From assembly GCA_043775825.1 (NCBI GenBank), contig JAYVRX010000088.1, positions 10,598 to 74,597 of the forward strand: 64,000 bases of DNA, written 5' to 3'. Under the pieces are notes generated by a model, which did not search any database, was not told the origin of the DNA, and saw only the letters and a program-made list of their open reading frames with translations. This DNA comes from Deinococcales bacterium (GTDB lineage Bacteria > Deinococcota > Deinococci > Deinococcales > JAAFIG01). A program made the translations under genes and the position numbers. Positions 1-64,000 of this stretch are shown piece by piece (position 1 is the stretch's first letter; the number at the start of each line of letters is the position of its first letter).

Positions 1-608
1 CCGCGCTTGCCAAAGCGGGTTACAAGACCGACTCGAGCGGTGTGTTGCTGGGCAAGGACGGAAAGGCGCTCGGCACGTTGAAAATCTTGGTCGGTGCGGG
101 CTGGACAGACTTTATTGCGATGGCGCAGGTTGTGTCTGAAAACCTGAAGAAAATCGGCTTGACGACCTCGATTGACCAGCAGCAATGGAGCGGTTACGCG
201 GGCGCACTCCAGACCGCTACCTACGACATGGGCATCTCATGGGGTTGGGGCAACGGCGACACGCCTTACGACCTGTTTTACAAATCGTTTTCACCTGAAC
301 TCTCGGCGGATGTGGGAAAGCAAGCCGATTCCAACCTGACGCGCTACACGAACGCAACCGTAACCAAAGCGCTGCAAACCTTCCGTTCAACGAGCGATGC
401 TGCCGCACGGAAAACCGCCATCAACCAGATGGTCAAGCAAGTCCTGAGCGACGTGCCATTCGTGCCGCTGACTGACCGTTCGCAATTTTGTCTGTTCAAC
501 GCTACGCGCTTCACAAACTTTCCATCGGATAAAAATCCGTACAACGACGGCAGCCCCGATGACGGGATCGGAGCGCGTTTGATGTACCTCAACGTCAGCT
601 TGAAGTAA
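1..608 (+). CDS. ABC transporter substrate-binding protein, family 5 (peptide/oligosaccharide type), C-terminal part; 5' end outside window
   Basis: The frame of ORF 42..608 stays open to the window edge. The tail is SBP family 5-like (GISWGWGNGDTPYDLFYKSF) and is directly followed by cognate permeases. Confidence 0.7.
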   Translation, partial: ALAKAGYKTDSSGVLLGKDGKALGTLKILVGAGWTDFIAMAQVVSENLKKIGLTTSIDQQQWSGYAGALQTATYDMGISWGWGNGDTPYDLFYKSFSPELSADVGKQADSNLTRYTNATVTKALQTFRSTSDAAARKTAINQMVKQVLSDVPFVPLTDRSQFCLFNATRFTNFPSDKNPYNDGSPDDGIGARLMYLNVSLK

Positions 609-633
609 ACGCGAACCTGCGAAACTCGAGGAG

Positions 634-1665
634 TTGAAACCTCGAGTTCCGCGCCCATTTTTGGAAAGGCGTTCCGTGCCGTATTTGCTGCGAAAATTTG
701 GTTTGCTGCTCTTGACGCTTCTGGCGGCGCTGACAATCAATTTCTTCTTGCCTCGGCTCGTGCCGGGCAATCCGATTGGCGCGATGATCGCCAAGTATCA
801 GGGGCGGCTCGATCCGAACGCGGCGAAGGCACTCATGATCGCCTATGGTTTGGAGGGACACGACAAGAATCTGCTGACGCAGTACGGCGATTATCTGGTG
901 AAGTTAACGAGGGGCGATCTGGGTCGTTCGATCAGTTTCTTTCCCGCACCAGTCACGGAGATGATCGGCGGGGCTGCGCCGTGGACGATTGGTCTGGTTG
1001 GGGTCAGCACGATTATCTCGTTTCTGGTCGGGACGGGTTTGGGCGTGTTCACGGCGGCGCGGCGAGGCTCGAGGTTCGCGGATGCGCTCGTGCCGTTGTC
1101 GCTGTTTTTAAATTCTGTGCCTTACTTCTGGTTCGCTCTGATCGCGTTGTACCTGTTCGCATTTTTGCTAGGATGGTTTCCGCTCGGTGGGGGTATAGAC
1201 ATTGTGACGGGTCCGGCTTGGAGTTTGTCATGGATCGGTTCGGTGGTGAGACATTCGATTCTGCCCGGTGCGACCATCGTGCTGACTGCGATGGGCGGTT
1301 GGTTGATCTCGATGCGCAACAATCTCGTCTCAACCCTGGGCGAGGATTACGTGGCGTTCGCTCGAGCCAAGGGGCTGACTGAGTCCGAAGTTTTATACGC
1401 CTACGGCGTTCGCAATGCGATTCTGCCGAGCCTGACCGCATTCGGTATGGCGCTCGGTTTCGTGCTCAGCGGTTCGATTCTGACCGAGGTCGTGTTCGGT
1501 TATCCGGGCTTGGGCACGCTGCTGTATCACGCAGTGACAAGCCTCGATTACCCGCTCATGCAGGCGATTTTCTTGTTTATCTCCTTGGCGGTACTCGTGG
1601 CAAATTTTCTGGTGGATGCGACCTACACCCTGCTTGATCCTCGAGTCCGCGATGGGCGCAGCTAA
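634..1665 (+). CDS. ABC transporter permease (DppB/OppB-like)
   Basis: 343 aa polytopic membrane protein with a binding-protein-dependent transport signature region (FARAKGLTESEVLYAYGVRNAILP). Confidence 0.85.
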   Translation: MKPRVPRPFLERRSVPYLLRKFGLLLLTLLAALTINFFLPRLVPGNPIGAMIAKYQGRLDPNAAKALMIAYGLEGHDKNLLTQYGDYLVKLTRGDLGRSISFFPAPVTEMIGGAAPWTIGLVGVSTIISFLVGTGLGVFTAARRGSRFADALVPLSLFLNSVPYFWFALIALYLFAFLLGWFPLGGGIDIVTGPAWSLSWIGSVVRHSILPGATIVLTAMGGWLISMRNNLVSTLGEDYVAFARAKGLTESEVLYAYGVRNAILPSLTAFGMALGFVLSGSILTEVVFGYPGLGTLLYHAVTSLDYPLMQAIFLFISLAVLVANFLVDATYTLLDPRVRDGRS

Positions 1666-3570
1666 ATGGAGACACTGAGACGGGCTTTTAACGACCGCCG
1701 TGCAGTCGTCGGGGCAACGATTCTGATCGTGTTGGCACTCATGGCGATTCTCGCGCCGCTCTTGGCGCGGTACTCGCCGTCGCAACTCAGCAACGACACT
1801 TGGTTGCGCCCGAGTAGCCAGCACTGGCTGGGGACAACCGCGCTCGGGCAGGACGTGTTCGCGCAACTCGTCTACGGGGCGCGGCTCTCCTTGCTGGTCG
1901 GACTCGTGACGGGTTTGGTCGCCACGGCAATCAGCGTGATCGTCGGGCTGGCGGCGGCGTTCTTCGGCGGGATCGTGGACGACGTGCTCAGCGGCATCAC
2001 GAACATCTTTCTGGTGCTGCCGGGTTTACCGCTCGTGATCGTCACGGCGGCATACCTGCAAGTCTCAGGGGTCGTGCCGGTGATTGCGGTGATCTCGTTC
2101 ACCGGCTGGGCGTGGGGGGCGCGGGTCTTGCGTTCGCAGGCGCTGTCCCTGCGAGACCGCGATTTCGTGCAAGCCGCAATCGCCAGCGGCGAGGGTCCGA
2201 TTCGTGTGATCTTCGCAGAGATTCTGCCGAACATGGTCGGCTTGATCGCCGCGAATTTTTTTGGCGCGGCGCTCTACGCAGTGCTGGCGGAGGCGGGACT
2301 CGAGTTTCTGGGCGTCGGTGATGTCAGTCAGGTTACCTGGGGCACGATGCTCTACTGGGCGCAGTCGAGTCAGGCACTCTTGCAGGGCGCGTGGGCATGG
2401 ATTGCCACACCGGGCTTGTGTATCGCCCTCTTGGGTACGGCATTCGCACTTTTAAATTTCGCGGTGGACGAGGTGGCGAATCCGCGCCTGCGTTCAGAGC
2501 GGGTCGCGGCGCAAACCAAAGCCCAGCCGCTCGAGCCTGCGGGTGCAGCGCCGCCATCCGGTGCGGACGCGCCGCTCTTGAACCTGCGTCATCTCGAGGC
2601 AGGGTACTTAACCGAGCGCGGCACGGTGCGGGCAGTCAAGGACGTGAACCTCTCTATGCGGCGCGGCGAGTTTCTGGGCATCGCGGGCGAATCGGGGTGT
2701 GGCAAGAGCACGCTGGCGTTCGCGGTGGCGGGTTTGCTCCGTTCACCCGGTCAGGTCTTGTCAGGCGAGGTTTGGCTCGACGGGCGCGAAATCGTGCGCC
2801 TGCCGCCTGAGGAACTGCGGGCGACGCGCTGGCGCGATTTTTCGGTGGTCTTTCAGGCATCCATGAACGCACTCAACCCAGTCATGCGCGTCTCCGATCA
2901 AATCGCGGACGCGATGCGGGCACACGGCACGACTGATAAAGCCCTCATCGCGGCTCGAGCACGGGAGCTGTTTGCGATGGTCGGGATTCGCCCGGAGTAC
3001 CTGAGCGCCTACCCGCATCAACTTTCGGGTGGTATGAAGCAGCGCGTGGTGATTGCGATTGCCCTCGCGCTCGAACCGAAACTTGTCATCATGGACGAAC
3101 CGACCACGGCGTTGGATGTGGTGGTGCAACGCTCGATCTTGCAAGAGATTGACGCGGTGCGGCGGCGTTTGAATCTTTCGATCATCTTCATCACGCACGA
3201 CCTGAGTTTATTGGTCGAGATGAGTGACCGCGTGGCGATCATGTACGCCGGGGAAATTGTCGAGCAGGCGAGTTCAAAAGAACTTTATGCGAACCCGCTT
3301 CACCCGTACACGCGGCGTTTAATGAACGCCTTCCCGCCGCTCGAGGGCGAGCGCACACGGCGCGACGGTATCGCGGGACGCCCGCCGGATTTGGGAGCCG
3401 TGATTCAGGGCTGCCCCTTTGCGCCGCGTTGCGAGCGTGCGATGGTGGGACTGTGCGAGGTCGTAGCGCCCGTAAAACTCGAGGTCGCGCCCGATCACGC
3501 AGTCGCCTGTCACCTGTATGACGCAAGCATCATGAAAGGCAGGATTGAACACCATGCAAGCGTCAACTAA
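1666..3570 (+). CDS. Fused ABC permease (DppC-like) / ATP-binding protein (DppD-like)
   Basis: 634 aa. The N-terminal half is a TM permease. The C-terminal half carries Walker A GESGCGKST, signature LSGGMKQR and Walker B VIMDEPT. The start codon directly abuts the stop of the upstream permease gene (1665/1666). Confidence 0.85.
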   Translation: METLRRAFNDRRAVVGATILIVLALMAILAPLLARYSPSQLSNDTWLRPSSQHWLGTTALGQDVFAQLVYGARLSLLVGLVTGLVATAISVIVGLAAAFFGGIVDDVLSGITNIFLVLPGLPLVIVTAAYLQVSGVVPVIAVISFTGWAWGARVLRSQALSLRDRDFVQAAIASGEGPIRVIFAEILPNMVGLIAANFFGAALYAVLAEAGLEFLGVGDVSQVTWGTMLYWAQSSQALLQGAWAWIATPGLCIALLGTAFALLNFAVDEVANPRLRSERVAAQTKAQPLEPAGAAPPSGADAPLLNLRHLEAGYLTERGTVRAVKDVNLSMRRGEFLGIAGESGCGKSTLAFAVAGLLRSPGQVLSGEVWLDGREIVRLPPEELRATRWRDFSVVFQASMNALNPVMRVSDQIADAMRAHGTTDKALIAARARELFAMVGIRPEYLSAYPHQLSGGMKQRVVIAIALALEPKLVIMDEPTTALDVVVQRSILQEIDAVRRRLNLSIIFITHDLSLLVEMSDRVAIMYAGEIVEQASSKELYANPLHPYTRRLMNAFPPLEGERTRRDGIAGRPPDLGAVIQGCPFAPRCERAMVGLCEVVAPVKLEVAPDHAVACHLYDASIMKGRIEHHASVN

Positions 3571-4618
3571 CTCGAGCCAAAGTCCTCCCTTTGAGCCGCA
3601 CCCCGAACCCGTGCTGAAACTCGAGGGATTGGAGAAGATTTTTCGTTCCGGGCGTGGACGGCGCACGGTGCGGGCGGTCTCGGATTTCAACCTCAGCATC
3701 GCACGCGGCGAGGTTGTCGGGCTGGTCGGTGAATCCGGCTCCGGGAAATCCACGGTTGCGCGATTGATCGCGCAACTCCACGCGCCAACGCGCGGCACGA
3801 TACGTTTGAACGGTGAGCCGCTGCCCGCCCACCCATCGTCTCGGGCGCTGCTGGCGTACCGCCGTAAGGTGCAGATGATCTTCCAAGACCCTTTCTCGAG
3901 CCTCAACCCGACACACACCATCGGTTACGCCGTTTCGCGCCCGCTCGAGATTCACGGGCTGGCTCACGGGCGCGACACCGCACTCAAAGTTCGGGCACTG
4001 CTCGAGCGCGTGGGTTTATCGCCGGGATCGATGTATGAACAAAAATTTCCGCACGAACTCTCCGGCGGTCAGCGTCAACGCGTCGGCATCGCTCGAGCGC
4101 TCGCGGTGCAACCCGCGCTGATTCTGGCGGACGAACCAACCTCGATGCTCGACGTTTCGATTCGTCTAGACATCATGAACCTGATGCTCGATTTGCGCGA
4201 TGCTGAGGGCTTGTCTTACCTGTTCATCACGCACGACCTGGCTGGGGCGCGGTACATGAGCGACCGCGTGGCGGTGATGTACGCCGGAAATCTGGTGGAG
4301 ATCGGACCGAGCGCGGGACTCATCGGTGCGCCCGCGCATCCGTACACGCGCCTTTTAAAATCCGCCGCTCCAAAACCCGAATCCAGTCTCGAGCCGGACC
4401 GCGTCGAGGCGAGGGGCGAAGTCCCAGATTTGACGCAACTGCCGTTCGGTTGCCCCTTCGAGCCGCGCTGCCCGCACGCTCGAGCCGAGTGCCGCGCCGC
4501 GCTGCCGCGCCTTGTCGCCGTTGCGCCGGGTCATGAGGCGCGTTGTGTGCTGTACTATCCCGAACTCGGAGCGCCGGGCATACCAGAACCCTCGAGTTCA
4601 CACAAAGCGGTCTCCTGA
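3545..4618 (+). CDS. ABC transporter ATP-binding protein (DppF/OppF-like)
   Basis: Walker A GESGSGKST, signature LSGGQRQR, Walker B ILADEPTS, and a C-terminal oligopeptide-type extension with a Cys pair. The start is ambiguous (3545 or 3554). Confidence 0.85.
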   Translation: MNTMQASTNSSQSPPFEPHPEPVLKLEGLEKIFRSGRGRRTVRAVSDFNLSIARGEVVGLVGESGSGKSTVARLIAQLHAPTRGTIRLNGEPLPAHPSSRALLAYRRKVQMIFQDPFSSLNPTHTIGYAVSRPLEIHGLAHGRDTALKVRALLERVGLSPGSMYEQKFPHELSGGQRQRVGIARALAVQPALILADEPTSMLDVSIRLDIMNLMLDLRDAEGLSYLFITHDLAGARYMSDRVAVMYAGNLVEIGPSAGLIGAPAHPYTRLLKSAAPKPESSLEPDRVEARGEVPDLTQLPFGCPFEPRCPHARAECRAALPRLVAVAPGHEARCVLYYPELGAPGIPEPSSSHKAVS

Positions 4619-5922
4619 TGGCGCATTTAAAAATCGCCTACATCGGCGGCGGCAGCACCCGAGCGCCCGGTACAGTCGCAGCATTTATTGAACGTGGCGC
4701 GGATTTCGCGGGTTCTGAAATTGTCCTGATTGACCTCGAGCCGGAACGCCTGGACATTGTGCGCACCATTGCCACGAAGATGGCTCGAGCCAAGGGTATT
4801 GATTTAACGATCACGGCGACCACGGACCGCCGCGCCGGGTTAACGGATTGCAATGCGGTGCTGACGAGTTACCGTCCCGGTGGTTTCGAGGCGCGGCGAC
4901 TCGACGAACGCATCCCGCTCTCGCAGGGCGTGATCGGGCAGGAGACGCAGGGACCCGGCGGATTCTTTATGGCGCTGCGCTCAATTCAAATCATGCGCAG
5001 CATCGTTCAGGACATGGAAGCCGTCTGCCCGGCGGCGCGACTGTTCAATTACACCAATCCCGTCAACATCGTCTCACAAGCCGTGACAATGCACTCGAGC
5101 ATCCCGACTGTGTCTTTGTGCGAGGGACCAATCGTCTTTCCTGGCGAACTCGTGCGCGGCATCGGACTCGAGCCGAAGTTACTTGATACACTCATGATCG
5201 GGCTGAATCACGGCTCTTGGACGGTGCGTCACCGTTACGACGGCGGCGACCTCATGCCGCATTTGGAAACCGCGCTCGAGGCAGATATGACCGCGCCAAA
5301 ACTGCCGCTCGAGATTCGGCGCTGGCTCGAAATTGCTGTCACGATGGGATCCATCCCAGCCTCGTACATGCGCTACTACTACTTCAAAGATGAAATGCTC
5401 AATGAACTCCGCGCCAAACCCACCACCCGCGCCGAGGACATCCTGGCGGACGTACCCGACTACTGGGCGCACTACCGCGAACAGGCGGCGCTCGAGAATC
5501 CCGTGCTCGATCCAGCGCGGTCTCGAGGGGGGTTGTTTGAACTCGAGCTTGCGGTGGACGTGATGGCGGCGGTCTTTAACAATCGCGGCACGGTCTGGGC
5601 GGTCAACGTGCCCAATCGCGGCGCGATTCCGGGATTCTCGGATGAACTCGTGGTCGAAGTGCCAGGCTACTGCGACGTTCGCGGCGTCACGCCGCTCGTA
5701 CAGCCCCTGTTGCCGCCGCAGGTGATGGGCTTGACCCACATGCTCGCCCAGTATCAGATGTTGGCTGCCAAAGCCGCCTGGGACGGCTCGAGGCGTGACG
5801 CGGTGCGGGCGCTCGCCGCGAACCCGCTCGTGATTTCGCTTTCCAAAGCCGAATCGCTCTACTCCGAAATGAGCGCTGCGCACAAGGAATTCTTGCCCAC
5901 CAGATTGTTGGAACGGCGATGA
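4618..5922 (+). CDS. Glycoside hydrolase family 4 (NAD/Mn-dependent 6-phospho-glycosidase / glycosidase)
   Basis: The N-terminus MAHLKIAYIGGGSTRAPG is the GH4 Rossmann motif. The ATG at 4618 overlaps the upstream stop (TGATG). The 25 upstream codons of the ORF are probably not translated. Confidence 0.8.
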   Translation: MAHLKIAYIGGGSTRAPGTVAAFIERGADFAGSEIVLIDLEPERLDIVRTIATKMARAKGIDLTITATTDRRAGLTDCNAVLTSYRPGGFEARRLDERIPLSQGVIGQETQGPGGFFMALRSIQIMRSIVQDMEAVCPAARLFNYTNPVNIVSQAVTMHSSIPTVSLCEGPIVFPGELVRGIGLEPKLLDTLMIGLNHGSWTVRHRYDGGDLMPHLETALEADMTAPKLPLEIRRWLEIAVTMGSIPASYMRYYYFKDEMLNELRAKPTTRAEDILADVPDYWAHYREQAALENPVLDPARSRGGLFELELAVDVMAAVFNNRGTVWAVNVPNRGAIPGFSDELVVEVPGYCDVRGVTPLVQPLLPPQVMGLTHMLAQYQMLAAKAAWDGSRRDAVRALAANPLVISLSKAESLYSEMSAAHKEFLPTRLLERR

Positions 5923-6644
5923 CCATCCGAACGATTGTGGTCGAAAACGCCACCGAACTCGCCACTCGAGCCGCCGCCGAAATCGCGCTCGAGATTGAGC
6001 GCAAACCTGATCTCCGTTTGCTTGCCGCAACCGGCAATACACCGATGGGTTGCTACGCCGAACTCGCCTCGAGACGTGCCGCTGGAATGCTCGACACCTC
6101 GAGCTTACGGGTCGTGCAACTCGATGAATACCTCGGTGTGAGCGACGATGACCCGCGCTCCCTGTACCGCTGGCTCGAGACGAGTTTGACCGCGCCACTC
6201 GAGATTCCAGAAGATCGTCTGATTCGTTTTCGGGGCGACGCCGATGATGCTGAGCGCAACTGCCGCGAATTTGCGGCGCAGATTGCTGGCTGGGGCGGAA
6301 TTGACCTCAGCCTGCTCGGGTTGGGACCGAACGGACACCTCGGCTTCAACGAACCACCATCCACACCGCAAGCACTGACCCGCGCGGTGACCTTAACACC
6401 CGAAAGCCTCGCCAGCAACGCCCCGTACTGGAACGGGCTGCCCGTGCCGCACCAGGCGGTCACGGCGGGCATGGATGTTATCCTGAACTCGAGACGCGTG
6501 ATGTTGTTGGTGAGCGGTGAACACAAGCGCGACATTCTGCACCGAACTTTGCGCGAAACGCCGACGGCGGACGTGCCCGCCTCTTGGTTGCAACGCGTCA
6601 ACCTGACCGTGATCGCCGACTACGCCGCCTGGGGAGAACTGTGA
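5919..6644 (+). CDS. nagB: Glucosamine-6-phosphate deaminase / 6-phosphogluconolactonase family protein
   Basis: 241 aa with motifs LAATGNTP and LGLGPNGHLGFNEP typical of the NagB/Pgl fold. Overlaps the GH4 stop by 4 nt. Confidence 0.7.
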   Translation: MTIRTIVVENATELATRAAAEIALEIERKPDLRLLAATGNTPMGCYAELASRRAAGMLDTSSLRVVQLDEYLGVSDDDPRSLYRWLETSLTAPLEIPEDRLIRFRGDADDAERNCREFAAQIAGWGGIDLSLLGLGPNGHLGFNEPPSTPQALTRAVTLTPESLASNAPYWNGLPVPHQAVTAGMDVILNSRRVMLLVSGEHKRDILHRTLRETPTADVPASWLQRVNLTVIADYAAWGEL

Positions 6645-7624
6645 AAGAAGGGTTGTATCTTGGCATCGACGCGGGCGGCACGAAAACCGTGGCGTTGCTG
6701 ACCCGAGCCGACGGGCGCGTCATCGGTGCGGGACGGGCGGGAGCATGCAACATCTACGACGACGTGGACGCCGCCTTTGAGCAACTCGACCTCGCGGTGC
6801 GCGAAGCCCTGAACGTCGCCAGTGCGCGGCTCGAGGGCGTGACCGCAACCTGCCTGAGCGCCACCGGTGCGGACTGGACGGAAGATTTCGCGCTTTTTGA
6901 AACGGCTCTGCACGCTCGAGGTCACAATCATTTTTTGGTTGTCAACGACGCGATGGGCGCATTGCGGGCGGGATCGCTGGATGGCACGGGCGTCGTCGTG
7001 GTCTGCGGAACCTCCGCCGGAATCGGTGCAAAATCGGCGGAGGGCACAGCCTGGCACACGAGCTTCTGGCAGGAACCCGAGGGCGCTGAACAACTCGGGC
7101 GGGTCGCCCTCAGGGCGGTGTACCGCAGTGAACTCGGCATCGACCCACCAACGTCGCTGACAGGGGCGCTGCTCGAGCATCACGGTTTTAAAAATGTCCA
7201 AGCGCTCCTCCACGCCCACACTGCCCGAGGGCAACGCGACGCTCGAGTGGTCGGAAAGCTCGCCCGCATCCTGCTCGACGAAGCTGCCCACGGCGATGAG
7301 ACAGCCTGCCGAATCGTCCTCGAGCACGGCGCGGCGCTCGGGGATTACGCGATTGTCGCGGCGCGAAAAGTTGGCTTATTGAGCCAAAATTTTGCCCTCG
7401 TCACGGCGGGCGGCGTCATGCGCCACGCCTCGCAGATCATGCCCAACGCGCTGCTCGCCCGTGTTCACGAAATCGCGCCGGGCGCATACCCGATCCGTTC
7501 GCCGCTCGAGCCGATCGCGGGGGCGGTCTTGCTGGCGCTGGAGTCGGCGGGCGTGAACGTGGATCACAAATTGCGCGAGTGTTTGCGCTCGAGCTTCCCG
7601 ACGGCAGCATTGTTTCAGACTTAA
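6641..7624 (+). CDS. BadF/BadG/BcrA/BcrD-type ATPase (N-acetylglucosamine kinase-like)
   Basis: A GTG at 6641 overlaps the nagB stop (GTGA). The N-terminus VKEGLYLGIDAGGTKT is the ASKHA phosphate-1 motif. Confidence 0.65.
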   Translation: MKEGLYLGIDAGGTKTVALLTRADGRVIGAGRAGACNIYDDVDAAFEQLDLAVREALNVASARLEGVTATCLSATGADWTEDFALFETALHARGHNHFLVVNDAMGALRAGSLDGTGVVVVCGTSAGIGAKSAEGTAWHTSFWQEPEGAEQLGRVALRAVYRSELGIDPPTSLTGALLEHHGFKNVQALLHAHTARGQRDARVVGKLARILLDEAAHGDETACRIVLEHGAALGDYAIVAARKVGLLSQNFALVTAGGVMRHASQIMPNALLARVHEIAPGAYPIRSPLEPIAGAVLLALESAGVNVDHKLRECLRSSFPTAALFQT

Positions 7625-7648
7625 GATGTTTGCAAAAAGGAGCGAGGC

Positions 7649-8437
7649 GTGAGCGAAATTGAACTGACCCGGCTGTTTGTGTACCCGATCAAATCCGTTC
7701 AAGGGATCGAGGTGAGTCACACCAAAGTGCTCGAGCGCGGTTTGGAACACGACCGGCGCTACATGGTGGTGGATCACGGCGGCAACCTCATCACCGCGCG
7801 TCAACACGCGAAATTGTTACGGGTCGCCACCGCTTTTGAGCATGATTCGCTGCTCGTTCACGCGCCAAAAATGCCCAGCTTACGCCTGCCACTCGAGGGA
7901 CAAGGCTTAGAAGGACAGGTGCGCGTCTGGGCGGACTGGATGCCCGGTTTGGACGCGGGCGAGACGGCGAACGCCTGGTTCAGCGAATTTCTTGGGATGA
8001 AGGCGCGGCTCGTCTGGATGCCCGAGCATTCCGAGCGCCGCATGGGTGCAAACTACGGACCCTCGAAAATCAGTTTCGCGGATGGCAACCCTTTGCACCT
8101 TGTCAACGAAGCCTCGCTTGCCGATCTCGAGGCACGGGTTGGTTCTGAAATCGCTCTCGAACGTTTCCGTCCCAATCTGGTCGTGCGTGGCGCTGCCGCC
8201 TACAGTGAGGACACCTGGACGCGCCTGCACTTTTCGAGTCTGGAATTGCAACCATGCGAAGCCTGTGCCCGTTGCATGGTCGTGAACCTCGAGCCACACA
8301 CCGGCGAGTTCAGCCTCGAGCCGCTGCGAACGCTCGCAGGCTACCGCCGTCTGGGAAAGTCAGTGTTGTTCGGACATCACCTTTACGCGATCAAGGGCGG
8401 GACATTGCGGGTGGGCGAACGTGGAACAGTTGTCTGA
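7649..8437 (+). CDS. MOSC domain-containing protein (YcbX-like)
   Basis: 262 aa with the N-terminal MOSC beta-barrel motif LFVYPIKSVQG and the conserved C-terminal Cys region CEACARC. Confidence 0.8.
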   Translation: MSEIELTRLFVYPIKSVQGIEVSHTKVLERGLEHDRRYMVVDHGGNLITARQHAKLLRVATAFEHDSLLVHAPKMPSLRLPLEGQGLEGQVRVWADWMPGLDAGETANAWFSEFLGMKARLVWMPEHSERRMGANYGPSKISFADGNPLHLVNEASLADLEARVGSEIALERFRPNLVVRGAAAYSEDTWTRLHFSSLELQPCEACARCMVVNLEPHTGEFSLEPLRTLAGYRRLGKSVLFGHHLYAIKGGTLRVGERGTVV

Positions 8438-8682
8438 AAAAGCTTTGGTAGAGCGACCTGTTTTGATCGCTGATGATCGTGGTTCGATACCAGTTCAGCC
8501 ATCTGGTCAGGGTACTACGGGCTGTTCCAACTTCTCGAGTGGTTGCCATACGTCTTTGCCCGTTTTGATGAACCAGATGGCTTGGAGGTGTTTTCGGCGT
8601 CAGGATGTAAATCTCTACTACATCCGCGTTACATCCAAATTACAAAAAGTATTTAAAATTGTCCAAAATCAGTCTTGACCAG

Positions 8683-8711
8683 AAAGCGAAAACCCCGCGC
8701 AAGGCGGGGTT
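8683..8711 (-). terminator. Rho-independent terminator downstream of tRNA-Lys
   Basis: On the minus strand: AACCCCGC-CUUGC-GCGGGGUU hairpin followed by UUUCGCUUUC. Confidence 0.6.
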
Positions 8712-8716
8712 CATTC

Positions 8717-8792
<76 letters not shown>

Positions 8793-8819
8793 TAAAACAC
8801 CGCTCTCGCAGCGTGTAAA

Positions 8820-8848
8820 AGTGTATCGTCCCAATAAAGACTTGTCAA
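8820..8848 (-). promoter_or_regulatory. Sigma70-type promoter for tRNA-Lys
   Basis: Minus strand reads TTGACA, a 17-nt spacer, then TACACT, about 27 nt upstream of the tRNA 5' end. Confidence 0.45.
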
Positions 8849-8870
8849 GATAAGCATTAGCAGTTATACT
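8842..8870 (+). promoter_or_regulatory. Sigma70-type promoter for the tRNA-Pro/tRNA-Gly transcript
   Basis: TTGTCA (8842-8847), a 17-nt spacer, then TATACT (8865-8870), about 30 nt upstream of tRNA-Pro. Confidence 0.45.
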
Positions 8871-8901
8871 CTGCCCTCGAGACGCATTGCGTCCGACGGT
8901 T

Positions 8902-8979
8902 CGGGGCATAGCGCAGCCTGGCTAGCGCACCTGGTTTGGGACCAGGGGGTCGCAAGTTCGAATCTTGCTGCCCCGACCA
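8902..8979 (+). tRNA. tRNA-Pro (anticodon TGG), CCA encoded
   Basis: Manual cloverleaf: CGGGGCA TA GCGC AGCCTGGCTA GCGC A CCTGG TTTGGGA CCAGG GGGTC GCAAG TTCGAAT CTTGC TGCCCCG ACCA. Confidence 0.9.
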
Positions 8980-9031
8980 CTTTCTTCTCGAGTCACCCAA
9001 AAACTTGAGTTTGTAGTACAATGCTGGTGCT

Positions 9032-9105
9032 GCGGCTATGATGTAACGGTAGCATGTGACCCTTCCAAGGTCTTCGTTTCGGTTCGAATCCGAATAGCCG
9101 CTCCA
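9032..9105 (+). tRNA. tRNA-Gly (anticodon TCC), CCA encoded
   Basis: Manual cloverleaf: GCGGCTA TG ATGT AACGGTA GCAT G TGACC CTTCCAA GGTCT TCGT TTCGG TTCGAAT CCGAA TAGCCGC TCCA. The U73 discriminator is typical of tRNA-Gly. Confidence 0.88.
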
Positions 9106-9111
9106 AAAGAA

Positions 9112-9138
9112 AACGCCCTGTTGATTGGGCGTTTTTTG
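9112..9138 (+). terminator. Rho-independent terminator after tRNA-Gly
   Basis: AACGCCC-tgttgatt-GGGCGTT hairpin followed by TTTTTG. Confidence 0.6.
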
Positions 9139-9179
9139 CTGCGCGTTTTTTGCTGCTTGAGTTTCTGTAGACTGATCTC

Positions 9180-10133
9180 ATGACCTTCAAGATTCGGAAT
9201 TACCAACACCCAGAAGATGCGGCTGGATTTCTCGAGGTTTGGAATACTTGGCAAGTTCCACCACTAACGCTCGAGCAGTATTTACAGCGTGAAGAACAAC
9301 GCCCAGCCTCTGAACGTCCACTCGAGAAAATCTTATTGGAAGTTGATGGTCTGGTTTGTGGTTTTGCACAGGTGATACCGCATTTGTTCGTGCCACCAGG
9401 TTGGGTGGCTACAGGTCTTGTATTGCATCCAGAACATCGCAAACGAGGTTATGGACAAGCCTTATGGTCTGAACTCGAGCAACGGCTTTCAAAGCATTCG
9501 TTACGGGGTTTAGAGGCAACTGTCAGGGATGATGACCCAGAGTCACGAGTATGGGCTGAAGCGCGAGGGTTCAGTTATTACGGGCATCGGTTCACCAGCG
9601 TCTTAAACCTCAAGCAATTTGATGCAGATCGTTTTGTTGAACATTCTGAACGTGTTAAAAATTCTGGAATCGAATTTTTGACGTTCGCTGATCTCGAGCA
9701 AAATGAAGCAAATTGGCTGAAGTTACACAATTATTTCGCAGATTCGTTGCTGCAAACCCCTGACCTCGAGCACAATCCACGCTGGTCACTCGAGCAAGTT
9801 GCCCATGTGCTTCGTGAAAATCCCAATGCCGACAGTGACCGAGTTTTTTTTGCACTTGATTCTGGAAATTGGGTTGGTCTGAGCGTGTTGCTGCTTGATC
9901 GAGGTCAAACGTACAACTTGCTCACGGCTGTTAATCCAAGTCACCGAGGTCGTGGGATTGCACTGGCATTAAAACTCGAGGCGATCAAAACCGCCAAAGC
10001 TTTGGGGTATTCGCAAATGCGCACCAACAACCTCAGCATCAATGCCCCGATGCTCGAGGTCAACAAAAAGTTGGGATTTGAGAATTTGCCTGGACGCTGG
10101 TTAATGCACTCAAGGCTCGAAAAGCCTGTTTAA
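9180..10133 (+). CDS. GNAT family N-acetyltransferase (two acetyltransferase-like halves)
   Basis: 317 aa with acetyl-CoA pocket-like motifs HPEHRKRGYGQALW and NPSHRGRGIALALK. Confidence 0.6.
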   Translation: MTFKIRNYQHPEDAAGFLEVWNTWQVPPLTLEQYLQREEQRPASERPLEKILLEVDGLVCGFAQVIPHLFVPPGWVATGLVLHPEHRKRGYGQALWSELEQRLSKHSLRGLEATVRDDDPESRVWAEARGFSYYGHRFTSVLNLKQFDADRFVEHSERVKNSGIEFLTFADLEQNEANWLKLHNYFADSLLQTPDLEHNPRWSLEQVAHVLRENPNADSDRVFFALDSGNWVGLSVLLLDRGQTYNLLTAVNPSHRGRGIALALKLEAIKTAKALGYSQMRTNNLSINAPMLEVNKKLGFENLPGRWLMHSRLEKPV

Positions 10134-10428
10134 ATCGTGGTTGACGTATTTTCTCAGATTCCTCGAGTTGTCTCATGGTTTGATTTAACGCTTGGGAATT
10201 TCGGTTGTGAACTTGATCTTTTTCGCTGCTTCTCAAGTTACCTGTAAATCCTCGAGCGTTCCGAACCTATAACGATGAGATTGAAGCTGACTTGGGCACT
10301 TTGAGATTGCGGCTTTGCATCCAAAGTTATTGATCGAGCTGCGAACTGCCACGCCAATTCGTGTTCGAGTTTTGGTAGGTATATTCCCTTTGCTCTCAAT
10401 TCACAAAACTCGAGTAGATTAGACCCCA

Positions 10429-11880
10429 ATGACACCGCGCTCGAGATTCGTTTTCTTCGCTAGCCTCGCAGCAATTGTGCTTTCAATTTCCGCGAACGCA
10501 ACCATGCCCAATTTGCCCCTTGAACGCATCAATCGTTTTATTGAAGAACGCCGAGTTTTGGCTGGTGTGCCAGGAATTTCGGTGGTCATGGTGCAAAACG
10601 ATGCAATTGTTTACAGCCACGGTTACGGCTGGGCAAATCTCGAGAAGAAAACACCCATGACCGATGCCACGCTACTGGAGATTGGTTCGACCACCAAAAG
10701 CATGACGGCATTGGCAGTGCTACAACTTCGTGATGTTGGAAAACTCGAGTTAGACCAAACTGTAAAACATTATTTGCCGTGGTTTAAGACGGCAGACAAG
10801 AATAAACTCTCGGATAAAATGACGTTGCGCCAGTGCTTAACGCATACTTCTGGGCTTTCGGACGAATCCATTCCGCACAACACGGCGCTTGATGATTTGG
10901 CGCTCGAGCGCTGGGTGAAAAGTTTTAAAAATTCCAAGCTCGAGTTCGCACCTGGAAGCAAAACCAAATATTCCAATTTTGGTTATGCGGTGCTGGGTTT
11001 GATCGTGCAAAAAGTTTCGGGAGTATCGTTTGAAACGTACCTGAACGAAAATTTGTTCAAGCCGCTCGAGATGCAACGCACCACGCTTGACCCGCAAATT
11101 GCCAGCGAATTGGGTTTGGCGCAAGGCTACCGTGGTACGCCAGAAGGCTCGTTTAAGGCAACGCCAAGGCAATTGGGACGACTGGGTGTTCCTGCGGGTT
11201 CTTTGACGGCTTCTAGCGCTCGAGACGTGGGGAATTACTTGATTATGCAGCTTGACGGCGGGCAGTTTCACGGGCGAAAGATCATTGGCGCAGAATCCTT
11301 GCTCGAGACTCAAAAACCACAGGTGAATTATCATTTTGGAATTGCCACCTACAACCTGATGCACGAAATCAAATACGGTTTTGGTTGGCGCGTGTTTCAA
11401 TCCAGGGGTTTGGATTTGGTGGCGCACAACGGCACGGTTGGGCGTATGGGTTCAATGTTTTTGCTCGCACCAACACAAAAAATGGGGGTTGCAATCTTAT
11501 GGAATCTCGAGGTTGAAGGACTTGATATTGAACTTGCTTTGGGTTTGCTGGATTTTTTGCGAGGCGATGAAAGCGCAATTCTGCCCGTTCCAAGTTCGAC
11601 TCGAACTTTAAAAACCATCAAAACAAACCTCGAGCCGTTCACAGGAATCTACAACTCGATTGAGGGACAGATTAAAGTCAGAATCAATGCAAAAAATCAA
11701 CTCGAGCTTCAAAAATCCGATGCGATTCTGAAACTCGAAGCGACTGGCAAAACAAATTTTGTGGTGCGAGACGCCGCAGAATTCAACTGGCGTTTTCAAA
11801 ACCTCAAGCTCGAGTTCAAACCAACAACAAACGGCATGAACCTCGGGCTTGAAGGAAAACCTTACGCGGTTCGGAAGTAG
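10429..11880 (+). CDS. Serine hydrolase, beta-lactamase/transpeptidase-like family, secreted
   Basis: 483 aa with an N-terminal signal-like segment, the SxxK motif GSTTKSM, and a class C/esterase-like YSN region (KYSNFGY). Confidence 0.8.
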   Translation: MTPRSRFVFFASLAAIVLSISANATMPNLPLERINRFIEERRVLAGVPGISVVMVQNDAIVYSHGYGWANLEKKTPMTDATLLEIGSTTKSMTALAVLQLRDVGKLELDQTVKHYLPWFKTADKNKLSDKMTLRQCLTHTSGLSDESIPHNTALDDLALERWVKSFKNSKLEFAPGSKTKYSNFGYAVLGLIVQKVSGVSFETYLNENLFKPLEMQRTTLDPQIASELGLAQGYRGTPEGSFKATPRQLGRLGVPAGSLTASSARDVGNYLIMQLDGGQFHGRKIIGAESLLETQKPQVNYHFGIATYNLMHEIKYGFGWRVFQSRGLDLVAHNGTVGRMGSMFLLAPTQKMGVAILWNLEVEGLDIELALGLLDFLRGDESAILPVPSSTRTLKTIKTNLEPFTGIYNSIEGQIKVRINAKNQLELQKSDAILKLEATGKTNFVVRDAAEFNWRFQNLKLEFKPTTNGMNLGLEGKPYAVRK

Positions 11881-11882
11881 TT

Positions 11883-12593
11883 TTACTTGCGCGGCGGTTG
11901 ACTTGGACGCACTTCGACACAGCTTGGCAGGGTGCGCGGGTTCATGGCGAGCAAATCCACGACAATCTGAGCAATGTCTTCGGGTTGAATTTTCCAGGCG
12001 TCTTTTTCGTTTGGGGTGTGACCGTTAAAATAGGTTGCCACCGACCCAGGCATGATGTAACTGACTTTAATGCCCAATTTGCGTAAATCCATCATGATGG
12101 CTTCGGAAAAACCGTTTAAACCAAACTTGCTGGCGTTGTACGCAGCACCAAACTCGAACGGATTTTTACCCGCCAAACTCGAGATGGTCAGCACATAACC
12201 CGCACTTTTCTCGAGCGCAGGAATCGCGGCTTTGACGCTGTAAAACACGCCAGTCAAATTGGTATCAATGACCGCATCCCAATCCTCGAGGGTTAAATCT
12301 TGCACGGGTTTAAAAATACCAACGCCAGCGTTTGCCACCAGCACATCCAAACCGCCAAATTCGCTGACGGCTTTGGACACAGCGGCTTCCTGAGCGGTGT
12401 AATCTCGAGCATCGGCTTGCAAACCAACTGCGTGACCTGGGGATAGGGTATTGAGGTGCTTTGCCGCCTCGAGCACTTCGGTTTCGTTGCGGGCGGTGAT
12501 GACCACGTTGTAATCCTTGGCGATGAGTGCCTCTGCGATTGCCAAACCGATGCCCTTAGAACCGCCAGTAACCAATGCTGTTTTCCTATTCAT
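11883..12593 (-). CDS. SDR family oxidoreductase
   Basis: 236 aa with the motifs TGGSKGIG, NAG and YNASK. Confidence 0.85.
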   Translation of the reverse strand: MNRKTALVTGGSKGIGLAIAEALIAKDYNVVITARNETEVLEAAKHLNTLSPGHAVGLQADARDYTAQEAAVSKAVSEFGGLDVLVANAGVGIFKPVQDLTLEDWDAVIDTNLTGVFYSVKAAIPALEKSAGYVLTISSLAGKNPFEFGAAYNASKFGLNGFSEAIMMDLRKLGIKVSYIMPGSVATYFNGHTPNEKDAWKIQPEDIAQIVVDLLAMNPRTLPSCVEVRPSQPPRK

Positions 12594-12642
12594 GGTCGCA
12601 GCTTAACCTTAGCCTCTAAGCTTTTGATGTACCTCGAGGTAC

Positions 12643-12671
12643 AAAAAAAGACGCACCATAACGGTGCGTCT
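12643..12671 (-). terminator. Rho-independent terminator after the SlpA-like gene
   Basis: On the minus strand: AGACGCACC-GUUAU-GGUGCGUCU followed by UUUUUUU. A perfect 14-bp palindrome GTACCTCGAGGTAC lies adjacent (12629-12642). Confidence 0.65.
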
Positions 12672-12688
12672 TTTGAACATGGATTTCT

Positions 12689-14716
12689 CTAGAATCCGAA
12701 TTTAAGACCGGCGCGAACACCAAAACGGAATTTATCAGATGTTTGATTGAGGTAAAAACGTGGATCGCCTTCGATAAACAATCCAAAGTTGTTGCTGAAG
12801 GCAATGTTGATACCAACAATACCGTTGATGAATAAGCTGTTTGCTAAACCAAATTCGCCGCCAACACCTGCACCCAGGTACAAGAATCCGAGGTCAAGCA
12901 CAAGTGCAGGGTTGACACTGAAGTATTTGGCTTGCAGGCTTGGGTTGGTCGAGTTTGGGGCGGTAGCGAATGCCAGGTAATCGCCCGAAACGCGGAAGCC
13001 AATTGGTCCAAGGAAGCGTTTGAAGCCAACCATAACGCTGATGGCGATGTTGTCATTGGCTGCGCCTGAAGGGATTACACCGTAACGTCCACCAATGCCG
13101 ACGTAAAAGTTGGGTGGGGTGCTGACTGGCGCGGGGGTAACAACTGTTGTGGTCGGTGTCGTGACCACTGGGGTGGTATCAACTGGTGTGGTGGGTGTGG
13201 TGGTGGTTGGTGTGGTAGTTTGCCCTGCCAGCTTGTCTGAAAGTTCGGTCACGCTCGCGGCGAGTTCATCGACTTGTCCCTCGAGGGCGGCGATGCGTTC
13301 TTCTTGGGCTTTGAGCTTATCGTCCTGAGATTTCAGTTGATCGGTAATCGCTGGGTCAGTTGCGCCCGGTTTAATACCATCGACCTTGGCTTGCAGTTCA
13401 GCAAGTTTGGCATCTTGGGCTTTGATTTGATCAGCCAGCGCTGGGTCTGCGCCGCCTGGTTTAATGCCCTCAACTTTGGCTTGCAATTCGGCAAGTTTGG
13501 CATCTTGGGCTTTGATCTGATCAGCCAGTGCAGGGTCAGCCGTGCCTGGTGTCATGGCATCAACTTTGGCTTGCAATTCGGCAAGTTTGGTTTCTTGGGC
13601 TTTAAGTTGGTCACTCAAAGCGGGGTCTGTTCCTGGTTTGATCGCATCGACCCGAGCACCAAGGTCTTTGAGTTGAGTCTCGAGCGCCCCAAGGCGAGTG
13701 CCCTGATCGGCGGCGGCGGCACTGGCTGGGTTGGCGCTGGCAATACCTTTGACCTCATCTTGCAAGGCTTTCAAATCGGTTTGCAATTGCGTGAGCTGGT
13801 CGGAATTTTCGGTTGCGGGTTGCGCCTCGAGTTTTGCGATTCGGTCCTCAAGCGCTTTGACTTGAGGACTGAGGTCGGCAACGGCAACAGGTCCAGCCAC
13901 GGCTTTGGCTTGATCCTCGAGGGCAGTTACGCGATTCGCCAGTTCGGTACTGTCAAGTCCAGAAACTTGGTCTTGCAGCTCACTCAGGCTGGTCTCGAGT
14001 TCGGCAAGTTTTTCGGCTTGATCGGTGGTTGGCGCAGTGCCAGCTTGGGTTTTTAAGGCGGCGATGTCAGCTTCGATTGCGGCAATGCGTGCCGATTGTT
14101 GGGCGTCTGGCGCAGCCGCCGTCAGGTCGGTGCGCAAAGCAGTCAATTGAGTCTCGAGGTCGGTGACTTTGGTTTGAAGCGCAGGATCAACCGTTCCCGC
14201 CGCCTGTTGCGATTCAAGTTTTGTGTTTAAAGTTGCTAGCAAATCCTCGAGCGATTTGACGCGCGGTTCTAAGTCCGTGCTGCCAGATGAAGAACCCATT
14301 GCTTTGAGTTGTTCCTCGAGCGTACCAAGCCGTCCATCTTGGTTGGTATTGGTCGTCTCGAGTGCCCCAAGTTGGGTTTTGAGTCCTGCAAGTTCGGCTT
14401 TGACATCATCAATGCCTTTGTTGATGATTGCTTGTCCGTTCGCATCAACGTTGTTCATTGCGCCAGATTGCAACAACCTGTAGAAAATCAGTGCGGCTTG
14501 ATAACGCGATAAGGTCTGCTGCCCTTTAAATGTGCCGTCGGGAAAACCTGTGATCAAACCTTTTGCCGTGACGTAATCCACGGCTTCTTGCGCCCAATGT
14601 CCGGCAGGTACGTCCTGAAAACGGGATTGAGCAATTTTGGCGATGGTGAACCCCATCACCGGGACTCCAAGTCCCAGAGCGGTAACGATGAGCGCTTTGA
14701 CAACGTGTTTTTGCAT
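12689..14716 (-). CDS. SLH-domain outer-membrane/peptidoglycan tether protein (SlpA-like: SLH + long coiled coil + C-terminal beta-barrel)
   Basis: The start at 14716 has a GGAGG SD 5 nt upstream and is followed by a signal peptide MQKHVVKALIVTALGLGVPV. The SLH motif is FQDVPAGHWAQEAVDYVTAKGLITGFPDGTF. A heptad-rich Ala/Gln/Leu central region follows, then an aromatic-rich tail ending ...GLKFGF. Confidence 0.8.
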   Translation of the reverse strand: MQKHVVKALIVTALGLGVPVMGFTIAKIAQSRFQDVPAGHWAQEAVDYVTAKGLITGFPDGTFKGQQTLSRYQAALIFYRLLQSGAMNNVDANGQAIINKGIDDVKAELAGLKTQLGALETTNTNQDGRLGTLEEQLKAMGSSSGSTDLEPRVKSLEDLLATLNTKLESQQAAGTVDPALQTKVTDLETQLTALRTDLTAAAPDAQQSARIAAIEADIAALKTQAGTAPTTDQAEKLAELETSLSELQDQVSGLDSTELANRVTALEDQAKAVAGPVAVADLSPQVKALEDRIAKLEAQPATENSDQLTQLQTDLKALQDEVKGIASANPASAAAADQGTRLGALETQLKDLGARVDAIKPGTDPALSDQLKAQETKLAELQAKVDAMTPGTADPALADQIKAQDAKLAELQAKVEGIKPGGADPALADQIKAQDAKLAELQAKVDGIKPGATDPAITDQLKSQDDKLKAQEERIAALEGQVDELAASVTELSDKLAGQTTTPTTTTPTTPVDTTPVVTTPTTTVVTPAPVSTPPNFYVGIGGRYGVIPSGAANDNIAISVMVGFKRFLGPIGFRVSGDYLAFATAPNSTNPSLQAKYFSVNPALVLDLGFLYLGAGVGGEFGLANSLFINGIVGINIAFSNNFGLFIEGDPRFYLNQTSDKFRFGVRAGLKFGF
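13300..13645 (-). repeat. Tandem 90-bp (30-aa) coding repeats inside the SlpA-like gene, about 4 units
   Basis: Units read (A/T)DPAL(A/S)DQ(I/L)KAQ(D/E)(A/T)KLAELQAKV(D/E)(G/A)(I/M)(K/T)PG(G/A/T). The DNA is near-identical between the two middle units. Confidence 0.85.
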
Positions 14717-15006
14717 AAGAACCTCCGGATTTACCTGCTCCTGGAGGCTACGTTCGCAGCTTTCGATCAACGTGAAAAAATCCTGACGTGGCTCATAAAA
14801 GCCACTCATACAAATGGACTCATGAGAACACTAAGCATTATACTTCACATTTTAATAGTTCTATCTCGAGCTAGACGCGAGTCTTAGAATGTGAAAACCT
14901 GATCTTTAATCATGTTTGTATCATTTTTAAAAAACTTAAATTCAAACAATATTTTTTAAAATCTGATTTACTCAGGGCGTCAACTCGAGCATCAAAAGGA
15001 GTCAAC

Positions 15007-15330
15007 ATGGCATTCGCAAAATGGATTGAACAATTTAGCCAAGTCGAAGTCTGGGCAGGATTAACCGCCAACGTTTTAACGGGCAAAGCTGGGCAAGTTG
15101 GTTTTTTTCATGCCACACAAGACATTCTCGTCCCAGAACACAGCCACGCCGGACAATGGGGCGTGGTGATCGAAGGCACTGTAGAGCTGACCATTGGTGG
15201 CGTGTTGCACATCCTGAAAACCGGCGAGCATTACAACATTCCGGCAGGCGTGCCGCACAGCGCCGTCGTTCTGGCAGGCTCGAGTTTTATTGATGTTTGG
15301 GAAGGCAAACGGCTCGAGGTCAATGATTAA
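15007..15330 (+). CDS. Cupin domain protein
   Basis: 107 aa with cupin motifs EHSHAGQWGVVIEG ... GEHYNIPAGVPH. Confidence 0.6.
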   Translation: MAFAKWIEQFSQVEVWAGLTANVLTGKAGQVGFFHATQDILVPEHSHAGQWGVVIEGTVELTIGGVLHILKTGEHYNIPAGVPHSAVVLAGSSFIDVWEGKRLEVND

Positions 15331-15363
15331 GTTGTAGCTCGGGTTTTGCAGTTTAATTCGGTT

Positions 15364-15843
15364 TTAAGCCCGAATGGTTTTCCCAACCACCCCACCCAAA
15401 CCCTTAAACCTAGAGATTGCCATTCTGTCGGTGCTGATCTCGAGCATTTCGTCGTGGACATCATCGGCGTAATATGCCAGGGCGGTTAAACCTTCGGCAA
15501 ACACGGGGTACAAAAGCGCGGCTATCGGTAGTTCGACGGTCAGTGTAATATCTTCGTCCTCGTCGAGCACGAACTTTGCCAGGTTCATGTCACGGTTGAA
15601 ATGCAGCATGGCTTCAAAGGCTTGGATTTTACAGGTTTCATCGGTTGGGGCTGGCACAAACGGGCTGATGGTCATGTACAACCAAGCGTCGGTGAGGCGA
15701 ATAAAAATGGTGAAAAAACCATTCTCGCCGCGAAAACCGGTACGCCAGACACCATCTTGCAGGGTTTCAAACGTCCAACCGTACTCGCCAAAATACTGTT
15801 CGACGGTTTCATTGCTGATGTTTGGGCTGCCCTCAAATTGCAT
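15364..15843 (-). CDS. YbjN-like domain protein (putative chaperone/sensory fold)
   Basis: 159 aa. Recognised only from overall YbjN-like pattern (WTFE..DG.W...F.GENG.F...IRL). Confidence 0.45.
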   Translation of the reverse strand: MQFEGSPNISNETVEQYFGEYGWTFETLQDGVWRTGFRGENGFFTIFIRLTDAWLYMTISPFVPAPTDETCKIQAFEAMLHFNRDMNLAKFVLDEDEDITLTVELPIAALLYPVFAEGLTALAYYADDVHDEMLEISTDRMAISRFKGLGGVVGKTIRA

Positions 15844-15954
15844 GGTTTTATTTTACGACGCAAAACGCCAGACGCAAAATGCTTCAAACCCCAATCCACC
15901 CCAATCGCTCGAGAAGCAATCTTTGAGCTTGGTGGCTGGTGTTATCCAATGGAA

Positions 15955-16458
15955 TTACAAGCGGTTTGGCAGGTAAAACAACAAATCAAGCGAGGGCGGT
16001 TTGATGCCTTGGGTGCGTAGAAGTACAACAATCTGGGCGGTATGCCGCATCTCGTGAATCATGACGTGCCACAGCAGACCGTCCAACTTAAACCGCTCTG
16101 TTGGCGAATCGTCTATCAACCGTTCTAAGTCGTTTTCTGTCAATATCGCAAGGTAAGTCAGGGTACTTTGCTCCACAGCCCGCCAATAATCGAGCAGCAT
16201 TCCAAGTTCTAAACTCGAGGTGTCTTCAGTGTCTTTTAGGGCAGGAAACGAATTTCGGACAGGCTCATCAGCCAAAATGGTGTAGTGAAGCCAGCCATCC
16301 TCAACGGCGGCAGTGTGAAGTACCAGGTCTTTGATGCAGCGAAACTGTTCACCCTTCATGAGCGGGCGCGACAAAACCTCATCTGGCAGACTTTCGAGTG
16401 TGCTCCACAAATCGCGCCGTGCACGAACAAGGTAATCGTAAGTTTCAGGAATATTCAT
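15955..16458 (-). CDS. DinB family protein
   Basis: 167 aa four-helix DinB pattern with His triad candidates (HTAAVEDGW ... HVMIHEMRHTAQ). Confidence 0.75.
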   Translation of the reverse strand: MNIPETYDYLVRARRDLWSTLESLPDEVLSRPLMKGEQFRCIKDLVLHTAAVEDGWLHYTILADEPVRNSFPALKDTEDTSSLELGMLLDYWRAVEQSTLTYLAILTENDLERLIDDSPTERFKLDGLLWHVMIHEMRHTAQIVVLLRTQGIKPPSLDLLFYLPNRL

Positions 16459-16691
16459 TGATCGCTCCTTGAGAGTTTAGTTCCAAATTTTAAGGTTAAA
16501 TTGTATTTTGATTTCAAATCAAAGCATAACTGATACACATTCTGTCAAAAACCAAACATGCTGGCAAGTTCATCCCCAACAACTGCTCGATGATCCGGCT
16601 CGAGAGAATAACGATTCGTCAAACACCCTTGAAGTTTCTGATCGCGTTAAACTGCTTTATGCTTGTCGATGTCACCACAACATCACTCGAG

Positions 16692-17198
16692 ATGCGCAAC
16701 CAGACCGAGTTCAAACCCTCGAGCCGTATTGTTGAAAACCTCGAGATTGAACGCGCCGAAATACCGTTGCCCGAACTGAATCGTTTTTTGTACACGGCTG
16801 TTGGCGGCGATTACTTTTGGATTGATCGGTTGTCTTGGACGTATGCCCAGTGGGAAACCTGGCTCGAGCGTCCAGACCTCGAGACTTGGCTGGCGTATTT
16901 GAACGGCACGGTGGCAGGTTATTTTGAACTCGAGCGGCGAGCTGAGGGCGTTGAGATTTCAATTTTTGGTTTGATTCCCAAATTTGTTGGGCTGGGTATC
17001 GGTGGCGTGTTGCTTTCACGCTGCATTGCCAGGGCTTGGGAACTTAATCCAACTCGGGTTTGGGTGCACACTTGCAGCTTGGACGGTGCTCAGGCTCTGG
17101 CAAATTACCAAGCTCGGGGTTTTAAAGTCTTTAATCAAGAAACCAAATCTGAAAACCTGCCCGATCAACCTCCTGGCGCTTGGCTTAGCGCTCGTTAA
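16692..17198 (+). CDS. GNAT family N-acetyltransferase
   Basis: Motif A-like GLIPKFVGLGIGGVLLSRCIARAW and a C-terminal YQARGFKVF. The ORF is open from 16590. The ATG at 16692 was chosen by typical family length and is uncertain. Confidence 0.6.
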   Translation: MRNQTEFKPSSRIVENLEIERAEIPLPELNRFLYTAVGGDYFWIDRLSWTYAQWETWLERPDLETWLAYLNGTVAGYFELERRAEGVEISIFGLIPKFVGLGIGGVLLSRCIARAWELNPTRVWVHTCSLDGAQALANYQARGFKVFNQETKSENLPDQPPGAWLSAR

Positions 17199-17401
17199 GG
17201 CAAGTATCGGTTTAATCTCGAGCAGCAAATCTAAGCTCGAGTTTAAGTTTTTAAGCTCGAGCAATACATGCAGTTGCAACGGGCGTAAAACTTTTTATTC
17301 TGAAAGTAGTACCTCTAGCCCTCAAAGTTTCGTATCTGATTCATGGCTTTGGGGTCAATCCTTGCGTGCCTCTCATGGTTGCTGGTTAGGCTTAAAGTCT
17401 C

Positions 17402-18463
17402 ATGCTGGCACGCCGATTTCCATTCTACCTTCTGCGCGAATTTGTCCCACTGTACTTGGTCGGGTTGGTCACGATTTTAATGCTTTTAATGATTGACTTT
17501 TTCGCGTTTCTGGCGGCATCGTTCATCAATTATCACACTCCTATCGATGTCATGTTTCGGGCGCTGATTGACCGAATGCCGTTCTTTTTATCCTACATGA
17601 TTGCGCCAAGCTTGGCGTTTGCGGTGCTGGTCGGTTTGGGGCGGCTGGCAAAAGATTCAGAATTGAAAGCAGTTTACTCGAGCGGCATCCGTCCGATCAC
17701 ACTGCTTGCCCCAATTTTGCTGGTCGGCGCGTTGGCAACGGGCTTGAGTTGGGTCAACGAGAACATCTGGCGTCCAGTAGCCGATCAACGCTTCAAAACC
17801 TCGTATTACGCGATTTGGCATTCAGAGCCGCCAAGGGTTCAGGCGCTTAAATCTTATGCTTCTGAAGACGAAAACACCTTGTACCATGCGGGTTCAATTT
17901 TGCCCGACAAAGACAACAAGCAACTCGCCGAACTTTCGGGCGTGATGATTACCACCCCCAAAGGAATTTACACCGCCACCCGAGGGCGTTGGGATGCAAA
18001 CGCCAAAACCTGGGAGTTGTACAACGTTTATCACACCACCGACGCCGAAACCCAGGCGGTCAGCGACCCCGAGGTGCGCCGCGTCTTCCCATTTACCCTG
18101 CCCGTCGAACCTGACCTTGTGCCACCCGAAGCCCTGCCATTGCCGGACTTGATCGCTCGAGCCTCGAGCAAAGTTTTATCGCAGTCCGAGCGCTACGATG
18201 CACAATTTAAGCTTCACAGGCGTTTTTCTGACCCACTGGCAGCAATGCTGATGGCAATTGTTGGCGGTGCGCTGGGTTTGACCATTTCAAACCGCGCTTG
18301 GGGTTTCGCTGGCACAATTGGTTTGATCGCCGTGTACTGGGGCTTGTGGCAAATCGGTTTTAACCTCGCCTCGGCTCAGGCACTTGCCGCGCCGTTGGCG
18401 GCTTGGTTACCGAGCGCCATCTTTGGCATTGGTGCACTCTTTGGGTTGCGGAGGCTTTTATGA
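17402..18463 (+). CDS. LptF/LptG (YjgP/YjgQ) family permease
   Basis: 353 aa. It has 3 N-terminal TM segments, a periplasmic beta-jellyroll-sized insert, then 3 C-terminal TM segments. The motif RLAKDSELKAVYSSGI is typical of the family. Confidence 0.8.
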   Translation: MLARRFPFYLLREFVPLYLVGLVTILMLLMIDFFAFLAASFINYHTPIDVMFRALIDRMPFFLSYMIAPSLAFAVLVGLGRLAKDSELKAVYSSGIRPITLLAPILLVGALATGLSWVNENIWRPVADQRFKTSYYAIWHSEPPRVQALKSYASEDENTLYHAGSILPDKDNKQLAELSGVMITTPKGIYTATRGRWDANAKTWELYNVYHTTDAETQAVSDPEVRRVFPFTLPVEPDLVPPEALPLPDLIARASSKVLSQSERYDAQFKLHRRFSDPLAAMLMAIVGGALGLTISNRAWGFAGTIGLIAVYWGLWQIGFNLASAQALAAPLAAWLPSAIFGIGALFGLRRLL

Positions 18464-19611
18464 GCAGCCACGTTAGTACCCCCACCGTACCACCAGTCAA
18501 ACTCGAGCGCATCCGCCCCAGAATAACCTTGCTCGACATGTACATTGTCGGCGAGGTGCTGCCGATGCTGGCGGGCGGTTTGCTGATCGTGATTGTAACG
18601 CTGGTGATGGGCGCTTTGTTTGAACGCATTGGGGCGTTTCTCGCCAAAGGCGCAAATCCGTTGTTGGTCGCGCAATACCTGGCGTTCAGGTTGCCCGAAA
18701 TGCTCTCGTTGGGCTTGCCTATCGCACTGCTTTTTGCGGTACTCATGAGCCTCTCGAGATTGACCCAAGATTCGGAACTGAAAGCCGCCGTGGTCGCAGG
18801 CATCTCCCCCACACGCTTGACCATGCCAGTTTTGATTATTGGCGCGGTGGTCGCGCTTCTGGCATTCATTAACGCCGAAACCCTACAACCCAGAGGCATC
18901 GAAAACGCCAGCCGCGTCCTGCGTGACATCATCATTTCAAACCCTAGGGTCGCATTTACTGGCGGACAATTTTTTAAAGACGCCCAAAATCAAGTGATTT
19001 ACATTCCAGACGGCGGCTTAAAAGCGGGTGGCATCCTCGAGAACATCACGATCATGCAAGGCTCTGAAGGACAAGTGCCCTCAAGCATCATGAAAGCCCA
19101 GCAAGGCAAAATTTTAGCCGACCAAGGCGCAATAGAACTGACCAATGGCTCGAGAATCACCTACCGCGCCGGCGATGCACGACCCGTCACGATTGCGCAT
19201 TTTGCCAGGGCTGTGATTCCGATTAAAGACTTGCAGCAAGGCGCAAATTTGTCCCAAAAACCGATTGATCTGCCCTTACCGACCCTGCTCGAGCGCATCA
19301 AAAGTTATCAAAGTCAGGGTTTTAGAATTAACGGCGAATTGACGGCGTTGAATCAAAAATTTGCCAAACCGCTCGCGTCTGTGGCGTTTGCCTTGTTCGG
19401 CATTGCCTTGTCGCTTTATACGTTACGCAGCAATCAAAGCCTGGGTTTTGTTGGCGTCATGTTTTTAACGTTTTTCTATTACGCCACCTGGACTGTTTTT
19501 AACGTCATGGGCGAAAGCGGCGCGATTCCCGCCGTACTTGCCGCCTGGACGCCCGACCTGCTTTACGCTGGAGCGGGTGTCGCCCTTCTCGCAATGGCAC
19601 GGCGACGTTAA
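18460..19611 (+). CDS. LptF/LptG (YjgP/YjgQ) family permease, second paralog
   Basis: The ATG at 18460 overlaps the upstream stop (ATGA) and GGAGG lies upstream. Architecture matches the first paralog, with motif RLTQDSELKAAVVAGIS. Confidence 0.8.
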   Translation: MSSHVSTPTVPPVKLERIRPRITLLDMYIVGEVLPMLAGGLLIVIVTLVMGALFERIGAFLAKGANPLLVAQYLAFRLPEMLSLGLPIALLFAVLMSLSRLTQDSELKAAVVAGISPTRLTMPVLIIGAVVALLAFINAETLQPRGIENASRVLRDIIISNPRVAFTGGQFFKDAQNQVIYIPDGGLKAGGILENITIMQGSEGQVPSSIMKAQQGKILADQGAIELTNGSRITYRAGDARPVTIAHFARAVIPIKDLQQGANLSQKPIDLPLPTLLERIKSYQSQGFRINGELTALNQKFAKPLASVAFALFGIALSLYTLRSNQSLGFVGVMFLTFFYYATWTVFNVMGESGAIPAVLAAWTPDLLYAGAGVALLAMARRR

Positions 19612-19614
19612 CGC

Positions 19615-22600
19615 ATGAAGCTGAACGACCAACACCATCACAACATGAAGCTCAAAAATCCCCAACAGCGTGAGAACAATGGTATCAACGATGTTCTGCA
19701 TGAATCGATTGTAAAAATTCGTAAGGGCAGGGCGCAGCAAGCAGCGACCCTACGAATCATGATCGTATTTATCCTGGCAATCATCTGTTTTTCAAGCCCC
19801 GCCTTCGCCAAGAAAATCGAAATCTTGCAAGCCGAGAGACTCGAGCTTCGCAACGTCACGACCCCCGACGGTAAAGTCGAAGAGTACGTGATTATCACGG
19901 GCAGACCCGCGATTGTACGAATTGATAAAGACGAACTCGAGGCGAACCGAATCGAATTCAACAAAACGCGCCGCAAGCTTTACATTATTGGGCAGGGCGT
20001 GTTGCGCGGCGAGAAGGAAACCATCGCGGGCAACGATTTTGTCGTGGACACCTCCGACAATTCGCTCGAGGGTGTAGACGTTTTGATCGCCACCACCGAT
20101 ATTGACGTGGTGGGCATCAGCGTCGAGCGTCTGCCAGGGCAACTCGAGGTCAAAAGCGGGTATTTCTCGCCGTGCTCGAGGTGCGGCAAGGTTGGCGACG
20201 CTTACGGCTTTAAGGCGGGCAGTTTGACGTTGTTTCCTGGGGATCGTCTGATCGCTCGAGATGTCACAATTTTGGTGGCGGGCGAACCGATTTTATACTT
20301 GCCGATCATGGTGGTCTTGCTGTCCGAACCGAGCCGTCAACCGCGTTGGGTTTTTAGAATTGGCGATTTTAGTGTTGGCGGTGGTGGGAACGCCAGCACC
20401 GACACGACCTTGCCCAATGTCGAGCTTGATTTACCGTTCACCACAGGCGATTTTGGACTTGGCTTTACGCTGCTGCGTTATTACGGCAACCGCAACCCAG
20501 CCTTTGGGGTTGGCGTGGATTGGACGTTGTTTGACTTGTTTGGTGGCATCAATAAATCTCGAGTTTTCTTTTTGGTACTACCGCCACCTGTTGGGACTAC
20601 TTTGGGCGCACCCTTGGCATACAGGCTCGAGTCTGCTGGTACGTTTGATATCACCCCAGGCGCAGACCCAGAGGATGCCCTGCCAAGTGTTAGGTACAGT
20701 TTCAGCCTCTCAAGGGTCGATGAAGGCATTAACCGCAGTGAAGATTTACGGGGCTTGACCGGACCGCAGCGTCGCACAGATTTTGGTGCGAAATTCAACT
20801 TGGACAATACTTCTTACGCCATCGAACTGGAAATCTCGAGTTACTTTCTCAACCGCGATATCAACCCTGTCACCATTAATCCGCTCAAACCCAGCTTTCT
20901 AAATTCAATTTACAGCTCCAGCAACACGTTGTTTTTCCCCGAATTGCGGTTTACCGCCAAAGATTCGTTGTTACCCAAACTTGGTGGTTTGAGTGTCCAA
21001 AATTTTTCCGTGACGCTTGGCATGATTACCGCGCCTTACAACCGCATCAACCGCAGTGCCCGTTTTGCCGCAGACCCTCTGACGGGTTTGGTGACCGCCG
21101 GCAAGCTTAATGTGAAATACGGTGTTGGATTAACCCTTAACCCTTGGGAGGGCGGGGTTTTAACCTCGAGTTTTAGGTTTGAAGGTCGCTACTACACGAC
21201 CCAAAACCCGAACGGCACTTCAGATATTGAAAAATTAAAACCAACGGGCGAATTTGAACGCAGCGTTGATTACCAGTTTAGTACCAGGTTTTCGCAAAGC
21301 ATTTTTAAGGACGTAGCTCGAGTTGATTTTAACGCCGATTACAGCGAAACCACTGGCGAGAGTCCGTTTGGTTTTGATAGCGTTGCCGTTCGTGAGGCAA
21401 CACTGCGATCCGGTTTGGGGTTGACCATCACACCCGCCACTTGGCTTTCATTCAGTGCTTCACAAAGCCTGAGTGTCACCGCCACCAGAGAACCCAAGTT
21501 TGACGCTGCACAGTTCAGCCTGAACCTCACGCCAAGTTTTGGCAACTTGAGCCTTAGTGCCTCGCACAACCTCGAGACAGGTATTTTGCAATCTTGGAAT
21601 ATCGCGGGCGGCATCAACACGCCGTTTGGCATTACGTTTCGCTTTTCGACTGGACAGTACGTCAACCCCACAACTGGGGGCTTATTTTACCTTTATTCAC
21701 CGTTGCAACTCAGCCTTAATTATTCTGGCGACAGTGGCAAACTGACCTCATCGCTTAGTATCAGTCATGACCTCAATCCTGACGGAGTTGTGCAAAACAT
21801 TGGTTTTACCTTCGGTTATCGTTTTGGTGACACTGAAAACCCGTACAGCTTCACTTTCATTCAAAATCTCACGCCGCCCCAGACCGTGACCGGCAATGAC
21901 GGTAAAAATGCTTTCTCGGTTTTGCGCGGTTCGACCCGTTTTACCTGGCGTGGTTTAAGCATTAGTGTTGACAACAGTTTCGATTTTAGACCTTGGAAAT
22001 ACTCGGTTTTATCCTCACCAACCACCAGCACCTCAAGTTCTGGAAGAATCCCGCCTTCGACCACAGCCCTCAGCGTTTCAGGCGATGCGCCATTCACTTG
22101 GAATCTCAATTTTACCAGCAACCTTGACTTAGCAACGTTCACTTTTTACGAACCCAGATTGAACGGCAGCCTGAGCACCCAAAATCCAGGCTCGAGTTTT
22201 GATCTGACGCTGGGTTTTCAACTCAGGCTGCCCGATGTCGCGCAGAACGATTTTCGATTCTCGAGTCTAAGCTTGCAATTTGGTTGGGATGTCGTTCCAG
22301 GATTCAGCGTTTCTGGTTCGATAACCTATTCAAGAAACCTTGCAGGAGGCATTTTCTTTGATACCTTCAACTTGAATCCTTTGGCGTTCACGGCAGCCTT
22401 TGCCTCCGAAGGCTCGAGCAAACCCGATGTGTTTTTCAGCGTGGTTTTGAAAGGCACTTATGTCTTTGATGATGATCCAAAGTCGAACGGGATTCCAAAT
22501 TTCACTGGGACTGGCAGCCCGTACCGCACCACTTGGCGACCCGTGTTTATTCTGACTTTTGACCTGTGCTGCTATACCTTGCGTTTTACTTTTGACAGCA

Positions 22601-22728
22601 CTCCAGAAAAAGGCTCGAGTTTTACTTTTAGTTTTATTCTGCCTTTTGGTGGCGAGCAAAAAGCGATTGTCAGTGACCCCGACGGTCTGCGCTTTCCAGT
22701 GCTGCCATTTATTCCACCAATCAAATAA
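19615..22728 (+). CDS. Very large outer-membrane protein with N-terminal OstA/LptD-N-like domain (LptD-like)
   Basis: 1037 aa. After the hydrophobic segment MIVFILAIICFSSPAFA there is an OstA-like beta-jellyroll region (IEILQAERLELRN...IEFNKTRRKLYIIGQGVL...GYFSPCSRC). About 800 aa of beta-strand-like alternating sequence follow. The start is ambiguous (19615, 19645 or 19759). Confidence 0.6.
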   Translation: MKLNDQHHHNMKLKNPQQRENNGINDVLHESIVKIRKGRAQQAATLRIMIVFILAIICFSSPAFAKKIEILQAERLELRNVTTPDGKVEEYVIITGRPAIVRIDKDELEANRIEFNKTRRKLYIIGQGVLRGEKETIAGNDFVVDTSDNSLEGVDVLIATTDIDVVGISVERLPGQLEVKSGYFSPCSRCGKVGDAYGFKAGSLTLFPGDRLIARDVTILVAGEPILYLPIMVVLLSEPSRQPRWVFRIGDFSVGGGGNASTDTTLPNVELDLPFTTGDFGLGFTLLRYYGNRNPAFGVGVDWTLFDLFGGINKSRVFFLVLPPPVGTTLGAPLAYRLESAGTFDITPGADPEDALPSVRYSFSLSRVDEGINRSEDLRGLTGPQRRTDFGAKFNLDNTSYAIELEISSYFLNRDINPVTINPLKPSFLNSIYSSSNTLFFPELRFTAKDSLLPKLGGLSVQNFSVTLGMITAPYNRINRSARFAADPLTGLVTAGKLNVKYGVGLTLNPWEGGVLTSSFRFEGRYYTTQNPNGTSDIEKLKPTGEFERSVDYQFSTRFSQSIFKDVARVDFNADYSETTGESPFGFDSVAVREATLRSGLGLTITPATWLSFSASQSLSVTATREPKFDAAQFSLNLTPSFGNLSLSASHNLETGILQSWNIAGGINTPFGITFRFSTGQYVNPTTGGLFYLYSPLQLSLNYSGDSGKLTSSLSISHDLNPDGVVQNIGFTFGYRFGDTENPYSFTFIQNLTPPQTVTGNDGKNAFSVLRGSTRFTWRGLSISVDNSFDFRPWKYSVLSSPTTSTSSSGRIPPSTTALSVSGDAPFTWNLNFTSNLDLATFTFYEPRLNGSLSTQNPGSSFDLTLGFQLRLPDVAQNDFRFSSLSLQFGWDVVPGFSVSGSITYSRNLAGGIFFDTFNLNPLAFTAAFASEGSSKPDVFFSVVLKGTYVFDDDPKSNGIPNFTGTGSPYRTTWRPVFILTFDLCCYTLRFTFDSTPEKGSSFTFSFILPFGGEQKAIVSDPDGLRFPVLPFIPPIK

Positions 22729-22731
22729 GAG

Positions 22732-23994
22732 GTGTTCATGAAAAAATTTCTGTTGTTGTCAATCCTGATTTTAACCTCGAGTTGCACGGGTTCTTTCGAG
22801 GACAGTGGAACACCCGTGCGTGTGGTGGTCAGTGTCAATCCAGATTTAAGCAAGAATATTTCCTGTATCGGTCAACAATTGGAAGTCCCCAAAAGCCCTG
22901 GCTTGGTTTTGCTTGACCCAAATCGTTTTTCAAGCTCAGTCAACCAAGTTAATTCTTGCGGTGCATTTTTTCCCCTGCAAGGAATCGGCTTTGATGTCGT
23001 TAACGGGGCAGAAACAATTGGTTCGCCCAGTGTTTTTGTTAGTGTTCCCAGTCAGTCGGTGGTAAAACAACTGACTTATTTCCGTTCTGCAAACAACACC
23101 GTGCAAGTCCCAAATACCCTGGCGCAAAAACTCGAGTTTAAGTACACACCAATAGACAACAAAGATGATCCCGATTTTTGTCCAACACAATTGTCAGTCA
23201 GTCGAGACAATAGATTCCTGGCTGTTCTGGACAATCCAAATGATGTCAATGAATTTTGTGGTAAAAACATAACACGGTTACCGCGCGTTGTTATTTTTAA
23301 TATTGCAGATGGCAGCATTTTTAAAAGAATTGAAGTTTCTAAAAATAACTTCATCGACGGAACGAGTAAGGAAATCTCAATCTCGCTTTTAAACAATCGG
23401 TTGTATGTGCTTGGTGAATTCGGTAGTAAATTTAGAATCTCGAGTTTTAATTTATTGGTAACCGATCCAAATCTTGATTTCATCAAATCCGATGAGTCAA
23501 GATTGCCGCCAACATTCTCGAGTTTTCCGACCAATAACCCAAAAGTTGATCTCAGCATCGTTCAAAATGGCTTGCTGGCAAGTTTATCCAATGACAATGG
23601 CGGACAGGTTTTCCCAATTGTTGAAGATTTGACCCAAAGAACCATTGCCTTTGGTGATGAGCGATTGGCTGGCAGCTTGGCAACAGATTTACCCATAGGA
23701 AAAACCAACACGATTCGTTCCAATGCTTTCAGTTCTTCAATCGTATCAAATTTTACCTTGTATTTGCGTCCAAGCAATATTTTGTTCCAAAGAAACACGC
23801 AATTTGCCGCACAAACAATAGCTTCACCAATTGATGCGACCTTTCCAGCCGACAATACGATCTGGGTTTTAAACACCAAACGTCTTTTTAAAGTTGATAC
23901 CCGAGATTTCCCTGAAAAACCTCAGTTTGATACGGGTATCGACTTTAGCGATTTAAATCCTAGCAATTTGGTCTGGGTTTTAGACGAGAATTAA
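22732..23994 (+). CDS. Hypothetical lipoprotein
   Basis: Signal + lipobox-like MKKFLLLSILILTSSC. 420 aa, low GC, starting 4 nt after the LptD-like stop. Confidence 0.5.
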   Translation: MFMKKFLLLSILILTSSCTGSFEDSGTPVRVVVSVNPDLSKNISCIGQQLEVPKSPGLVLLDPNRFSSSVNQVNSCGAFFPLQGIGFDVVNGAETIGSPSVFVSVPSQSVVKQLTYFRSANNTVQVPNTLAQKLEFKYTPIDNKDDPDFCPTQLSVSRDNRFLAVLDNPNDVNEFCGKNITRLPRVVIFNIADGSIFKRIEVSKNNFIDGTSKEISISLLNNRLYVLGEFGSKFRISSFNLLVTDPNLDFIKSDESRLPPTFSSFPTNNPKVDLSIVQNGLLASLSNDNGGQVFPIVEDLTQRTIAFGDERLAGSLATDLPIGKTNTIRSNAFSSSIVSNFTLYLRPSNILFQRNTQFAAQTIASPIDATFPADNTIWVLNTKRLFKVDTRDFPEKPQFDTGIDFSDLNPSNLVWVLDEN

Positions 23995-23997
23995 CAT

Positions 23998-24630
23998 TCA
24001 AAACGAGTACGAATAACTCGAGATATACCCTGGGGTTGCAAGAACTTCAATTTGTACACCCTCAACACTGGTAACTCGAGCCACCTTGATCGGGTTGCCC
24101 AGTTCAATCTGGATTAAATTCCAACCAGCCTCGAGCGTTATATCAAAACCACGGTCTGCTTTGACACGGGTTTTGGCGTCGCTGTAAACAATCACAATGC
24201 TGCCGCGTCCTTTGGTGATAAAACTCTCGAACAGTGTATCGCCGCTCGAGAAATTTTTTTCGGCATTTGTATCCAAATAAGCACGAACCACGGTGCGGGC
24301 AGTGTGGGCGCTGCCGGTAATATTGATTTTGCCGATCAAGCCGGGCCAGTCGAGCAGGTCTTGAACCAGATTTTGCAAGGCACTGGCTGGCGGGGCAGTG
24401 TCACTAACGTTAAGGCTATACGCGCCATTGGTCACGGCAGAACTCGAGATTTCTTTACTTGGATTGCCACTGCGATCTGCTAAAAACACACCGATTCGTA
24501 AATTGGCTGGCAAGGCATTTTGTGATTTCACAGTACCCGAAACATTTAAAGGCGCAGCCAAGGACAGGCTCGAGATCAATACGCTCGAGAGGACGATCAG
24601 GGTCTTTAGACTTAAATTCAGGGCGTTCAT
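23998..24630 (-). CDS. Hypothetical secreted protein
   Basis: 210 aa with signal peptide MNALNLSLKTLIVLSSVLISSLSLAAP. No family recognised. Confidence 0.45.
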   Translation of the reverse strand: MNALNLSLKTLIVLSSVLISSLSLAAPLNVSGTVKSQNALPANLRIGVFLADRSGNPSKEISSSAVTNGAYSLNVSDTAPPASALQNLVQDLLDWPGLIGKINITGSAHTARTVVRAYLDTNAEKNFSSGDTLFESFITKGRGSIVIVYSDAKTRVKADRGFDITLEAGWNLIQIELGNPIKVARVTSVEGVQIEVLATPGYISSYSYSF

Positions 24631-24852
24631 TGTGGTTCATCCGAACGATCCCTTTGGTTTGACTCGAGGGTCGGATGCCTCCAAGCAAAGACTAGCACCA
24701 ATTTCAAGAATTGCCTGTGTGATTCAAGGTTGGCTAAATACTGCATGAGAAAAACCAGGTTCGGTTCAAGCTGGCGAGAACGATAGCTTATCCTTTTTCA
24801 ATTGGTGCGGGCGTCATAACGATTTCTCGCACTCGAGATGTAACATAAACGT

Positions 24853-25455
24853 ATGGCTTACAGCAATTTTACCCTTCAAGAAGTCCTCAAAAAGTTCAGC
24901 CTCAAGTTGGAGGAAGGTTGTGTATTGTTTCCAAATGTCGAACCTCGAGCAGCATCGGCACTTTTAACGGCTTGGCTCGAGCAAAAAATTCCGTTGGCAT
25001 TGGCACTTTCGACTGAAAAAGCCCGTAGCGAATTTATTATCGCGCCAATTCTTGCCGAAGTGCGCGAGCAGTTGGGAAAACGATTTTCGTTGTTTTCTGG
25101 AATTGATTTTACGGTTGATACAAGCCAAGGTTTAAACGGCGAGTGTGACTTTTTATTCTCAAAGTCCCCAGAGCAACTGGTTTTGCTTGCGCCAGTGATT
25201 AGTGTTGTAGAGGCGAAAAACGAAAGTTTTAGAAACGGCTTGGCTCAAGCTTGCGCCGAAATGATTGCCGCTCGAGTTTTTAATGAACGTGAGGGACATC
25301 CACTCGCAAGGGTTTTCGGGGCGGTCACAACGGGCGATGATTGGCAGTTTTTGATGCTCGAGGGAAACGTTCTATTTGTGGACAAAAAGCGCTTTGATTT
25401 GGATCAGCTTCCCGAAATTCTTGGGATTTTTTGTTATATGCTCGAGACGGCTTAA
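24853..25455 (+). CDS. Hypothetical protein with PD-(D/E)xK nuclease-like motif
   Basis: 200 aa. ECDFLF ... VISVVEAKNE fits the D...(D/E)xK restriction-endonuclease-like core. Recognition is by motif only. Confidence 0.4.
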   Translation: MAYSNFTLQEVLKKFSLKLEEGCVLFPNVEPRAASALLTAWLEQKIPLALALSTEKARSEFIIAPILAEVREQLGKRFSLFSGIDFTVDTSQGLNGECDFLFSKSPEQLVLLAPVISVVEAKNESFRNGLAQACAEMIAARVFNEREGHPLARVFGAVTTGDDWQFLMLEGNVLFVDKKRFDLDQLPEILGIFCYMLETA

Positions 25456-25463
25456 AAGTTCAA

Positions 25464-26114
25464 TCATGAACCCTTAAAGGGTTCAATCACAATATGGTCG
25501 CCCTCGAGCTTGGCAAGTTCGGCGGTGTCACCCTCGCGGGCTTGCATTCCCTTGATGCTCGAGCTATCGCTGGCTCGGGCGATGGCTTGCCCAATCCGAA
25601 TTTGCGGGCTGGCAATCTTTTGCGCCCAAATGATCGCATCTTTGCGCCCCGTCGCGCCCGCGTGCGCCAAACCGCGCAGTGTTCCGACCACGATAATGTC
25701 GCCGCCCGCCACCAATTCCACGCCAGAGTTGACATCACCCAGCACAATCACGCTGCCAGGGGTTTCTTTGCGCGTTCCAGAACGAAGCGTTCGGGCAATG
25801 ATTTCGGTGCGACCACTGGAGGGTACTTCCTGCACTTGCGCGACCACCGTTTCGATTGTAGCTGGCGTATTTTGATTGGAAGCTCGAGGAGGTCTGAAGC
25901 TCGAGATCACCCCTCCAGCGCTCAGGATTGCCTGCATGACTGTTTGAACCACATCACCGGCAATGACACCGCCAAGCTCGAGTTCGACCCGTTCGGACAA
26001 GAGTTGAGCACGAGACTCTAACGCACTCGAGACGCTTTCTTTGGTATCAACAGGCTCGAGCAGAATGCTCAAACCCCCACTTGTGCCGCGCAGTTTCATA
26101 ATTGGTTTTACCAT
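25464..26114 (-). CDS. minC: Septum site-determining protein MinC
   Basis: C-terminal beta-helix repeats VIVLGDVNSGVELVAGGDIIVVGTLRGLAHAGATG. The start is ambiguous (26147, 26114 or 26099). Confidence 0.75.
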   Translation of the reverse strand: MVKPIMKLRGTSGGLSILLEPVDTKESVSSALESRAQLLSERVELELGGVIAGDVVQTVMQAILSAGGVISSFRPPRASNQNTPATIETVVAQVQEVPSSGRTEIIARTLRSGTRKETPGSVIVLGDVNSGVELVAGGDIIVVGTLRGLAHAGATGRKDAIIWAQKIASPQIRIGQAIARASDSSSIKGMQAREGDTAELAKLEGDHIVIEPFKGS

Positions 26115-26184
26115 GCAAGGCGCGGATTTGGTGTACCAGATTGACATGAAGCTCTAAAGTTTGGATGCAGTACAACCCAAAGCT

Positions 26185-27981
26185 TTAGCGGATAACACGA
26201 CCTTGCTTGTCGAGTTTAATGTTCCAGTACGCCGCCATGACTTTTTTCACGGCTGGCAGTGCCACGCCCGAACCTTCAACGCCGTTCTCAAAAAAGGCAA
26301 CCACAACCAAATTGGGGTTATCAAAAGGACCATAACCCATATACCAGGCATGGTCACGGTTATGACCTTGTGGTGATTGTGCCGTTCCAGTTTTTCCAGC
26401 CGTGACAATCGGGAAAACATTCGCGCCCAAGACTTCTTTAGCGGTGCCGATACGGGTGGTCATCAACATGCCCTCTTTGAGCATTGACCAGTATTTGCCC
26501 GAAATTTGGGTCATGGGTTTTGGTGGTACGGGTTTGTTGTCAATGGCTTTGATGACTGTTAATTCGGGGCGTTTACCATTGTTGACGATGGTTGCCAGCA
26601 TTCGTGCGATTTGCAAAGGATTTGCCCGAAGGCGTTGACCAATCGAGTAATTAAGCGGCACACCATTGTCCCAGGTTTTCTTAGCCCGCTCCAAAGCAAC
26701 TGTTGGCACTTCATCAAACTTTTCACCGAGAAGCTCGATACCGCTCGATTGCCCAAAACCAAAGTCTTTGGCACGCCTGGCAATGTCGTTGACAAACCGT
26801 TCTGGTCCGTAACTGACCGCCGATTGGTAATACCAGGTATTGCACGAATTTGCGATTGCCGCTCGAGCGTCCATAACACCCATATTCCTAAACCGATTCC
26901 AGTTTTTCCAGAAACGACCACCGTAAAACCAACTGCTGTAACACTGAAATACCCGATTGCCAAACCCATTCTCGAGCAACGTGCTGGCGGTCACCAATTT
27001 AAAGGTCGAACCTGGCTCCCAGACGTTGACCATGCGGTTGAACATGGGTTTGTACTTGGTGTCCAATTGGGCTTTGATGCCTTCTTTGGCGGTGGGTTTG
27101 ACCGAAAACCAATTCGGATCGTATTTGGGTCCAACCGCGAACGCCAACACCTGACCCGTTTTTGGATTTAAAGCCACTATCGCCCCCCTGGCGGATTCGA
27201 CAAGTGGTATACCGTGTTGTTTATTCAATCGGTTTATTTTCTCTTTGGCTTCAGTGATGGCTTGTTCGGCGGCACGTTGCAATTTGGGAATAATGCTGAG
27301 GGTTACGGTCTTGCCCCTGATCGCCTCTTTGACCGTTCGTTCGGAAACCACCCGACGCGCGGCATCAACCTCAACATTTTTTAAACCGTCCTTTCCTCGC
27401 AAAATATCGTTCAACCCAAACTCGAGACCGGCTTTGGGCAGAATATCGGTCAGTGCCGCTCCAGCTTCGACATCTTTGGCGCTGGCTTGGGACATGTAAC
27501 CCAACAAATTTCCTGCCATGCCACTAAGGTAGATCCGTTCAACCCTAGAGCGAACTTCGATCACGCTCTCTTGACCCGCAAGCCATTCCTGAAGCGGTAA
27601 AATGCTGTCCTGCGGCACGTCTTTGGTCAAAATGGCAGGCTCAAATTTGTTGGTCACCGTTGGAAGTGGCAATTTTATTTTTGCCAACCGTGCAATACGG
27701 TCTAAGAATTTAACCTCGCCGCCGTGGTAGATAAGTTCAATCGCTTTGCGGTTGGTTGCCATGACCGAACCGTCCGCCGCATGAATATCGCCCCGAACGG
27801 CACGAATAACGGTCAAATCGGTGGTGTTATTCTCGCTCGAGGTGACAAATTCGTAATGCCGCACCACTTGTAAGTAATATAAACGCCCCAAGAACACCAG
27901 CAAAACCAAGCTCATAAACAAAGTCACCCGAAGGATTGGATTGCTCGAGATTTTAATCTTTTCGTTATCGCGTTGATTCAT
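26185..27981 (-). CDS. mrdA: Penicillin-binding protein 2 (elongasome transpeptidase)
   Basis: 598 aa with an N-terminal TM segment, SxxK motif GSTFKLV, SxN-like region and KTGTA motif. Sits directly downstream of mreCD. Confidence 0.85.
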   Translation of the reverse strand: MNQRDNEKIKISSNPILRVTLFMSLVLLVFLGRLYYLQVVRHYEFVTSSENNTTDLTVIRAVRGDIHAADGSVMATNRKAIELIYHGGEVKFLDRIARLAKIKLPLPTVTNKFEPAILTKDVPQDSILPLQEWLAGQESVIEVRSRVERIYLSGMAGNLLGYMSQASAKDVEAGAALTDILPKAGLEFGLNDILRGKDGLKNVEVDAARRVVSERTVKEAIRGKTVTLSIIPKLQRAAEQAITEAKEKINRLNKQHGIPLVESARGAIVALNPKTGQVLAFAVGPKYDPNWFSVKPTAKEGIKAQLDTKYKPMFNRMVNVWEPGSTFKLVTASTLLENGFGNRVFQCYSSWFYGGRFWKNWNRFRNMGVMDARAAIANSCNTWYYQSAVSYGPERFVNDIARRAKDFGFGQSSGIELLGEKFDEVPTVALERAKKTWDNGVPLNYSIGQRLRANPLQIARMLATIVNNGKRPELTVIKAIDNKPVPPKPMTQISGKYWSMLKEGMLMTTRIGTAKEVLGANVFPIVTAGKTGTAQSPQGHNRDHAWYMGYGPFDNPNLVVVAFFENGVEGSGVALPAVKKVMAAYWNIKLDKQGRVIR

Positions 27982-28090
27982 GCTAAAACCTACATTCTGG
28001 CTCGAGATTTCGTAAGCTTAAGGTAACCTTACTTAAGTTTTGCTGAGAAAACTGTCGTCAATTCTGGTTTTTTGAAGCTTCAGCTTGAAT

Positions 28091-28639
28091 TTACAACAAT
28101 TGTTCTTCGTTGTTCAAAGTCCGCCCAAAAGCCCAATTTGCCAACCAGTATACAAAAGGAGCAAAAACCAGTGTGGTGATGATTTCTGGAATCATGATCC
28201 TTAAGATCGAATCGCCAGTGATAAACCCTTTGCGAGTCCAATAATTAAAGACAATAAAAATAAACCATTTTGAAAGCATCGCTGACAGAACAACCATTGC
28301 CTGGTTAAAACTGGTTTCGGTACTTAGAAAACGCCTAACCGTAAAACCGACAACCACCGCTGCCGCCAGTCCAGCCGCATGAAAACCAAAGGCTCCCGCG
28401 CCAATCGCATCTTGCAACAAACCAATGGCGTAGCCCAAACCTAAACCCCACATTGGACGAACTCGAGAAGCCAAAGTCAAAGTGGCGAGCAGAAATAAAT
28501 CTGGTGGTGTAATCGTTGGGACAAGCGCGTAGAACGCGCCTTGTAAGCCCCAAACAAGAAAAACGAAAAGGAATGGTTTCAAGTGTAACCTTTCAAAATT
28601 CTGACACAACATCAAGGGCATGGCGCCGCTCAAAATCAT
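28091..28639 (-). CDS. mreD: Rod shape-determining protein MreD
   Basis: 182 aa polytopic membrane protein located between mreC and mrdA. Confidence 0.65.
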   Translation of the reverse strand: MILSGAMPLMLCQNFERLHLKPFLFVFLVWGLQGAFYALVPTITPPDLFLLATLTLASRVRPMWGLGLGYAIGLLQDAIGAGAFGFHAAGLAAAVVVGFTVRRFLSTETSFNQAMVVLSAMLSKWFIFIVFNYWTRKGFITGDSILRIMIPEIITTLVFAPFVYWLANWAFGRTLNNEEQLL

Positions 28640-28658
28640 ATTTTACGCCCAAAATCGG

Positions 28659-29438
28659 CTATGGCAAACTGAGAATAAAGACTTCTTCTAAAGCGCTCGG
28701 GTCGACAAAGGGTTTCACCTCGAGCGTTAACCCGAGCGTGTCACCTCTTGAGGCAATGCGTTTGACCACCAGACCAATTTGAACTGTTGGAAACGCTCCG
28801 CCCGCAAAACCGCCCGACAAGACTTTCTGTCCAACTTTGACGTTGGAGCCTTTAAAATCTTCAACCCTCAAAATTCGACCCGCAATACCGCGTCCAAGCC
28901 CACGACCTTGTTTTTTGGTACTTGCAACGGTTGCACCAACCCGAAATTCTGGATCGGTCACGGTTTTAATAAGTGCCGTGCGTGCCGCAACCTCTTGCAC
29001 AATACCGACCAAACCCGACGGAGTCGTGACCGCCATTCCAAGTTGTACCCCATCTTGTTCGCCGAGCGCCACCATAAGCTGCGAAACCAAACCATCGTTC
29101 TTATAAGAAATTACACTGGCAATCGCAAACACCCCAGGCGATTGATAACGCCGAATTTTCGCGGCAGCCTCGAGCTTATTGACTTCCTGCTCGAGTTGCA
29201 CAAGTTTGGTTTGGCTTGTGCCAAGTTGATTTTTCAGGGTTTTGTTCTCGATACGCAAATCGTTTTCAAAGGCGACAGTGTCCACCGCATTTTTGGCGTT
29301 TTGGGCAAGTTGATAAAACATGCCCGTGAACGGCGCAATGCTGGCTGCCAGCGCAAATGGCGCTGGCGGCACAAAACGCGTCGAAACCAACGAAACCAGC
29401 ATCAAAATACCGAACACAAGCCAGAGTCTCGAGTTCAT
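28659..29438 (-). CDS. mreC: Rod shape-determining protein MreC
   Basis: N-terminal TM segment MNSRLWLVFGILMLV, a coiled coil (NQLGTSQTKLVQLEQEVNKLEAA), then beta-barrel domains. The ORF is open to 29483. Confidence 0.8.
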   Translation of the reverse strand: MNSRLWLVFGILMLVSLVSTRFVPPAPFALAASIAPFTGMFYQLAQNAKNAVDTVAFENDLRIENKTLKNQLGTSQTKLVQLEQEVNKLEAAAKIRRYQSPGVFAIASVISYKNDGLVSQLMVALGEQDGVQLGMAVTTPSGLVGIVQEVAARTALIKTVTDPEFRVGATVASTKKQGRGLGRGIAGRILRVEDFKGSNVKVGQKVLSGGFAGGAFPTVQIGLVVKRIASRGDTLGLTLEVKPFVDPSALEEVFILSLP

Positions 29439-29472
29439 AATCCACCAAATTGTGTACTCAGCCCCAAGCGCA

Positions 29473-30072
29473 TCAATCTGCACCCACGACTTCCGAATTT
29501 ACCCAGGGCAGCAACTCGAGGTTGAGGCTGTGCGTCAACTCGAGCATCCTTGAAATTGGTAAACCCACCACGTTAAAAAAGTCACCCTCGATTTTTTCGA
29601 CCAGCGCCATGCCCATCTCTTGAATACCGTAACCGCCGGCTTTGTCCAAGCCTTCGCCAGAGTTTGCGTAACCCAGAATTTCCTGGCTCGAGAGGTCACG
29701 GAATTTTACGCGGGTGCGTTCAAAACCGAGGGCTTGGGCGGTTGGCGTCAGGATGCAAACGCCCGTGAAGACCTCGTGCCAATTGCCAGACAAAGAGCGA
29801 ACGAAATCGGCATTCTCGAGCTTGCTGACGGGTTTTTGCAAGATTTGACCTTCAAACGCCACCACCGTATCGGCTGCCAAAATGACCCGATCAGGCTCGA
29901 GCAATTGAACGGCTCGAGCTTTTTTATTCGCCAAGAATCGCACCAAAGTTTGCGGGTCAGGTTCAGGGCTGTTTTCGTCCACGTCCGCGCTGCGAACGCG
30001 AAACCGGACACCCAAACGGGTTAAAAGTTCTTTGCGGCGCGGACTGCCCGACGCCAGAATGATTTCTGTCAT
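29473..30072 (-). CDS. maf: Maf-like nucleoside triphosphate pyrophosphatase
   Basis: MTEIILASGSPRRKELL ... GAYGIQ-like GGYGIQE. The ATG at 30072 was chosen over the upstream ORF extension. Confidence 0.8.
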   Translation of the reverse strand: MTEIILASGSPRRKELLTRLGVRFRVRSADVDENSPEPDPQTLVRFLANKKARAVQLLEPDRVILAADTVVAFEGQILQKPVSKLENADFVRSLSGNWHEVFTGVCILTPTAQALGFERTRVKFRDLSSQEILGYANSGEGLDKAGGYGIQEMGMALVEKIEGDFFNVVGLPISRMLELTHSLNLELLPWVNSEVVGAD

Positions 30073-30224
30073 TGCTACCTTCAAATGGGCGTGCCCAGGA
30101 GTTTTCATGTGGTTGCCCAACATCGGGTTTAGTTTAACGCTTTCAGATGAAGCTTGTCTCACCTTGATAGGATCACTTCAGCTTCTGCGCACTTTAAGAA
30201 CAAAAATTCTGACAATTCAGCACC

Positions 30225-30253
30225 TTGACACCAACGCACCACTGCACCATAAT
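30225..30253 (+). promoter_or_regulatory. Sigma70-type promoter of vapBC, predicted leaderless transcript
   Basis: TTGACA (30225-30230), a 17-nt spacer, then CATAAT (30248-30253). The vapB ATG begins 7 nt after the -10 element. Confidence 0.45.
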
Positions 30254-30259
30254 AAACCT

Positions 30260-30487
30260 ATGAGACTCAGTGTCAATCTTGAACCCGATTTGTACGCCGT
30301 GGCAAAATCACTTGCCAAAGCCGATGATGTGTCATTGAATGCCTTAATCAATCAAAAACTGCGTGACGCGCTATTTGGTCAAACGCAACCAACACAAACC
30401 CACCTGAAAAATGGGCTTCTGGTCAGCAGTTCAAAAGTGAGAGTGACTCGAGAAATGGTGATGCAAGCCTTGGAAGAAGATGAATGA
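30260..30487 (+). CDS. vapB: Type II antitoxin, VapB-like (RHH/CopG-type)
   Basis: 75 aa, MRLSVNLEPDLYAVAKSLAK..., with an acidic tail. Overlaps vapC by 4 nt (ATGA). Confidence 0.6.
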   Translation: MRLSVNLEPDLYAVAKSLAKADDVSLNALINQKLRDALFGQTQPTQTHLKNGLLVSSSKVRVTREMVMQALEEDE

Positions 30488-30882
30488 CTTATTTAATTGA
30501 TGCCAACGTTCTCACAGCATTGCACAACGAAGCCAACGATGATTTTTTACGGGCGCACGAATGGTTTTCTAAGCTTGGAAAAAATCAATTCGCCACCTGC
30601 GCCATCACCCAAGGCGGCTTTCTTCGGACGCATCTGATTTACTTCCCAAGCGACGGCGTGGCAGCCGCTTTTGAGAAAATAAAAGTTTTGACCGAAAATC
30701 CCAACCATGTTTGGTGGGGAGATGACCTGTCATACGTTCAAGTTGACCCAACACGGCTTCAGGGACGCAAACAAATTACCGACGCCTGGTTAGCCGAATT
30801 GTGCCGCGTAAAAAAAGGAAAAATTGCGACTTTTGACAAAGGGCTTTCGGTGTTCCACGCCGATGTGGCGGTTTTGCTTTAA
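30484..30882 (+). CDS. vapC: PIN-domain ribonuclease toxin VapC
   Basis: 132 aa with the N-terminal YLIDANV acidic motif and C-terminal ITDAWLAELC...IATFDKG. Confidence 0.8.
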   Translation: MTYLIDANVLTALHNEANDDFLRAHEWFSKLGKNQFATCAITQGGFLRTHLIYFPSDGVAAAFEKIKVLTENPNHVWWGDDLSYVQVDPTRLQGRKQITDAWLAELCRVKKGKIATFDKGLSVFHADVAVLL

Positions 30883-30924
30883 CCTGGCGGCAAAAGTTAA
30901 AATACAAGTGTTTTCGTCACTCGA

Positions 30925-32295
30925 GTGTCACAGCTTGGACCTAAACTAACTCAAATGCTCCTGCTCGAGTTCGGCGATGCGCTTGCCGTGATGGCTTGCG
31001 GAATCGCAGCAGCCCAAACCCTGGGTTTGCACCCCATCGGTTGGGTGGTTTGCGTGTTGTTTGGTCTTGCGTCTTGGCAGTTCAAACGCACCCGTTGGTA
31101 CGGTTTAACGCTTTTGTGGTGTCCTGGCATCATCGGGTTTTTAGCCACCAACAACGATCCTTTAACCAGGGCTTACGCGGCAATTCTGGGAATGCTGGGC
31201 TTTTACGCGATCTGGTGCGTCTTGCAAGCAAGGGATGAACACTCGAGCACGGGGTGGTGGGCGGCTGTGCTGTTGGTGGTTTGGCAACCCAGCAGTTTTG
31301 CACTGTTGGGCATCACATTTCTGGCAGCCCAAGCCACCACCCGTTGGCGCTCTCAACTTTCTCCAGCTCGAGGAGCAATGCAACACGGCAGCCTACAACG
31401 TTGGTCGGGTGTGGTGATGCTGGCGTTGGTCGTTTCTGGCTTAAGTTTGTTGCTGCCGCCGCCAGCACCCTGGCGTGTGCAAGATATTTTGCTACCAAGG
31501 CTCGAGTTACCAGCACCCAAAACCAGTGTCTCATATCCTCAAGCCGATTTCAGCACCAAGGTCAAACCGTTTGAAGTCAAAAGCTTTGATCCTCGAGCCA
31601 TTGTGGTTGGCATTTTGTTGCTCGGCGCGGTGATGTTGTGGCAATCGCAGGCGCGTTCGACAAAGGGACGGGTTTTGGGGTCGGATACTCAGGTCAAGAA
31701 AAAACCCAAGGCGAAATTTGATTGGGTGCTGGTGTTTGTGCTCGCCAGCGTTTTGGTGATGTTATTTGCGTTTTGGACGATTAAAACCCTCTCGAGCAAC
31801 GTAATTCCGATTCAAATCCCAAGTTTGCCAAGTTGGTTCTCGAACATGTTAATTGTTGTTTTTGTTGCAGGCTTAATGATTTCATTGGTGCATTGGATTC
31901 GGGTTTACCTGACAAAACACGCCCTCAAACCAATCGATATCATTGAGTTTCCAAGCAAGAAGCAAAAAAATCTCGAGCTTCCAGAAAACCGTGTCCGAGC
32001 CGCTTACGCCATGTGGTTGCATTTCTTGGAAAGCCTCGAGTTGCCCCGAGAAAAAGTTGAAACACCCTTCGAGTTTTCAAGGCGCGTTCATGTCCATCAC
32101 CCAAACTTGCGCGAGTCCACGAACGCCTTGACCCAAGCTTACGAGCGCGTGCGGTACGGCTCGAGTATCTTGGAATCGGATGCCCTAAAAGCCGAGGAAG
32201 CATTGCACGAATGGCGCTTAAGTGTTGCAGCGACACCAGCCGATGACCGTGTTACAAGCTTGACACTCGAGAAACACGTCCGATTGCTAGACTGA
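30925..32295 (+). CDS. Polytopic membrane protein with C-terminal DUF4129-like domain
   Basis: 456 aa with multiple TM segments. The C-terminal segment RVRAAYAMWLHFLESLELPREKVETPFEF...AYERVRYG resembles DUF4129 (from memory). Confidence 0.55.
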   Translation: MSQLGPKLTQMLLLEFGDALAVMACGIAAAQTLGLHPIGWVVCVLFGLASWQFKRTRWYGLTLLWCPGIIGFLATNNDPLTRAYAAILGMLGFYAIWCVLQARDEHSSTGWWAAVLLVVWQPSSFALLGITFLAAQATTRWRSQLSPARGAMQHGSLQRWSGVVMLALVVSGLSLLLPPPAPWRVQDILLPRLELPAPKTSVSYPQADFSTKVKPFEVKSFDPRAIVVGILLLGAVMLWQSQARSTKGRVLGSDTQVKKKPKAKFDWVLVFVLASVLVMLFAFWTIKTLSSNVIPIQIPSLPSWFSNMLIVVFVAGLMISLVHWIRVYLTKHALKPIDIIEFPSKKQKNLELPENRVRAAYAMWLHFLESLELPREKVETPFEFSRRVHVHHPNLRESTNALTQAYERVRYGSSILESDALKAEEALHEWRLSVAATPADDRVTSLTLEKHVRLLD

Positions 32296-32302
32296 GCACA
32301 CT

Positions 32303-33706
32303 TTGAACGCTGTCACAGAGCACCTCGAGCCGATACAACCTTTAAGGGATGCTTTGTGGGTGCTGGTTTTTACGGCATTGATCGCATCGGGTTGGTTGAA
32401 TTGGTTGCCGCTTGGCGTGGTGATTGCCGCCGTGATTTTGCCATTTTTGATTCGTCGCAACGCCAAAACGCAAATGTTCGCGCCTTGGGCAAGCGTTTAC
32501 GCTGGCGCGAGCGCTTTTTTGATGCTGCCACTGAATTTTTCAAACTTACTCGAGCGACTTTCTTGGATGGCACTGGGAATTTTGCTGGCATTCCTGATCG
32601 GTTTGGCATTTGATGGCATCCGCGAGCGTAACCATTTCGCGTGGCTGGCGGGTTTAACCTTGCTGATCCTGAACCCAAGTGCGACGTCTGTGATTGGCGT
32701 GATAGGGCTTTGTGTGCTTGGTGCTCTTCAGGCTCGAGCGTCCAGAATTCGGGTTGGTGTGCAGTTTCAAAACTGTTCTGGCATGGTTGTGCTGGCAGTT
32801 GTGGGTTTAACGATAGCGGCATTTAGTATTTTGCTGACGCGTCCAGCAGAAATTCAATTCAACAACGCAACCATGCCAGTTTCAAAACCCAAAGTAGAAA
32901 CAAAACCTAAAACCACCGACTCGAGCCTTGAAACCACAAGCTCAGGTCGCTCGAGCGTGAAAAAAGTTCAAAGCCTTGATTCTGGATTGCAGAATGCTTT
33001 GATGTTGGCGAATTTTGCGCTTTTGCTGGTTATGATGGCATTGCTTTTTGTATTGCTGCGAAATCGAACGCAAACCGCCAAGGGACGGCGCAAACCCGAA
33101 CTTTCAGAATTGATTCCGTTGCTCGGTGCATTCATCGTTTTGCTGGCATTGTTCGTTTGGGCGAGCACACCACCGCCTCGTCTTGAGGGCTTAAATAAAC
33201 CAAGAGAAATTCAGAGCGCAAGCCAAAATTCATCTCGAGACAAACCAACTTTGCCGCCCGAAACCAAGCTCGAGCAAACCAATCGTTCAAGCCCAATGTT
33301 GACGTTACTGATGCTCTTGGTTGTGATGGCGGCAGCGTACTGGGCACACAGAATCACTCGAGAGAAACTCGGAAATTCAATCCCAGAAGAACCCGAAACC
33401 AACAGCAACTCGAGTTTCAAGAAACAAATTCAAGCCACCAATCGAGTTCGAGAAGCGTATCGGGTCTTTCTCGAGCTTTGCCACGCGCAAGGGGTCAGAC
33501 GTGCGAACGACCAGACTTCGCTCGAGTTCGCGGCATGGGTTGGAACACTTTTCCCAGACTCGAGCATTGACGTTGAAGAATTGACCAAACTCTATGAACC
33601 CGTGCGTTACGGGCAACTCAGCGACGAAACTGGCGCACTCGAGGCAGAAGGTATTGTTGAGGCACTCAAACAAAATTTCAAACCCGAGCCTTTAGAGGAG
33701 AAATAA
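32303..33706 (+). CDS. Polytopic membrane protein with C-terminal DUF4129-like domain (paralog)
   Basis: 467 aa with the same architecture. The C-terminal segment is NRVREAYRVFLELCHAQGVRRANDQTSLEF...LYEPVRYG. Confidence 0.55.
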   Translation: MNAVTEHLEPIQPLRDALWVLVFTALIASGWLNWLPLGVVIAAVILPFLIRRNAKTQMFAPWASVYAGASAFLMLPLNFSNLLERLSWMALGILLAFLIGLAFDGIRERNHFAWLAGLTLLILNPSATSVIGVIGLCVLGALQARASRIRVGVQFQNCSGMVVLAVVGLTIAAFSILLTRPAEIQFNNATMPVSKPKVETKPKTTDSSLETTSSGRSSVKKVQSLDSGLQNALMLANFALLLVMMALLFVLLRNRTQTAKGRRKPELSELIPLLGAFIVLLALFVWASTPPPRLEGLNKPREIQSASQNSSRDKPTLPPETKLEQTNRSSPMLTLLMLLVVMAAAYWAHRITREKLGNSIPEEPETNSNSSFKKQIQATNRVREAYRVFLELCHAQGVRRANDQTSLEFAAWVGTLFPDSSIDVEELTKLYEPVRYGQLSDETGALEAEGIVEALKQNFKPEPLEEK

Positions 33707-33707
33707 C

Positions 33708-34637
33708 ATGATTCAAGAATTTGGAAACCGCATCAAACAAAACGTTGCCAAAGTAATCGTCGGAAAAGATGACACCCTCGAGTTTCTGCTGGCTGCCGTG
33801 CTGGCGGGCGGTCATGTGCTTTTAGAGGATGTCCCTGGCACGGGCAAAACCATGCTGGCTCGAGCGGTGGCGGCATCGTTGGGGCTTGACTTCAAACGCG
33901 TGCAATTCACCCCAGATTTACTACCGAGCGACATTACGGGCGTCAGCGTTTACAAGGGCACAGGTTTTGAGTTTCAGGCGGGTCCAGTCTTTACCAACGT
34001 CTTGCTGGCGGACGAGATCAACCGCGCCACGCCCAAAACCCAATCGGCGCTTTTGGAGGCGATGAGCGAAGGACAGGTTTCCGCCGATGGCATCACGCGC
34101 CCACTGCCAAACCCGTTTATTGTGATTGCCACCCAAAACCCAATCGAAATGGATGGCACATACCGATTGCCCGAAGCGCAACTGGATCGTTTTCTGGTGC
34201 GTTTAAACGTCGGTTATCCAGATCAAAACCAAGAACTGACCATGCTCGAGCGGCTTCAAGGTGAACATCCGATCTCGAGTTTGGAAGCCGTAACGGGCGA
34301 TACCAGCTTGCTCGAGGTTAGAAAACTTTCAAGACTGATTTACCTCGAGCCTGAACTGCGCGAATACATTGTCAAACTGGTTCATGCCACCCGTCACCTT
34401 GACGCCACCTACCTTGGCGCGAGTCCTCGAGCCTCACTGGCATTGCAAGGCGTGAGCCAGGGTTTGGCGGGACTGGCAGGAAGGAAATTTGTCACGCCCG
34501 ATGATGTCAAACGTGCCGCCGTTCCCGTGTTGGGGCATCGCTTGATGCTCAAAGCCGAAGCCAGATTAAAAGGTGTGACCCCAGAAAAACTGGTGAAAGA
34601 CATTCTCTCGAGCGTGGCAGTTCCGGTTGAAAAATAA
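33708..34637 (+). CDS. MoxR-family AAA+ ATPase
   Basis: 309 aa with Walker A EDVPGTGKT, Walker B LLADEINRA, and the motif FIVIATQNP. Confidence 0.85.
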   Translation: MIQEFGNRIKQNVAKVIVGKDDTLEFLLAAVLAGGHVLLEDVPGTGKTMLARAVAASLGLDFKRVQFTPDLLPSDITGVSVYKGTGFEFQAGPVFTNVLLADEINRATPKTQSALLEAMSEGQVSADGITRPLPNPFIVIATQNPIEMDGTYRLPEAQLDRFLVRLNVGYPDQNQELTMLERLQGEHPISSLEAVTGDTSLLEVRKLSRLIYLEPELREYIVKLVHATRHLDATYLGASPRASLALQGVSQGLAGLAGRKFVTPDDVKRAAVPVLGHRLMLKAEARLKGVTPEKLVKDILSSVAVPVEK

Positions 34638-34659
34638 TTCGATGCGCTAGACTGTCACC

Positions 34660-35205
34660 ATGATCTCCGAGAAGCGAATGACCCTTGAAGAATACCTCGA
34701 GTTTGAAAAACACTCCGAGCTTCGTCATGAGTTCACAGATGGCGTACTGCACGCGATGGCAGGAGAAACCAAACGTCATGAAGAGATTGTTTTGAACATT
34801 GTCGAAGCGCTGCGTCCAATTGCCAAGACAAAAGGTTGTCGGCTTCAAACCAAAACCATTCAATTACGAGTCTCGATCAACCGATACCGTTACCCTGATG
34901 TGATGATCAACTGCATCCCAAACGATGATTTGAGGCTCGAGGAAACACCCTGCTTTCTGCTTGAAATCATTTCTGAAAGCAGTGCGGATACGGACAGCAA
35001 CAAGAAATTAGCCGAATACACCCGTATTCCAAGTGTGCAACGGTATGTGCTGATTGAACAACATTCCAAACTCGCCATTGTTTACAAACGTCACAATGGC
35101 GTTTGGCTGGTCGAAACCCTTGAAGAGGCAGGCGAAATTGAGATCCCCTGCCTCGATACTGTCTTGAGCCTAGAGCAGATTTATGCTGGACTCAAGTTTT
35201 CCTGA
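34660..35205 (+). CDS. Uma2 (DUF820) family endonuclease
   Basis: 181 aa with the pattern EYLEFE...E...G......HE.I......YPDVMI....D.......P.LLLEIISESS...D...K...Y. Confidence 0.75.
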   Translation: MISEKRMTLEEYLEFEKHSELRHEFTDGVLHAMAGETKRHEEIVLNIVEALRPIAKTKGCRLQTKTIQLRVSINRYRYPDVMINCIPNDDLRLEETPCFLLEIISESSADTDSNKKLAEYTRIPSVQRYVLIEQHSKLAIVYKRHNGVWLVETLEEAGEIEIPCLDTVLSLEQIYAGLKFS

Positions 35206-35960
35206 ACGCTATTCGCCTTCACCAACAACCAAGCCTTGACATCCAATTCTTTGGCAAAATGCGCCACCGGCACAACATTAGGAAGCACAATCCCGATCTG
35301 TTCTGCCATCGTATTCTCGAGGATTTGCGCTTCGCAAGCCTGCAACGACCAGGGTTGATGCAAAATATCACCACGAAAAACCGTTCCTCGAACATCAGAG
35401 CTGAATAAGCAATAGCGTTCGGTTAACCAATGCTCGAGCGTGCCTGGCACGGCGTGAAAGACTTCACCAACGGGTTTGTACTTGGCTTTGAAGCTAGCAG
35501 GTGCTGCATTGCGGTGCGTGCGAACACTCGAGTAATCAAACCAAACGTTTTCAACTCGAGATGACATTTTCGCGTCCATGTACGGCAAATGAAATCCAAC
35601 CCGAGCGCCACGAACCGCCAGCGGATTCTCGGCATCGAGACTAAAAAACCAAACGCCAGAATGCACGCCGTCCGTGACATACGTTCGCAGGTTCAACTCG
35701 AGAAACGCATCCGTGCCAGGAATCGGCGGCAAGCCTCGAGCGTGAATTTGATTCATGCGGAACGGCACAACGCCCAACCAGGCTTGACCTTCAAACGTCT
35801 GAATGGTCAAACCCTTGGGAATGAATTTCTCAAGGCTGGCGGCTGGGACGGGGTAATGCAGGAAAGCCAGATCGAGCCAGCGCATCTGCATGACCCACGG
35901 GCGATCTAATTTCATTTGGCGTCGAGGAAACGGGCGCGGAGTTCTGGGGTCGGCAACCAA
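35181..35960 (-). CDS. DUF2071 (YqjF-like) family protein
   Basis: 259 aa. WLDLAFLHYPVPAASLEKFIPKGLTIQTFEGQAWLGVVPFRM matches my recollection of the family N-terminus. Confidence 0.55.
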   Translation of the reverse strand: MVADPRTPRPFPRRQMKLDRPWVMQMRWLDLAFLHYPVPAASLEKFIPKGLTIQTFEGQAWLGVVPFRMNQIHARGLPPIPGTDAFLELNLRTYVTDGVHSGVWFFSLDAENPLAVRGARVGFHLPYMDAKMSSRVENVWFDYSSVRTHRNAAPASFKAKYKPVGEVFHAVPGTLEHWLTERYCLFSSDVRGTVFRGDILHQPWSLQACEAQILENTMAEQIGIVLPNVVPVAHFAKELDVKAWLLVKANSVQENLSPA

Positions 35961-36334
35961 CAGGCTTCACGTTTGCCAAAAATATTGTAGCGATAACGTC
36001 CAATTATTTTGTAGACGGCATCGCGCAAGAATTTTGGCACAATTTTGAATGCACTCAACCAAGACCATTTTGCAGGCAAGCGCTTCATAATCTCGAGCAC
36101 CGCATCAGACCGAGTAAAAACCTTGTCACCATCAATCAAAACCACAGTATCCATCGCTGGCATTCGATGCAACTCGAGCAACTTCTGACCAGCCTCGGAT
36201 TGCTGCGAGGCGAATTGAAACACCCCAGCTTGGTCATTTTTAATAATAAATTGCACCACACCGTTGCAGAGGTTGCAAACCCCATCGAACAAAACGATTG
36301 TCTTGCCAGCGCCATTCACGAACTTAGAATACAC
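35912..36334 (-). CDS. DCC-family thiol-disulfide oxidoreductase (DUF393)
   Basis: Motif LFDGVCNLCNG. The ORF is open to 36463 but there it overlaps the divergent aminopeptidase gene. A GTG at 36334 or 36319 is the likely start. Confidence 0.6.
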   Translation of the reverse strand: MYSKFVNGAGKTIVLFDGVCNLCNGVVQFIIKNDQAGVFQFASQQSEAGQKLLELHRMPAMDTVVLIDGDKVFTRSDAVLEIMKRLPAKWSWLSAFKIVPKFLRDAVYKIIGRYRYNIFGKREACWLPTPELRARFLDAK

Positions 36335-36391
36335 AACCCGAGTTTTTAAAACCAGAGTGAGAAGTCCCCCAAATGGCGTTAAACTGCAACT

Positions 36392-37483
36392 ATGAACGAT
36401 CCGATTCTGAAAAAATGGGCTGACCTGCTCTGCGATTACTGCTTTCAAATTCAAGCTGGACAAAGTTTGATGCTTGACGCCAGCAGCACAGCCTTGCCAC
36501 TAGTCCGCGAACTTCATAATGCGCTGCTGATACGCGGCGCGTACCCAATTTTAAAACTCGAGTACACCGAACAAGAATCCGACTTTTATCAGAACGCCAC
36601 AGATGCAATTCTGGACAAGATTTCTAGCGCTGAAATCGCACAAATGCAAGCCATTGATGCATTCTTGGCGATTCGTGCCAGCACCAACACGGCAGCCCTC
36701 TCGAGCGTTGACCCTGAAAAACAAAATCGTGTCAGGCACGCCAACAGCGAGTTGCGCAAAGCCAGAGAAGACAAACCTTGGTGTGTCACGCTGTACCCAA
36801 CCCAGGCTTACGCCCAAGACGCAGGCATGAGTTTGGAGCAACTCGAGCAATTTATGTTTGGCGCAATGTTCTTAGACCGCCCCGACCCTATTGCCGCCTG
36901 GGGCGAAATTCGTGCCATGCAAGCCGAACTGATTAAAAAACTCGAGAAAGCCAAAATCGTCAAACTCGAGGCGAACGGCACGGATTTGACGCTTGAGGTT
37001 ACAAACCGAATTTGGCGCAATTCTGACGGAAGGCGCAACATGCCAAGCGGCGAGGTTTTCACAGGTCCACTCGAAACCAGCGCCAACGGCGCGGTATTTT
37101 TTGGCATTCCCAGCATGGTGAACGGTGTCGAGGTCAGCAATGTTAGGCTCGAGTTTAAGGGCGGCAAAGTGATTGCCGCCAGCGCCGAAAAAGGCGATGC
37201 TTACCTGCAACGCGCCCTCGAGACGGACGAAGGCTCGAGGTTTCTGGGCGAACTGGGCATCGGCACGAATTTTGGCATTCAACGCGCGATTAAAAACATT
37301 TTATTCGACGAAAAAATTGGTGGCACGGTGCATCTGGCGCTCGGCAACAGTTATCCCGAAACGCTCGGTACGAACAAAAGCGCCCTGCACTGGGATTTGA
37401 TTTTCGACATGCGAGAACCTGCAGGTGGTGGACGGATTTTACTGGACGGGAATGTATTCGCTGAAAACGGGAAATTTATCTAA
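36392..37483 (+). CDS. Aminopeptidase, M29 (AmpS/PepS/aminopeptidase T) family
   Basis: 363 aa with an N-terminus similar to PepS-type enzymes and C-terminal metal-ligand regions (GIGTN...HLALG...HWD). Confidence 0.8.
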   Translation: MNDPILKKWADLLCDYCFQIQAGQSLMLDASSTALPLVRELHNALLIRGAYPILKLEYTEQESDFYQNATDAILDKISSAEIAQMQAIDAFLAIRASTNTAALSSVDPEKQNRVRHANSELRKAREDKPWCVTLYPTQAYAQDAGMSLEQLEQFMFGAMFLDRPDPIAAWGEIRAMQAELIKKLEKAKIVKLEANGTDLTLEVTNRIWRNSDGRRNMPSGEVFTGPLETSANGAVFFGIPSMVNGVEVSNVRLEFKGGKVIAASAEKGDAYLQRALETDEGSRFLGELGIGTNFGIQRAIKNILFDEKIGGTVHLALGNSYPETLGTNKSALHWDLIFDMREPAGGGRILLDGNVFAENGKFI

Positions 37484-37522
37484 CTCGAGATTCTTAAATT
37501 GACCAAGGTGTAAGATACAAGA

Positions 37523-38023
37523 ATGTCACTGCCGTATGATTACCTCATCACCGAAGCTGAACGTTTTAACGTCAAGCTCGAGATTATTACTGGGGCAACA
37601 GTCTGGGAAGCCAGCCCAGTTTTCAAACATCAATGGGAAGTAGATCGTATTCGAGCATCTGTTCGTCGCCTCGAGTCAACCTGTGAATGTATCACCACCG
37701 CCGATACCTTGTTTAAATTCCCCGATGATTCACTGAAGCGCCCTGACATTGCTGTGCTTCGCACCATGCCCGACCTTGAAACTGCGGACATTGCACTCGA
37801 GTTAATTCCGACGGCAGTGGTCGAGATTATTTCTAAAAATTACGAGTACAAAGACCTTGTGCTCGCACCACCGTTTTATTTATCGCAAGGTGTGCAAGAT
37901 ATTCTGATTTTCAACCCAGCAGACAAATCTGTTCTGCATTACCGACCCGATCTCGAGCAACCAAAAACCTACATTTCACCGATTACGCTGACCCTCGAGT
38001 GCGGCTGTGAAATTACGATTTAA
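37523..38023 (+). CDS. Uma2 (DUF820) family endonuclease-like protein
   Basis: 166 aa with RPDIAVL ... PTAVVEIISKNYEYKD ... YLSQGVQDILIFNP. Confidence 0.6.
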   Translation: MSLPYDYLITEAERFNVKLEIITGATVWEASPVFKHQWEVDRIRASVRRLESTCECITTADTLFKFPDDSLKRPDIAVLRTMPDLETADIALELIPTAVVEIISKNYEYKDLVLAPPFYLSQGVQDILIFNPADKSVLHYRPDLEQPKTYISPITLTLECGCEITI

Positions 38024-38048
38024 GCTCGAGTGGTGCTAACATTTCGAT

Positions 38049-38633
38049 ATGACCCTAGCTTTTGATGGTTCAAATCAGAACATGAATCCAGAAATTCAGC
38101 GTCGTAAATTCACGCTTGAAGAATTTGAACGCATGAGTGATCTGGGATTGATCTCAGAACAACACGCGGAATTGTTGAATGGGGAGATTTTCGTGAAAGG
38201 AATGCAAAGCGGCAGACACGCTTATGCCATCACCACGCTCGCAGAAAAAATGAACTCCTTATTTCAAACTCGAGCTTCTATCGCTTTCCAAGTACCCTTG
38301 ATTTTGCTTGCGCCACCACCAGATTTTGTCGAACCCGACGTTTTGGTACGCAATGCTCCAGCCACACAATACGCCACCCGAAATGCCAATGCAGAAGATG
38401 CAATTCTGGTTGTCGAAGTCAGTGATTCCACCCTCGAGCGTGACCAAACCGATAAATTAAAAGCCTACGCCCGAAATGGGATTCTCGAATATTGGATTTT
38501 AAATTTGCACAGCAACCAACTCGAGGTTTACCGCGAACCAAGCGGCGAAGAATACTTGTTTATTCGCAAATACAAAGCTGGTCAAGCAGTTACTGCGCTC
38601 GAGTTTCCAGATTTGCTGCTCGAGTGGTGGTGA
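38049..38633 (+). CDS. Uma2 (DUF820) family endonuclease
   Basis: 194 aa with FTLEEFERM...ELLNGEI...EPDVLV...ILVVEVSDSTLERDQTDKLKAYARNGILEYWILN. Confidence 0.75.
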   Translation: MTLAFDGSNQNMNPEIQRRKFTLEEFERMSDLGLISEQHAELLNGEIFVKGMQSGRHAYAITTLAEKMNSLFQTRASIAFQVPLILLAPPPDFVEPDVLVRNAPATQYATRNANAEDAILVVEVSDSTLERDQTDKLKAYARNGILEYWILNLHSNQLEVYREPSGEEYLFIRKYKAGQAVTALEFPDLLLEWW

Positions 38634-38671
38634 AAGTCACTCGAGACTACAAAGATAATTTTAGGCTGCAA

Positions 38672-39607
38672 TCACGCAGTTGTAACGTATTCCCAATAAT
38701 TTGAATTTGGAACGAGAGTACATTGATTGACCAAAAAGATGCGTTCCATAGGAATATTTCCAACAAAAGTTTCGCCTCTGTAACGCAACGCACCCATTTC
38801 CTTCAGTTTTTGAAGTCCTAAATGGTGAATTTGGCGACCTAAATCTTGCTTGCGAAGTTCAGGCGCAATACCGCAAAACATGCCCCCTTGTCGTTGTTTG
38901 GGTTGGGTGTACCTGGGCATCAAAAGCCCAATTTCTTGATTGTTTTGATGAACAATAAAATTTTGCGCCGCGCCGCCAATTCGCTCGAGGAATTCTCCCT
39001 GAGCGATTCGTTCTTCAATCACGCCAAGCGGATCGTCTAAATCCTCTGCGGCGGTTGGGTCAAACGAGTTGCTTTGAATCAATTCCAGTAGTTTTGCCGC
39101 TCTTGACAGGCTTTCTTCGGCATCCGTGATGTCTTCTAGCGACAAATCTGTCCGTAGAGGCTCGAGGTTCTGAAGGTCACGCCCATAGCCTTGATTTTGA
39201 AATGAAAGCCTCAAATTGAATTTCTTCGGTGATTCAGGCAGCACGAATCCAACCAATTCTTCGTCAAACGCAACCCGCATTGAAGCCGAATTTTTGGCTG
39301 ATAAATTCAACAAGGTCTGGACAATCACTTCGATCACTTCGGGTCGTTGATTCGGCACAGAAATATTTGGACTGCCAACAGTTGATAGTAATTTTTTGTC
39401 GCCCAAAGTATCGATTTTCCACTGAAATATTCCGATAATCTTACTATTTTCAACAATACACAAAACTTTTTTGGGATCAAATTTTCCACTTTTGAGGTTA
39501 TCTAACATCTTTTCCGTTTTTTCTTGCTTTTCTTTTACACTTAAATCCTGAAATCTAAATTCGACGTAGGCAGCGATTGTATTTTCATCACAAATTTGTA
39601 CGTTCAT
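38672..39607 (-). CDS. Hypothetical protein, possibly GNAT-like
   Basis: 311 aa, low GC. The C-terminal part vaguely resembles acetyltransferase motif A (QDLGRQIHHLGLQKLKEMG). Its start overlaps the upstream esterase stop (ATGA). Confidence 0.35.
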   Translation of the reverse strand: MNVQICDENTIAAYVEFRFQDLSVKEKQEKTEKMLDNLKSGKFDPKKVLCIVENSKIIGIFQWKIDTLGDKKLLSTVGSPNISVPNQRPEVIEVIVQTLLNLSAKNSASMRVAFDEELVGFVLPESPKKFNLRLSFQNQGYGRDLQNLEPLRTDLSLEDITDAEESLSRAAKLLELIQSNSFDPTAAEDLDDPLGVIEERIAQGEFLERIGGAAQNFIVHQNNQEIGLLMPRYTQPKQRQGGMFCGIAPELRKQDLGRQIHHLGLQKLKEMGALRYRGETFVGNIPMERIFLVNQCTLVPNSNYWEYVTTA

Positions 39608-40626
39608 ACATCACCCAACATAAACTCGAGCGAATCCACCAAACCATTGCGCCAAGTCACCCAGTTATGCCCGCTCGGACGCTCGAGATAGCGGTGCGTA
39701 CAGCCCTTATCGAACAGCATTGCGGCAAAACGACGGTTTGCGCCCAACAACCACTCGAGTTGCCCACACTCGAGTGAGAACCGAATGGGTAATGGCTCGA
39801 GGTTTTGAAATTGGCTGAGCAACCATTCGCTCGCGCCGCGTTTGTAGGGTTCGTTGGGCACGCCTTGAAACGCGCCCGATTGCGCTACGACCAAACCGAA
39901 CACGTCTGGGTGTTGCATGGCAGCATACACGCTTGCCATGCCGCCCAAACTCGCGCCCCACAACCCTCGGGTGGCGGCGTCTCGAGACACTGGAAACTTT
40001 GCCTCAATTTCGGGCAATGCTTCGGTCAGCAAAAACTCGAGGTAGTGCGGGTTCAAATGGTACTCGAGGGTGCGGTCATTCGGCTCGAGGAAAACTAGAA
40101 TGGCGGGTTTGATGCGGTTTAAATGCAGCAGGTTTTCCATGACGCTGCCAAGTTTGCCTGTGCGGCGGTAAGCAACCCCATCTTGCACGTAAAAGACTGG
40201 GTAGACTCGAGTTTCGTCAAAATGTGGTGGCAAGTGAACGTAAGCGCGGCGCGTGCCTGCAAAAACCTTGCCAGCCCAGTTGAGCGACACGGTGCGCCCC
40301 TTCGGGGCGTCGGTCAGGGGTTCACGCAACGGATGCGATTCGTAACCCCCGAGGATCGCGGCACGACCATATTTGTACCAGGGGTTTTCAGCCCAAACGT
40401 CATTTTCAGGATCGGCAAAAGGCACACCATATTCATCCAGGAAGGCATATTCAACAAATGCGCCTTTGGGAAACTCGAGCGTGATTGAATCTTCAACCTC
40501 GAGCTTGATGGGTTTGTCCAGACCATCCGTGAAATCGCCAATCAGGGCGTGCGCATTTGTTGGCGCAGTAAAAGTCACCTGGTTTTTAAGAATCTGAATC
40601 GGCATTATCAGAAATATAACCCGCAT
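39604..40626 (-). CDS. Esterase family alpha/beta hydrolase (enterochelin esterase-like)
   Basis: YVHLPP...YPVFYVQDG and nucleophile elbow GASLGG. The start may be 40605. Confidence 0.75.
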   Translation of the reverse strand: MRVIFLIMPIQILKNQVTFTAPTNAHALIGDFTDGLDKPIKLEVEDSITLEFPKGAFVEYAFLDEYGVPFADPENDVWAENPWYKYGRAAILGGYESHPLREPLTDAPKGRTVSLNWAGKVFAGTRRAYVHLPPHFDETRVYPVFYVQDGVAYRRTGKLGSVMENLLHLNRIKPAILVFLEPNDRTLEYHLNPHYLEFLLTEALPEIEAKFPVSRDAATRGLWGASLGGMASVYAAMQHPDVFGLVVAQSGAFQGVPNEPYKRGASEWLLSQFQNLEPLPIRFSLECGQLEWLLGANRRFAAMLFDKGCTHRYLERPSGHNWVTWRNGLVDSLEFMLGDV

Positions 40627-40630
40627 CCTG

Positions 40631-40661
40631 GCAACAAAAAACCCTCGAGATTCTCGAGGGT
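40631..40661 (-). terminator. Rho-independent terminator after rpsI, stem built from two CTCGAG copies
   Basis: On the minus strand: ACCCUCGAG-AAU-CUCGAGGGU (9-bp stem) followed by UUUUUUGUUG. Confidence 0.75.
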
Positions 40662-40680
40662 CTAAAAATGCAAATCTGTC

Positions 40681-41073
40681 TTAACGCTTGGAGAATTGCG
40701 GCGCACGACGGGCTTTTTTCAGACCGTACTTCTTGCGCTCTACTTCCCTTGAATCGCGGGACAACAAACCGGCTGGTTTGAGTTTCACACGGTTATCGGC
40801 ATCAATACGCACCAAAGCGCGAGCCAAACCAAGTTTGATCGCGTCGGCTTGACCGGTAGGTCCGCCGCCTTCGACGGTGATGGTCGCGTCAAAACGACCC
40901 GCCGCACCCGTTACACGCAAAGGCTCGAGGGCTTGAACGGCTTTGATGATGCCACGGAAGTAATCTTGGAAATCTTTACCGTTAACGGTAATGCGACCCT
41001 CGCCATTGCGAAGAAACACGCGAGCAACGCTGGACTTGCGGCGTCCTGTGCCGTAAAAAGATTCAACGGTCAT
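40681..41073 (-). CDS. rpsI: 30S ribosomal protein S9
   Basis: 130 aa with [13 protein letters not shown] ... [19 protein letters not shown] ... [19 protein letters not shown]. Confidence 0.95.
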
Positions 41074-41522
41074 TCTTTCACCTCATACTTGGCGTGTGGC
41101 AACTCGAGCTTAACGGGTTTTTGCGCGGCGTGTGGATGGTTTTCGCCGCGAAAGACTTTCAAGTGCGTGTGCAGCGAGCGACCAAGACGACCCTTTGGCA
41201 ACATACCGAACACGGCGTGTTCGATCATGCGTTCTGGGTGCTTTTCAATCGCAATACGGGCGGTTTCTTTTTTCAAACCGCCCTGATAACCGCTGTAACG
41301 GGTGTAAACCTTGGTGTCGAGCTTGCCGCCAGTCAAAACGACTTTTTCGGCGTTCAAGACAATCACAAAGTCGCCATTGGCGAGTTGCGGGGTGTAATCG
41401 GGTTTGTGCTTGCCACGAATCAACGTTGCAATGCTGGTCGCCAGACGACCAAGCGTCAACCCAGTCGCATCAATCACGACCCAGTTAGCTTCGGTTCTTT
41501 GGGGAAGGTAAGTTTTGAACAC
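41070..41522 (-). CDS. rplM: 50S ribosomal protein L13
   Basis: 150 aa with [28 protein letters not shown]. Overlaps rpsI by 4 nt. Confidence 0.95.
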
Positions 41523-41669
41523 GAGATATCCTCCGAAATCCGAACATGAATGCTCGGAATGGTTTGCCGCTTTTCAAATCCGTACTGATTTTCGGGGGAA
41601 TATCATCGGACTGTTCGGAGGGCGACTCCGAGGATCGTACCCCTACCAAGGTTACGACACCGAATTGAG

Positions 41670-41698
41670 ATAGTATCATGACTTTCCCGAGTTGACAA
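41670..41698 (-). promoter_or_regulatory. Sigma70-type promoter of rplM-rpsI with about a 140-nt leader
   Basis: Minus strand reads TTGTCA, a 17-nt spacer, then TACTAT. GGAGG lies 8 nt before the rplM ATG. Confidence 0.45.
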
Positions 41699-41849
41699 AT
41701 CAATTTAAAACCTCGATTGGCACAAGTTAAATGTGAGTCTCGAGTCAAATTCAAAGGGTTCTTGAGGTTGAACCATTTCATCAAATCTGGGAATCTCGAG
41801 GCTCATGTTAAGAAATCTCTGTGCCAATGGGTAATCACATTCTTGACAA

Positions 41850-41912
41850 CAAGACGCACCTTCTTGATCCCAAAACGCACCTTCTTGCTCACAAAACAGC
41901 ACCTGACGGGCT
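41850..41912. repeat. Three tandem degenerate 21-bp repeats in the rplM / rplY divergent spacer
   Basis: The units are CAAGACGCACCTTCTTGATCC, CAAAACGCACCTTCTTGCTCA and CAAAACAGCACCTGACGGGCT. Confidence 0.6.
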
Positions 41913-42062
41913 ATTCGCGCTTCAGGCGGGATCGCTGACGGGCATTGTCGCAGGATTGCCATTACGTTCAGGAAAATTTTATGGTTTTTGCTCTTCCAAG
42001 AACTGGCTTCATGGTGTACACTTCCAAGGCTGCCTGGAAAACGGGCGTTGGAGGAATTACAA

Positions 42063-42668
42063 ATGGAATTAAATGTCTTTGACCGTTCGCAAAAATCCAG
42101 TGCATTACGCGCTGATGGAATGCTGCCCGCAGTGGTGTACGACAAAAAAAGTAACCGCTCTATCTACCTCGAGCGCAAAGCTTTCGATAAGGTTTTCCGT
42201 GCCGTCAGCACCCACGGTGTGATTACCCTAAAGTTCGAGAATGGTGACAGCCTCGAGACGCTGGTCAAAGCCGTTGCGATGGACAAGCGCAAACGCATTC
42301 CAGAACATGCCGATTTCGTGATTATTTCTGACGAACCCGTCGAAGTTGTTGTGCCGATTCACACCAAAGGCACTGCCAAAGGCGTGAAGGAACAAGGCGG
42401 CGTACTTGATATTGTGCTTCACACCCTAACGATCAAATGCTCACCGAAAAACATTCCACAAGAACTTGTGGTGGACATCACCGACGTTGGTTTGGGTCAA
42501 CCTGTCCACGCCAGCGACATCGTATTGCCTGAAGGCGTCAAACTGATTTCTGACGCCAAAGCTACCGTCTTAACCATTCACCAACCACGCGGTGCGGAAA
42601 ACGTTGCAGCAGTCGTTGCGGGCACAGAACCAGAAGTCATCACCAAAGGCAAAAAAGAAGCCGAGTAA
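42063..42668 (+). CDS. rplY: 50S ribosomal protein L25 / general stress protein Ctc
   Basis: The ATG at 42063 is preceded by GGAGGAATTACAA. MELNVFDRSQKSSALRADGMLPAVVYDK is a typical L25/Ctc N-terminus. About 200 aa, with the C-terminal Ctc domain. Confidence 0.85.
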   Translation: MELNVFDRSQKSSALRADGMLPAVVYDKKSNRSIYLERKAFDKVFRAVSTHGVITLKFENGDSLETLVKAVAMDKRKRIPEHADFVIISDEPVEVVVPIHTKGTAKGVKEQGGVLDIVLHTLTIKCSPKNIPQELVVDITDVGLGQPVHASDIVLPEGVKLISDAKATVLTIHQPRGAENVAAVVAGTEPEVITKGKKEAE

Positions 42669-42691
42669 ACTGCGGTATCTCGAGGAATTCA

Positions 42692-42720
42692 AGGGCGCTC
42701 GAGAGGGCGCTCTTTTTGTT
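42692..42720 (+). terminator. Candidate terminator/attenuator between rplY and pth
   Basis: AGGGCGC-ucgagagg-GCGCUCU (7 bp including one G.U) followed by UUUUGUU. It sits only about 11 nt before the pth ATG. Confidence 0.4.
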
Positions 42721-42730
42721 GGGGTTTATT

Positions 42731-43354
42731 ATGAGCAGCATTCAATTGATTGTTGGACTGGGCAACCCAGGGGTACAGTACGCCAAAACCAGGCACAACA
42801 TTGGTTTTATGGTGCTCGAGGAAGTGGCGCGACGGGCAAACTTAAGTTTTACCAAAAAACTCAATCTCGAGCTGACCGAATGGCGTGTTGGTGCTGGAAG
42901 ATTGCATTTGATGAAACCGCTCACGTTTATGAATTTATCTGGAAATGCCGTTGTGCCGTTCGCAAAATTTCACAAACTCGAGCCTCATCAAATTCTGGTT
43001 GTGCATGACGATTTGGACTTACCATTTGGGCGTTTGCGCTTTCGGCTTGGAGGCTCGAGCGGTGGGCAAAACGGCGCGAAAGACATTCACGCCAAACTTG
43101 GCACTGATGCGTTCGTGCGCTTAAAAGTTGGCATCTCAAGACCCCCTGAAGGTTGGGAGGTTGTGAACTGGGTGCTTTCAGGATTTCAGAGCACTGAAAC
43201 GGCATTGCTCGAACAAGTCATCAAAACGGCGGCTGATGCGGTGATCGCAGCGACTCGAGATGGATTTACCAAGGCGCAAGCCGATTTTAACGGCACGGAT
43301 TTAAGACCGAAACCAGAACCCGTGAAAGCTGAAACTCGAGCAGAACCCAGCTAG
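42731..43354 (+). CDS. pth: Peptidyl-tRNA hydrolase
   Basis: [17 protein letters not shown] ... [20 protein letters not shown]. Confidence 0.9.
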
Positions 43355-43415
43355 GCGTTGGTTAGAATCAATATGTTGGATGAAATGCGCGTACTTTCAA
43401 CCTCACGGAGGAGTA

Positions 43416-43766
43416 ATGAAGAACGACTACCGTTTCCCCACAATGAAATTCTCAAGTGTGTATCCACTTTATGTTGCAAAAGTGGAACGTAAGAACCGCA
43501 CCCGAGAAGAAGTTGACCAAGTGATCTGCTGGCTGACTGGTTATAGCCAGACAGGTTTACAAGAGCAGATACAAAAACAAAACGACTTCCAAACGTTTTT
43601 TGCGCAAGCTCCAGCAATTCATCCAAATAGCTCGCTGATTAAAGGCGTCATTTGCGGTGTGCGCGTGGAAGAAATTAATGATCCCTTGGTGCAGAAGGTG
43701 CGATTCTTGGACAAACTGATTGATGAACTCGCCAAGGGGAAATCACTTGAGAAGGTCATGCGTTGA
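43416..43766 (+). CDS. DUF2200 family protein
   Basis: The ATG at 43416 is preceded by [37 protein letters not shown] matches my memory of DUF2200. Confidence 0.55.
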
Positions 43767-43787
43767 TTGCGACAACTCGAGAAGGAT

Positions 43788-44537
43788 TTACACCGCTTTG
43801 ATCGGCAATGGAAACACCGCGCCCGTTTTCGGTTCACTGCCAATCCAAACCTCAACACCGTACAATTCGCGCAGCAGTTCTGGTTGAAGCACCTCGAGCG
43901 GCGTACCGTCGGCAACCACTTTCGCACCATTTAATGCAATCACGCGGTCAACCCTCGAGGCGTAAGGCAGGTCATGGGCGATAAAGACGATGCTCGAGCC
44001 ATTGGCGGCTCGCTCGAACAGGGTTTCGAGCAGGCGCATTTGATAGCGTGGATCAAACCCCGAAAGTGGTTCGTCGAGCAGTAAAATTTTGGTTTCCCTG
44101 GATAATGTCATGGCAATCCAGGCGCGGCGGGCTTCGCCTGTTGAGAGTTTGGTCATGGGCACAAATTCCAGGCTCTCGAGTTCCATTGCGCGTATGGCGG
44201 CGGCTCGAGCCTGTGGTTTGGGTTCGGCTTGATCTATCAGTTCGGCTATCGTCAGCGGGAACGGCACGCTCGAGTGGGAGGGCAAAAATGCTAGGCGTCG
44301 GGCGATACCTGCCTTGGAAAATCCTGTCATGGGTTTGCCCTCGAGGAGCATCTCGCCGTCGTGTAACTCGAGGGGTGCTAATCCTGCGAAGGCTCGAATC
44401 AGCGTGGTTTTGCCTGAGCCATTTGCGCCAATAATTGCGGTGATTTCGCCTGTTCTAAATTCGAGGTTGACCTCTTCAACAATAATTCTCGAGCCTCGTC
44501 GGACGCGAACGTTTTTGGCTTCCAAGAGGGTGGTCAT
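43788..44537 (-). CDS. ABC transporter ATP-binding protein (iron-chelate/cobalamin FecE/BtuD type)
   Basis: Walker A GANGSGKTT, signature LSTGEARR, Walker B LLLDEPLS. The ATG at 44537 overlaps the permease stop (ATGA). Confidence 0.85.
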   Translation of the reverse strand: MTTLLEAKNVRVRRGSRIIVEEVNLEFRTGEITAIIGANGSGKTTLIRAFAGLAPLELHDGEMLLEGKPMTGFSKAGIARRLAFLPSHSSVPFPLTIAELIDQAEPKPQARAAAIRAMELESLEFVPMTKLSTGEARRAWIAMTLSRETKILLLDEPLSGFDPRYQMRLLETLFERAANGSSIVFIAHDLPYASRVDRVIALNGAKVVADGTPLEVLQPELLRELYGVEVWIGSEPKTGAVFPLPIKAV

Positions 44538-45550
44538 TGCGCTCTCCGACTCAGGAAAATCAGGTAGATTCCGCCAACCAACGTTGTGAATGCGCCTGCT
44601 GGAACTTCGTTTGGAGACAGCAAGGTACGTCCGAGCAAATCCGAAAGTGACACCGCAATCGCACCGATCAAACACGCTGCGGGAATCAAACGGCGGTAAT
44701 CCGTACCGAGCAAGCCTCGAGCCAGACCTGCGGCAATCAAACCAACAAAGCCCATTAAACCGCTTGTACCAACGGCAACACCAGTCAAAATGGCTGCCAG
44801 GAAGATCAAACCGTTTCGGGCAACTCGGGCGTTTAAACCCAAATTCTGTGAGACATCATCGCCGAGTTGCACCAGGTTTGCGGCGCGTCCGAGCAAGAAG
44901 GCGATCACGATGGCGGGAATCGCAATTGGTAGCATGGCGTTCAGTTGCGGTGTGCCTTGGGCGTAAAAGCCGCCAACCACCCAGCCGATCACATTGGCAC
45001 TCGAGGGACTTGCACCCAATGCCAGCAGCAATGCCAAACCCGCCACGCTGATGGAAGCGAAACTGACGCCGACCAGGGCACGGCGTTCGCTCGAGGTGTC
45101 CTGGGTGAAACGTGTGACCAAAAATGCCGCCTCGAGTGCACCGAGCACACCCAGAATGGGCGTACCAAATCCGGCGTAACCACTGACTTGCAGCAGCACA
45201 GCGTTAAGCGCTGAAAAGCCTGCCAACCCGAGCAAGTACGGGTCGGCGAGCGTGGTACGAAAACTACTCTGCAAGAGTGGTCCTGCCAAACCCAGGCAAG
45301 CACCAACCGCCACGGTCAAGAAGACTCGAGGGGCGCGAACTTCACCCATGATTTGGTTGAGGGTGGTATCGCCGCGACCTGAAAGCCAAGCCAGCACGTC
45401 TTGCAAGCTGACGGGGTATGAACCGACCACCAGCGAAATGGCAATTACAATCACCAGCACAACGACAAGCGCTAAAAACCAGAAGATCACCGTGCCACGC
45501 TCGAGCGGCAGCACAGAACGGGAGTGTTGAGATTGAACAGGTTCGGTCAT
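44534..45550 (-). CDS. FecCD-family ABC permease (iron-chelate/cobalamin type)
   Basis: 338 aa with about 9-10 TM segments. Typical FecCD motifs include RNGLIFLAAILTGVAV and PAGAFTTLVGGIYLIFL. Confidence 0.85.
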   Translation of the reverse strand: MTEPVQSQHSRSVLPLERGTVIFWFLALVVVLVIVIAISLVVGSYPVSLQDVLAWLSGRGDTTLNQIMGEVRAPRVFLTVAVGACLGLAGPLLQSSFRTTLADPYLLGLAGFSALNAVLLQVSGYAGFGTPILGVLGALEAAFLVTRFTQDTSSERRALVGVSFASISVAGLALLLALGASPSSANVIGWVVGGFYAQGTPQLNAMLPIAIPAIVIAFLLGRAANLVQLGDDVSQNLGLNARVARNGLIFLAAILTGVAVGTSGLMGFVGLIAAGLARGLLGTDYRRLIPAACLIGAIAVSLSDLLGRTLLSPNEVPAGAFTTLVGGIYLIFLSRRAQ

Positions 45551-45625
45551 TGACTTCCTCGAGATTTCTAAAAATTGGGAACGGATTTGAACCCGTCCCC
45601 AAAGGATAACCTGATTTTCGGTACT

Positions 45626-46534
45626 TTACTTTTTGGGGTACAACAAACCCAGCAAGGTGCTCATCGATTCGGCGGCGCGTGGACCTGGGGCGGTCACGAA
45701 CGGATCGGCGTCGAGCAAATGTACGCGGTTGTTCTTAACGGCATTTAAGTTCTTAAACACGGGTTGAGTCTCGAGTTTCTCGAGCGGGCTTGGGGCGTAA
45801 GCACCCGTGGCGGTACGAGGACGGAACGCCAGGATCACGTCGGGATTGGCTGCCACGATTTGCTCGAGGCTTAAAACCACAAATCCTGGTTGACGCGGGT
45901 CGGCGCTCGGTGTGCCTTTGGCGACGTTGATTGCGCCAAGTTTCTCGAGCAGATCACCAATGTAAGTTTCGTCGGTGGTGGAAAAGCTCTGCCCACCTGC
46001 TGCCAGCAACGCCAGCACTTTTGGTTTACTGGTTTTAGGGACTTTGGCAATCACGCGCTTTATTTTGGATTGCAAGAATTGCAAAGCGACTTTGGCTTGA
46101 GTCTCAGAATTGGTCAGTTGACCAATCAAGGTGTAATTGTCATACACGTCTTTAAGGCTCGAGTCAGCGCCAACGATCAACGGCACGCTGAGCGCTCCCA
46201 AGGCTCGAGCTTGCGCGGCGGTTGTGCCGACGCTGCCGAGCATCAGGTCTGGTTTGAGTGCCAGAATTTTTTCGATGTCCGGACGGTAGGCGCTGCCGAT
46301 TTCGGGAATGCTTTTGACTTTGGCTTCAGGGTAGGTCGCACTCGAGGGACGACCAATTGGATTTAAACCAATGTCAATCATAATTTCGGTTGTAGTCAGC
46401 GACAACGCGACAACACGTTTAACGGGCGCGTTAACGGTCACGCTGCGACCAAGGGCGTCACGGATGGTTAACGGGGCAGCAATGGCAAGTCCAGCAAAAA
46501 GCGCAGTCAGCGCGATAGAACGGGCTATTTTCAT
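45626..46534 (-). CDS. ABC substrate-binding protein, periplasmic binding protein type (BtuF/FhuD-like)
   Basis: 302 aa with a signal peptide and PBP type 2 pattern (RVVALSLTTTEIMIDIGL ... KPDLMLG ... ANPDVILA). Confidence 0.8.
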   Translation of the reverse strand: MKIARSIALTALFAGLAIAAPLTIRDALGRSVTVNAPVKRVVALSLTTTEIMIDIGLNPIGRPSSATYPEAKVKSIPEIGSAYRPDIEKILALKPDLMLGSVGTTAAQARALGALSVPLIVGADSSLKDVYDNYTLIGQLTNSETQAKVALQFLQSKIKRVIAKVPKTSKPKVLALLAAGGQSFSTTDETYIGDLLEKLGAINVAKGTPSADPRQPGFVVLSLEQIVAANPDVILAFRPRTATGAYAPSPLEKLETQPVFKNLNAVKNNRVHLLDADPFVTAPGPRAAESMSTLLGLLYPKK

Positions 46535-46734
46535 GGTGACTCCTCGAGAAACTGTATGAACTCCGTAAGCCTGAAGCCACGGGCGATAAGAACATTAACC
46601 GTGAATCCCTCGAGAAATGTCCCAAATATAAAAATACGATCCAATGTAGGGGCGAACCTTGTGTTCGCCCTGTGACACAACGATTTCTCGAGTATTAGCA
46701 CCCCAAAGATCAGCCATTCAGTGCCTCGAGAATT

Positions 46735-47403
46735 TTAGGCGTTCAGTCCCTCAAGAATGCTTGCCAATGGTGTTTCTAAACTCGAGATTCGGTGTACGCC
46801 CGCTGGAAACTCGAGGTATTGCGTGATCTGATTCGGTACGGCGACGGTGTGCATTCCAGCCGCCAGTGCCGCGATTGATCCGTTCGGAGAGTCCTCAATG
46901 GCGGCACAAACTCCAGGCTCGAGGTTTAGAGCTTTGGCGGCAGCCAAGTACAATTCTGGGTCGGGTTTGACGGTTTTCACGTCGTCTTTGGTTTTCACGA
47001 CTTCAAAACGATCCTCGAGCGCATAATGTTTTAACCAGCCGTAAATCCATTCATTGCCAGAACTCGAGGCAAGACCGACCCGAAGACCCATTGTTTTGGC
47101 TTGGTCAAGCGTCTCGAGGACTCCTGGCAACAGACTTGAGGCGCGAATTAACTCAAGCACCCGAGGGCGAATGCGGGCATGCATGAGGGCATGATCAAAG
47201 GTTTGACCCGTCAATTCCTCTAAATGGGCGATAGGGTCAAACGCACCCCAAGTGCCAATGCCAACGCCCCAGCGTTGAATGTCGAGGGTTTGATCGTGCT
47301 GCCGGTAAAGTTCTGTCCAGGCTTGAAATTCTGGGGTTTCGGTATCCAGAATTGTGCCGTCAAAATCAAAAATCAGGGCTTTAATGTTCACGCCTTGCAG
47401 CAT
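46735..47403 (-). CDS. HAD-superfamily hydrolase (phosphatase/beta-phosphoglucomutase-like)
   Basis: Motif I FDFDGTILDTE, motif II ASSS, motif III-IV K....EDSPNG. Confidence 0.8.
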   Translation of the reverse strand: MLQGVNIKALIFDFDGTILDTETPEFQAWTELYRQHDQTLDIQRWGVGIGTWGAFDPIAHLEELTGQTFDHALMHARIRPRVLELIRASSLLPGVLETLDQAKTMGLRVGLASSSGNEWIYGWLKHYALEDRFEVVKTKDDVKTVKPDPELYLAAAKALNLEPGVCAAIEDSPNGSIAALAAGMHTVAVPNQITQYLEFPAGVHRISSLETPLASILEGLNA

Positions 47404-47468
47404 ATCTCGAGCGGCATCAGGGAATCATCAGGCAGGACACGGTAATCTGTGGTCATGACGAGGCAAGC

Positions 47469-47756
47469 ATGAAAGGCACGCATCTGGCGAGGGTGACCAA
47501 AGCCCAGCAAAAAGGTTTTGCAGTCCCGCTCGAGAAAACGCATGTGGAGACTTGGTTTTTAACCGCGCCACTCGAGCAAAACGCAGAAGTTGAGGTCATG
47601 TACTTGGCACTCGAGGGACAGGTTGTGATTGATATTGGACTTGACTTTGTGCATTTGCGAAACGGCGAATCGGTTGTGATAGAGAAAAAGAAAGCCCACC
47701 GTCTCAGTCCTGTTGGTGAAGCGGTGGTGCTTAGCATCTCGAGTATGAAACATTAA
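47469..47756 (+). CDS. Small cupin-like protein (tentative)
   Basis: 95 aa. LALEGQVVIDIGLDFVHLRNGESVVIEKKKAHRL resembles cupin motif 2. Support is weak. Confidence 0.35.
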   Translation: MKGTHLARVTKAQQKGFAVPLEKTHVETWFLTAPLEQNAEVEVMYLALEGQVVIDIGLDFVHLRNGESVVIEKKKAHRLSPVGEAVVLSISSMKH

Positions 47757-47940
47757 GTTTGAACCCCAGTGCCGAAATCGAATTCGGACTTTTTCCAGCT
47801 TTTCACAACCCAAACAGACTTTTATCGTAAACGCTTTCATCCGAAAAGCATTCAGAAATACCGTCTAGAACGTGACTTTAGTTTGCACCTCTTGTCACGA
47901 GCGAAATGCTTTGTTAAGATCACCCTTGGAGGCGACAATT

Positions 47941-48729
47941 ATGCTGAGTTTGCGTGTTGCTCACGCTTACGACCGAAACCGTTATCACCCACCCGAGGTG
48001 TCCGGCAAAATCGCTACAGCCATCGTAGAACCCGTGGAACGCGCTTTTAAGGAACCCAGTTTTCTCGAGGTTGGTTCTGGTACGGGTCGGATCGGAATGC
48101 CAATTGTTGCCAGAGGGCATTCGTTTACGGGCGTGGACGTTGATCCCGAAATGATGCAGCTCTTTCGTGCCAAGTTTGCCGGCGTTTCGAGACGAACCAA
48201 ACTGGTCGAAGCCGATGTGCAAGATTTACCCTTCGAGAACTCGAGTTTTCATGCGGTGATCGCGGTTCATATCTGGCATTTGATTCCAGAACTTGACCGT
48301 GCCGTCAGCGAAGCGACGCGGGTCATCAAACCAGGGGGCTTTTTGTTTGAAGGTTGGGACGCGCCAAACACCATCAGCGCTGAACGTGAAATCCAGGACG
48401 CCTGGTGCGAGGCTTTAAAACAACGAGGTCATACCGTGCAACGCGGCGCTCACACGTTCGCCCTCGAGCAAAGCCGTCAGATGCTTGCAACCCGTGGATT
48501 CTCGAGCAATCAAGCGATTATTGCCAATTGGGAAGTTGCCCACACCCCGCTCGAAGTGGTCGAAGCCCTAGCAGAAGGGCTTTTTTCTTTCGCCCGAACT
48601 GTGCCACTCGAGTTGCGCTACGCCGCCGCAAGGGACATCAAACCATGGTTACTAACGCGTTTTAAAGACCCAGAAACGCCAATTAAAACGCCGTGGTCAT
48701 TCAATTTGCGAACCACGCATTTGGCGTGA
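47941..48729 (+). CDS. Class I SAM-dependent methyltransferase
   Basis: The ATG at 47941 is preceded by GGAGG. Motif I is LEVGSGTGRIG and post-I is GVDVDPEMM. Also LPFENSSFHAVIAV. Confidence 0.75.
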   Translation: MLSLRVAHAYDRNRYHPPEVSGKIATAIVEPVERAFKEPSFLEVGSGTGRIGMPIVARGHSFTGVDVDPEMMQLFRAKFAGVSRRTKLVEADVQDLPFENSSFHAVIAVHIWHLIPELDRAVSEATRVIKPGGFLFEGWDAPNTISAEREIQDAWCEALKQRGHTVQRGAHTFALEQSRQMLATRGFSSNQAIIANWEVAHTPLEVVEALAEGLFSFARTVPLELRYAAARDIKPWLLTRFKDPETPIKTPWSFNLRTTHLA

Positions 48730-48755
48730 GATAGCAGATAGCAATTAGAAAGAAC

Positions 48756-48789
48756 TAGAGGCTCGAGTGTTTGAATGCTCGAGCCTCTA
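48756..48789 (+). other. 12-bp-stem hairpin made from two CTCGAG copies, downstream of the methyltransferase gene
   Basis: TAGAGGCTCGAG-tgtttgaatg-CTCGAGCCTCTA. No U-tract follows it. Confidence 0.5.
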
Positions 48790-48881
48790 AGTATCTCCCG
48801 ACTCCATTCTTACATTCTGCTAAACCCAGCAGAATTCCAGAATTCCGCGTGAGGTACGCTTTCCATACTCGCATAGCTCGC

Positions 48882-48914
48882 CTTAATTTTTATGATAGAA
48901 CTATAAAAATTAAG
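48882..48914. promoter_or_regulatory. Candidate operator: perfect 12-bp AT-rich inverted repeat upstream of the Rrf2 regulator gene
   Basis: CTTAATTTTTAT-gatagaact-ATAAAAATTAAG, ending 48 nt upstream of the ATG at 48962. Confidence 0.45.
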
Positions 48915-48961
48915 TTGGACGTACTTAGTTTGGCTCTCGCACAGCCACACGCCGCTACGCT

Positions 48962-49465
48962 ATGCTGAACCCAATGAGACTCTCAAATACTGACATTTAC
49001 GCTTTTAAGGCGCTAGCATACTTAGGTGCGTTGCCTGCTGGCAGCATCGCGCACGGTGAAGAAATTGCCAAAGCCACCGGTGTTCCCAAACCGTATTTGG
49101 TGCGCCTGCTCGCGTCACTCTCGAGCCAGGGGATTGTGACGGGGCGCAAGGGTGCGGGTGGCGGCTACGCGTTGGCGAAAGCGCCAGAGGAAATTCAATT
49201 GACCGATGTGATGCGAGCCATCGATGGTCCTGTGGCAGCGCTGTCATGCAGCTCGCGCAACTGGCACAAAGATTGCGTTGAGGAAAGCCGTTGTCATGTG
49301 CGCAGTCAGGTTTGGATTCGGATTCGGGATGCAATTTTGGCGGTGCTCGAGGATACCAGCGTGGCAGATTTGGTGATTGACGCTAAGCAGGGCGTGGATT
49401 ACACGAATTGCTTGGAGCATTTACTGCGTCCGATGCCGTTTGGGGCGGCTCGAGTCAAAAATTAA
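48962..49465 (+). CDS. Rrf2 family transcriptional regulator
   Basis: N-terminal w[13 protein letters not shown]...[38 protein letters not shown]. Cys residues in the C-terminal half could ligate an Fe-S cluster. Confidence 0.8.
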
Positions 49466-49503
49466 GTGACACTTCAATTTAAAACTCGAAACCATGACAG
49501 ACT

Positions 49504-50103
49504 GTGAGCATGAATTCTTCCAAACCGCGTCTTGTGATTGGTATGACAGGCGCAAGCGGCGCTCCATACACCAGAGATTTACTCGAGACTCTAAAAGACT
49601 TGCCAATTGAAACCCATTTGGTGATTTCTGACGGGGCAAAACGCGTCATCGCCGCCGAGATGAATCAATCTGCCAAAGACCTCGAGCAACTGGCAAGTAT
49701 GGTTTACGATGATCGAGACGTTGGGGCGAGTATCGCCAGTGGCAGTTTTATCACGCTAGGCATGGTGATCGTGCCTTGCTCGAGCAGTACGCTGGCTAAA
49801 ATTGCGCACGGCATCGGCGATACATTAACGACTCGAGCCGCCCATGTTCACCTCAAGGAACGCCGCAATTTGGTGCTCGTTCCAAGGGAAGCCCCGTTTT
49901 CCCGTCCGATGCTCGAGGCAATGCTGAAAGCTTTTGATGCAGGAGCAAGGATTCTGCCCGCCAGCCCGGGTTTTTACCATGCGCCACAAGAAATTTCGGA
50001 TTTGCTGGGTTTCGTGACCGCCAGAATTCTGGATCAATTTGGCATTGCCAACACCCGCGCCAAACGTTGGAAGGACAAGCCTGCGCTCGAGGATGCCGAT
50101 TAA
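49504..50103 (+). CDS. ubiX: UbiX-family flavin prenyltransferase
   Basis: RLVIGMTGASGAPY ... MVIVPCSSSTLAKIAHG ... LVLVPREAP. Confidence 0.85.
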   Translation: MSMNSSKPRLVIGMTGASGAPYTRDLLETLKDLPIETHLVISDGAKRVIAAEMNQSAKDLEQLASMVYDDRDVGASIASGSFITLGMVIVPCSSSTLAKIAHGIGDTLTTRAAHVHLKERRNLVLVPREAPFSRPMLEAMLKAFDAGARILPASPGFYHAPQEISDLLGFVTARILDQFGIANTRAKRWKDKPALEDAD

Positions 50104-50142
50104 CGTTAGAATAGACATCGTGAATCACGGATTCAAACTTTT

Positions 50143-50805
50143 ATGAGCGCTCGAGTTGCCGCCTTGATTCCGGCGGCAGGCAGTGGCGAACGGCTTGGCA
50201 TGGGCGTAAAAGCTTTGCTCGAGTTAAATGGTATCACCCTGCTCGAGCGGGCAATTCGTTGTCTTGCACCGCTGTGCGATGAGATGGTGGTCGCACTGCC
50301 GAGCGATCAACTGGGCTTTGAACTGCCTGACGTGGTGCGCAAAATTGCTGGCGGCACAACCCGCCAAGAAACCGTGAAACACTTACTCGAGGCAACCAAA
50401 ACCGATTTTGTGTTGGTGCATGACGCGGCACGTCCGTTCTTGCCGCTCGAGGTGGCTCACAAGGTCTTGTCTGCCGCCAAAGAGTTCGGAGCGAGCACGG
50501 CGGCGCTTCCTGCCGCCGATACGTTAGTGCTCGAGAAAGATGGGAACTGGGAAATGTTGATTGACCGCAGCAACGTCCGTGCGGTTCAAACCCCGCAAGG
50601 TTTTGATCGGGCATTGTTGCTCGAGGCTCACCTTCTAGCCGTGCAGGAAAATTGGGAAGCCACAGACGATGCGGGGTTGGTGGCAAGACTTGGAAAACCC
50701 GTGGCGTTGGTGAACGGCGACCCAAGATTGTTTAAAGTCACCAAACCGGGCGATTGGGCGCTGGCACAGGCGTTTGCTCGAGTGTGGGACGCGGAAGATC
50801 GATGA
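50143..50805 (+). CDS. ispD: 2-C-methyl-D-erythritol 4-phosphate cytidylyltransferase
   Basis: ALIPAAGSGERLG ... VLVHDAARPF ... VQTPQGF. Confidence 0.85.
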   Translation: MSARVAALIPAAGSGERLGMGVKALLELNGITLLERAIRCLAPLCDEMVVALPSDQLGFELPDVVRKIAGGTTRQETVKHLLEATKTDFVLVHDAARPFLPLEVAHKVLSAAKEFGASTAALPAADTLVLEKDGNWEMLIDRSNVRAVQTPQGFDRALLLEAHLLAVQENWEATDDAGLVARLGKPVALVNGDPRLFKVTKPGDWALAQAFARVWDAEDR

Positions 50806-51638
50806 GCGTGACCGAATTTGCGCCAGCCAAAGTCAATCTTGGCTTGGCAGTGCTGGGCAAGCTCGAGTCTGGGTATCACGAACTTGATTCGTTGTTCGTG
50901 ACGTTTGATGTTGGTGACACGCTCACATTTGAGCCTCAAGCGTCTGGTATTGACCTCGAGATTATTGGTCTGGATTTACCCACAAACCGCGAGAACCTCG
51001 TGTACCGTGCCAGCGAGATGTACCTCGAGAATCTTGGAAATCCTGGCGGAGTCAGTATCAAACTCGAGAAAATTTTACCCATCGCGGCTGGTCTGGGTGG
51101 TGGCTCGAGCGATGCCGCCGCGACCTTGCGAGGAATCAAAAAGTTGTACCCATCGGATCAAAACTTGTTTGAAATGGCAAAGAAACTGGGCGCAGACGTG
51201 CCATTCTTACTGAAAGGTGGTGCGGCGAGGGTTCAAGGTTTCGGTGAAATTCTTGAACCGCTCCAGTTACCAGATATTCATATCGTTCTGGCAAACCCTG
51301 GTATGGGAATCACCGCACGCGAGGCTTACCTTGGTTTGAATGGCAGATACGGCACAAAACTCGAGCTTGAAAAAATTATTTCAGCACTCACCAACCTCGA
51401 GATTCCACCGTATCGCAACGATTTGGAAGCACCTGTTCTCGAGGTGTATCCAATCGTTGGCACTGTTAAAACGGCGCTCGAGAAAGCCGGTTTGTACGGT
51501 GTACTGATGAGCGGCAGTGGTTCAACCTGTTTCGGGTTGGCAAAAACTGCGTCACAAGCCCGTAAAATTGCGGATCAACTCAAACTCGAGCATCCTAACT
51601 GGTGGATCAGCGCCGCAAGCCATTACGAAAACGATTGA
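50802..51638 (+). CDS. ispE: 4-(cytidine 5'-diphospho)-2-C-methyl-D-erythritol kinase
   Basis: The ATG at 50802 overlaps the ispD stop (ATGA). APAKVNLGLAVLGK..SGYHELDSLF and the GHMP motif PIAAGLGGGSSDAAA. Confidence 0.85.
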   Translation: MSVTEFAPAKVNLGLAVLGKLESGYHELDSLFVTFDVGDTLTFEPQASGIDLEIIGLDLPTNRENLVYRASEMYLENLGNPGGVSIKLEKILPIAAGLGGGSSDAAATLRGIKKLYPSDQNLFEMAKKLGADVPFLLKGGAARVQGFGEILEPLQLPDIHIVLANPGMGITAREAYLGLNGRYGTKLELEKIISALTNLEIPPYRNDLEAPVLEVYPIVGTVKTALEKAGLYGVLMSGSGSTCFGLAKTASQARKIADQLKLEHPNWWISAASHYEND

Positions 51639-51865
51639 AATTCGGCTTTCAGAATTGGTGAAGTCAGAATGCTCGAATGACGTTGTTTGCGTTTCTCGCG
51701 GCGCTCCTGATCGTACTGCTCTTCTATTTCACGCTCGAGCGCCAGCATGTCCGCCCAGTCCTCAAGGGTTTTGACGCCCGCCGTGACCGCCTCGAATGGG
51801 GCTTTGAACCGTGTGCCTGCCAAAAATTTTTTTGCCGCCCGTTTGTAATATGCGCATCTCCTCAT
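51623..51865 (-). CDS. Small hypothetical protein (80 aa)
   Basis: The ATG at 51865 is preceded by AGGAGG at good spacing. The sequence is charged and helical, with no family recognised. Its 3' end overlaps the ispE stop region. Confidence 0.4.
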   Translation of the reverse strand: MRRCAYYKRAAKKFLAGTRFKAPFEAVTAGVKTLEDWADMLALEREIEEQYDQERREKRKQRHSSILTSPILKAEFQSFS

Positions 51866-51984
51866 AAAATCCTCCTGGACTAACAATACGAGTCATCCCC
51901 TGAACCGAGTCTGAACAGATTCAGACTGTGCAGAACGAAGCACAGACCGCACTCGAGAAATTGAATTTGGGATAAATTGAGCCT

Positions 51985-52671
51985 ATGACCGAAACCGAAC
52001 ATCGCTTGCTCGAGGTGTCCAAGAAATTGTTGGAACACTATGGGCGGCACGCACCAGCCCAAAAGCAGTCCGAAGAAGACCCGATTGAAGGACTTATCGA
52101 AACCATTTTGTCGCAACAAAACGTTGGGGTGGTCACGCACCGCATGTACTTGGCGTTAAAGACAGAATTTCCAACCTGGGACGATGCGCTCAAAGCGGGG
52201 CAATCGCGCATTCAGACCGTGCTCGAGAATGCGGGCGGCGGTCTGGCGAGCGTCAAAGCCAAATACATTTTTCGCGTGCTCGAGAAACTTCAAGCGGATC
52301 GCGGAAACCTGAGTCTCGAGTTTTGCCGCAAACTGTCAAACCAAAAGGCTCGGGCTTTTCTCGAATCACTGCCTGGGGTCGGCGCAAAAACCGCCAGTTG
52401 CGTGTTGATGTTTGACCTTGGACTTGCGGCGATGCCAGTGGACACGCACTTGCAGCGAATTGCCAAACGCCTCGAATTCGTCAGTTCAAACTCGAGCGCG
52501 GTGCAAACCGAAGCTTGGTTTGACGCGCACCTGCCGCGCAGTTGGGCGAAACGCTACGAGTTTCACGTCAATGGCTTTCAACACGGACGCGAAACCTGCC
52601 GATCACAAAAACCCAAATGCGCCGAGTGCGTGTTGCTCGAGTTATGCCCGAGCGGATTGATGTTCGACTAA
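51985..52671 (+). CDS. Endonuclease III-like HhH-GPD base-excision glycosylase
   Basis: HhH LPGVGAKTASCVL, then PVDTHLQRIAKRL, and a [4Fe-4S] loop C-x6-C-x2-C-x5-C (CRSQKPKCAECVLLELC). Confidence 0.75.
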   Translation: MTETEHRLLEVSKKLLEHYGRHAPAQKQSEEDPIEGLIETILSQQNVGVVTHRMYLALKTEFPTWDDALKAGQSRIQTVLENAGGGLASVKAKYIFRVLEKLQADRGNLSLEFCRKLSNQKARAFLESLPGVGAKTASCVLMFDLGLAAMPVDTHLQRIAKRLEFVSSNSSAVQTEAWFDAHLPRSWAKRYEFHVNGFQHGRETCRSQKPKCAECVLLELCPSGLMFD

Positions 52672-53927
52672 AACTCGAGTTTGGATTTGAAGTCTGCCAG
52701 GTTAATCACACGATTCTCGAGCCGTGCGTGTTCAATGGCAAATGCCAGCATGTGGCTGGTCAAGTAACTCGAGATTGGTTCGCGCTCTTGATTGTTAACG
52801 GCTTGAATAAAGGCTGCCGTCAAACCATCGTCGCCACCGCCGTGCCTGCCGCCCGCCGTTACAGATTCCAGAATCGGAATCAGCTCTCCCCTGCCGCCAA
52901 GTCCGTGAGGCTCGAGTTTAATCTGATGCAAGCCGTCATTGAAAACCGCTAGCAGGCTGGCTTTAGTACCATCAATCCGAATCGTGCGCCCTTCCTGAGC
53001 AGAAAGTCCGTGCATGGTCAGTGTGCCAGAACCGCCTCCGTCGAAGTTAAATGCCACCACCTGATTGTCCACCACGTCATTGTCCAGGCGGTAAACGCAA
53101 CGCCCGTAATTGCTTGTCTCGAGTACCCGCCTTCGAGCCTCGAGTGACAGGTCGGCGCTGATGGTGGAGGTGGGCCATTCGGTGTTGTCGGTCAAGTAAA
53201 TTTTCGCGGCGTGATAAATGCAGGTATCTTCAACAGGGCAACCATCCAAACAGCGTTCTGGCGAACCTTCGGGCGCATTACCGAGCTTGAAATGCTGTAA
53301 ATTCCCGAAACTCGAGAGGCTGAAAATTTGTTTACCGGTCAACCAACCCAGAAGATCCAGATCGTGCGAGCATTTCGCCAAAATCATGGCACTCGAGCGG
53401 GCAGTGTTGCCCCAGTTGCCGCGCACGAACGAATGCGCCATGTGCAAACTCGAGACGTTCTCACGCCAGGAAATCGTGACGACCTCGCCAAGTTGCCCAG
53501 ATTGCACGACCTGACGAATGGTTTGAAAGAAGGGCGTAAACCGCAGCACGTAACCAAGCATCACCACTTTTTCGGAATCCCGAGCGGCGCTAGCAACCCG
53601 CAACGTTCCCTCGAGCGTGCTGGCAACGGGTTTCTCGAGCATCAAATGGAATCCAGCTTCAAGGGTTTTGATGGCGGCGGTTTCGTGCAAGACATCGGGC
53701 AGGCAAATAAATGCCGTAGATGCCTTTACAGATTGGATTGCAGCTTCCCAACTCGAGAATCGAAACTTGGGCGGAATGTCATGGGCGTTTCCAAAACGCG
53801 TCAATTTGGCTGGGTCGGCATCGGCAACCGCAATAAATTTCAGTTGTTCTGGATGCTCAAGCGCGTAATTTCCGTACACGTCAAAACCACGGTTTCCCGC
53901 ACCCAACATGATCGCTGTAAGTGGCAT
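52668..53927 (-). CDS. Gfo/Idh/MocA family oxidoreductase
   Basis: The ATG at 53927 gives MPLTAIMLGAGNRG (Rossmann motif). Also contains the EKP motif MLEKPVA. Confidence 0.75.
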   Translation of the reverse strand: MPLTAIMLGAGNRGFDVYGNYALEHPEQLKFIAVADADPAKLTRFGNAHDIPPKFRFSSWEAAIQSVKASTAFICLPDVLHETAAIKTLEAGFHLMLEKPVASTLEGTLRVASAARDSEKVVMLGYVLRFTPFFQTIRQVVQSGQLGEVVTISWRENVSSLHMAHSFVRGNWGNTARSSAMILAKCSHDLDLLGWLTGKQIFSLSSFGNLQHFKLGNAPEGSPERCLDGCPVEDTCIYHAAKIYLTDNTEWPTSTISADLSLEARRRVLETSNYGRCVYRLDNDVVDNQVVAFNFDGGGSGTLTMHGLSAQEGRTIRIDGTKASLLAVFNDGLHQIKLEPHGLGGRGELIPILESVTAGGRHGGGDDGLTAAFIQAVNNQEREPISSYLTSHMLAFAIEHARLENRVINLADFKSKLEF

Positions 53928-54177
53928 GGCTCGAGCATAACGCAAAAACGCTAAACTCGAGTCATGCCCCAATGGTCTGAGACTGAACTTGCGCACGGCA
54001 CAATCTGGTTGGAAACCAAGGTTGACAATCTTGAAATCTGGCTCGAGTGGAATGACCGTGTGATGGCATACCGTTTTGGAATTGTTAAAAACAATGAACC
54101 CGCAAGCAGTTCACTCGGTTTTGCCGATTCGCTCGAGGCGGCAAAATTGTTGTGTCTCGCCAGCATCTCGACTTGAA

Positions 54178-56163
54178 TTATTTCTTGTCTTTCACCCAAT
54201 ATTTGCGCCCCGCGATCTGCATAAAACTTGGGTCTTTGCGCCCGCTTGGCAAGAAGATAAATTGTTTGATCACGCGTCCGTCGTCGTACTTAAATTCGAT
54301 GGTGTTGCCGTACAGTTTGTAAGCACCCATGTTGCTGCGCGAATTAGAACCTGCCACAGATGTTGTCACGCTGCCGCTTTGGGTTCCCGTGTCGGTTGCG
54401 CCAAAAAAGAAACTGCCGTTCGCCTCTCGAGAAAACCGTCCGTCTTTGCGCAGCAGCAAATCCACCGATGATGACGAACCGCCCGTGCCAATCACCGCGC
54501 CTTGAACCACCAACGATTCGTAGGCGGCGTTCAACTTGAGTCCGTCCAAAGGCTCGAGGATATTGTACTGATCGCCGTCAATGATGAAGCCTGACTTGCC
54601 GCGTTTCCAAGTTACCGGTTTTTCAAGACCAAATTGAATCGTATTGCCTTTGACACTGTAGACCTCACAGACTGGAAATCCGCTCGGATAGGTGCGGGTG
54701 CAGTCGGCGTCCATCAGACCTTCGGTATCTTCTAGATCGTCGCTGTAAACATAACCGTTTTTTTGAAACAACAAATACTGGTAGCAGATGCCGCCACACG
54801 CCAAATAACCGTTTAAGACAACTTGGCTGACGCCGTAAAAGTACCGTCCCTCGAGTCCACCCACACCTGGGGCGGCTGGGGCTTTGGTCTTGCCAAATTT
54901 TGGGTTTGGACGCGCTGTGACTTGCCGTGCGCATTCAATCTTGGGATTCCTGCCAAAACTGAATTCTTGGCGTCCCAGTTCATCCTCTTGGTAATAACCA
55001 GTCTGGTCATCCAAGCCGCCCTGAACAAAATCCAAACTCGAGTAATCATCGCTCAATTTGCCTGTGATGTTGACCTTGTAACTGCCCTCAGTACCAACAT
55101 AACGATAACGCCGTTGATTCAGAATCTCGAGTGTTCCAGCCGATTGCCCAGAACCATCAATTTTCAGGCAGGGATACAAGCCCGCTTGCGGGTCTTTGCG
55201 TTTAAAGCGAAGTTGCTCGAGTTGCTCGTTACCGCCGCGCCCGAAGCAACGAAAGTCAAGGCTTTTGTCTTCGTTGCCAAGGTCGTACAACCAGATTTGT
55301 GCGCCCTCGTAGCGTTTAAACGTGTAAAAATGATTGCGTTTGGATGCCAGCGCCCCAGAGTTGAAAAAAAGATCGTAACCGTCCATCCGAAACGTGCCGC
55401 CCGAGACGGCAGTCCCGATTCCAACGCGGTACTTGCGACCCGCAAGAATTTGCAAGGTCAGGCTGGGAGCACTGTACTTCTCGCCGCGAACCTCTGGGTA
55501 GCAGTGGTACTCGTCAGGAATTGGTTCTTTTTCGGGGTCGAGTTTGGTTTTGGCAAACGCAACATAATCAAAAGCTGGCAGCGGCTCGAGTTTGCTTGGC
55601 GTTGAAGTCGCCGTTGTGGGATTTGGAGTTTTGCCTGGAACAACACTTGTACCAGTCGTCGTTGGCGTGCCGAGAGGATTGGTTGAAGGCGTGCTCGGCT
55701 TGAGGCTGTTTGCCGCCTGGGCGGCAATCAGAGCGTACTCGTTTGGGTACAAGACCTTTAAATTAAAATCGTCATTCAGAGCTTTCTCGAGGTTTTCGCA
55801 ATCCGTCTCAGGGGCTGGGCTGGATTGATCGAGTTGGGCGTACAGCTCGGCTCGTTTACCTTCAACGACGCTATCGAGTCTGGCTTTTCCGTCCCTAATC
55901 AGTTGCAAAACTTTGGCTTCAATGCTTGGCAAATCCATTCTGGTTCGCCACGCCTCGAGCACTTGCGCATTTTGGGTTTTCAAATCTGGCACGCGTTCAT
56001 CGCACCATTCCTTAACCAGTTTTCCAGTCGCTCCAGCCGCGTAAATCGTGCTGATGGCACGAATGTACTCTGGACTGGCAGTTTGAGCCAAGCCAGGAAG
56101 ACCAAAGCTGGCGCAGAGCAACACGATTGCCACCCAAGTCTGCCGAAAACGATTCGAGGTCAT
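54178..56163 (-). CDS. Large secreted hypothetical protein with Pro/Thr-rich linker
   Basis: 661 aa with a signal peptide ...LLCASFGLPGLAQT, a helical N-domain of about 150 aa, the linker PSTPSTNPLGTPTTTGTSVVPGKTPNPTTATSTPS, and a Gly/Tyr-rich beta-type C-terminal region of about 470 aa. Confidence 0.5.
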   Translation of the reverse strand: MTSNRFRQTWVAIVLLCASFGLPGLAQTASPEYIRAISTIYAAGATGKLVKEWCDERVPDLKTQNAQVLEAWRTRMDLPSIEAKVLQLIRDGKARLDSVVEGKRAELYAQLDQSSPAPETDCENLEKALNDDFNLKVLYPNEYALIAAQAANSLKPSTPSTNPLGTPTTTGTSVVPGKTPNPTTATSTPSKLEPLPAFDYVAFAKTKLDPEKEPIPDEYHCYPEVRGEKYSAPSLTLQILAGRKYRVGIGTAVSGGTFRMDGYDLFFNSGALASKRNHFYTFKRYEGAQIWLYDLGNEDKSLDFRCFGRGGNEQLEQLRFKRKDPQAGLYPCLKIDGSGQSAGTLEILNQRRYRYVGTEGSYKVNITGKLSDDYSSLDFVQGGLDDQTGYYQEDELGRQEFSFGRNPKIECARQVTARPNPKFGKTKAPAAPGVGGLEGRYFYGVSQVVLNGYLACGGICYQYLLFQKNGYVYSDDLEDTEGLMDADCTRTYPSGFPVCEVYSVKGNTIQFGLEKPVTWKRGKSGFIIDGDQYNILEPLDGLKLNAAYESLVVQGAVIGTGGSSSSVDLLLRKDGRFSREANGSFFFGATDTGTQSGSVTTSVAGSNSRSNMGAYKLYGNTIEFKYDDGRVIKQFIFLPSGRKDPSFMQIAGRKYWVKDKK

Positions 56164-56360
56164 GATTCATTATGACCTCGAGTCTCAGAAGCAGATGAGT
56201 CGCATTGTGGCGTAGACGGTATTCTTTGATGAGCCTCAACACCAGCTCGAGTCACGAAAACGGGTCAGGGTCTAGCGTCTGAACTTCTTGAGCTTCAACA
56301 TTTCAACCACAACTCGAGTCTCATTTTTAGCTTGCGGTTCTATGGCTCGAGCCTTCTTGA

Positions 56361-56840
56361 CTAAGGTTTGGGCATTCCTTTGCTGACCCCAATCGGAAAT
56401 TCTTGTGCCATGCGTTCAATCGTGCGTTGCGCGGTGGCTTCCGCCATTTTCGCAAAGGCACGCCCACCCCATTTTTCGGCGACGGGTAGCTCGAGGTGAA
56501 CTTCGGCGCGAAGGTGGTAATGAATATTGGAACTTACGCCAGTGCTGCTGACGCGACCCTCACCGTTGACCGCCGCCCAGAATTTGCCGTCAAGTTTTTG
56601 AGCAATCAAATTTGCACCGTCAGGCACTAGCTCGAGGCTTGATTTAAAATCCAGAAGTCGTTCGCCCAAGAACGGCACTTCGATGCGCAAATGCGCAAAA
56701 ACTTCATGTCCTTCAATGCGCAAATTGCGAATAAACGAAACATTCTCGAGACTCTTTTTCACGTCCCGAATAAACGCAATGCCGTCGTCAACACCACCTG
56801 GGAACGGAATGTCAAACTGCCGATCCACCTGAAGGATCAT
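56361..56840 (-). CDS. Hypothetical protein (SRPBCC-like size/pattern, unverified)
   Basis: 159 aa. Its start shares one nucleotide with the upstream stop (TGATG), implying translational coupling. Confidence 0.45.
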   Translation of the reverse strand: MILQVDRQFDIPFPGGVDDGIAFIRDVKKSLENVSFIRNLRIEGHEVFAHLRIEVPFLGERLLDFKSSLELVPDGANLIAQKLDGKFWAAVNGEGRVSSTGVSSNIHYHLRAEVHLELPVAEKWGGRAFAKMAEATAQRTIERMAQEFPIGVSKGMPKP

Positions 56841-57154
56841 CAGTCAATCCATTCGACGGTCAGTTCGCCCTTTTTGGCGGCATCCGCAATTTCGGCATCC
56901 GTTGCACCGCGCAATTTCGGCAATTCCTTAAAGCTGCTGGTGTTCGTGGCGTAACCCATGCGCACAATCACTTTTTCCGTGCCTTCCTCTTTGCCCATCT
57001 TCCAAACCAGATTGCTCGAGAGCGCTTCGATGCTGGCGCTCAACGCACCAATGTCTGGCACGACTGGCGTTCCAAAATCGCTTTGCCCAAATTCCAGAGG
57101 TTCTGGCGACTCGAGTTCTTCTTCGGCTAAAAGTTGATGGTTGATTTCATCCAT
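56840..57154 (-). CDS. Small acidic hypothetical protein
   Basis: 104 aa from the ATG at 57154 (MDEINHQLLAEEELE...). The longer ORF to 57259 would overlap the upstream gene. Confidence 0.4.
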   Translation of the reverse strand: MDEINHQLLAEEELESPEPLEFGQSDFGTPVVPDIGALSASIEALSSNLVWKMGKEEGTEKVIVRMGYATNTSSFKELPKLRGATDAEIADAAKKGELTVEWID

Positions 57155-57204
57155 GTAAAAAGCGTACCCGAGGTTTGGTTTTGCGGCAAGGACGGGGCAG
57201 ACAC

Positions 57205-58326
57205 TTACAAACGGTACAACTCGAGGGCGTTGTCGTGCAAGATGCGGCTTGCCGCCCATTGTGCCTCGGAGCTTGTCAGGTCGTTGTCGGCAACGGTCAA
57301 CTCGAGCGCCTGCCCAATGATTCTACGCCCGTGCTTGGCGGCAAGCCAGAACAGTTCTGGGGTTCTGGAGGCATCGGTTGAAAATAGTATTTTGCTGATT
57401 GGCGCAAGGTGCAGTGCTTCCCTGGCAGAGGTCAGCATGGCGTGGCTGCTCATGTAGGGTATCGTCAAGCCCAAATCCATAAATGCCCCAGGGTAGACGC
57501 TGGACAGGTATCCTGCCTCGCGCACGAAGGGGTAACAGTGCAACATGACAACGCGCAAGCCAGCCAGTTCTGAGGCTTCAAAAATTGGGCGCAAATGTAA
57601 GGGGTTGGCAAGGCGCAAATCCAAATCTGGGTCGCCGTACCCCGTGTGAAATTGAATCGGTAGCCCCATTTCTGCCGCGACCCGCAACCCAGTCCAAAGC
57701 ATTTCATCGAGCAATGCCTTGTCACCCACCCGAGGCGGAACACCTGGTTCAGTCGCGTATTTAAGGCTCGAGTACGCCCGTTCTAAGCTGCTGGAATCGT
57801 GGCGCACGATCTCGAGTCCGGTGCGGTAGGCGATGATGCTTTTCAAACCCACCAGGCTTGGGGCAATATCGCGCAGCATTTGCTCGAACGCGATCATTAG
57901 ACCAACCCAAGTATCAAACTGTGAAACGAGCGCCGCAAGTTCAGTCTCGAGCCGCAGAACGCGTTTGCAGGGCAGCCCAATCATGCTGGCATTTTCGGCT
58001 AAGGGCTGCATCACCTCGAGCCAGATGCCGTCATCAACCAACACCTGTTCAATGCCAGTCTGAGCGAACATCGCCCGTGCCAAATCGCTGTAATCCCACG
58101 AGGCTCGAGCTTCTAACACCGCCGCTCGAGTCGGTTCGCAAGCATAAAATTCTGCCAGTTCCCGAATCGAGCGCCGCGCAAAAATCACGTCAGGCACGAA
58201 TTTCTCGAGCATGATCGGGTCGTAAGCCTCAGAAAAAAAGGCTTCAATGGGTGTCTTGCGCCAGATTTCCTCGCGGAACAGGGCGTGCGCGTGATGGTCC
58301 AGAATTGGGATGTGCTCGAGGTTCAT
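57205..58326 (-). CDS. Amidohydrolase family (metal-dependent TIM-barrel hydrolase)
   Basis: 373 aa with the N-terminal IPILDHHAHALF metal-binding HxH-type motif and a later HTGYGDPD. Confidence 0.7.
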   Translation of the reverse strand: MNLEHIPILDHHAHALFREEIWRKTPIEAFFSEAYDPIMLEKFVPDVIFARRSIRELAEFYACEPTRAAVLEARASWDYSDLARAMFAQTGIEQVLVDDGIWLEVMQPLAENASMIGLPCKRVLRLETELAALVSQFDTWVGLMIAFEQMLRDIAPSLVGLKSIIAYRTGLEIVRHDSSSLERAYSSLKYATEPGVPPRVGDKALLDEMLWTGLRVAAEMGLPIQFHTGYGDPDLDLRLANPLHLRPIFEASELAGLRVVMLHCYPFVREAGYLSSVYPGAFMDLGLTIPYMSSHAMLTSAREALHLAPISKILFSTDASRTPELFWLAAKHGRRIIGQALELTVADNDLTSSEAQWAASRILHDNALELYRL

Positions 58327-58343
58327 GGTTGCCTTCCAAAAAT

Positions 58344-59675
58344 TCAGTACACGTAACGGTGTCTGTCAATTTCTTCGTCTGGATGCTCAGCAAAATACGC
58401 GACTTCGGCTTTGCGCACCGCGATAAAACTTTGCGCCAAACCACCCAATGCCGTCAACAGCACTTCATCTCGCTCGAGGTTCGCAATGGCTTGTGAAAGA
58501 TTGCCTGGAAGTTGCACGATGCCTCGAGTTTCACGTTCTGAATCTGAGATTGCCCCAGGCGCAGTTTGTAAGGGTTCTCCAGGCTCGAGTTTGCGCCTTA
58601 TTCCGTCGAGCATTGCCGCGATCAACCCCCCTAGCGCAATATACGGGTTGGCGCTCGCGTCGCAAGTTTTCAGTTCAAAATTAGTGCTTTTGCCATTTTC
58701 ATCCGCGCTCGGTAACAGGTGCGTGCTGGCTACGCGGACACTCGCCTCGCGGTTGTCCAAGCCGTAACAGGCGAACGCCCCCGCCCACCAGCCAGGTTGT
58801 AAACGCTTATACGAATTCACACTCGGCACACTCAGGGCGCACAAAGCGGGCAGATGCTCGAGCACCCCCGTAATGGCGTGATACGCGAGTTTGGAAAGTT
58901 TAATTTGGTCGCTCGCGTCAAAAAACGCGTTCTTACCGTCTTGCCAGAATGAAACGTGCAAGTGGCAACCGCTGCCCGTACTACTGAGAATTGGTTTTGC
59001 CGCAAATGAAGCTTTGAGCTTGTACTGGGCGGCAATGCCTTTGACAATCGTTTTAAAAATCACTTGTTGATCGGCGGCTTTTACCCCCATACTCGGGGCA
59101 ATGCTGATCTCTTGTTGACCCGTGCCAGCCTCGGGGTAATACATTTCGGGCGTCAAGCCCGCAGCCTCGAGCGCGTCAAGAATCTCGTCAATCACAATCC
59201 TCGAGTTTTCAAAGGCGTCCAACGTCGCGTAATTGCTCGAGTCGAGCGGTGTGTCGTCAAGGTTAAACAAGAAAAACTCGTTCTCAAAGCTCGAGAAGAC
59301 CTCAAAGCCAAGTTTTTGCGCCTCGAGCAATTGAGCTTTGAGAAAGGTGCGCGGACAATGCACCCAAGGCTCGCCAGTCAATGTCACCATGTCCCCCAGA
59401 ACCATCGCACTGCCAGGGGCAAAGGGCAAAGCTGTAAACGTCTCGAGGTCAGCCATAATCCGTGCCTCGCCGACGGCAGAAAGCCCAGTTTCGGGAATCA
59501 CCGCATCGAACATCATCGGCAAGCCTTGTTGCCCAACCGTCAACCCCACGCCCGCCCGCAATGCCCCCTCGAGTCCACCGCGCCAAACCGCTTTGCCTCG
59601 AGAAATCCCTGCGTTGTCCACCCAACAAAAACGCGTTAAACGCGGTGGGTTTTGTAAAATTTGATCTTTAGTCAT
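58344..59675 (-). CDS. Glutamine synthetase family protein (GlnA-like / gamma-glutamyl-amine ligase type)
   Basis: 443 aa with a GS beta-grasp N-domain and catalytic-domain motifs (FENEFFLF, GSGCHLHVSFW, SVNSYKRL). Confidence 0.8.
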   Translation of the reverse strand: MTKDQILQNPPRLTRFCWVDNAGISRGKAVWRGGLEGALRAGVGLTVGQQGLPMMFDAVIPETGLSAVGEARIMADLETFTALPFAPGSAMVLGDMVTLTGEPWVHCPRTFLKAQLLEAQKLGFEVFSSFENEFFLFNLDDTPLDSSNYATLDAFENSRIVIDEILDALEAAGLTPEMYYPEAGTGQQEISIAPSMGVKAADQQVIFKTIVKGIAAQYKLKASFAAKPILSSTGSGCHLHVSFWQDGKNAFFDASDQIKLSKLAYHAITGVLEHLPALCALSVPSVNSYKRLQPGWWAGAFACYGLDNREASVRVASTHLLPSADENGKSTNFELKTCDASANPYIALGGLIAAMLDGIRRKLEPGEPLQTAPGAISDSERETRGIVQLPGNLSQAIANLERDEVLLTALGGLAQSFIAVRKAEVAYFAEHPDEEIDRHRYVY

Positions 59676-59743
59676 ACTAAATTCCTAACTTTTTGAAGAC
59701 TCGAGCGTTTGAGATTGAGGCAATCAATTCATGAATCTATTTT

Positions 59744-60361
59744 TTACTCATAAAGCCTGCCACATTGCAAGAAATCGCTGAATGTCTCCCAAGAGATTTC
59801 GTTGATCTCCACAATAGAATTCTCAAAATCTTCAGGGTTTGCAGTTCCAACAGTGCCATCTTCTTTTATGTATGCAACTTTTCCTGAAACATAAGCTCTC
59901 CCAGTATCATCTTCTAAATCCCAACCACCAAAGCAGCCATCTGTGGCACACTCGAGATAGTCAACGGGCATAAAGTTATACCAACGTGCGCCTCTTGGCG
60001 CATCGACTCCAAACCCGCGCAATTCATTTTGCAGTGTTCCAACCTCATCCATTTCCCGCAAATCAAGAATTTGACGGATCAAGATTTGTTCAAATGCCAT
60101 AAATGTGCAAGCATCATATTTCACCCAATTGGTGGTTTGCCAAGTTTCGTGGAATGTTTCTGGCACATCGACAAAGGCAGATTCGAGCATTTGAAAAAAC
60201 GTTTCGATCAAAACTGCTTTATGGTTTCGTTTTGGTTGAATCAAAGCATAAAGCGTAAGCAAATAGTCTTCCAAAGATCGAGAATTCGATTTCTGTGCGC
60301 GACAAAGTTCAGTCACTGCAATATACAAAGTTCGATTGTTGTGAATTTGTCGCACGTACAC
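59744..60361 (-). CDS. Hypothetical protein
   Basis: 205 aa, with a GTG start, low GC, and only one CTCGAG. No family recognised. Confidence 0.35.
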   Translation of the reverse strand: MYVRQIHNNRTLYIAVTELCRAQKSNSRSLEDYLLTLYALIQPKRNHKAVLIETFFQMLESAFVDVPETFHETWQTTNWVKYDACTFMAFEQILIRQILDLREMDEVGTLQNELRGFGVDAPRGARWYNFMPVDYLECATDGCFGGWDLEDDTGRAYVSGKVAYIKEDGTVGTANPEDFENSIVEINEISWETFSDFLQCGRLYE

Positions 60362-60366
60362 TCCAT

Positions 60367-61113
60367 TTACGATTCGCTGATCGCCACCACTCGAGCAGGA
60401 AAGCCACTTCCGCCACGCGGTTTCGCCCAGGTCGCCATGACCAGCGCCCCGTGCTCAGGCACTTTATCGAGGTTGGTGAGCAACTCAATCTGCCAACGGT
60501 CAAGCCCTAAAATATAACTCTCGAGCGCCCAATTGCTGTCAGGTTGGCTGGTGGCAATGCCGCCGTCAGTGTCGGTAGTTTCATGACCAACTGCCGTAAT
60601 CTGGCGCTGTTCAAACAGACACTCGAGCACCTCTTTGGACCAACCAGGAAAATGCTGCACGCCGCTGGCGTCACGGTTTGCCATTCTTTCGGTATCTGCC
60701 CAGCGTTTGCTCCAGTCGGTGCGCATGGCAACAAAAGACCCCGCTGGAATCTGCCCGTACTTGGCTTCCCAAGCGTTGACATCTTTGAGTTGAATGCAGT
60801 AATCAGGATTCGCTTCAACTTCTGCCACCACATTCAAAATCACCAGCGGCAAGAGCATCTCCTCCACCGCCAACTCTGCCACGTTGCGCCCACCCGCGTG
60901 CATGTGAAGCGGCGGATCAACGTGCGTGCCCCACTGTCCAACAAAACCGTACTGATGAATCTCGAACAGCATTCCATCAGAAAGTTTTAAAAAATTGCTG
61001 ATCTGCTGGTCGGGAAGCGCCGAAAATTTTGGTTGCCCAGGAAAGAATTCATGCGTTAAATCTGTGAATTTCGCCGTTTTCAAGTGCCGATTGTAAACAT
61101 CCCAGAGCTTCAT
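60367..61113 (-). CDS. Cyclase family protein (kynurenine formamidase-like fold)
   Basis: 248 aa with FTDLTHEF and QWGTHVDPPLH, which fit the HxGTHxDxPxH-type metal motif. Confidence 0.7.
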   Translation of the reverse strand: MKLWDVYNRHLKTAKFTDLTHEFFPGQPKFSALPDQQISNFLKLSDGMLFEIHQYGFVGQWGTHVDPPLHMHAGGRNVAELAVEEMLLPLVILNVVAEVEANPDYCIQLKDVNAWEAKYGQIPAGSFVAMRTDWSKRWADTERMANRDASGVQHFPGWSKEVLECLFEQRQITAVGHETTDTDGGIATSQPDSNWALESYILGLDRWQIELLTNLDKVPEHGALVMATWAKPRGGSGFPARVVAISES

Positions 61114-61132
61114 GAAACACTCCTTACCGCAC

Positions 61133-61169
61133 TTGGTTTCTCGAGAATTTGATTTTCTCGAGAAACCAA
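61133..61169 (-). other. 15-bp perfect-stem hairpin containing two CTCGAG copies, between the SBP and cyclase genes
   Basis: TTGGTTTCTCGAGAA-tttgatt-TTCTCGAGAAACCAA. No U-tract follows it on the coding (minus) strand. Confidence 0.5.
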
Positions 61170-61194
61170 AATTCAGTTTGTCAATCTCTAATCG

Positions 61195-62373
61195 TTACGG
61201 TTTAGGCACATACCCAGGAATCATTTCAGCCGCCAAAAACAATGCCTTGTTCTTGACACCGATCACGGTCACACCTTTTTGCGGCACGCGCACGCCTGGG
61301 GCGTAGGTGATCGTTCCCGTCACCGCTTTTAGCCCTTTGGTGGCTGCCAGCGCGTCACGGATTTTTGCGCCCTCGGTGGATTTGGCGCGTTTGATCGCAT
61401 CGGCAATCAGGTACACCGTGTCATAACCCAGCGCCGCAAAGGCATTGTCGGGGTCTTTGGAGAATTCTTTTTTGTACGCCCCAATAAATTTCTTGACGCT
61501 CGAGCTGCCAAGTTTGGCGTCCATCAAAGCGTGCGTGGTGAAGTAAACGTTGTTCGCGGCAGTCCCACCGACTTGAACCAGCAATGGCGTGTCGTAACCG
61601 TCACCGCCAACAATCGGTTGGTTTAGACCCGCTTGCCGCATTTGCTTGACCAGCGTACCAATATCGTCTGGTAGCGCCGAAACGAACAGCATGGCGGGTT
61701 TGGTTTTTAAGGCTTTAAGTTTGGTGATCTGCGCCGCGAAACTCTTATCGCCCGATTTGTAAGTATCCTCGAGCGGGATTTTACCGCCGCCCTTGAGGTA
61801 GGCATCCTTAAAGAATTTGCCGAGCAGTACAGTGTATTCCGAACCTTTGTCAATCAGCAGGTACGAGGTTTTGGCTTTGAGGTTTTTTAAGCCAAATTCT
61901 GCTCCCACCGCCGCTTGCACGTTGTCACCAAATGGCGCGAGGAACATGTAATCACCAATTTGAGTCGGCAACAACGGACTGGTCGCGCCTGCGGTGACAA
62001 ACGGAATGCCTGCCTTTTGAGCAATCGGTCCGAGCGCCAAGGCGCTGTCCGAATCGGTAAAACCACCAATTGCCACGACTTTATCCGAATCAATCATCTG
62101 GCTGGCAATGTTGGTGATCGTCGCAGGGTCGGTTTTGCCGTCGTATTCGACCAGTTCAATTTGTCGCCCGAGCACTCCACCTGCGGCGTTGATTTCTTTG
62201 GCTGCCAATTTTGCGCCGTTGCTGGCGGGAACATCCAGCGAACTCATGCTGCCCGTCAGGTTATAAGCATTACCGATCTTAATCGGATCACCCTGCGCCC
62301 CCGATAACCCTGCCAACAACGCGAGCGTCAGCACCGATACCCCTGTGAATCCCAGAACCGTTTTAGGCTTCAT
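61195..62373 (-). CDS. ABC substrate-binding protein, type 1 PBP (branched-chain amino acid/amide LivJ-like)
   Basis: The ATG at 62373 is preceded by AAGGAGAG. There is a signal peptide, then DPIKIGNAYNLTGSMSSLDVPASNGAKLAAKEINAAGGVLG. Confidence 0.8.
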   Translation of the reverse strand: MKPKTVLGFTGVSVLTLALLAGLSGAQGDPIKIGNAYNLTGSMSSLDVPASNGAKLAAKEINAAGGVLGRQIELVEYDGKTDPATITNIASQMIDSDKVVAIGGFTDSDSALALGPIAQKAGIPFVTAGATSPLLPTQIGDYMFLAPFGDNVQAAVGAEFGLKNLKAKTSYLLIDKGSEYTVLLGKFFKDAYLKGGGKIPLEDTYKSGDKSFAAQITKLKALKTKPAMLFVSALPDDIGTLVKQMRQAGLNQPIVGGDGYDTPLLVQVGGTAANNVYFTTHALMDAKLGSSSVKKFIGAYKKEFSKDPDNAFAALGYDTVYLIADAIKRAKSTEGAKIRDALAATKGLKAVTGTITYAPGVRVPQKGVTVIGVKNKALFLAAEMIPGYVPKP

Positions 62374-62567
62374 ACCCTCTCCTTTCATTTCCCTCGAGCG
62401 ACCCCGAGTTGAAATCCAAAAAATGGCGTGCGCGATATTCAAATGACTGGTTTTTCAATTGAGGCTACCCTAAAAACACGACTCAACTCGAGCTGTCTTG
62501 GATGTTCTATTTTGTGTGCTTGTTCTTCGTGTTCCATCATACCGAACCGAGACAGTGAAATGTCGAG

Positions 62568-62602
62568 ACAAAAACTCGAGCTTCCAAATTTGAAAGCTCG
62601 AG
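62568..62602 (-). terminator. Rho-independent terminator after the SPFH gene, stem built from two CTCGAG copies
   Basis: On the minus strand: CUCGAGCUUUCAAAUUUGGAAGCUCGAG (13 of 14 positions pair) followed by UUUUUGUCUCG. Confidence 0.65.
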
Positions 62603-62624
62603 CCTGAAAGCCAATGGCGAATCG

Positions 62625-63584
62625 TTATTTTGCTTTGGTCAACGAATCCAAGTTCAGCAAGAAATTACCCGTTGAAGGCATCATGATGGTTTGCACGGTT
62701 GGCGCAAGTTTTTCGGCAACGGTCAGTTGAATCAGTTGCGGATTGTTTTTGAGTGCCGCACCACGCAAACTTAAAGCCTGAGCCTCGCCTTTGGCTTTTT
62801 CGACGGTGGCTTTGGCAGCACCTTGCGCGGTCACGAAGACCGTATCCGCCCGAATTCGTTCCGCATCGCGGTTGTTCTTCTCGGTTTGCACGCGTTGTTC
62901 GGCGGTTTGTTTCTCCTCGATGGCTTTAGCCACACTGTCAGGAATTCGCAATTCGCGCAAGAGTACGGCTTTCAACTCGAGGTTCGCATCTTTAAAGACA
63001 CCCTCTAACGCGGCGATGACGTTATTCTCGAGGGCTTTGCGTTTGGTGCTGATCAGGTCTGTGGCGTTGAACTGACCGATGCTGTCACGGACTTTGCTGC
63101 GCACTTGCGGACGAATCACAACGTTGATGTAATCCGTACCAATGGTTTTGTGCAATTCTGGGGCTTTGCTGGGAATAATCTGAAATTGTACCGTCACATC
63201 TGCCGAAATCTCGAGTCCCTCTTTTGAGAGTGCTTTGATGCTCTCATCAATGTCCGCACCGCCCTCTCCGCGCCTCGAGAGGGTCAGTTCTTGCAAACGG
63301 GTGTTGTAATAAAATGGGGTTTCAATCCCTGGCAGCACAATGTGCGCCCCTGGCTCGAGTGCCCCTGGTTTTAAACCCGTCAAACGATTGACCACAATGG
63401 CGACACTACCGACTGGAACGCTGACGAATGCTTGTGCGCCAATGAAAATCAAGATTCCTAGCCCCAAGCCCGCAATGCCAAAACCACGAAAACCAACGAA
63501 TTGCTTGTTGGCATTGGCGGCGATCAGTGCTGCAATACCAGCCAGAATCAGTAAAATTCCGATACCCATATTTTGTGCCTCCAT
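62625..63584 (-). CDS. SPFH/Band 7 (prohibitin/HflK-C-like) membrane protein
   Basis: 319 aa with an N-terminal TM segment, an SPFH core, and a C-terminal coiled coil rich in AEQ/KA. Confidence 0.85.
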   Translation of the reverse strand: MEAQNMGIGILLILAGIAALIAANANKQFVGFRGFGIAGLGLGILIFIGAQAFVSVPVGSVAIVVNRLTGLKPGALEPGAHIVLPGIETPFYYNTRLQELTLSRRGEGGADIDESIKALSKEGLEISADVTVQFQIIPSKAPELHKTIGTDYINVVIRPQVRSKVRDSIGQFNATDLISTKRKALENNVIAALEGVFKDANLELKAVLLRELRIPDSVAKAIEEKQTAEQRVQTEKNNRDAERIRADTVFVTAQGAAKATVEKAKGEAQALSLRGAALKNNPQLIQLTVAEKLAPTVQTIMMPSTGNFLLNLDSLTKAK

Positions 63585-63655
63585 AGGGTTTTGAATAAAC
63601 CCTTATGAATGACAATACGCGATGCTCGAGAAAAGCGTTCCAGAAAAGTTACGAA

Positions 63656-63761
63656 GTGCGAATCTCGAGGTATTCAGAACCGTGCGAATCTCGAGGTGGT
63701 CGAAACCGTGCGAATCTCGGGGTAGAATTGACGGGTGCGAATTGGATTGCTTTCAGACACC
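63656..63761 (+). repeat. Four tandem 26-27-bp direct repeats; the last unit contains the start codon of the downstream gene
   Basis: Units start at 63656, 63682, 63708 and 63735. They read GTGCGAATCTCGAGGTattcagaacc, GTGCGAATCTCGAGGTggtcgaaacc, GTGCGAATCTCGGGGTagaattgacgg and GTGCGAATTGGattg... Confidence 0.8.
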
Positions 63762-64000
63762 CACGGTTTTATGGGCGCAGATATTCTCGAGGCACTGGCG
63801 GGCGTGGACGAAATCTGGCACGCGGGCGATCTTGGTTCGCTCGAGATGATTGATACGCTTCAAGCCGTTGCCCCAGTGGTTGCCGTAATTGGCAATATTG
63901 ACTCTCACGCGACATTCTCGAGCATTCCAGAAGAACAGGTTTTGATTCGTGAAGGTTTTAAAGTCTTGATACGCCACATTGTCGGCACGCCAGGTCGTTA
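63735..64000 (+). CDS. Metallophosphoesterase (YfcE/MJ0936-like), 3' end outside window
   Basis: Frame open to the window end, so it is absent from the ORF track. A GTG start gives M/V-RIGLLSDTHGF...WHAGDLGS...VIGNID, the phosphoesterase motifs I-III. Confidence 0.65.
   Translation, partial: MRIGLLSDTHGFMGADILEALAGVDEIWHAGDLGSLEMIDTLQAVAPVVAVIGNIDSHATFSSIPEEQVLIREGFKVLIRHIVGTPGR

Follow-up and report, generated by a model that had tools for sequence, protein, structure and literature searches.

In an uncultured Deinococcota clade, CTCGAG looks like a HIP1-type highly iterated palindrome

Introduction

The stretch of DNA analysed here (the window, 64,000 nt) raises the question of what keeps a single palindromic hexamer, CTCGAG, so abundant throughout its length. 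The host of the window is a member of the uncultured 'Deinococcales bacterium' MAG clade of Deinococcota. The original prediction likened the word to the cyanobacterial HIP1 and saw in it the opposite of the usual avoidance of restriction sites, a view borne out by the counts (430 against 6–16 expected) and by their clade-wide recurrence. We consider it somewhat probable (roughly 0.55) that CTCGAG is a highly iterated palindrome (HIP) of the HIP1 kind, selected at the DNA level, likely through the target sites of an orphan methyltransferase.

Results

Exact counting gave 430 CTCGAG in the window, a mean of one per 149 bp (6.7 per kb). The earlier tally of about 430 was right in its total and in all six of its bins (77/17/29/35/97/175).

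1..64000, no strand: 430 dispersed CTCGAG sites, analysed by counts, reading frames, shuffles and Markov models

Base composition alone predicts 16.7 copies in the window, 100 dinucleotide-preserving shuffles gave 11.9 ± 3.5 (maximum 20), and Markov models of orders 0 to 4, trained with the sites masked, gave 16.3, 7.9, 6.3, 9.0 and 14.3, respectively; the excess is roughly 30-fold (about 27- to 30-fold) over the chance density. One could ascribe the excess to composition or a Markov artefact, to mutation bias alone, or to a mobile element or dispersed repeat, on the strength of the unmasked maximal-order Markov expectation, which is 364. This figure is circular because 430 of the 482 CTCGA and 430 of the 641 TCGA in the window belong to CTCGAG itself, and it leaves the excess unrefuted. 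The original prediction would have failed had a Markov-corrected expectation come close to the observed count; the non-circular models give 6–16 against 430, and the palindrome is an extreme outlier, beyond the at least ~15-fold excess typical of the HIP class. CTCGAG is the top hexamer of the window and stands 2.4-fold above its own sub-words, the runner-up palindromic hexamer, TTTAAA, has 50 copies, and the 18 one-mismatch variants of CTCGAG occur at ordinary levels (2–28 copies each). TCGA outside CTCGAG is not depleted (211 copies). HIP1 proper (GCGATCGC, in a cyanobacterium) was ruled out, CGATCG occurring once in the window and the host belonging to Deinococcota. As a separate observation, other palindromes are strongly avoided in the window (GGCC, 3 versus 286 expected), and 20 palindromic hexamers are absent from it (0 copies).

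Another account holds that Leu-Glu codon-pair or amino-acid usage drives the excess, and 54% of the sites do lie in the CTC-GAG frame, where 233–235 were found against 31.6 expected from codon usage. However, the nCT-CGA-Gnn frame holds 54 sites versus 3.0 expected and the nnC-TCG-AGn frame 86–87 versus 5.9, so that the excess over codon usage is 7- to 18-fold across the three frames and 15- to 18-fold in the two that do not spell Leu-Glu. A further 56 sites are wholly intergenic, and intergenic DNA is denser in CTCGAG than coding DNA (10.3 versus 6.4 per kb). Leu-Glu pairs are spelled CTCGAG in 235 of 320 cases (73%), against 10% predicted from codon usage, and GAGCTC, which spells Glu-Leu, has 0 copies in the window. 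The frame and density figures were reproduced with a second gene-calling pass, and in both passes the frame and intergenic counts refute Leu-Glu usage, an explanation that the original prediction had itself raised and to which we now give next to no credence. The CTCGAG excess is a DNA-level signal, not a matter of Leu-Glu usage; it is independent of frame and present in non-coding DNA, as in the HIP class. The pressure also distorts the proteome, Leu-Glu dipeptides numbering 320 against 135.5 expected (2.4-fold).

The density of CTCGAG is scarcely correlated with local GC (r = 0.07; 2-kb bins, GC 0.43–0.625). Positions flanking the word in the window hold no more than 0.12 bit each, and the top 8-mers reach just 46–66 copies spread over many flanks, in line with the earlier remarks that the word has no extended consensus and falls on both gene strands and in spacers. 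REP or MITE dispersed repeats were rejected, there being no conserved unit outside the core, as was a Chi-like hotspot (asymmetric, replication-oriented), CTCGAG being its own reverse complement. Inter-site spacing is near random (coefficient of variation 0.89 versus 0.99 ± 0.05 for random placement) and therefore gives no hint of a spacing-dependent function. Several sites lie close together in intergenic DNA:

17217..17261, no strand: three intergenic CTCGAG, 19–20 bp apart, the last two able to pair
40642..40660, minus strand: terminator-like hairpin of two copies (CCCTCGAG ATT CTCGAGGG), predicted −16.7 kcal/mol, with U6 next on the minus strand, between two minus-strand genes
48757..48788, plus strand: intergenic hairpin, its stem two copies plus complementary flanks (AGAGGCTCGAG...CTCGAGCCTCT), predicted −25.4 kcal/mol
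61135..61167, minus strand: intergenic hairpin of two copies (GGTTTCTCGAG...CTCGAGAAACC), with about −22 kcal/mol predicted for both strands alike

Pairs of the uptake sequences DUS (Neisseria) and USS (Pasteurellaceae) likewise make terminator-like hairpins, and the bare hexamer might be a methylation-independent tag, read by an uptake receptor of that kind or by a nucleoid or segregation protein. The phylum includes naturally competent genera (Thermus and Deinococcus), and self DNA is ~27-fold denser in CTCGAG than random DNA. However, the hairpins are not diagnostic, because two copies of any palindrome can always pair; known uptake sequences are 9–12 bp, non-palindromic and spaced at ~1 per kb; a 6-mer with such uninformative flanks is a weak specificity determinant; and the biochemistry documented for the word in the sister family is methylation. 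We regard such a tag as unlikely. Membership of the DUS/USS class proper, with its asymmetric 9–12-bp core and flank consensus, was rejected for this 6-bp palindrome.

The penicillin-binding protein 2 (PBP2) gene was the marker for placing the window and fetching relatives:

26185..27981, minus strand: PBP2 gene

The clade sample comprised 18 loci of relatives (224 kb; PBP2 identity 45–93%; GC 0.455–0.623). All 18 carry 3.8–7.5 CTCGAG per kb and together 1311 copies against 59 expected. Confinement of the excess to the window, a possibility likewise raised at the outset, is thus contradicted, and the excess is common to the whole lineage (18 of 18 loci), as in the HIP class; its recurrence across this GC range also argues against a compositional artefact. 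CTCGAG ranks first among hexamers in 17 of the 18 loci; in the last, the 1.9-kb L002, it comes second, a single copy behind. Within the PBP2 gene, all 5 CTCGAG are common to the relative L004 and 4 of the 5 to L001, and 2 sites at Leu-Glu positions recur even in relatives as distant as Meiothermus or Thermus.

Over the phylum, CTCGAG forms a graded series, strong in the clade, weaker in Meiothermus and Marinithermus, at codon level in Thermus and avoided in Deinococcus. Meiothermus/Calidithermus have 461 copies versus 132 expected in the Leu-Glu frame and 46 versus 3.9 and 53 versus 13.5 in the other frames, with the Leu-Glu dipeptide at 1.47-fold expectation. Marinithermus has 3.6 per kb, and the clade excess is 2- to 3-fold stronger than that in Meiothermus or Marinithermus. 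The megaplasmid of Allomeiothermus silvanus has 1.26 per kb. In Thermus, codon usage accounts for the count (170 versus 178 predicted), and Deinococcus has 33 versus 139 expected.

The link to TaqI suggested in the original prediction proved tangential. In Thermus loci 142 of 175 TCGA (81%) do lie within CTCGAG, TaqI-type methyltransferases are common in Thermus, and M.TaqI and M.PaeR7I modify the same adenine, so that CTCG(m6A)G could be a shield against TaqI-like TCGA nucleases, TCGA persisting only as CTCGAG. However, a shield would account for retention and not for a 30-fold gain, the Thermus CTCGAG count is that expected from codon usage, TCGA in other contexts is undepleted in the window, and lineage-specific gains arose where no TCGA stood before. 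This reading is highly improbable.

Of 128 sites compared with L004 (83.7% nucleotide identity), 104 were kept in place (range 81–83%), against 35.6–38% of non-CTCGAG hexamers. Third codon positions were 89.8% identical within sites and 66.5% outside them, and at conserved dipeptides in-frame CTCGAG was kept in 93% of cases and other codon pairs in 48%. Change to a one-step neighbour affected 8.0% of CTCGAG and 37.2% of generic hexamers, a 4.7-fold lower loss that pure mutation bias does not predict, and the one-mismatch neighbours of CTCGAG were themselves unstable (31% kept). Conservation between genomes thus exceeds the neutral expectation, as in the HIP class. Four-genome patterns gave 10 losses and 6 lineage-specific gains, one of which is the following:

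20558..20563, plus strand: lineage-gained site, TCT CGA G versus TCC AGG G in three relatives; three nucleotide changes, all synonymous (Ser-Arg in both), with conserved flanks

With the masked models, the flanks and the GC range, the artefact and repeat readings are refuted save for any mutational contribution, and we consider that whole group of explanations very improbable. Judged by sequence comparison, a fixation bias holds the CTCGAG sites, and in such comparison selection is indistinguishable from biased gene conversion or biased repair. It is conceivable that the drive is functionless, methyl-directed or very-short-patch-like repair correcting near-cognate mismatches to CTCGAG and the sites being a by-product. 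Conversion bias would mimic selection (fewer losses, more gains, unstable neighbours), and the blindness of the excess to coding status and frame, its cost to proteins and the near-random spacing all fit; Elhai's ratchet model was put forward for HIPs. On the other hand, neither a repair nuclease nor a methyltransferase was identified; m6A, unlike m5C, does not deaminate into a mismatch on which a Vsr-type enzyme could act; single-mismatch differences between close genomes are scattered across all six positions of the site rather than at one base, and neutral replenishment was judged insufficient for HIP1 (PMC5861425). We consider a functionless drive rather unlikely.

A methyltransferase gene was sought in the 64-kb window and the 224 kb of clade loci and none was found, nor was a nuclease gene found in the window. 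A type II restriction-modification target was rejected, the site being ~30-fold enriched and both enzymes missing from the window. In table S3 of Blow et al. (2016; PMC4752239), active type II m6A 'cTcgAg' enzymes are listed, none of them paired with a nuclease: M.Mru1279II of Meiothermus ruber (99.5% of CTCGAG modified, SMRT), M.Mch9957IV of M. chliarophilus (94.1%, SMRT) and M.Mhy14884I of Marinithermus hydrothermalis (94.6%, SMRT). The table lists no CTCGAG methyltransferase activity for Allomeiothermus silvanus. The association of enzyme and excess in Thermaceae spans four species and short loci, the enzyme-less species being sampled on its megaplasmid only. The main text of that paper does not mention Thermaceae, and the portions searched do not report genome-wide hyper-abundance. 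The solitary CTCGAG methyltransferase of the original prediction is thus genuinely though indirectly supported by counterparts in Meiothermus and Marinithermus, whose excess is weaker; none was found in the clade loci or window.

Discussion

The CTCGAG of this clade occurs at ~30 times the chance rate, clade-wide, is kept in evolution and skews proteins; it therefore resembles the cyanobacterial 'highly iterated palindromes', of which it would be a second and independent instance. We propose that CTCGAG may be recognised by an orphan N6-adenine methyltransferase that is conserved in the lineage and produces CTCG(m6A)G; this enzyme would have been inherited from an ancestor common to the clade and Thermaceae. 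CTCGAG in the clade is probably methylated; we infer both that such an enzyme is present in the clade and that methylation is what gives the sites their value. The methylated word would be used in a transaction on DNA. Our leading guess, drawn by analogy from recent studies of HIP1, is that the sites help to mark or process kin DNA during natural transformation and homologous recombination. The alternative is methyl-guided repair. Site-creating changes would then fix more often than neutral ones and site-destroying changes less often, until an equilibrium with ~30-fold more sites than one-mismatch neighbours overrides weak codon, and even amino-acid, selection.

A bolder and tentative extension, which we hold possible but doubtful, is that CTCG(m6A)G density is a Deinococcota 'self code' by which Thermaceae and the uncultured clade pick out kin DNA to be taken up, recombined or repaired; Deinococcaceae would purge the word, and the code would be convergent with HIP1. 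If so, the motif would have risen to one per 150 bp and thereby rewritten ~1% of dipeptides, and the HIP1 system would have been reinvented independently outside cyanobacteria. Among the relatives, Thermus and Meiothermus are naturally competent and genetically tractable.

HIP1 and the alternate HIPs (GGCGCC, GCsGC, rCCGGy) are, like CTCGAG, short GC-containing palindromes whose counts lie tens-fold above expectation; they occur in every frame and outside coding DNA as well, extend throughout their lineages and are conserved above neutral expectation (PMC4390886, PMC5861425). They have cognate methyltransferases (PMC4390886), orphan enzymes for the same word; for CTCGAG, such enzymes are documented in the sister family only, in hosts whose excess is weaker (M.Mru1279II, M.Mch9957IV, M.Mhy14884I). 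Natural transformation gains that depend on HIP1 methylation exceed 100-fold (bioRxiv 10.1101/2024.09.10.611283), and HIP distribution shows a 10–90 kb periodicity (Xu et al. 2018). Unlike HIP1, CTCGAG belongs to another phylum and is another word; its expected mark is m6A on the hexamer, as against m5C plus m6A on nested sites; and its one-mismatch neighbours are not conserved, whereas HIP1* sites are. It is also ~7-fold denser (one per 149 bp versus a quoted ~1 per 1000 nt); the HIP1 analogy may not carry over.

DUS and USS resemble CTCGAG as dispersed, lineage-specific, over-represented short words that are tolerated in genes and often paired at terminators, but they are longer and asymmetric, reach ~1 per kb against its 6.7, and have a known receptor that recognises them unmethylated. 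Dcm/Vsr in E. coli shows that a repair bias linked to a methyltransferase can alter how common a word (CCWGG) is relative to its neighbours; its effect is small and needs m5C deamination, in contrast to the expected m6A and ~30-fold excess of CTCGAG. Nocardia is also listed with an orphan CTCG(m6A)G methyltransferase, and there CTCGAG clusters near the origin, according to Blow et al. (2016; PMC4752239). The XhoI/PaeR7I systems share the recognition sequence and the methylated adenine, but restriction hosts avoid the site, as Deinococcus does, whereas the clade enriches it.

Results

CTCGAG exceeds expectation in the window

Exact counting found 430 copies of CTCGAG in the window, which reproduced the total of about 430 in the original prediction and the counts in all six of its bins. 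The base composition of the window predicts 16.7 copies, dinucleotide-preserving shuffles gave 11.9 ± 3.5 (maximum 20), and Markov models of order 0 to 4, trained with the sites masked, gave 6.3–16.3. An expectation near the observed count, which the original prediction had named as fatal to its claim, came only from the maximal-order Markov model (364). This figure was dropped as circular because the motif itself makes up 430 of the 482 CTCGA and 430 of the 641 TCGA copies, and the site-masked models were used instead. The 18 words that differ from CTCGAG by one mismatch had 2–28 copies each, and the palindromic hexamer ranking next had 50.

The density of CTCGAG was independent of local GC (r = 0.07 in 2-kb bins spanning GC 0.43–0.625) and the spacing was near-random (coefficient of variation 0.89 versus 0.99 ± 0.05). 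Flanking positions carried at most 0.12 bit of information, in keeping with the earlier impression that there is no extended flanking consensus. A dispersed repeat element as the source of the copies was rejected, the flanks carrying no consensus. The three tRNA genes are free of CTCGAG. The genes of the window are ordinary housekeeping ones, including LptF/G, penicillin-binding protein 2 (PBP2), ABC transporters, an SLH coiled-coil protein, and several proteins without a family. Positions 1–8000, coding for an oligopeptide-type ABC transporter and a family 4 glycosyl hydrolase, have a GC content of 0.58–0.62 versus about 0.50 elsewhere in the window; the first of their four 2-kb bins holds 6 sites and the others have normal numbers (10, 17, and 14). 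The large proteins without a Pfam or NCBIfam family, and two adjacent paralogues besides, lie at:

19615–22728, family-less protein, 1037 aa
54178–56163, family-less protein, 661 aa
22732–23994, family-less protein, 420 aa
30925–33706, two adjacent DUF4129 paralogues

The excess acts at the DNA level and distorts the proteome

A map of 66 genes covering 91.5% of the window placed 233 sites as CTC|GAG, 54 as nCT|CGA|G, and 86 as nnC|TCG|AG, with 56 wholly intergenic. CTCGAG encodes 235 of the 320 Leu-Glu pairs, where codon usage predicts 31.6. Leu-Glu codon-pair usage, which the original prediction had raised as a possible full explanation, was rejected as the cause because all frames are in excess and intergenic DNA is the densest: the nCT|CGA|G frame is used at 54 of 135 possible tripeptides (3.0 expected), the nnC|TCG|AG frame at 87 of 185 (5.9 expected), and intergenic DNA has 10.3 sites per kb versus 6.4 in coding DNA. 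The picture was unchanged on a second gene-calling pass. The CTCGAG excess thus acts at the DNA level, not the protein level. Leu-Glu dipeptides number 320 versus 135.5 predicted from amino acid frequencies, and therefore the motif distorts the proteome.

Site density roughly doubles 20–60 bp outside gene ends, and several intergenic hairpins consist of two CTCGAG copies. The following hairpins, the intergenic ones with one or two copies as stem core, were found:

40642–40660, canonical terminator, with U6 after the stem on the strand of the upstream gene
48757–48788, intergenic hairpin, CTCGAG as stem core
61135–61167, intergenic hairpin, CTCGAG as stem core
17233–17262, intergenic hairpin, CTCGAG as stem core
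42695–42710, intergenic hairpin, CTCGAG as stem core

Since a palindrome can always pair with another copy of itself, these hairpins follow from abundance and are no evidence of purpose.

The motif is shared by an uncultured clade

The placement marker was:

26185–27981, minus strand, PBP2

Its homologues in metagenomes have 86–95% identity, those in MAGs labelled 'Deinococcales bacterium' by NCBI about 60%, and those in Marinithermus, Meiothermus, and Thermus 43–45%. A PBP2 scan with one genome per species returned 80 loci. In the neighbour-joining tree, the MAG clade that includes the window is sister to Thermaceae, with Deinococcaceae apart; this placement is tentative because it rests on a single gene and midpoint rooting.

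All 18 clade loci carry 3.8–7.5 sites per kb, across PBP2 identities of 45–93% and GC contents of 0.455–0.623. CTCGAG ranks first among hexamers in 17 of these loci and trails the leader by a single copy in the remaining one, of 1.9 kb (L002). Together they hold 1311 copies versus 59 expected in 223,657 bp, which shows the excess in relatives too and speaks against the possibility, allowed for in the original prediction, that it is restricted to the window. The all-frame and intergenic excess is present in the low-GC sub-clade as well as in the high-GC one. One 4.5-kb locus (L017) has 6.0 CTCGAG per kb, yet in the neighbour-joining tree its PBP2 groups with that of a CTCGAG-poor Deinococcaceae MAG (L048, 0.37 per kb). 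This would make the trait older, or more patchily distributed, than the main clade implies, unless the position in the tree is not reliable.

Sites are conserved above the background

We aligned window positions 16.5–37.5 kb with the relative L004 (83.7% nucleotide identity). Of 128 sites, 104 were in place in both genomes, versus 35.6% for other hexamers; 24 were private to the window and 25 to L004. Third codon positions were 89.8% identical within sites and 66.5% elsewhere, and at positions with a conserved dipeptide, in-frame CTCGAG was kept in 93% of cases and other codon pairs in 48%. Counting both directions, 82.9% of sites were unchanged versus 38.1% of generic hexamers, and 8.0% versus 37.2% had changed to a one-step neighbour; the one-step neighbour words were themselves kept in only 31%. 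The analysis relies on absolute exchange rates only, an estimate multiplying gain excess by loss deficit having been dropped as an identity with the abundance ratio. The loss rate of sites is well below that of generic hexamers, and mutation bias as the sole cause is therefore excluded. Judging from the aligned sequences, the exchange pattern points to a fixation bias. If stationarity is assumed, the abundance ratio of about 30 would correspond, as a rough figure, to a scaled bias of about ln 30, or about 3.4.

Among four roughly equidistant genomes, 27 sites were present in all four, 10 were lost in one, 6 were present in one only, and 6 were split two-two. A gain in the window at 20558 (TCC AGG to TCT CGA) required three changes, all synonymous, between conserved flanks. 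In L004, opposite window positions of about 26.3–26.4 kb (quad alignment columns 10226 and 10243), CTCGAG became GATGCA by five changes, and 17 bp upstream lies a new site missing from the other three genomes; this may be local compensation or coincidence. In PBP2, site positions are mostly lineage-specific, some coinciding with replacements to Leu-Glu; at two Leu-Glu positions the site is present in 12 and in 10 of the 20 genomes, as far as Meiothermus and Thermus.

A graded series across the phylum

In Meiothermus/Calidithermus, CTCGAG-coded Leu-Glu numbers 461 versus 132 expected, the other two frames hold 46 versus 3.9 and 53 versus 13.5, intergenic DNA has 1.7 sites per kb, and Leu-Glu is at 1.47 times expectation. 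Marinithermus has 79 sites in the 21.7 kb examined, with CTCGAG as top hexamer. The Thermus count (170 versus 178 expected) is accounted for by codon usage. In eight Thermus loci (L041, L050, L054, L061, L070, L075, L077, and L079), 142 of 175 TCGA copies lie inside CTCGAG and TCGA is otherwise strongly avoided, a pattern that would fit TaqI-type restriction pressure in combination with a CTCGAG context that is protected or retained. Deinococcus avoids the motif, with 33 copies versus 139 expected in 21 loci (a subset of L019–L080), none versus about 15 in the two non-Leu-Glu frames, and CTCGAG among the rarest of the 16 NTCGAN words; the sign is opposite to that in the sister lineages.

Other words also deviate. 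GAGCTC (the SacI site), in which the half-sites of CTCGAG are swapped, has no copy versus 75.6 expected in 287.7 kb of clade DNA (the window, L001–L017, and L020), and is not avoided in Meiothermus or Thermus. GGCC is near-absent from the window (3 versus 286) and from low-GC relatives (0–1 per 12–22 kb in L001, L004, L006, and L008–L010), and only mildly depleted in the high-GC sub-clade. The window lacks 20 palindromic hexamers altogether, and its counts of CCGG (76 versus 286) and CTAG (38 versus 249) are also low. GATC is strongly depleted in L006, L008, and L010 (6 versus 85, 11 versus 75, and 28 versus 83) and not strongly in the window (219 versus 249). AATT is at about twice expectation across the clade (417 versus 218 in the window); in Meiothermus, AATT and TTAA are methylated by enzymes listed without a partner nuclease (Blow et al., 2016; PMC4752239).

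A viral contig (L196; IMG/VR, 9.7 kb, GC 0.64) carries the clade signature, with 57 CTCGAG (5.9 per kb) and no GAGCTC; none of its 10 ORFs has a Pfam match. In most of the other viral contigs rich in CTCGAG, GAGCTC is just as common, and L196 alone shows the signature, so the CTCGAG counts of the others are no evidence of it.

Candidate methyltransferases

Active type II m6A enzymes for 'cTcgAg', with no partner nuclease entered, are given in Table S3 of Blow et al. (2016; PMC4752239): M.Mru1279II (Mrub_2385) of Meiothermus ruber (99.5% of sites modified), M.Mch9957IV of M. chliarophilus (94.1%), and M.Mhy14884I (Marky_0034, an Eco57I-domain protein) of Marinithermus hydrothermalis (94.6%). 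The same table lists no CTCGAG enzyme for M. silvanus (Allomeiothermus silvanus), and the main text describes an orphan enzyme in Nocardia, where copies of the motif cluster at the origin of replication. Along 50 kb of the megaplasmid of A. silvanus, CTCGAG occurs at 1.26 per kb. The coincidence of the weaker CTCGAG excess with genomes listed for the orphan enzyme is suggestive, over few species and short stretches.

A scan for NPPY/DPPY motifs and tblastn with M.TaqI (same sequence as the M.TaqI chain in PDB 1AQJ) found no gamma-class methyltransferase in the window or the 80 loci; the search within the clade covered about 290 kb, spread over genomes of several megabases each. A large protein set searched with M.TaqI returned close TaqI-like enzymes only. 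A representative search gave 150 gamma-class enzymes, which were screened by Leu-Glu excess or composition, cluster names, and contig look-ups; each of these routes, the last for P0324, P0320, P0252, P0245, and P0303, led to CTCGAG-poor genomes. Of the 1,731 plasmid records matched by tblastn, neither the 60 best rows nor the ten most frequent genera included Deinococcota. A metagenome scan for motif I 'LEP' as CTCGAGCC plus GNPPY gave 48 loci, none from the clade, and a homologue search with the family so obtained (4,844 proteins at E ≤ 1e-10) gave no Deinococcota names among the best 120. Three Planctomycetota-like metagenome contigs (L344–L346; GC 0.70–0.71, with PSCyt2/PSD1 genes) encode an Eco57I/M_Eco57I_C methyltransferase in the conserved synteny methyltransferase–DAGK–PhoU–polyphosphate kinase, with no adjoining nuclease. 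They have 3.1–5.0 CTCGAG per kb, but only a 2.8–5 ratio to neighbour words, and TCGA is generally high.

Discussion

The CTCGAG feature is real and is best regarded as a motif of the highly iterated palindrome (HIP) kind outside cyanobacteria. A text search, which cannot prove absence, found no paper linking CTCGAG hyper-abundance to Deinococcota.

In Synechococcus PCC 7002, methylation of HIP1 is reported to increase natural transformation by more than 100-fold (bioRxiv 10.1101/2024.09.10.611283). The abundance of HIP1 is also reported to vary together with type IV secretion system proteins, which the authors of that work take as a link to DNA uptake. Because of these two observations we rank first, by analogy, a methylation-dependent role that CTCGAG may play in DNA exchange or recombination; a repair ratchet, which would make CTCGAG abundant without any function, is ranked second. 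The methyltransferase mechanism of the original prediction is partly supported: CTCGAG enzymes are documented, but in the sister family, from which the link is borrowed, and the purpose of the sites is one that we infer.

The HIPs of cyanobacteria have gone unexplained for about thirty years and, to our knowledge, have hardly been studied in any other phylum. The present case adds a graded series (hyper-abundant, moderate, neutral, avoided) as a comparative handle on the origin and maintenance of such a motif. The competing ideas are selection for transformation or recombination and a repair ratchet, and they are directly testable because the orphan enzyme occurs in relatives that can be cultured, Meiothermus ruber and Marinithermus, and because Thermus transforms very readily. 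CTCGAG density predicts that XhoI/TaqI digestion, and the transformation of these organisms, depend on methylation, and it provides a strong signature for metagenome binning and taxon assignment. For models of protein and codon evolution, it is relevant that pressure on the DNA can raise the proteome-wide frequency of one dipeptide more than twofold.

The comparison with HIP1 made in the original prediction holds at the descriptive level: like the HIP class, CTCGAG here combines extreme excess, frame independence, spread through a lineage, and above-neutral conservation. Among the alternate HIPs of Elhai there is already a hexamer, GGCGCC, that has a methyltransferase of its own (PMC4390886). 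CTCGAG is set apart from HIP1 by the phylum, the word, the likely methyl mark, and the density, and would represent a second independent HIP case, built on another word, probably with another methyl mark, and several-fold denser.

Follow-up and report, generated by a model that had tools for sequence, protein, structure and literature searches.

An lptF/lptG-linked operon in a Deinococcales bacterium encodes a divergent LptD-like outer-membrane protein and a beta-propeller lipoprotein

We identified a cluster of four genes in a 64-kb stretch of DNA (the window) from an uncultured Deinococcales bacterium, which we interpret as an operon encoding those two parts of an Lpt-type lipid exporter that are embedded in the inner and the outer membrane. 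We hold this whole explanation, including a lipoprotein that replaces LptE and the nature of the cargo, with moderate confidence. The four open reading frames (17402–23994) all lie on the + strand, as a preceding sequence-only reading of the window had claimed, and encode two LptF/LptG-family permeases, an LptD-like outer-membrane protein (OMP) and a lipoprotein. The identities of these genes, the fold, the cysteine signature and the coupling of the genes across the phylum are established here. LptD is not new to Deinococcota, having been reported in Deinococcus and Thermus (Putker et al. 2015, as cited in bioRxiv 10.1101/2022.12.21.521298); its propeller lipoprotein partner appears to be unreported.

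The first two genes encode paralogous inner-membrane permeases of 353 amino acids (17402–18463, + strand) and 383 amino acids (18460–19611, + strand). Both exceed the curated cut-off of 27.9 bits for the Pfam family LptF_LptG (PF03739), the first with E = 2e-56 and 192 bits (model positions 2–353 of 353) and the second with E = 2e-75 and 254.5 bits (positions 2–351 of 353), which bears out their earlier description as YjgP/YjgQ paralogues. The NCBIfam models TIGR04407 and TIGR04408 score the permeases roughly equally, at 92–165 bits; they stay below their equivalog cut-offs (230 and 240) and cannot separate LptF from LptG. The lptG gene starts with the ATG at 18460, which shares bases with the lptF stop codon TGA in the ATGA noted from the sequence, and the three-nucleotide gap between the lptG stop and the ATG of the OMP gene at 19615 is likewise correct. 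Among the approximately 50 larger open reading frames of the window there is no lptB, lptC, lptA or lpx gene, in line with the earlier statement that no lptB, lptC or lptA is adjacent. The window contains two ABC ATPase sets, one of an Opp/Dpp-type system and one of a FecCD-type system. Of 70 related loci, 44 keep the order lptF–lptG–OMP; they belong to Trueperaceae, Thermaceae and uncultured Deinococcales, and the cultured species Meiothermus taiwanensis has this order as well.

The third gene (19615–22728, + strand) encodes the LptD-like OMP of 1037 amino acids, assigned with AlphaFold2 and Foldseek. The 48 codons previously remarked upon ahead of its hydrophobic signal segment (19615–19758, + strand) are real as an open reading frame. 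This N-terminal extension is predicted to be disordered in the AlphaFold2 model (pLDDT 28) and is shared by relatives with at least 69% identity (P0003, P0006 and P0011). The extensions of P0003 and P0006 have a common MKL/MRL start and partial motifs (xENN and RGRAQQ/RGAA), and the extension is absent from more distant homologues. The only in-frame ATG, GTG or TTG codons upstream of the mature protein are M1, M11 and M49, and a start at M49 would give a signal without a positive n-region. The hydrophobic core of the signal peptide and an AFA/KK cleavage site occupy residues 49–65 (19759–19809, + strand; MIVFILAIICFSSPAFA followed by KKIEIL). A signal-peptide helix is modelled at residues 45–59, and A65, at the cleavage site, is nearly invariant among homologues.

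The AlphaFold2 model of the OMP (pLDDT 84.2) consists of a beta-jellyroll and a very large barrel. The periplasmic jellyroll, or beta-taco, spans residues ~66–235 (19810–20319, + strand), with modelled strands at 68–235, and the barrel region spans residues ~244–1026 (20344–22692, + strand). When the model is compared with the PDB using Foldseek, ranks 1–34 are all LptD, with E values from 1.7e-17 to 2.2e-5. Full-length LptD structures (1.7e-17 to 6e-13) outscore barrel-only LptD structures (8e-8 to 2e-5), and non-LptD barrels, which are TonB-dependent receptors and ushers, trail all LptD at 1e-4 or weaker. TM-scores to the LptD structures are low (0.20–0.38, with rmsd of 14–19 Å and identity of 8–12%), and the geometry of the OMP barrel therefore clearly differs.

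No Pfam OstA/LptD match (PF03968 LptD_N or PF04453 LptD) is obtained for the OMP at E ≤ 1, and its sole HMM signal is to NCBIfam TIGR03002 (LptA) at residues 72–149 (E = 0.021). The barrel domain PF04453 is absent from the OMP, from 20 relatives and from 10 second-tier proteins, and a profile built from 20 family sequences retrieves no LptD from the PDB sequences at E ≤ 10. Weak matches to LptD_N occur in five of the 20 relatives (best E = 0.015). The family profile also finds proteins of 640–790 amino acids (E = 1e-27 to 1e-16), and four of ten sampled exceed the Pfam cut-off for LptD_N. We found 65 homologues, of which all named ones come from Deinococcota, and those of Meiothermus and Deinococcus carry the NCBI/UniRef name 'LPS-assembly protein LptD'. 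The OstA-like character that had been read from the sequence, for which a lack of OstA/LptD similarity in HMM searches was named as refuting, nominally fails in a direct Pfam search and is rescued by the weak LptD_N matches, the family profile and the Foldseek result; it is visible in the predicted structure.

Cysteines provide an additional line of evidence. The mature OMP has exactly four (C187, C190, C985 and C986), which are invariant in 64 of 64 sequences and follow the layout of E. coli LptD. C187 and C190 belong to a P-C-S-R-C motif in the jellyroll (20170–20184, + strand), and C985 and C986 are adjacent to each other in a turn three to four strands before the C-terminus (22567–22572, + strand). 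The sequence-only reading placed the former motif, as GYFSPCSRC (residues 182–190), at the end of the jellyroll, but the modelled jellyroll strands run on to about residue 235; the beta-rich region of ~800 amino acids said to follow it is present. In E. coli LptD, Cys724–Cys725 lie in the periplasmic turn between beta24 and beta25 and are disulfide-bonded to two beta-taco cysteines, Cys31 and Cys173 (bioRxiv 10.1101/2025.04.10.648201). Disulfides between C187/C190 and C985/C986 probably tie the jellyroll to the barrel.

Two prolines lie at the junction between jellyroll and barrel, P230, which is invariant, and P243, which is present in 60 of 64 sequences. Prolines on beta1 and beta2 of LptD weaken its lateral seam. 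In the E. coli protein P231 is located on beta1 and P246 on beta2 (PMC6164715). DSSP analysis of the predicted model yields ~38 long strands at residues 268–1021, some of which may lie outside the barrel wall, compared with 26 strands in E. coli. By its modelled fold, the order of its domains and the pattern of its cysteines, this protein is a divergent LptD homologue.

The fourth gene (22738–23994, + strand) encodes a 418-aa lipoprotein with a predicted 7-bladed beta-propeller fold, which by position is the partner of the LptD-like gene. Its frame is open from a GTG at 22732, from which a 420-aa protein beginning after a four-nucleotide gap had been proposed. However, this codon is an unlikely start because it lies inside a Shine-Dalgarno-like AAGAGGTG read from the sequence (22727–22734, + strand), three nucleotides before an ATG. 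The likelier start is this ATG at 22738, which leaves a spacer of nine nucleotides after the OMP stop and is where the database copy of the protein (P0066, 418 amino acids) begins. The lipobox LTSSC is present as described, with its cysteine at position 16 from the ATG, and fits the PROSITE lipobox pattern. The GC content of the gene (0.41) is markedly lower than that of the remaining operon (0.50–0.54).

The lipoprotein matches no Pfam or NCBIfam family at E ≤ 1, in agreement with its initial description as having no recognisable family. Its predicted fold is all-beta, and the closest folds are the 7-bladed propellers NirF, 3U4Y, YbhE and DDB1. We rejected LptE (PF04390) as an identity for this protein: there is no HMM match, no LptE chain is present in the best 50 of 266 PDB fold matches (E ≤ 0.001), and a 418-aa all-beta propeller is not the alpha/beta fold of ~170–200 amino acids. 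The proposal that the lipoprotein is non-homologous to LptE is therefore upheld. BamB was also rejected, since Pfam detects no PQQ repeats, the best folds are 7-bladed and BamB is not in the best 50 PDB fold matches.

In 49 of 61 loci across the phylum that can be read, the gene right after the OMP gene encodes a member of the same lipoprotein family, so the two genes are syntenic in other genomes as the earlier interpretation required. The genes overlap by four nucleotides in 27 of these 49 loci, which span Trueperaceae, Thermaceae and Deinococcus and include the cultured M. taiwanensis and D. petrolearius. In the genus Deinococcus a SpoIID-domain gene takes the place of lptFG upstream, and the OMP and lipoprotein genes are still together. 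That the downstream lipoproteins form one family, albeit a fast-evolving one, is indicated by their detection with a profile built without the window's clade. The hallmark of the family is a mature N-terminus of C-T-G-[ST], which is absent from 17 other lipoprotein candidates of the same loci. The other 12 loci (seven Deinococcus, three uncultured Deinococcales MAGs and two others) have no gene of this family at a distance of 6 kb or less from the OMP gene. Mature OMP and lipoprotein lengths are ~860 and 308 amino acids in Thermaceae, 885–960 and 317–364 in Deinococcus, 965–975 and 370–409 in Trueperaceae, and 991 and 403 in the window. The two lengths are correlated (r = 0.85, n = 42), although this value rests on about four or five clades that are not phylogenetically independent.

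In the mechanism that we propose, LptF and LptG would be the transmembrane part of an ABC extractor in the inner membrane, with the LptB ATPase and any bridge proteins presumably encoded elsewhere in the genome. The periplasmic jellyroll of the OMP would take the lipid tails, and its enlarged barrel would pass the head group and let the molecule leave laterally into the outer leaflet. The propeller lipoprotein would be the cognate outer-membrane partner, a non-homologous replacement of LptE that may aid assembly of the barrel and fill or gate its oversized lumen. LptE plugs the LptD barrel and is required for disulfide maturation of LptD (PMC6164715; PMC10353723). We infer that the OMP and the lipoprotein touch, that the latter acts as a plug, how the disulfides are connected and what the cargo is. 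The cargo is likely a non-LPS glycolipid because the outer membrane of Deinococcota is described as lacking LPS (PMC10160955), and is most likely a glycolipid or phosphoglycolipid of the phylum's own. For LPS-less Thermus, Lpt orthologues with a glycolipid cargo have been proposed (PMC10353723).

In its most specific form, which we put forward tentatively, this is an LptD-type translocon of ~38 predicted strands whose lumen is occupied and gated by a propeller lipoprotein of co-evolving size, and which exports the glycolipids or phosphoglycolipids (or surface lipoproteins) of LPS-free Deinococcota. If true, no outer-membrane lipid translocon of an 'atypical' diderm would have been defined before it, and it would argue directly that outer membranes share one origin. 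The propeller lipoprotein would then represent an independent, non-homologous solution to the job performed by LptE in Proteobacteria.

Alternatively, the OMP may be an LptD homologue whose propeller lipoprotein is not a plug but a periplasmic accessory or a surface-lipoprotein substrate that is flipped, which we consider less likely. An accessory could dock under the barrel or on the jellyroll, in the manner of BamB on BamA or of LptM and LptY on LptDE, and serve in assembly or in spanning the thick cell wall. BamB, a propeller-shaped lipoprotein that sits under the Omp85 barrel BamA as its accessory, is a precedent, and generic 7-bladed propellers are common scaffolds for protein-protein interactions. 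However, BamB lies outside the top 50 fold matches and Pfam reveals no PQQ-type repeats. The conserved N-terminal C-T-G-[ST]-x-E could serve as a signal for sorting or docking, and the 12 loci without an adjacent gene suggest that the lipoprotein is dispensable or movable; yet the tight coupling of the pair, which is often translational, persists at loci without adjacent lptFG, and the sizes of the two proteins co-vary. Nor does the neighbourhood encode another candidate plug for a barrel that is larger than the E. coli one. The substrate version finds a parallel in Borrelia LptD, which functions in the absence of LptE and for which flipping of surface lipoproteins has been reported (bioRxiv 10.1101/2022.12.21.521298), but the retention of one dedicated cargo protein throughout a phylum would be unusual.

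We regard as improbable an ordinary LPS exporter, in which this uncultured lineage, in contrast to cultured Deinococcus and Thermus, makes lipid A and the lipoprotein is a very divergent LptE. The database label 'LPS-assembly protein LptD' would suit such a role, our gene survey covers the 64-kb window, and LptE shows the weakest conservation of all Lpt proteins, which makes it difficult to identify beyond Gammaproteobacteria (PMC10353723). However, the lipoprotein is double LptE in size and an all-beta propeller rather than an LptE-type alpha/beta protein, LptE is missing from the best 50 of its 266 PDB matches (E ≤ 0.001), no lpx gene is present within the window, and the same pair exists in cultured Meiothermus and Deinococcus, whose phylum is described as LPS-less (PMC10160955). 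It is hardly credible that the OMP belongs to an unrelated class of giant porins or secretion barrels, with a coincidental or convergent likeness to LptD and proximity to lptFG: the lack of direct Pfam and profile-to-PDB sequence matches, the 8–12% identity and the low TM-scores are outweighed by top fold matches that are LptD alone and cover the two domains in the correct order, the four invariant cysteines in LptD layout, the transitive profile link to proteins above the LptD_N threshold and an operon with lptFG conserved across three families.

The Lpt-type exporter that we propose can be compared with several known systems. Like LptDE of Proteobacteria (E. coli, Shigella, Klebsiella and Neisseria; PDB 4Q35, 5IV9, 8H1R and 7OMM), it combines a beta-jellyroll at the N-terminus with a very large barrel behind it, has one cysteine pair in the jellyroll and a second, adjacent pair (CC) close to the C-terminus, and includes a dedicated lipoprotein partner; its OMP would act downstream of LptF/LptG. 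Conserved prolines also lie where the two domains join, perhaps at structurally equivalent positions. In contrast to proteobacterial LptD, the OMP lacks Pfam LptD_N and LptD matches, shares only the 8–12% identity noted above, has ~38 rather than 26 strands by prediction, carries its jellyroll cysteines three residues apart (CxxC) instead of ~140, and has a long N-terminal pre-sequence. Its partner is a 400-aa beta-propeller, unlike LptE (~190 amino acids, alpha/beta). The four genes form one operon here, in a phylum reported to lack LPS, whereas E. coli lptD, lptE and lptFG sit at three loci.

The LptD homologues of spirochaetes (Borrelia burgdorferi BB0838 and that of Treponema pallidum) operate without LptE. 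As in the window, LptD is recognised there at the level of structure in an LPS-less diderm with no LptE homologue, and the protein is bigger than in Proteobacteria, with a barrel that is expanded in AlphaFold models. The proposed cargo is lipoproteins or glycolipids (bioRxiv 10.1101/2022.12.21.521298; PMC10353723). However, Borrelia LptD lacks cysteines, whereas four are invariant here, and it has a 362-aa C-terminal extension that may plug its own barrel, in place of a separately encoded, tightly coupled lipoprotein. BB0838 also lies in the uvr operon with no adjacent partner lipoprotein, unlike the locus described here.

Thermotoga maritima, another LPS-less, deep-branching diderm, related to Deinococcota, likewise has Lpt-type machinery, a fused LptF/G-LptA-LptD-like 'pABC permease' (G4FGC1) that is proposed to bring membrane lipids to the outer layer (PMC10160955). 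In Thermotoga the domains are joined in a single polypeptide, in contrast to the separate genes, full-size barrel and lipoprotein found here. Finally, BamB is an outer-membrane lipoprotein of ~390 amino acids with a beta-propeller fold that partners the large barrel protein BamA, and the pairing of a propeller lipoprotein with a large barrel protein is repeated here, as judged by gene coupling. BamB has eight blades and PQQ-like repeats and binds periplasmic POTRA domains, whereas the lipoprotein of the window has approximately seven blades, belongs to no Pfam repeat family and is encoded by a gene coupled to lptD rather than bamA.

Four co-directional genes, as claimed by the sequence-only reading, are present on the forward strand. 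An lptF-like gene (17402-18463) is followed by an lptG-like gene (18460-19611), whose ATG overlaps the TGA of its predecessor, by a 1037-aa ORF encoding an outer-membrane protein (OMP; 19615-22728) that starts 3 nt past the lptG-like stop, and by the lipoprotein ORF (22738-23994). The start of the lipoprotein had been placed at GTG 22732; we rejected this codon because it lies within the Shine-Dalgarno-like AAGAGGTG. The ATG at 22738 is the likelier start, and the database copy (P0066) is 418 aa long. Among the approximately 50 larger ORFs of the window we found neither an lpx-like gene nor lptB, lptC or lptA, whose absence from the vicinity had been noted earlier. Promoter and terminator sites in a scan of 16400-24900 were not more numerous than in shuffled sequence.

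The genes on either side have no relation to lpt. Upstream lie a GNAT acetyltransferase and a DinB-family protein; downstream come two unknown ORFs and then minC, pbp2, mreC and maf. These last four belong to a cluster for cell shape and division, minC-pbp2-(182-aa ORF)-mreC-maf (25464-30162, reverse strand), which lies just 3' of the lpt cluster and makes the region an envelope-biogenesis neighbourhood. ORFs without Pfam matches encode 210 aa (23998-24630, reverse strand, convergent with the lipoprotein gene across a gap of 3 nt), 200 aa (24853-25455, forward), 311 aa (38672-39607, reverse) and 661 aa (54178-56163, reverse). The window also carries a tandem pair of DUF4129 proteins (456 and 467 aa) and, after them, a MoxR-type AAA ATPase (30925-34637, forward), as well as three paralogous genes of the Uma2 family (putative restriction endonuclease-like) within 4 kb (34660-35205, 37523-38023 and 38049-38633, forward). 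A 706-aa protein (12689-14809, reverse) with an N-terminal SLH domain and a long coiled coil resembles the N-terminal part of SlpA-type outer membrane-cell wall connectors, but is much shorter. Positions 1-8400 have a GC content of 0.61, versus 0.50 in the remainder, and encode an Opp/Dpp-type ABC importer, including a fused permease-ATPase ORF (1666-3570), as well as a GH4 glycosidase, a NagB-like isomerase, a BadF-type kinase and a MOSC protein. This region, which ends at three tRNA genes (Lys, Pro and Gly; 8717-9105), resembles an uptake and catabolism island of foreign composition beside tRNAs.

Both permeases are covered over their full length by PF03739 (E 2e-56 and 2e-75). The NCBIfam equivalog models for LptF and LptG score about equally on both proteins and fall under their cut-offs, so we name the two an LptF/G pair and leave F versus G unassigned. 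Of 70 related loci, 44 have the pair directly 5' of the OMP gene; these belong to Trueperaceae, Thermaceae and uncultured Deinococcales. The same order occurs in cultured Meiothermus taiwanensis.

The OMP had been proposed to be of the OstA/LptD type. Direct searches gave little: Pfam detected neither OstA/LptD_N nor LptD at E<=1, the sole NCBIfam signal was LptA (TIGR03002, E 0.021, residues 72-149), and a 20-sequence family profile had no match at E<=10 among all PDB sequences. The fold is nevertheless that of LptD. An AlphaFold2 model built from 64 homologues (mean pLDDT 84.2) has residues 1-47 disordered, then a signal helix, beta-jellyroll strands at 68-235 and approximately 38 long strands extending to residue 1021. 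Foldseek against the PDB places only LptD at ranks 1 to 34, with E-values of 1.7e-17 to 6e-13 for full-length structures and 8e-8 to 2e-5 for barrel-only 'core' structures; the next barrel families, TonB-dependent receptors and ushers, begin at approximately 1e-4. The mature protein contains exactly four cysteines, C187 and C190 in the jellyroll (PCSRC) and the adjacent C985-C986 in a turn a few strands short of the C-terminus, and all four are invariant in 64 of 64 homologues. E. coli LptD likewise has two jellyroll cysteines and an adjacent C-terminal pair, Cys31 and Cys173 of its beta-taco being disulfide-bonded to Cys724-Cys725 in the periplasmic turn between beta24 and beta25 (bioRxiv 10.1101/2025.04.10.648201). 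Two prolines at the domain junction, P230 (invariant) and P243 (near-invariant), recall, and may correspond to, P231 and P246, which weaken the seam of E. coli LptD (PMC6164715).

Sequence links the family to LptD transitively. When the OMP family profile was run with HMMER against the full set of 1.84 billion representative proteins, 716 matched at E<=0.001. Among them is a second tier of 640-790-aa proteins (E 1e-27 to 1e-16) whose alignments begin in the jellyroll and extend into the barrel; 4 of 10 sampled pass the Pfam gathering threshold for LptD_N, to which 5 of 20 sampled OMP family members also have weak matches. Fold, cysteines, prolines, this profile link and the lptFG context together identify the OMP very probably as an LptD homologue, and settle that LptD is conserved in structure and cysteine signature across Deinococcota, in operon with lptFG. 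The closest OMPs (86-87% identity) come from metagenome-assembled genomes labelled Deinococcales bacterium (L001, L002 and L010), and every named homologue is from Deinococcota (Deinococcus, Trueperaceae, Thermaceae, Calidithermus and Oceanithermus). LptD orthologues of D. radiodurans and T. thermophilus are attributed to a 2015 review by Putker et al. in passages of bioRxiv 10.1101/2022.12.21.521298 and PMC10353723, and some OMP homologues are already labelled LptD in NCBI and UniRef. The identification thus confirms, on stronger evidence, what was already reported and is no discovery.

The predicted barrel clearly departs from the canonical one. It spans approximately 790 aa and 38 strands, compared with approximately 580 aa and 26 strands in E. 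coli LptD, and global Foldseek TM-scores to LptD are low (0.20-0.38). By simple geometry, a barrel of about 38 strands would have a lumen of roughly 55-60 A. The 48-codon N-terminal extension remarked upon earlier is present and predicted to be disordered. Relatives at least 69% identical (P0003, P0006 and P0011) also have an extension, with many indels, and two of them (P0003 and P0006) keep an MKL/MRL start directly after lptG together with partial motifs. Some distant homologues begin at the signal peptide itself and others have unrelated arginine-rich extensions. The only in-frame ATG, GTG or TTG codons here are M1, M11 and M49; a start at M49 is unlikely because it would leave the signal peptide without a positive n-region and because the MKL start is conserved among relatives. 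The likelier interpretation is a long n-region. At the other end, the family alignment (A2) shows a conserved proline-rich tail, G-L-R-F-P-x-L-P-F-I-P-P-I-K, with P1028 near-invariant, in place of the terminal aromatic beta-signal usual in proteobacterial OMPs.

The lipoprotein (lipobox LTSS-C16) matches no Pfam or NCBIfam family, as the sequence-only reading had anticipated, and its database copies are all 'hypothetical protein' without Pfam domains. A word-seeded database search recovered only 19 relatives, mostly at least 69% identical. The impression of a clade-specific addition that this gave was rejected, as the lipoprotein is recognised by a profile from which the window's clade had been left out, and positional orthologues occur in all sampled families. 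The DNA 3' of the OMP gene could be read in 61 of 70 related loci, and in 49 of these an ORF begins at most a few nucleotides from the OMP stop, with an overlap of 4 nt in 27. The mature products of these ORFs are lipoproteins of 306-409 aa that begin with C-[TS]-G-[ST] and, in most cases, continue with x-E; none of 17 other lipoprotein candidates from the same loci has the C-T-G motif. The lipid-anchor cysteine, G18 and C148 are invariant, and T17, C174 and D387 near-invariant; C148 could plausibly form a disulfide with C174. The gene follows the OMP gene in cultured M. taiwanensis (ACTGSREEP) and D. petrolearius (ACTGIVET). Its GC content is 0.407 (GC3 0.396), against 0.50-0.535 (GC3 0.55-0.61) in lptF, lptG and the OMP gene; fast evolution, amino-acid composition and gene replacement are possibilities.

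In the genus Deinococcus lptFG is not beside the OMP gene, and a SpoIID-domain gene lies 5' of it in 17 of 17 Deinococcus-type loci; in D. petrolearius the two genes share 4 nt. The OMP-lipoprotein pair stays together in most of these loci, which ties the lipoprotein to the OMP and not to the permeases. The SpoIID-domain gene (peptidoglycan remodelling) lies at 6679-8004 in L072, a Deinococcus-type locus; other loci with this arrangement are L013, L015-L022, L024, L025, L027, L028, L040, L043, L067 and L070. The conserved coupling may link the translocon to cell-wall opening. Twelve loci are exceptions (seven Deinococcus, three uncultured Deinococcales [L008, L009 and L012], L048 and L050): they have no member of the lipoprotein family within 6 kb, and the gene that follows the OMP gene is an unrelated one or has the opposite orientation. 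Mature OMP and lipoprotein lengths correlate (r = 0.85, n = 42), driven by only four or five clades: approximately 860 and 308 aa in Thermaceae, 885-960 and 317-364 aa in Deinococcus, 965-975 and 370-409 aa in Trueperaceae, and 991 and 403 aa in the window.

In the searchable literature we found no description of the conserved four-gene operon or the enlarged barrel nor, above all, of the phylum-wide propeller lipoprotein partner, whose N-terminus is C-T-G-[ST] and whose size covaries with that of the OMP. How outer membranes are supplied and organised in LPS-less diderms (Deinococcus-Thermus, Thermotogae and some spirochaetes) is an open question that bears on whether outer membranes arose once. 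The conserved, previously unannotated propeller lipoprotein provides a specific candidate to fill the vacant LptE role, and since the pair is carried by cultured, genetically tractable Thermus, Meiothermus and Deinococcus species, the hypothesis is open to direct test.

In the mechanism that we propose, LptB2FG, with its ATPase encoded elsewhere, would extract an amphiphile from the inner membrane; this would pass along jellyroll domains to the OMP, which would put it into the outer leaflet via a lateral seam. Because Deinococcota are described as lacking LPS (bioRxiv 10.1101/2022.12.21.521298; PMC10160955; PMC10353723), the cargo is probably one of the phylum's own glycolipids, as suggested earlier for Thermus (PMC10353723). 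Lipoproteins, reported as cargo in Borrelia (bioRxiv 10.1101/2022.12.21.521298), are an alternative by analogy.

The lipoprotein had been suggested to be a non-homologous analogue of LptE, and its fold bears out the lack of homology. The AlphaFold2 model (pLDDT 83.7, pTM 0.85) is all-beta with approximately 30 strands, and its best fold matches are generic seven-bladed propellers (NirF 6TV2, 3U4Y, YbhE 1RI6, DDB1 and Nup159); the best 50 of 266 Foldseek matches in the PDB at E<=0.001 include no LptE and no BamB. Its family profile found only signal-peptide-level matches to BamD (E 0.18-0.31) among PDB sequences. We consider it fairly likely that the lipoprotein physically partners the OMP, and somewhat less likely than not that it sits in the lumen as a plug. 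In Proteobacteria LptE serves barrel assembly, disulfide maturation and lumen plugging (PMC6164715; PMC10353723). The propeller lipoprotein, as cognate partner of the OMP, would do these same jobs with a fold that is unrelated to LptE and larger, and that would suit the larger barrel.

Follow-up and report, generated by a model that had tools for sequence, protein, structure and literature searches.

CTCGAG as a hyperabundant palindromic word in an uncultured Deinococcales lineage

Two adjacent genes within a 64,000-base stretch of Deinococcales DNA (the window, analysed at its full length) encode proteins with a C-terminal DUF4129 domain (Pfam E = 3e-11 and 3e-9) and carry the hexamer CTCGAG in every codon phase, which raises the question of whether the word is kept for the peptides it specifies or is imposed on the DNA itself. 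The genes considered here, in which the word reads Leu-Glu (CTC-GAG), x-Arg-x through the codon CGA (nCT-CGA-Gnn) or x-Ser-Ser (nnC-TCG-AGn), are:

30925..32295, plus strand: DUF4129-domain gene 1; 10 copies (5 Leu-Glu, 2 x-Arg-x, 3 x-Ser-Ser)
32303..33706, plus strand: DUF4129-domain gene 2; 13 copies (6, 3 and 4, in the same order)
33708..34637, plus strand: MoxR AAA+ ATPase gene; 8 copies; compared with six motif-lacking outgroup orthologs
9180..10133, plus strand: GNAT acetyltransferase gene; 9 copies, all in the CTC-GAG phase

Our recount of the 23 copies in positions 30925-33706 gave the same 11/5/7 split as the initial annotation, and recovered all of the peptides it had quoted (LLEFG, RLELP and KLEQT; HSST, LSSN and RSSV; PARGA, DPRAI and ITREK); the GNAT gene likewise showed nine of nine copies reading Leu-Glu, in the contexts given.

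Abundance, codon phase and protein composition

The window as a whole contains 430 copies of CTCGAG (6.7 per kb), compared with 11.9 on average and at most 20 in dinucleotide-preserving shuffles; about 12-17 copies are expected, an over-representation of 26-36x, and the next unrelated hexamer reaches 82 copies. Copies are scattered across the entire window (16-36 per 4 kb) with near-Poisson spacing (mean 149 bp, median 103, CV 0.89), and their per-kb counts vary a little less than a Poisson process would give (index of dispersion 0.84). The word is its own reverse complement, an exact 6-bp palindrome, and is enriched about 30-fold where most other palindromes are strongly avoided. Its flanks display weak symmetric preferences only, a conserved flank being absent, and 8-mer extensions occur at the frequency predicted from independent flanks. 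An extended motif was rejected on these grounds, GCTCGAGC (46 copies) and AACTCGAGTT (5 copies) both matching that prediction, as were a longer repeat element, the flanks being unrelated among copies, and a REP/MITE-like interspersed repeat, the 59 copies situated fully or partially outside ORFs also having unrelated flanks. This work on abundance spanned the ~64 kb window and ~55 kb of relatives (about 120 kb).

Tabulated over all ORFs of the window, 232 copies read CTC-GAG, 59 nCT-CGA-Gnn and 84 nnC-TCG-AGn, and the word is thus far from confined to the CTC-GAG phase. Genes were called as greedy longest ORFs, and a few of the short calls within the GC-rich first 8 kb are probably not genuine; restriction to ORFs of at least 200 aa left the proportions unchanged (63/14/23%). 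Shuffling codon order within genes yields 13.3, 2.6 and 3.6 copies in the respective phases (an excess of 17-23x per phase), while shuffling synonymous codons yields 37.6, 4.3 and 6.6, again exceeded in each phase. The surplus of phase 0 arises because Leu and Glu are common residues, its null already being 4-5 times that of the other phases. The highest density is reached between genes (58 copies in 6.3 kb, 9.2 per kb), and every compartment, comprising the three phases and the spacers, stands at least 17x over its own null. The proposal made at annotation, that a DNA-level word occupies all three phases and the spacers, is borne out by these distributions.

A protein or translational cause, in the form of selection for Leu-Glu or for the CTC-GAG codon pair, would fit the 62% of genic copies in the Leu-Glu phase and the uniform phase of the GNAT gene. 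Against it, phases 1 and 2 are as strongly enriched as phase 0, at 23x; intergenic DNA is not only densest but has conserved copies (below); the reverse dipeptide, EL, is unenriched; and in a distant clade member, L004, one motif sits at the identical spot in another codon phase. We consider this explanation refuted by the phase, intergenic and EL-control data, and accord it a negligible probability.

The peptide composition of the window has shifted with the word. LE has the highest observed/expected ratio of all dipeptides (2.48; EL, 0.94), and 232 of 316 LE dipeptides (73%) are spelled CTCGAG, for which background codon use predicts about 4%. Per 1000 dipeptides, LE occurs 16 times in the window and its clade, 7.3 times in other Deinococcota and 4.2 times in other bacteria, EL frequencies being the same across the window, clade and comparison bacteria; a density of 6.7 copies per kb is high enough to double the frequency of a dipeptide. 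The shift anticipated in the initial annotation was accordingly found for LE and for SS (1.89), and not for SR (1.01) or AR (1.09), which lie at expectation. RV (1.47), which was not among the dipeptides predicted, is also enriched. Recruitment of the CGA codon, proposed at the same time, is evident in the 59 of 192 CGA codons that fall within the motif (CGA comprising 17% of Arg codons overall and 12% outside the motif) and in the synonymous AGG/CGA switches between clade members described below. As a side effect, the DNA word inflates Leu-Glu and, less strongly, Ser-Ser.

Conservation, gain and loss of copies

In comparisons of the window with relatives at 83-85% DNA identity, CTCGAG sites are conserved at 82-88%, compared with 38-44% (about 41%) for all hexamers. 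The codons CTC, GAG, TCG and CGA are 71-100% identical inside the motif (79-98% in the larger comparisons) versus 37-82% outside it (37-66%), and motif wobble positions are 0.93-1.00 identical versus 0.70. Intergenic sites are conserved in 22 of 29 cases, versus about 40% for control hexamers (p = 1e-4), and protection is about equal at all six positions of the word. Copies already present disappear several times more slowly than ordinary sequence does, and this extends to synonymous and intergenic sites; such positional conservation, taken alone, fits equally well with selection or with a repair bias protecting existing sites.

Copies are also gained and lost. Across five genomes we counted 6 singleton gains versus 10 single losses; some gains were synonymous (AGG to CGA) and others altered the amino acid, and they often involved several base changes, in many cases two to four. 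Two sites in the DUF4129 genes illustrate the synonymous route (L001-L005 being five related Deinococcales MAGs):

31166..31171, plus strand: synonymous three-base switch; ACC-AGG-GCT (Thr-Arg-Ala) in the window, ACT-CGA-GCC in L002 and L005
33357..33362, plus strand: window copy ACT-CGA-GAG (Thr-Arg-Glu); synonymous ACC-AGG-GAA in L001 and L002

At the first of these, the L002/L005 version creates both the motif and the CGA codon. Over larger distances, the L004 ortholog of DUF4129 gene 2 (32% aa identity) bears 13 copies, as does the window gene, with only three at equal positions: in fast-evolving genes the sites change but the density does not. Comparison with motif-lacking orthologs, which the initial annotation had called for, showed that recruitment is both synonymous and nonsynonymous, the residues being equal at 9/33 sites and different at 24/33. 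In the MoxR gene three of the eight sites are synonymous (ARA, PRA, LE) and five need residue changes, for example EE to SS, KA to SS and VE to LE; five are shared with L004, and only one reads CTCGAG in any outgroup. New copies come from synonymous codon switching, which recruits CTC, GAG, TCG and CGA, and from residue replacement at positions that tolerate it.

These comparisons bear on the possibility that the word is a relic of a GC-rich ancestor that favoured CTC and GAG codons, surviving drift to 50% GC, or else an assembly or linker artefact. The 2-6x enrichment of CTCGAG in GC-rich relatives, mainly in the Leu-Glu phase, would be expected of a relic; the single MoxR site matched by an outgroup, the different outgroup residues facing most sites, and the minority status of CTC and GAG outside the motif (12% and 30%) all contradict it, and we regard it as refuted by the ortholog comparison. 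The trait is shared by five independently assembled MAGs from different studies and by a Logan contig, which excludes an artefact. Neither origin merits more than the slightest credence.

Loss states are transitions distributed evenly over all three half-site positions, and hence do not point to a methylated base. One-mismatch transition neighbours (CTTGAG/CTCAAG, TTCGAG/CTCGAA and CCCGAG/CTCGGG) occur at 1.25-1.35x their composition expectation, the deamination products among them at 1.25x (CTTGAG/CTCAAG) and 1.35x (TTCGAG/CTCGAA). With neighbours undepleted, a signature resembling very-short-patch repair was rejected.

Relation to known words and candidate mechanisms

The closest known system is cyanobacterial HIP1, which differs in word, phylum and density. 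Its function and origin have been debated for three decades, and it has recently been tied, tentatively, to methylation-dependent transformation; a cognate, often orphan, methyltransferase for the word or its core is taken as a mark of the HIP class. HIP1 (GCGATCGC) is 8 bp long and belongs to cyanobacteria, whereas CTCGAG has 6 bp, lacks the GATC or CGATCG core and is found in Deinococcota; HIP1 proper was rejected as the word of the window, where GCGATCGC is absent and CGATCG occurs once. The density of CTCGAG (6.7 per kb) exceeds the 0.3-2.7 per kb of HIP1 (PMC4390886). Alternative HIPs include GCsGC, rCCGGy and GGCGCC (Elhai 2015, PMC4390886) and GGGATCCC and CAGGCCTG (Xu et al. 2018, PMC5861425), with over-representation of 15-300x (Xu et al. 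2018, PMC5861425). Like members of this class, CTCGAG is a short exact palindrome present at tens of times its expectation, above the 15-fold threshold, in all reading frames and in intergenic DNA, and its sites are conserved beyond background, synonymous sites included. As with HIP1, it is lineage-restricted, its origin and function invite the same debate between selection and a repair ratchet, and it is scarcer in recently acquired DNA, here represented by one stretch:

38632..39612, no strand assigned: stretch missing from L002 and L005; low-GC ORF with no Pfam match; 3 copies per 981 bp, versus 8-9.5 per kb in both flanks

HIP1 scarcity has been used to spot islands in the same manner (PMC3025956, PMC3497702). 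We consider it quite likely that CTCGAG is a lineage-specific hyperabundant word of the HIP kind, imposed on double-stranded DNA regardless of coding.

The probable reader of such a word, an exact 6-bp palindrome lacking an extended flank, is an enzyme that binds DNA symmetrically, and a CTCGAG-specific methyltransferase is the most likely candidate. Methylated CTCGAG would serve as a 'self' signal, and biased uptake or recombination of self DNA would raise its abundance. Deinococcus and Thermus are naturally competent, and in Campylobacter jejuni the RAATTY/CtsM system reportedly provides methylation-dependent discrimination of self DNA in transformation; by analogy with RAATTY and methylated HIP1, CTCGAG is a short abundant palindrome that could act as a methyl 'self' tag. 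A self-signal role is now proposed for HIP1 in cyanobacteria, and methylation of HIP1 raised transformation of Synechococcus PCC 7002 by >100-fold (10.1101/2024.09.10.611283). CTCGAG m4C methylation has been reported for a Thermus MAG of the same order (preprint 10.64898/2026.06.24.734251 and supplement), yet Thermus is enriched only 2-4x for the word, as is typical of GC-rich genomes, so that methylation by itself does not suffice. We take as the leading interpretation a self-DNA signal linked to methylation, perhaps with a role in transformation or recombination, and as its main rival a biased-repair ratchet; the methylation/transformation mechanism taken alone remains tentative, and we rate it as possible rather than probable.

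Classical uptake signals offer a partial parallel. The USS of Pasteurellaceae and the DUS of Neisseriaceae are asymmetric, 9-12 bp long, have flanking preferences, occur about once per kb, and are thought to spread by molecular drive through biased uptake and recombination. CTCGAG is similarly over-represented both within and outside coding DNA, skews the peptide content and is placed preferentially where proteins tolerate it. It differs in being a palindrome of 6 bp, which is short for a signal of specific uptake, in lacking an extended consensus and in occurring about 7 times per kb. Some intergenic copies lie as inverted pairs that may correspond to the terminator-like hairpins of USS and DUS. 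Longer stems were seen at four of the intergenic pairs, with a mean outward extension of 1.08 bp for intergenic pairs versus 0.24 for coding pairs (small numbers):

40639..40663, minus strand: terminator-like hairpin whose stem is formed by two CTCGAG copies, followed by a T-run
48756..48789, no strand assigned: intergenic; two CTCGAG copies form the basis of the inverted repeat TAGAGGCTCGAG...CTCGAGCCTCTA
61133..61169, no strand assigned: intergenic; two CTCGAG copies form the basis of the inverted repeat TTGGTTTCTCGAG...CTCGAGAAACCAA

A target of an active XhoI-type restriction-modification system was rejected, since such a site is expected to be avoided or neutral and CTCGAG is enriched ~30x. 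No DNA methyltransferase, restriction enzyme, Vsr or competence gene was found in the 64 kb: regular expressions for methyltransferase and restriction motifs had no match over the window, and the sole methyltransferase in Pfam scans of 25 window ORFs was a Methyltransf_11 protein of the small-molecule type. In L001, the non-syntenic part proved to be a histidine-utilisation operon. A metagenome scan with an unvalidated Thermus 'CTCGAG m4C' candidate methyltransferase, taken from the preprint supplement, retrieved 80 loci with a median CTCGAG observed/expected ratio of 1.0, none hyperabundant, a result that says nothing about the clade itself.

The principal rival is a neutral ratchet in which repair tied to a site-specific enzyme turns near-matches into CTCGAG and restores damaged copies, the word being a by-product; very-short-patch-type repair or a methyl-directed mismatch-repair ratchet are candidates. 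In E. coli, very-short-patch repair around Dcm sites (CCWGG) has a small effect and depletes the T:G-derived neighbours. A site-specific enzyme pair there shifts oligonucleotide frequencies genome-wide at the DNA level; CTCGAG is enriched ~30x with its neighbours undepleted. A ratchet accords with a drive that is blind to phase and strongest at the least-constrained DNA, with steady density despite positional turnover (13 versus 13 copies, three shared), with approximate balance between gains and losses, and with near-random spacing. It is less readily reconciled with the 1.25-1.35x abundance of transition neighbours, very-short-patch repair being expected to deplete its own substrates, with gains of two to four bases, which a single-mismatch repair bias would not easily supply, or with the roughly equal protection of the six positions. 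A repair ratchet has been modelled for HIPs by Elhai (PMC4390886); for CTCGAG we give it perhaps one chance in a few, somewhat less than the methylation mechanism.

Alternatively, the copies may be putative binding sites of an abundant nucleoid or chromosome-organising protein, kept at high density by selection, as Xu et al. proposed for HIP1 (PMC5861425). Site conservation within and between genes, the argument used for HIP1 (PMC5861425), and the slightly over-even density (0.84) are compatible with such a role, while the free positional turnover in fast-evolving genes and the otherwise near-exponential spacing speak against it, as does the want of a candidate binding protein; the HIP1 argument is underpinned by a 10-90 kb periodicity. 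We think this role unlikely.

Distribution among relatives and wider relevance

The CTCGAG-rich clade consists of uncultured Deinococcales of about 50% GC. L001-L005 contain 7.2-9.0 copies per kb (27-33x), versus 0.8-2.0 per kb in Thermaceae and other Deinococcota; contigs of the hyperabundant genomes were JANMUC010000342.1, JAYTKL010000233.1, JANXTZ010000019.1, JAYURE010000779.1 and CAXTTL010000273.1. Our literature searches on CTCGAG over-representation in bacteria returned nothing relevant, and its hyperabundance in Deinococcales is apparently undescribed.

There is a real though not quite even chance that a HIP-type system arose a second time, independently, in this clade outside the cyanobacteria, at a density (one per 150 bp) beyond any yet seen for words of this sort and with a visible rewriting of codon usage and dipeptides. 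If so, a different word behaving alike in a separate lineage would be an independent replicate of the HIP1 puzzle, and, the origins being separate, features shared with HIP1-bearing cyanobacteria could identify the HIP machinery. Orphan methyltransferases, competence genes and expanded Uma2 nuclease families are candidates for comparison, and whichever gene family, methylation mark or competence feature proved to follow both systems would be a strong candidate for the mechanism. The word is also a clear natural example of DNA-level pressure altering protein composition, with Leu-Glu doubled and tolerant residues replaced, and is relevant to codon models, to composition-based detection of horizontal transfer and to the reading of 'conserved' synonymous sites.

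When window-edge genes were searched in contigs, one had no match and the other matched only a 5.4-kb contig lying inside the window. In a scan of viral contigs for dense CTCGAG, none of the contigs showed similarity to the window. Most matches were GC-rich and equally rich in GAGCTC, so that their density is compositional; two viral contigs, L185 and L198, are possible independent cases.

Abundance and codon phase of the CTCGAG word

The 64-kb window contains 430 copies of the palindrome CTCGAG, against 16.7 expected from base composition and 11.9 ± 3.5 (maximum 20) in dinucleotide-preserving shuffles. The word is by far the commonest hexamer, the runner-up that does not overlap it having 82 copies. 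Counts of 16-36 in each 4 kb show that the excess is present everywhere in the window, the densest compartment being intergenic DNA, with 58 copies in 6.3 kb (9.2 per kb, ~40x the composition expectation). Flanking bases show only weak symmetric preferences, and no shared context surrounds the 59 copies that lie wholly or partly outside ORFs; what is repeated is therefore the bare hexamer and not some longer unit.

Genes were called as non-overlapping longest ORFs, which cover 91% of the window, a few short ones within the first 8 kb, which is GC-rich, being probably spurious. The 375 copies within ORFs are divided 232/59/84 among the phases CTC-GAG (Leu-Glu), nCT-CGA-Gnn and nnC-TCG-AGn, so that all three are used, as the initial annotation had claimed, in addition to the intergenic copies; restricting the count to ORFs of ≥200 or ≥300 amino acids leaves the shares unchanged (63/13-14/23-25%). 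By phase, shuffling synonymous codons within each gene yields 37.6/4.3/6.6 copies and shuffling codon order 13.3/2.6/3.6, both nulls being conservative because the motif itself inflates codon usage. Enrichment over the codon-order null is essentially one factor (17x, 23x and 23x), and the predominance of Leu-Glu thus reflects the commonness of Leu and Glu rather than any bias of the pressure towards one phase. Where synonymous choice alone would permit the word, it is carried by 73% of LE, 44% of [SPTA]-R-[VADEG] and 43% of x-S-[SR] sites. The genes singled out earlier, and the MoxR gene that follows two of them, are listed with their copies (phases in the same order):

30925-32295, + strand, DUF4129 gene 1: 10 copies, 5/2/3
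32303-33706, + strand, DUF4129 gene 2: 13 copies, 6/3/4
33708-34637, + strand, MoxR ATPase gene, next after the DUF4129 genes: 8 copies
9180-10133, + strand, GNAT gene: 9 of 9 copies read Leu-Glu

An exact recount of the DUF4129 genes, both of which have a C-terminal DUF4129 domain, reproduced the reported 23 copies and their 11/5/7 split, every peptide context quoted for them is present, and the uniform Leu-Glu reading of the GNAT gene was likewise recovered.

The word leaves a strong imprint on codon and dipeptide usage. CTCGAG spells 232 of the 316 Leu-Glu dipeptides in the window, compared with ~4% predicted from non-motif codon usage (CTC 12% of Leu, GAG 30% of Glu). The proposed recruitment of CGA is borne out, with 59 of 192 CGA codons inside the motif and CGA making up 17% of Arg codons overall versus 12% outside it. 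The predicted shift in dipeptides was seen for LE (observed/expected 2.48, the highest of all, against 0.94 for the reverse control EL) and SS (1.89) but not for SR (1.01) or AR (1.09); RV stands at 1.47. Among pooled loci it is the contrast between LE and EL that can be relied on, outgroup ORF calls being crude in GC-rich DNA.

LE and EL per 1000 dipeptides in pooled loci
Loci: LE, EL
Window: 16.2, 5.8
Clade relatives: 16.6, 6.1
Other Deinococcota: 7.3, 5.7
Other bacteria: 4.2, 4.7

Phase, intergenic and EL data together exclude a protein-level explanation. Imposition at the DNA level, with recruitment of CGA and a shift in the proteome, is quantitatively established here; by analogy with HIP1, the cyanobacterial highly iterated palindrome, it would be expectable once hyperabundance is given.

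Conservation and turnover of copies

Four close relatives share 83-85% DNA identity with the window in a star-like phylogeny, and 82-88% of the window's CTCGAG copies are intact in them, versus 38-44% of hexamers generally. In the two larger comparisons codon identity inside versus outside the motif was 91% versus 47-58% for CTC, 96-98% versus 61-66% for GAG, 87-88% versus 41-55% for TCG and 79-89% versus 37-55% for CGA, third positions being 0.93-1.00 identical in the motif and 0.70 elsewhere. Intergenic copies are kept in 22 of 29 cases compared with ~40% of control intergenic hexamers (p = 1e-4), and protection is about equal at all six positions. Lost copies mostly show single transitions, distributed across all three half-site positions. 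At 31440 and 32217 the window has CTTAAG where relatives read CTCGAG, the central CG having changed C-to-T on both strands; deamination of a modified cytosine at the inner position could account for this, though two events are too few for a conclusion.

A five-genome alignment of 3.6 kb across the DUF4129 genes contains 43 site columns, of which 20 are occupied in all five genomes, 10 in four, 7 in two or three and 6 in one, indicating continuous and roughly balanced turnover. The 22 variable coding columns comprise 7 with synonymous differences only and 15 with residue changes (for example DTS<->DSS, GLS<->GSS, FK/FT/QD<->LE); two of the 7 are three-base, fully synonymous switches within the DUF4129 genes, ACC-AGG-Gnn <-> ACT-CGA-Gnn, and several gains required two to four base changes. 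The comparison with motif-free orthologs suggested in the initial annotation reveals both synonymous and nonsynonymous differences: the same residues occur in the outgroup at 9 of 33 sites (MoxR, 3 of 8; IspE versus Thermus, PDB 1uek, 3 of 10; IspD versus Thermus, PDB 2px7, 3 of 8; DUF4129 domain, 0 of 7 alignable sites). The word was thus installed by codon choice at existing LE, SS and xRx, and elsewhere by tolerated replacement.

Against L004, a more distant clade member, 5 of 8 positions are common to both in the conserved MoxR gene. In DUF4129 gene 2 (32% amino acid identity) each genome has 13 copies, only 3 in the same place, and at one spot L004 retains the word two bases over, in another phase. 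Density is maintained while positions drift. The DUF4129 proteins (30925-33706 versus L004:419-1765) evolve very fast, at 32% identity versus 73% for the adjacent MoxR, and are alignable to other Deinococcota over the C-terminal ~80 residues only.

Phylogenetic range and recently acquired DNA

A MoxR protein search places the window among uncultured Deinococcales known only from MAGs. MoxR identity to the window is 94-98% in L001, L002, L003 and L005, the close relatives, and 73% in L004, and CTCGAG reaches 7.2-9.0 per kb (27-33x) at all five loci. In Thermaceae and other Deinococcota (~60% MoxR identity) the figure is 0.8-2.0 per kb (2.4-6x), a mild excess expected where GC-rich genomes favour CTC and GAG, and 70 further bacterial loci lie around 1x; the trait is therefore clade-specific. 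It predates the split from L004, and its recurrence in independently assembled genomes excludes an artefact.

Two contigs from a viral database that are unrelated to the window, L185:1-9722 (IMG/VR 3300018422_000001; 57 copies in 9.7 kb, GC 0.64, no GAGCTC) and L198:1-14155 (IMG/VR 3300010354_016671; 73 in 14 kb, GC 0.57), also have CTCGAG as top hexamer, each at ~17x expectation and in all phases. Pfam gave no match for L185 ORFs; the contigs may come from further lineages showing the trait in milder form, or from phages of such lineages.

L002 and L005 lack a 981-bp stretch (38632-39612) and have 7-8 bp between the flanks instead; it contains a 311-aa ORF of GC 0.42 without a Pfam hit and is probably a recent insertion. 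It bears 3 copies versus 16-19 per 2 kb of flanks, a paucity that accumulation in situ predicts; genomic islands are likewise low in HIP1 (PMC3025956). The first 8.4 kb (1-8400), encoding an oligopeptide ABC transporter, a family-4 glycosidase and a sugar kinase and ending at three clustered tRNA genes (8720-9102), differs in composition (GC 0.60-0.62, GC3 0.68-0.75, versus ~0.5 elsewhere) and contains 37 of the window's 76 CCGG sites, features suggestive of an acquired island. GGCC is nonetheless missing here too, and CTCGAG runs at 1.7-9 per kb, with the minimum in the transporter genes.

Candidate mechanisms and related palindromes

CTCGAG agrees with the highly iterated palindrome class in every feature tested (palindromy, fold-excess, occurrence in all frames and intergenic DNA, conservation). 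It is distinct from HIP1, whose word GCGATCGC is absent from the window (CGATCG occurs once), in having 6 bp, in its phylum, Deinococcota, and in its greater density, 6.7 per kb versus 0.3-2.7 (PMC4390886). Among full texts outside subscription journals, searches turned up no account of CTCGAG being hyperabundant in bacteria.

The pressure acts on the double-stranded word, blind to coding, slowing loss several-fold and supplying gains; a relic is excluded by these data. As the word is an exact 6-bp palindrome with no conserved flanks, it may be read by a symmetric DNA enzyme. Sequence-motif regexes detected no DNA methyltransferase, restriction enzyme or Vsr gene in the window, the sole methyltransferase being of small-molecule type. 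We rank first, tentatively, a reading in which CTCGAG would be a methylation-marked signal of self DNA, amplified by biased uptake or recombination. In Synechococcus 7002, methylated HIP1 copies raise transformation >100-fold (10.1101/2024.09.10.611283). HIP1 abundance also shows a phylogenetic correlation with several Type IV secretion system proteins, interpreted by the authors of that finding as a link to DNA uptake. A circular Thermus MAG of the same order is reported to have m4C methylation of CTCGAG, for which two candidate enzymes tested negative (10.64898/2026.06.24.734251). CTCGAG is not hyperabundant at loci encoding relatives of one of these candidates, and in Thermus its enrichment is only 2-4x, so methylation, if present, is insufficient alone. 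Ranked second, and rather doubtful, is a functionless repair ratchet of the Elhai type; one-mismatch neighbours of CTCGAG are undepleted, which speaks against a very-short-patch-type repair drive. Chromosome-architecture sites, as modelled by Xu et al., rank third and appear improbable; spacing is near random (CV 0.89), which does not favour a regularly spaced structural array.

Three Uma2 paralogs (PF05685, 'putative restriction endonuclease') lie within 4 kb (34660-35205, 37523-38023 and 38049-38633), two of them varying in presence among close relatives. The Uma2 family has undergone strong expansion in cyanobacteria, the phylum of HIP1, and a link of this expansion to iterated palindromes may exist; a low-sensitivity BLAST search of 2.7 Mb of loci found homologs in clade loci only.

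Four intergenic CTCGAG pairs (40639-40663, 48756-48789, 61133-61169 and 62575-62602) have complementarity past the hexamer and form terminator-like hairpins, one followed by a T-run, resembling those formed by paired uptake sequences; mean outward stem extension is 1.08 bp for intergenic and 0.24 bp for coding pairs, in a small sample. Other palindromes are very strongly avoided in the window: GGCC occurs 3 times against ~286 expected, GAGCTC, the mirror of the motif, is absent (GAG-CTC spells 0 of 119 Glu-Leu dipeptides), CTAG and CCGG stand at 0.15 and 0.27 of expectation, and 37 of 64 palindromic hexamers fall below 0.2x. The four close relatives likewise have almost no GGCC or GAGCTC, and L004 has 11 GGCC in 3 kb, which makes GGCC avoidance younger than the CTCGAG trait.
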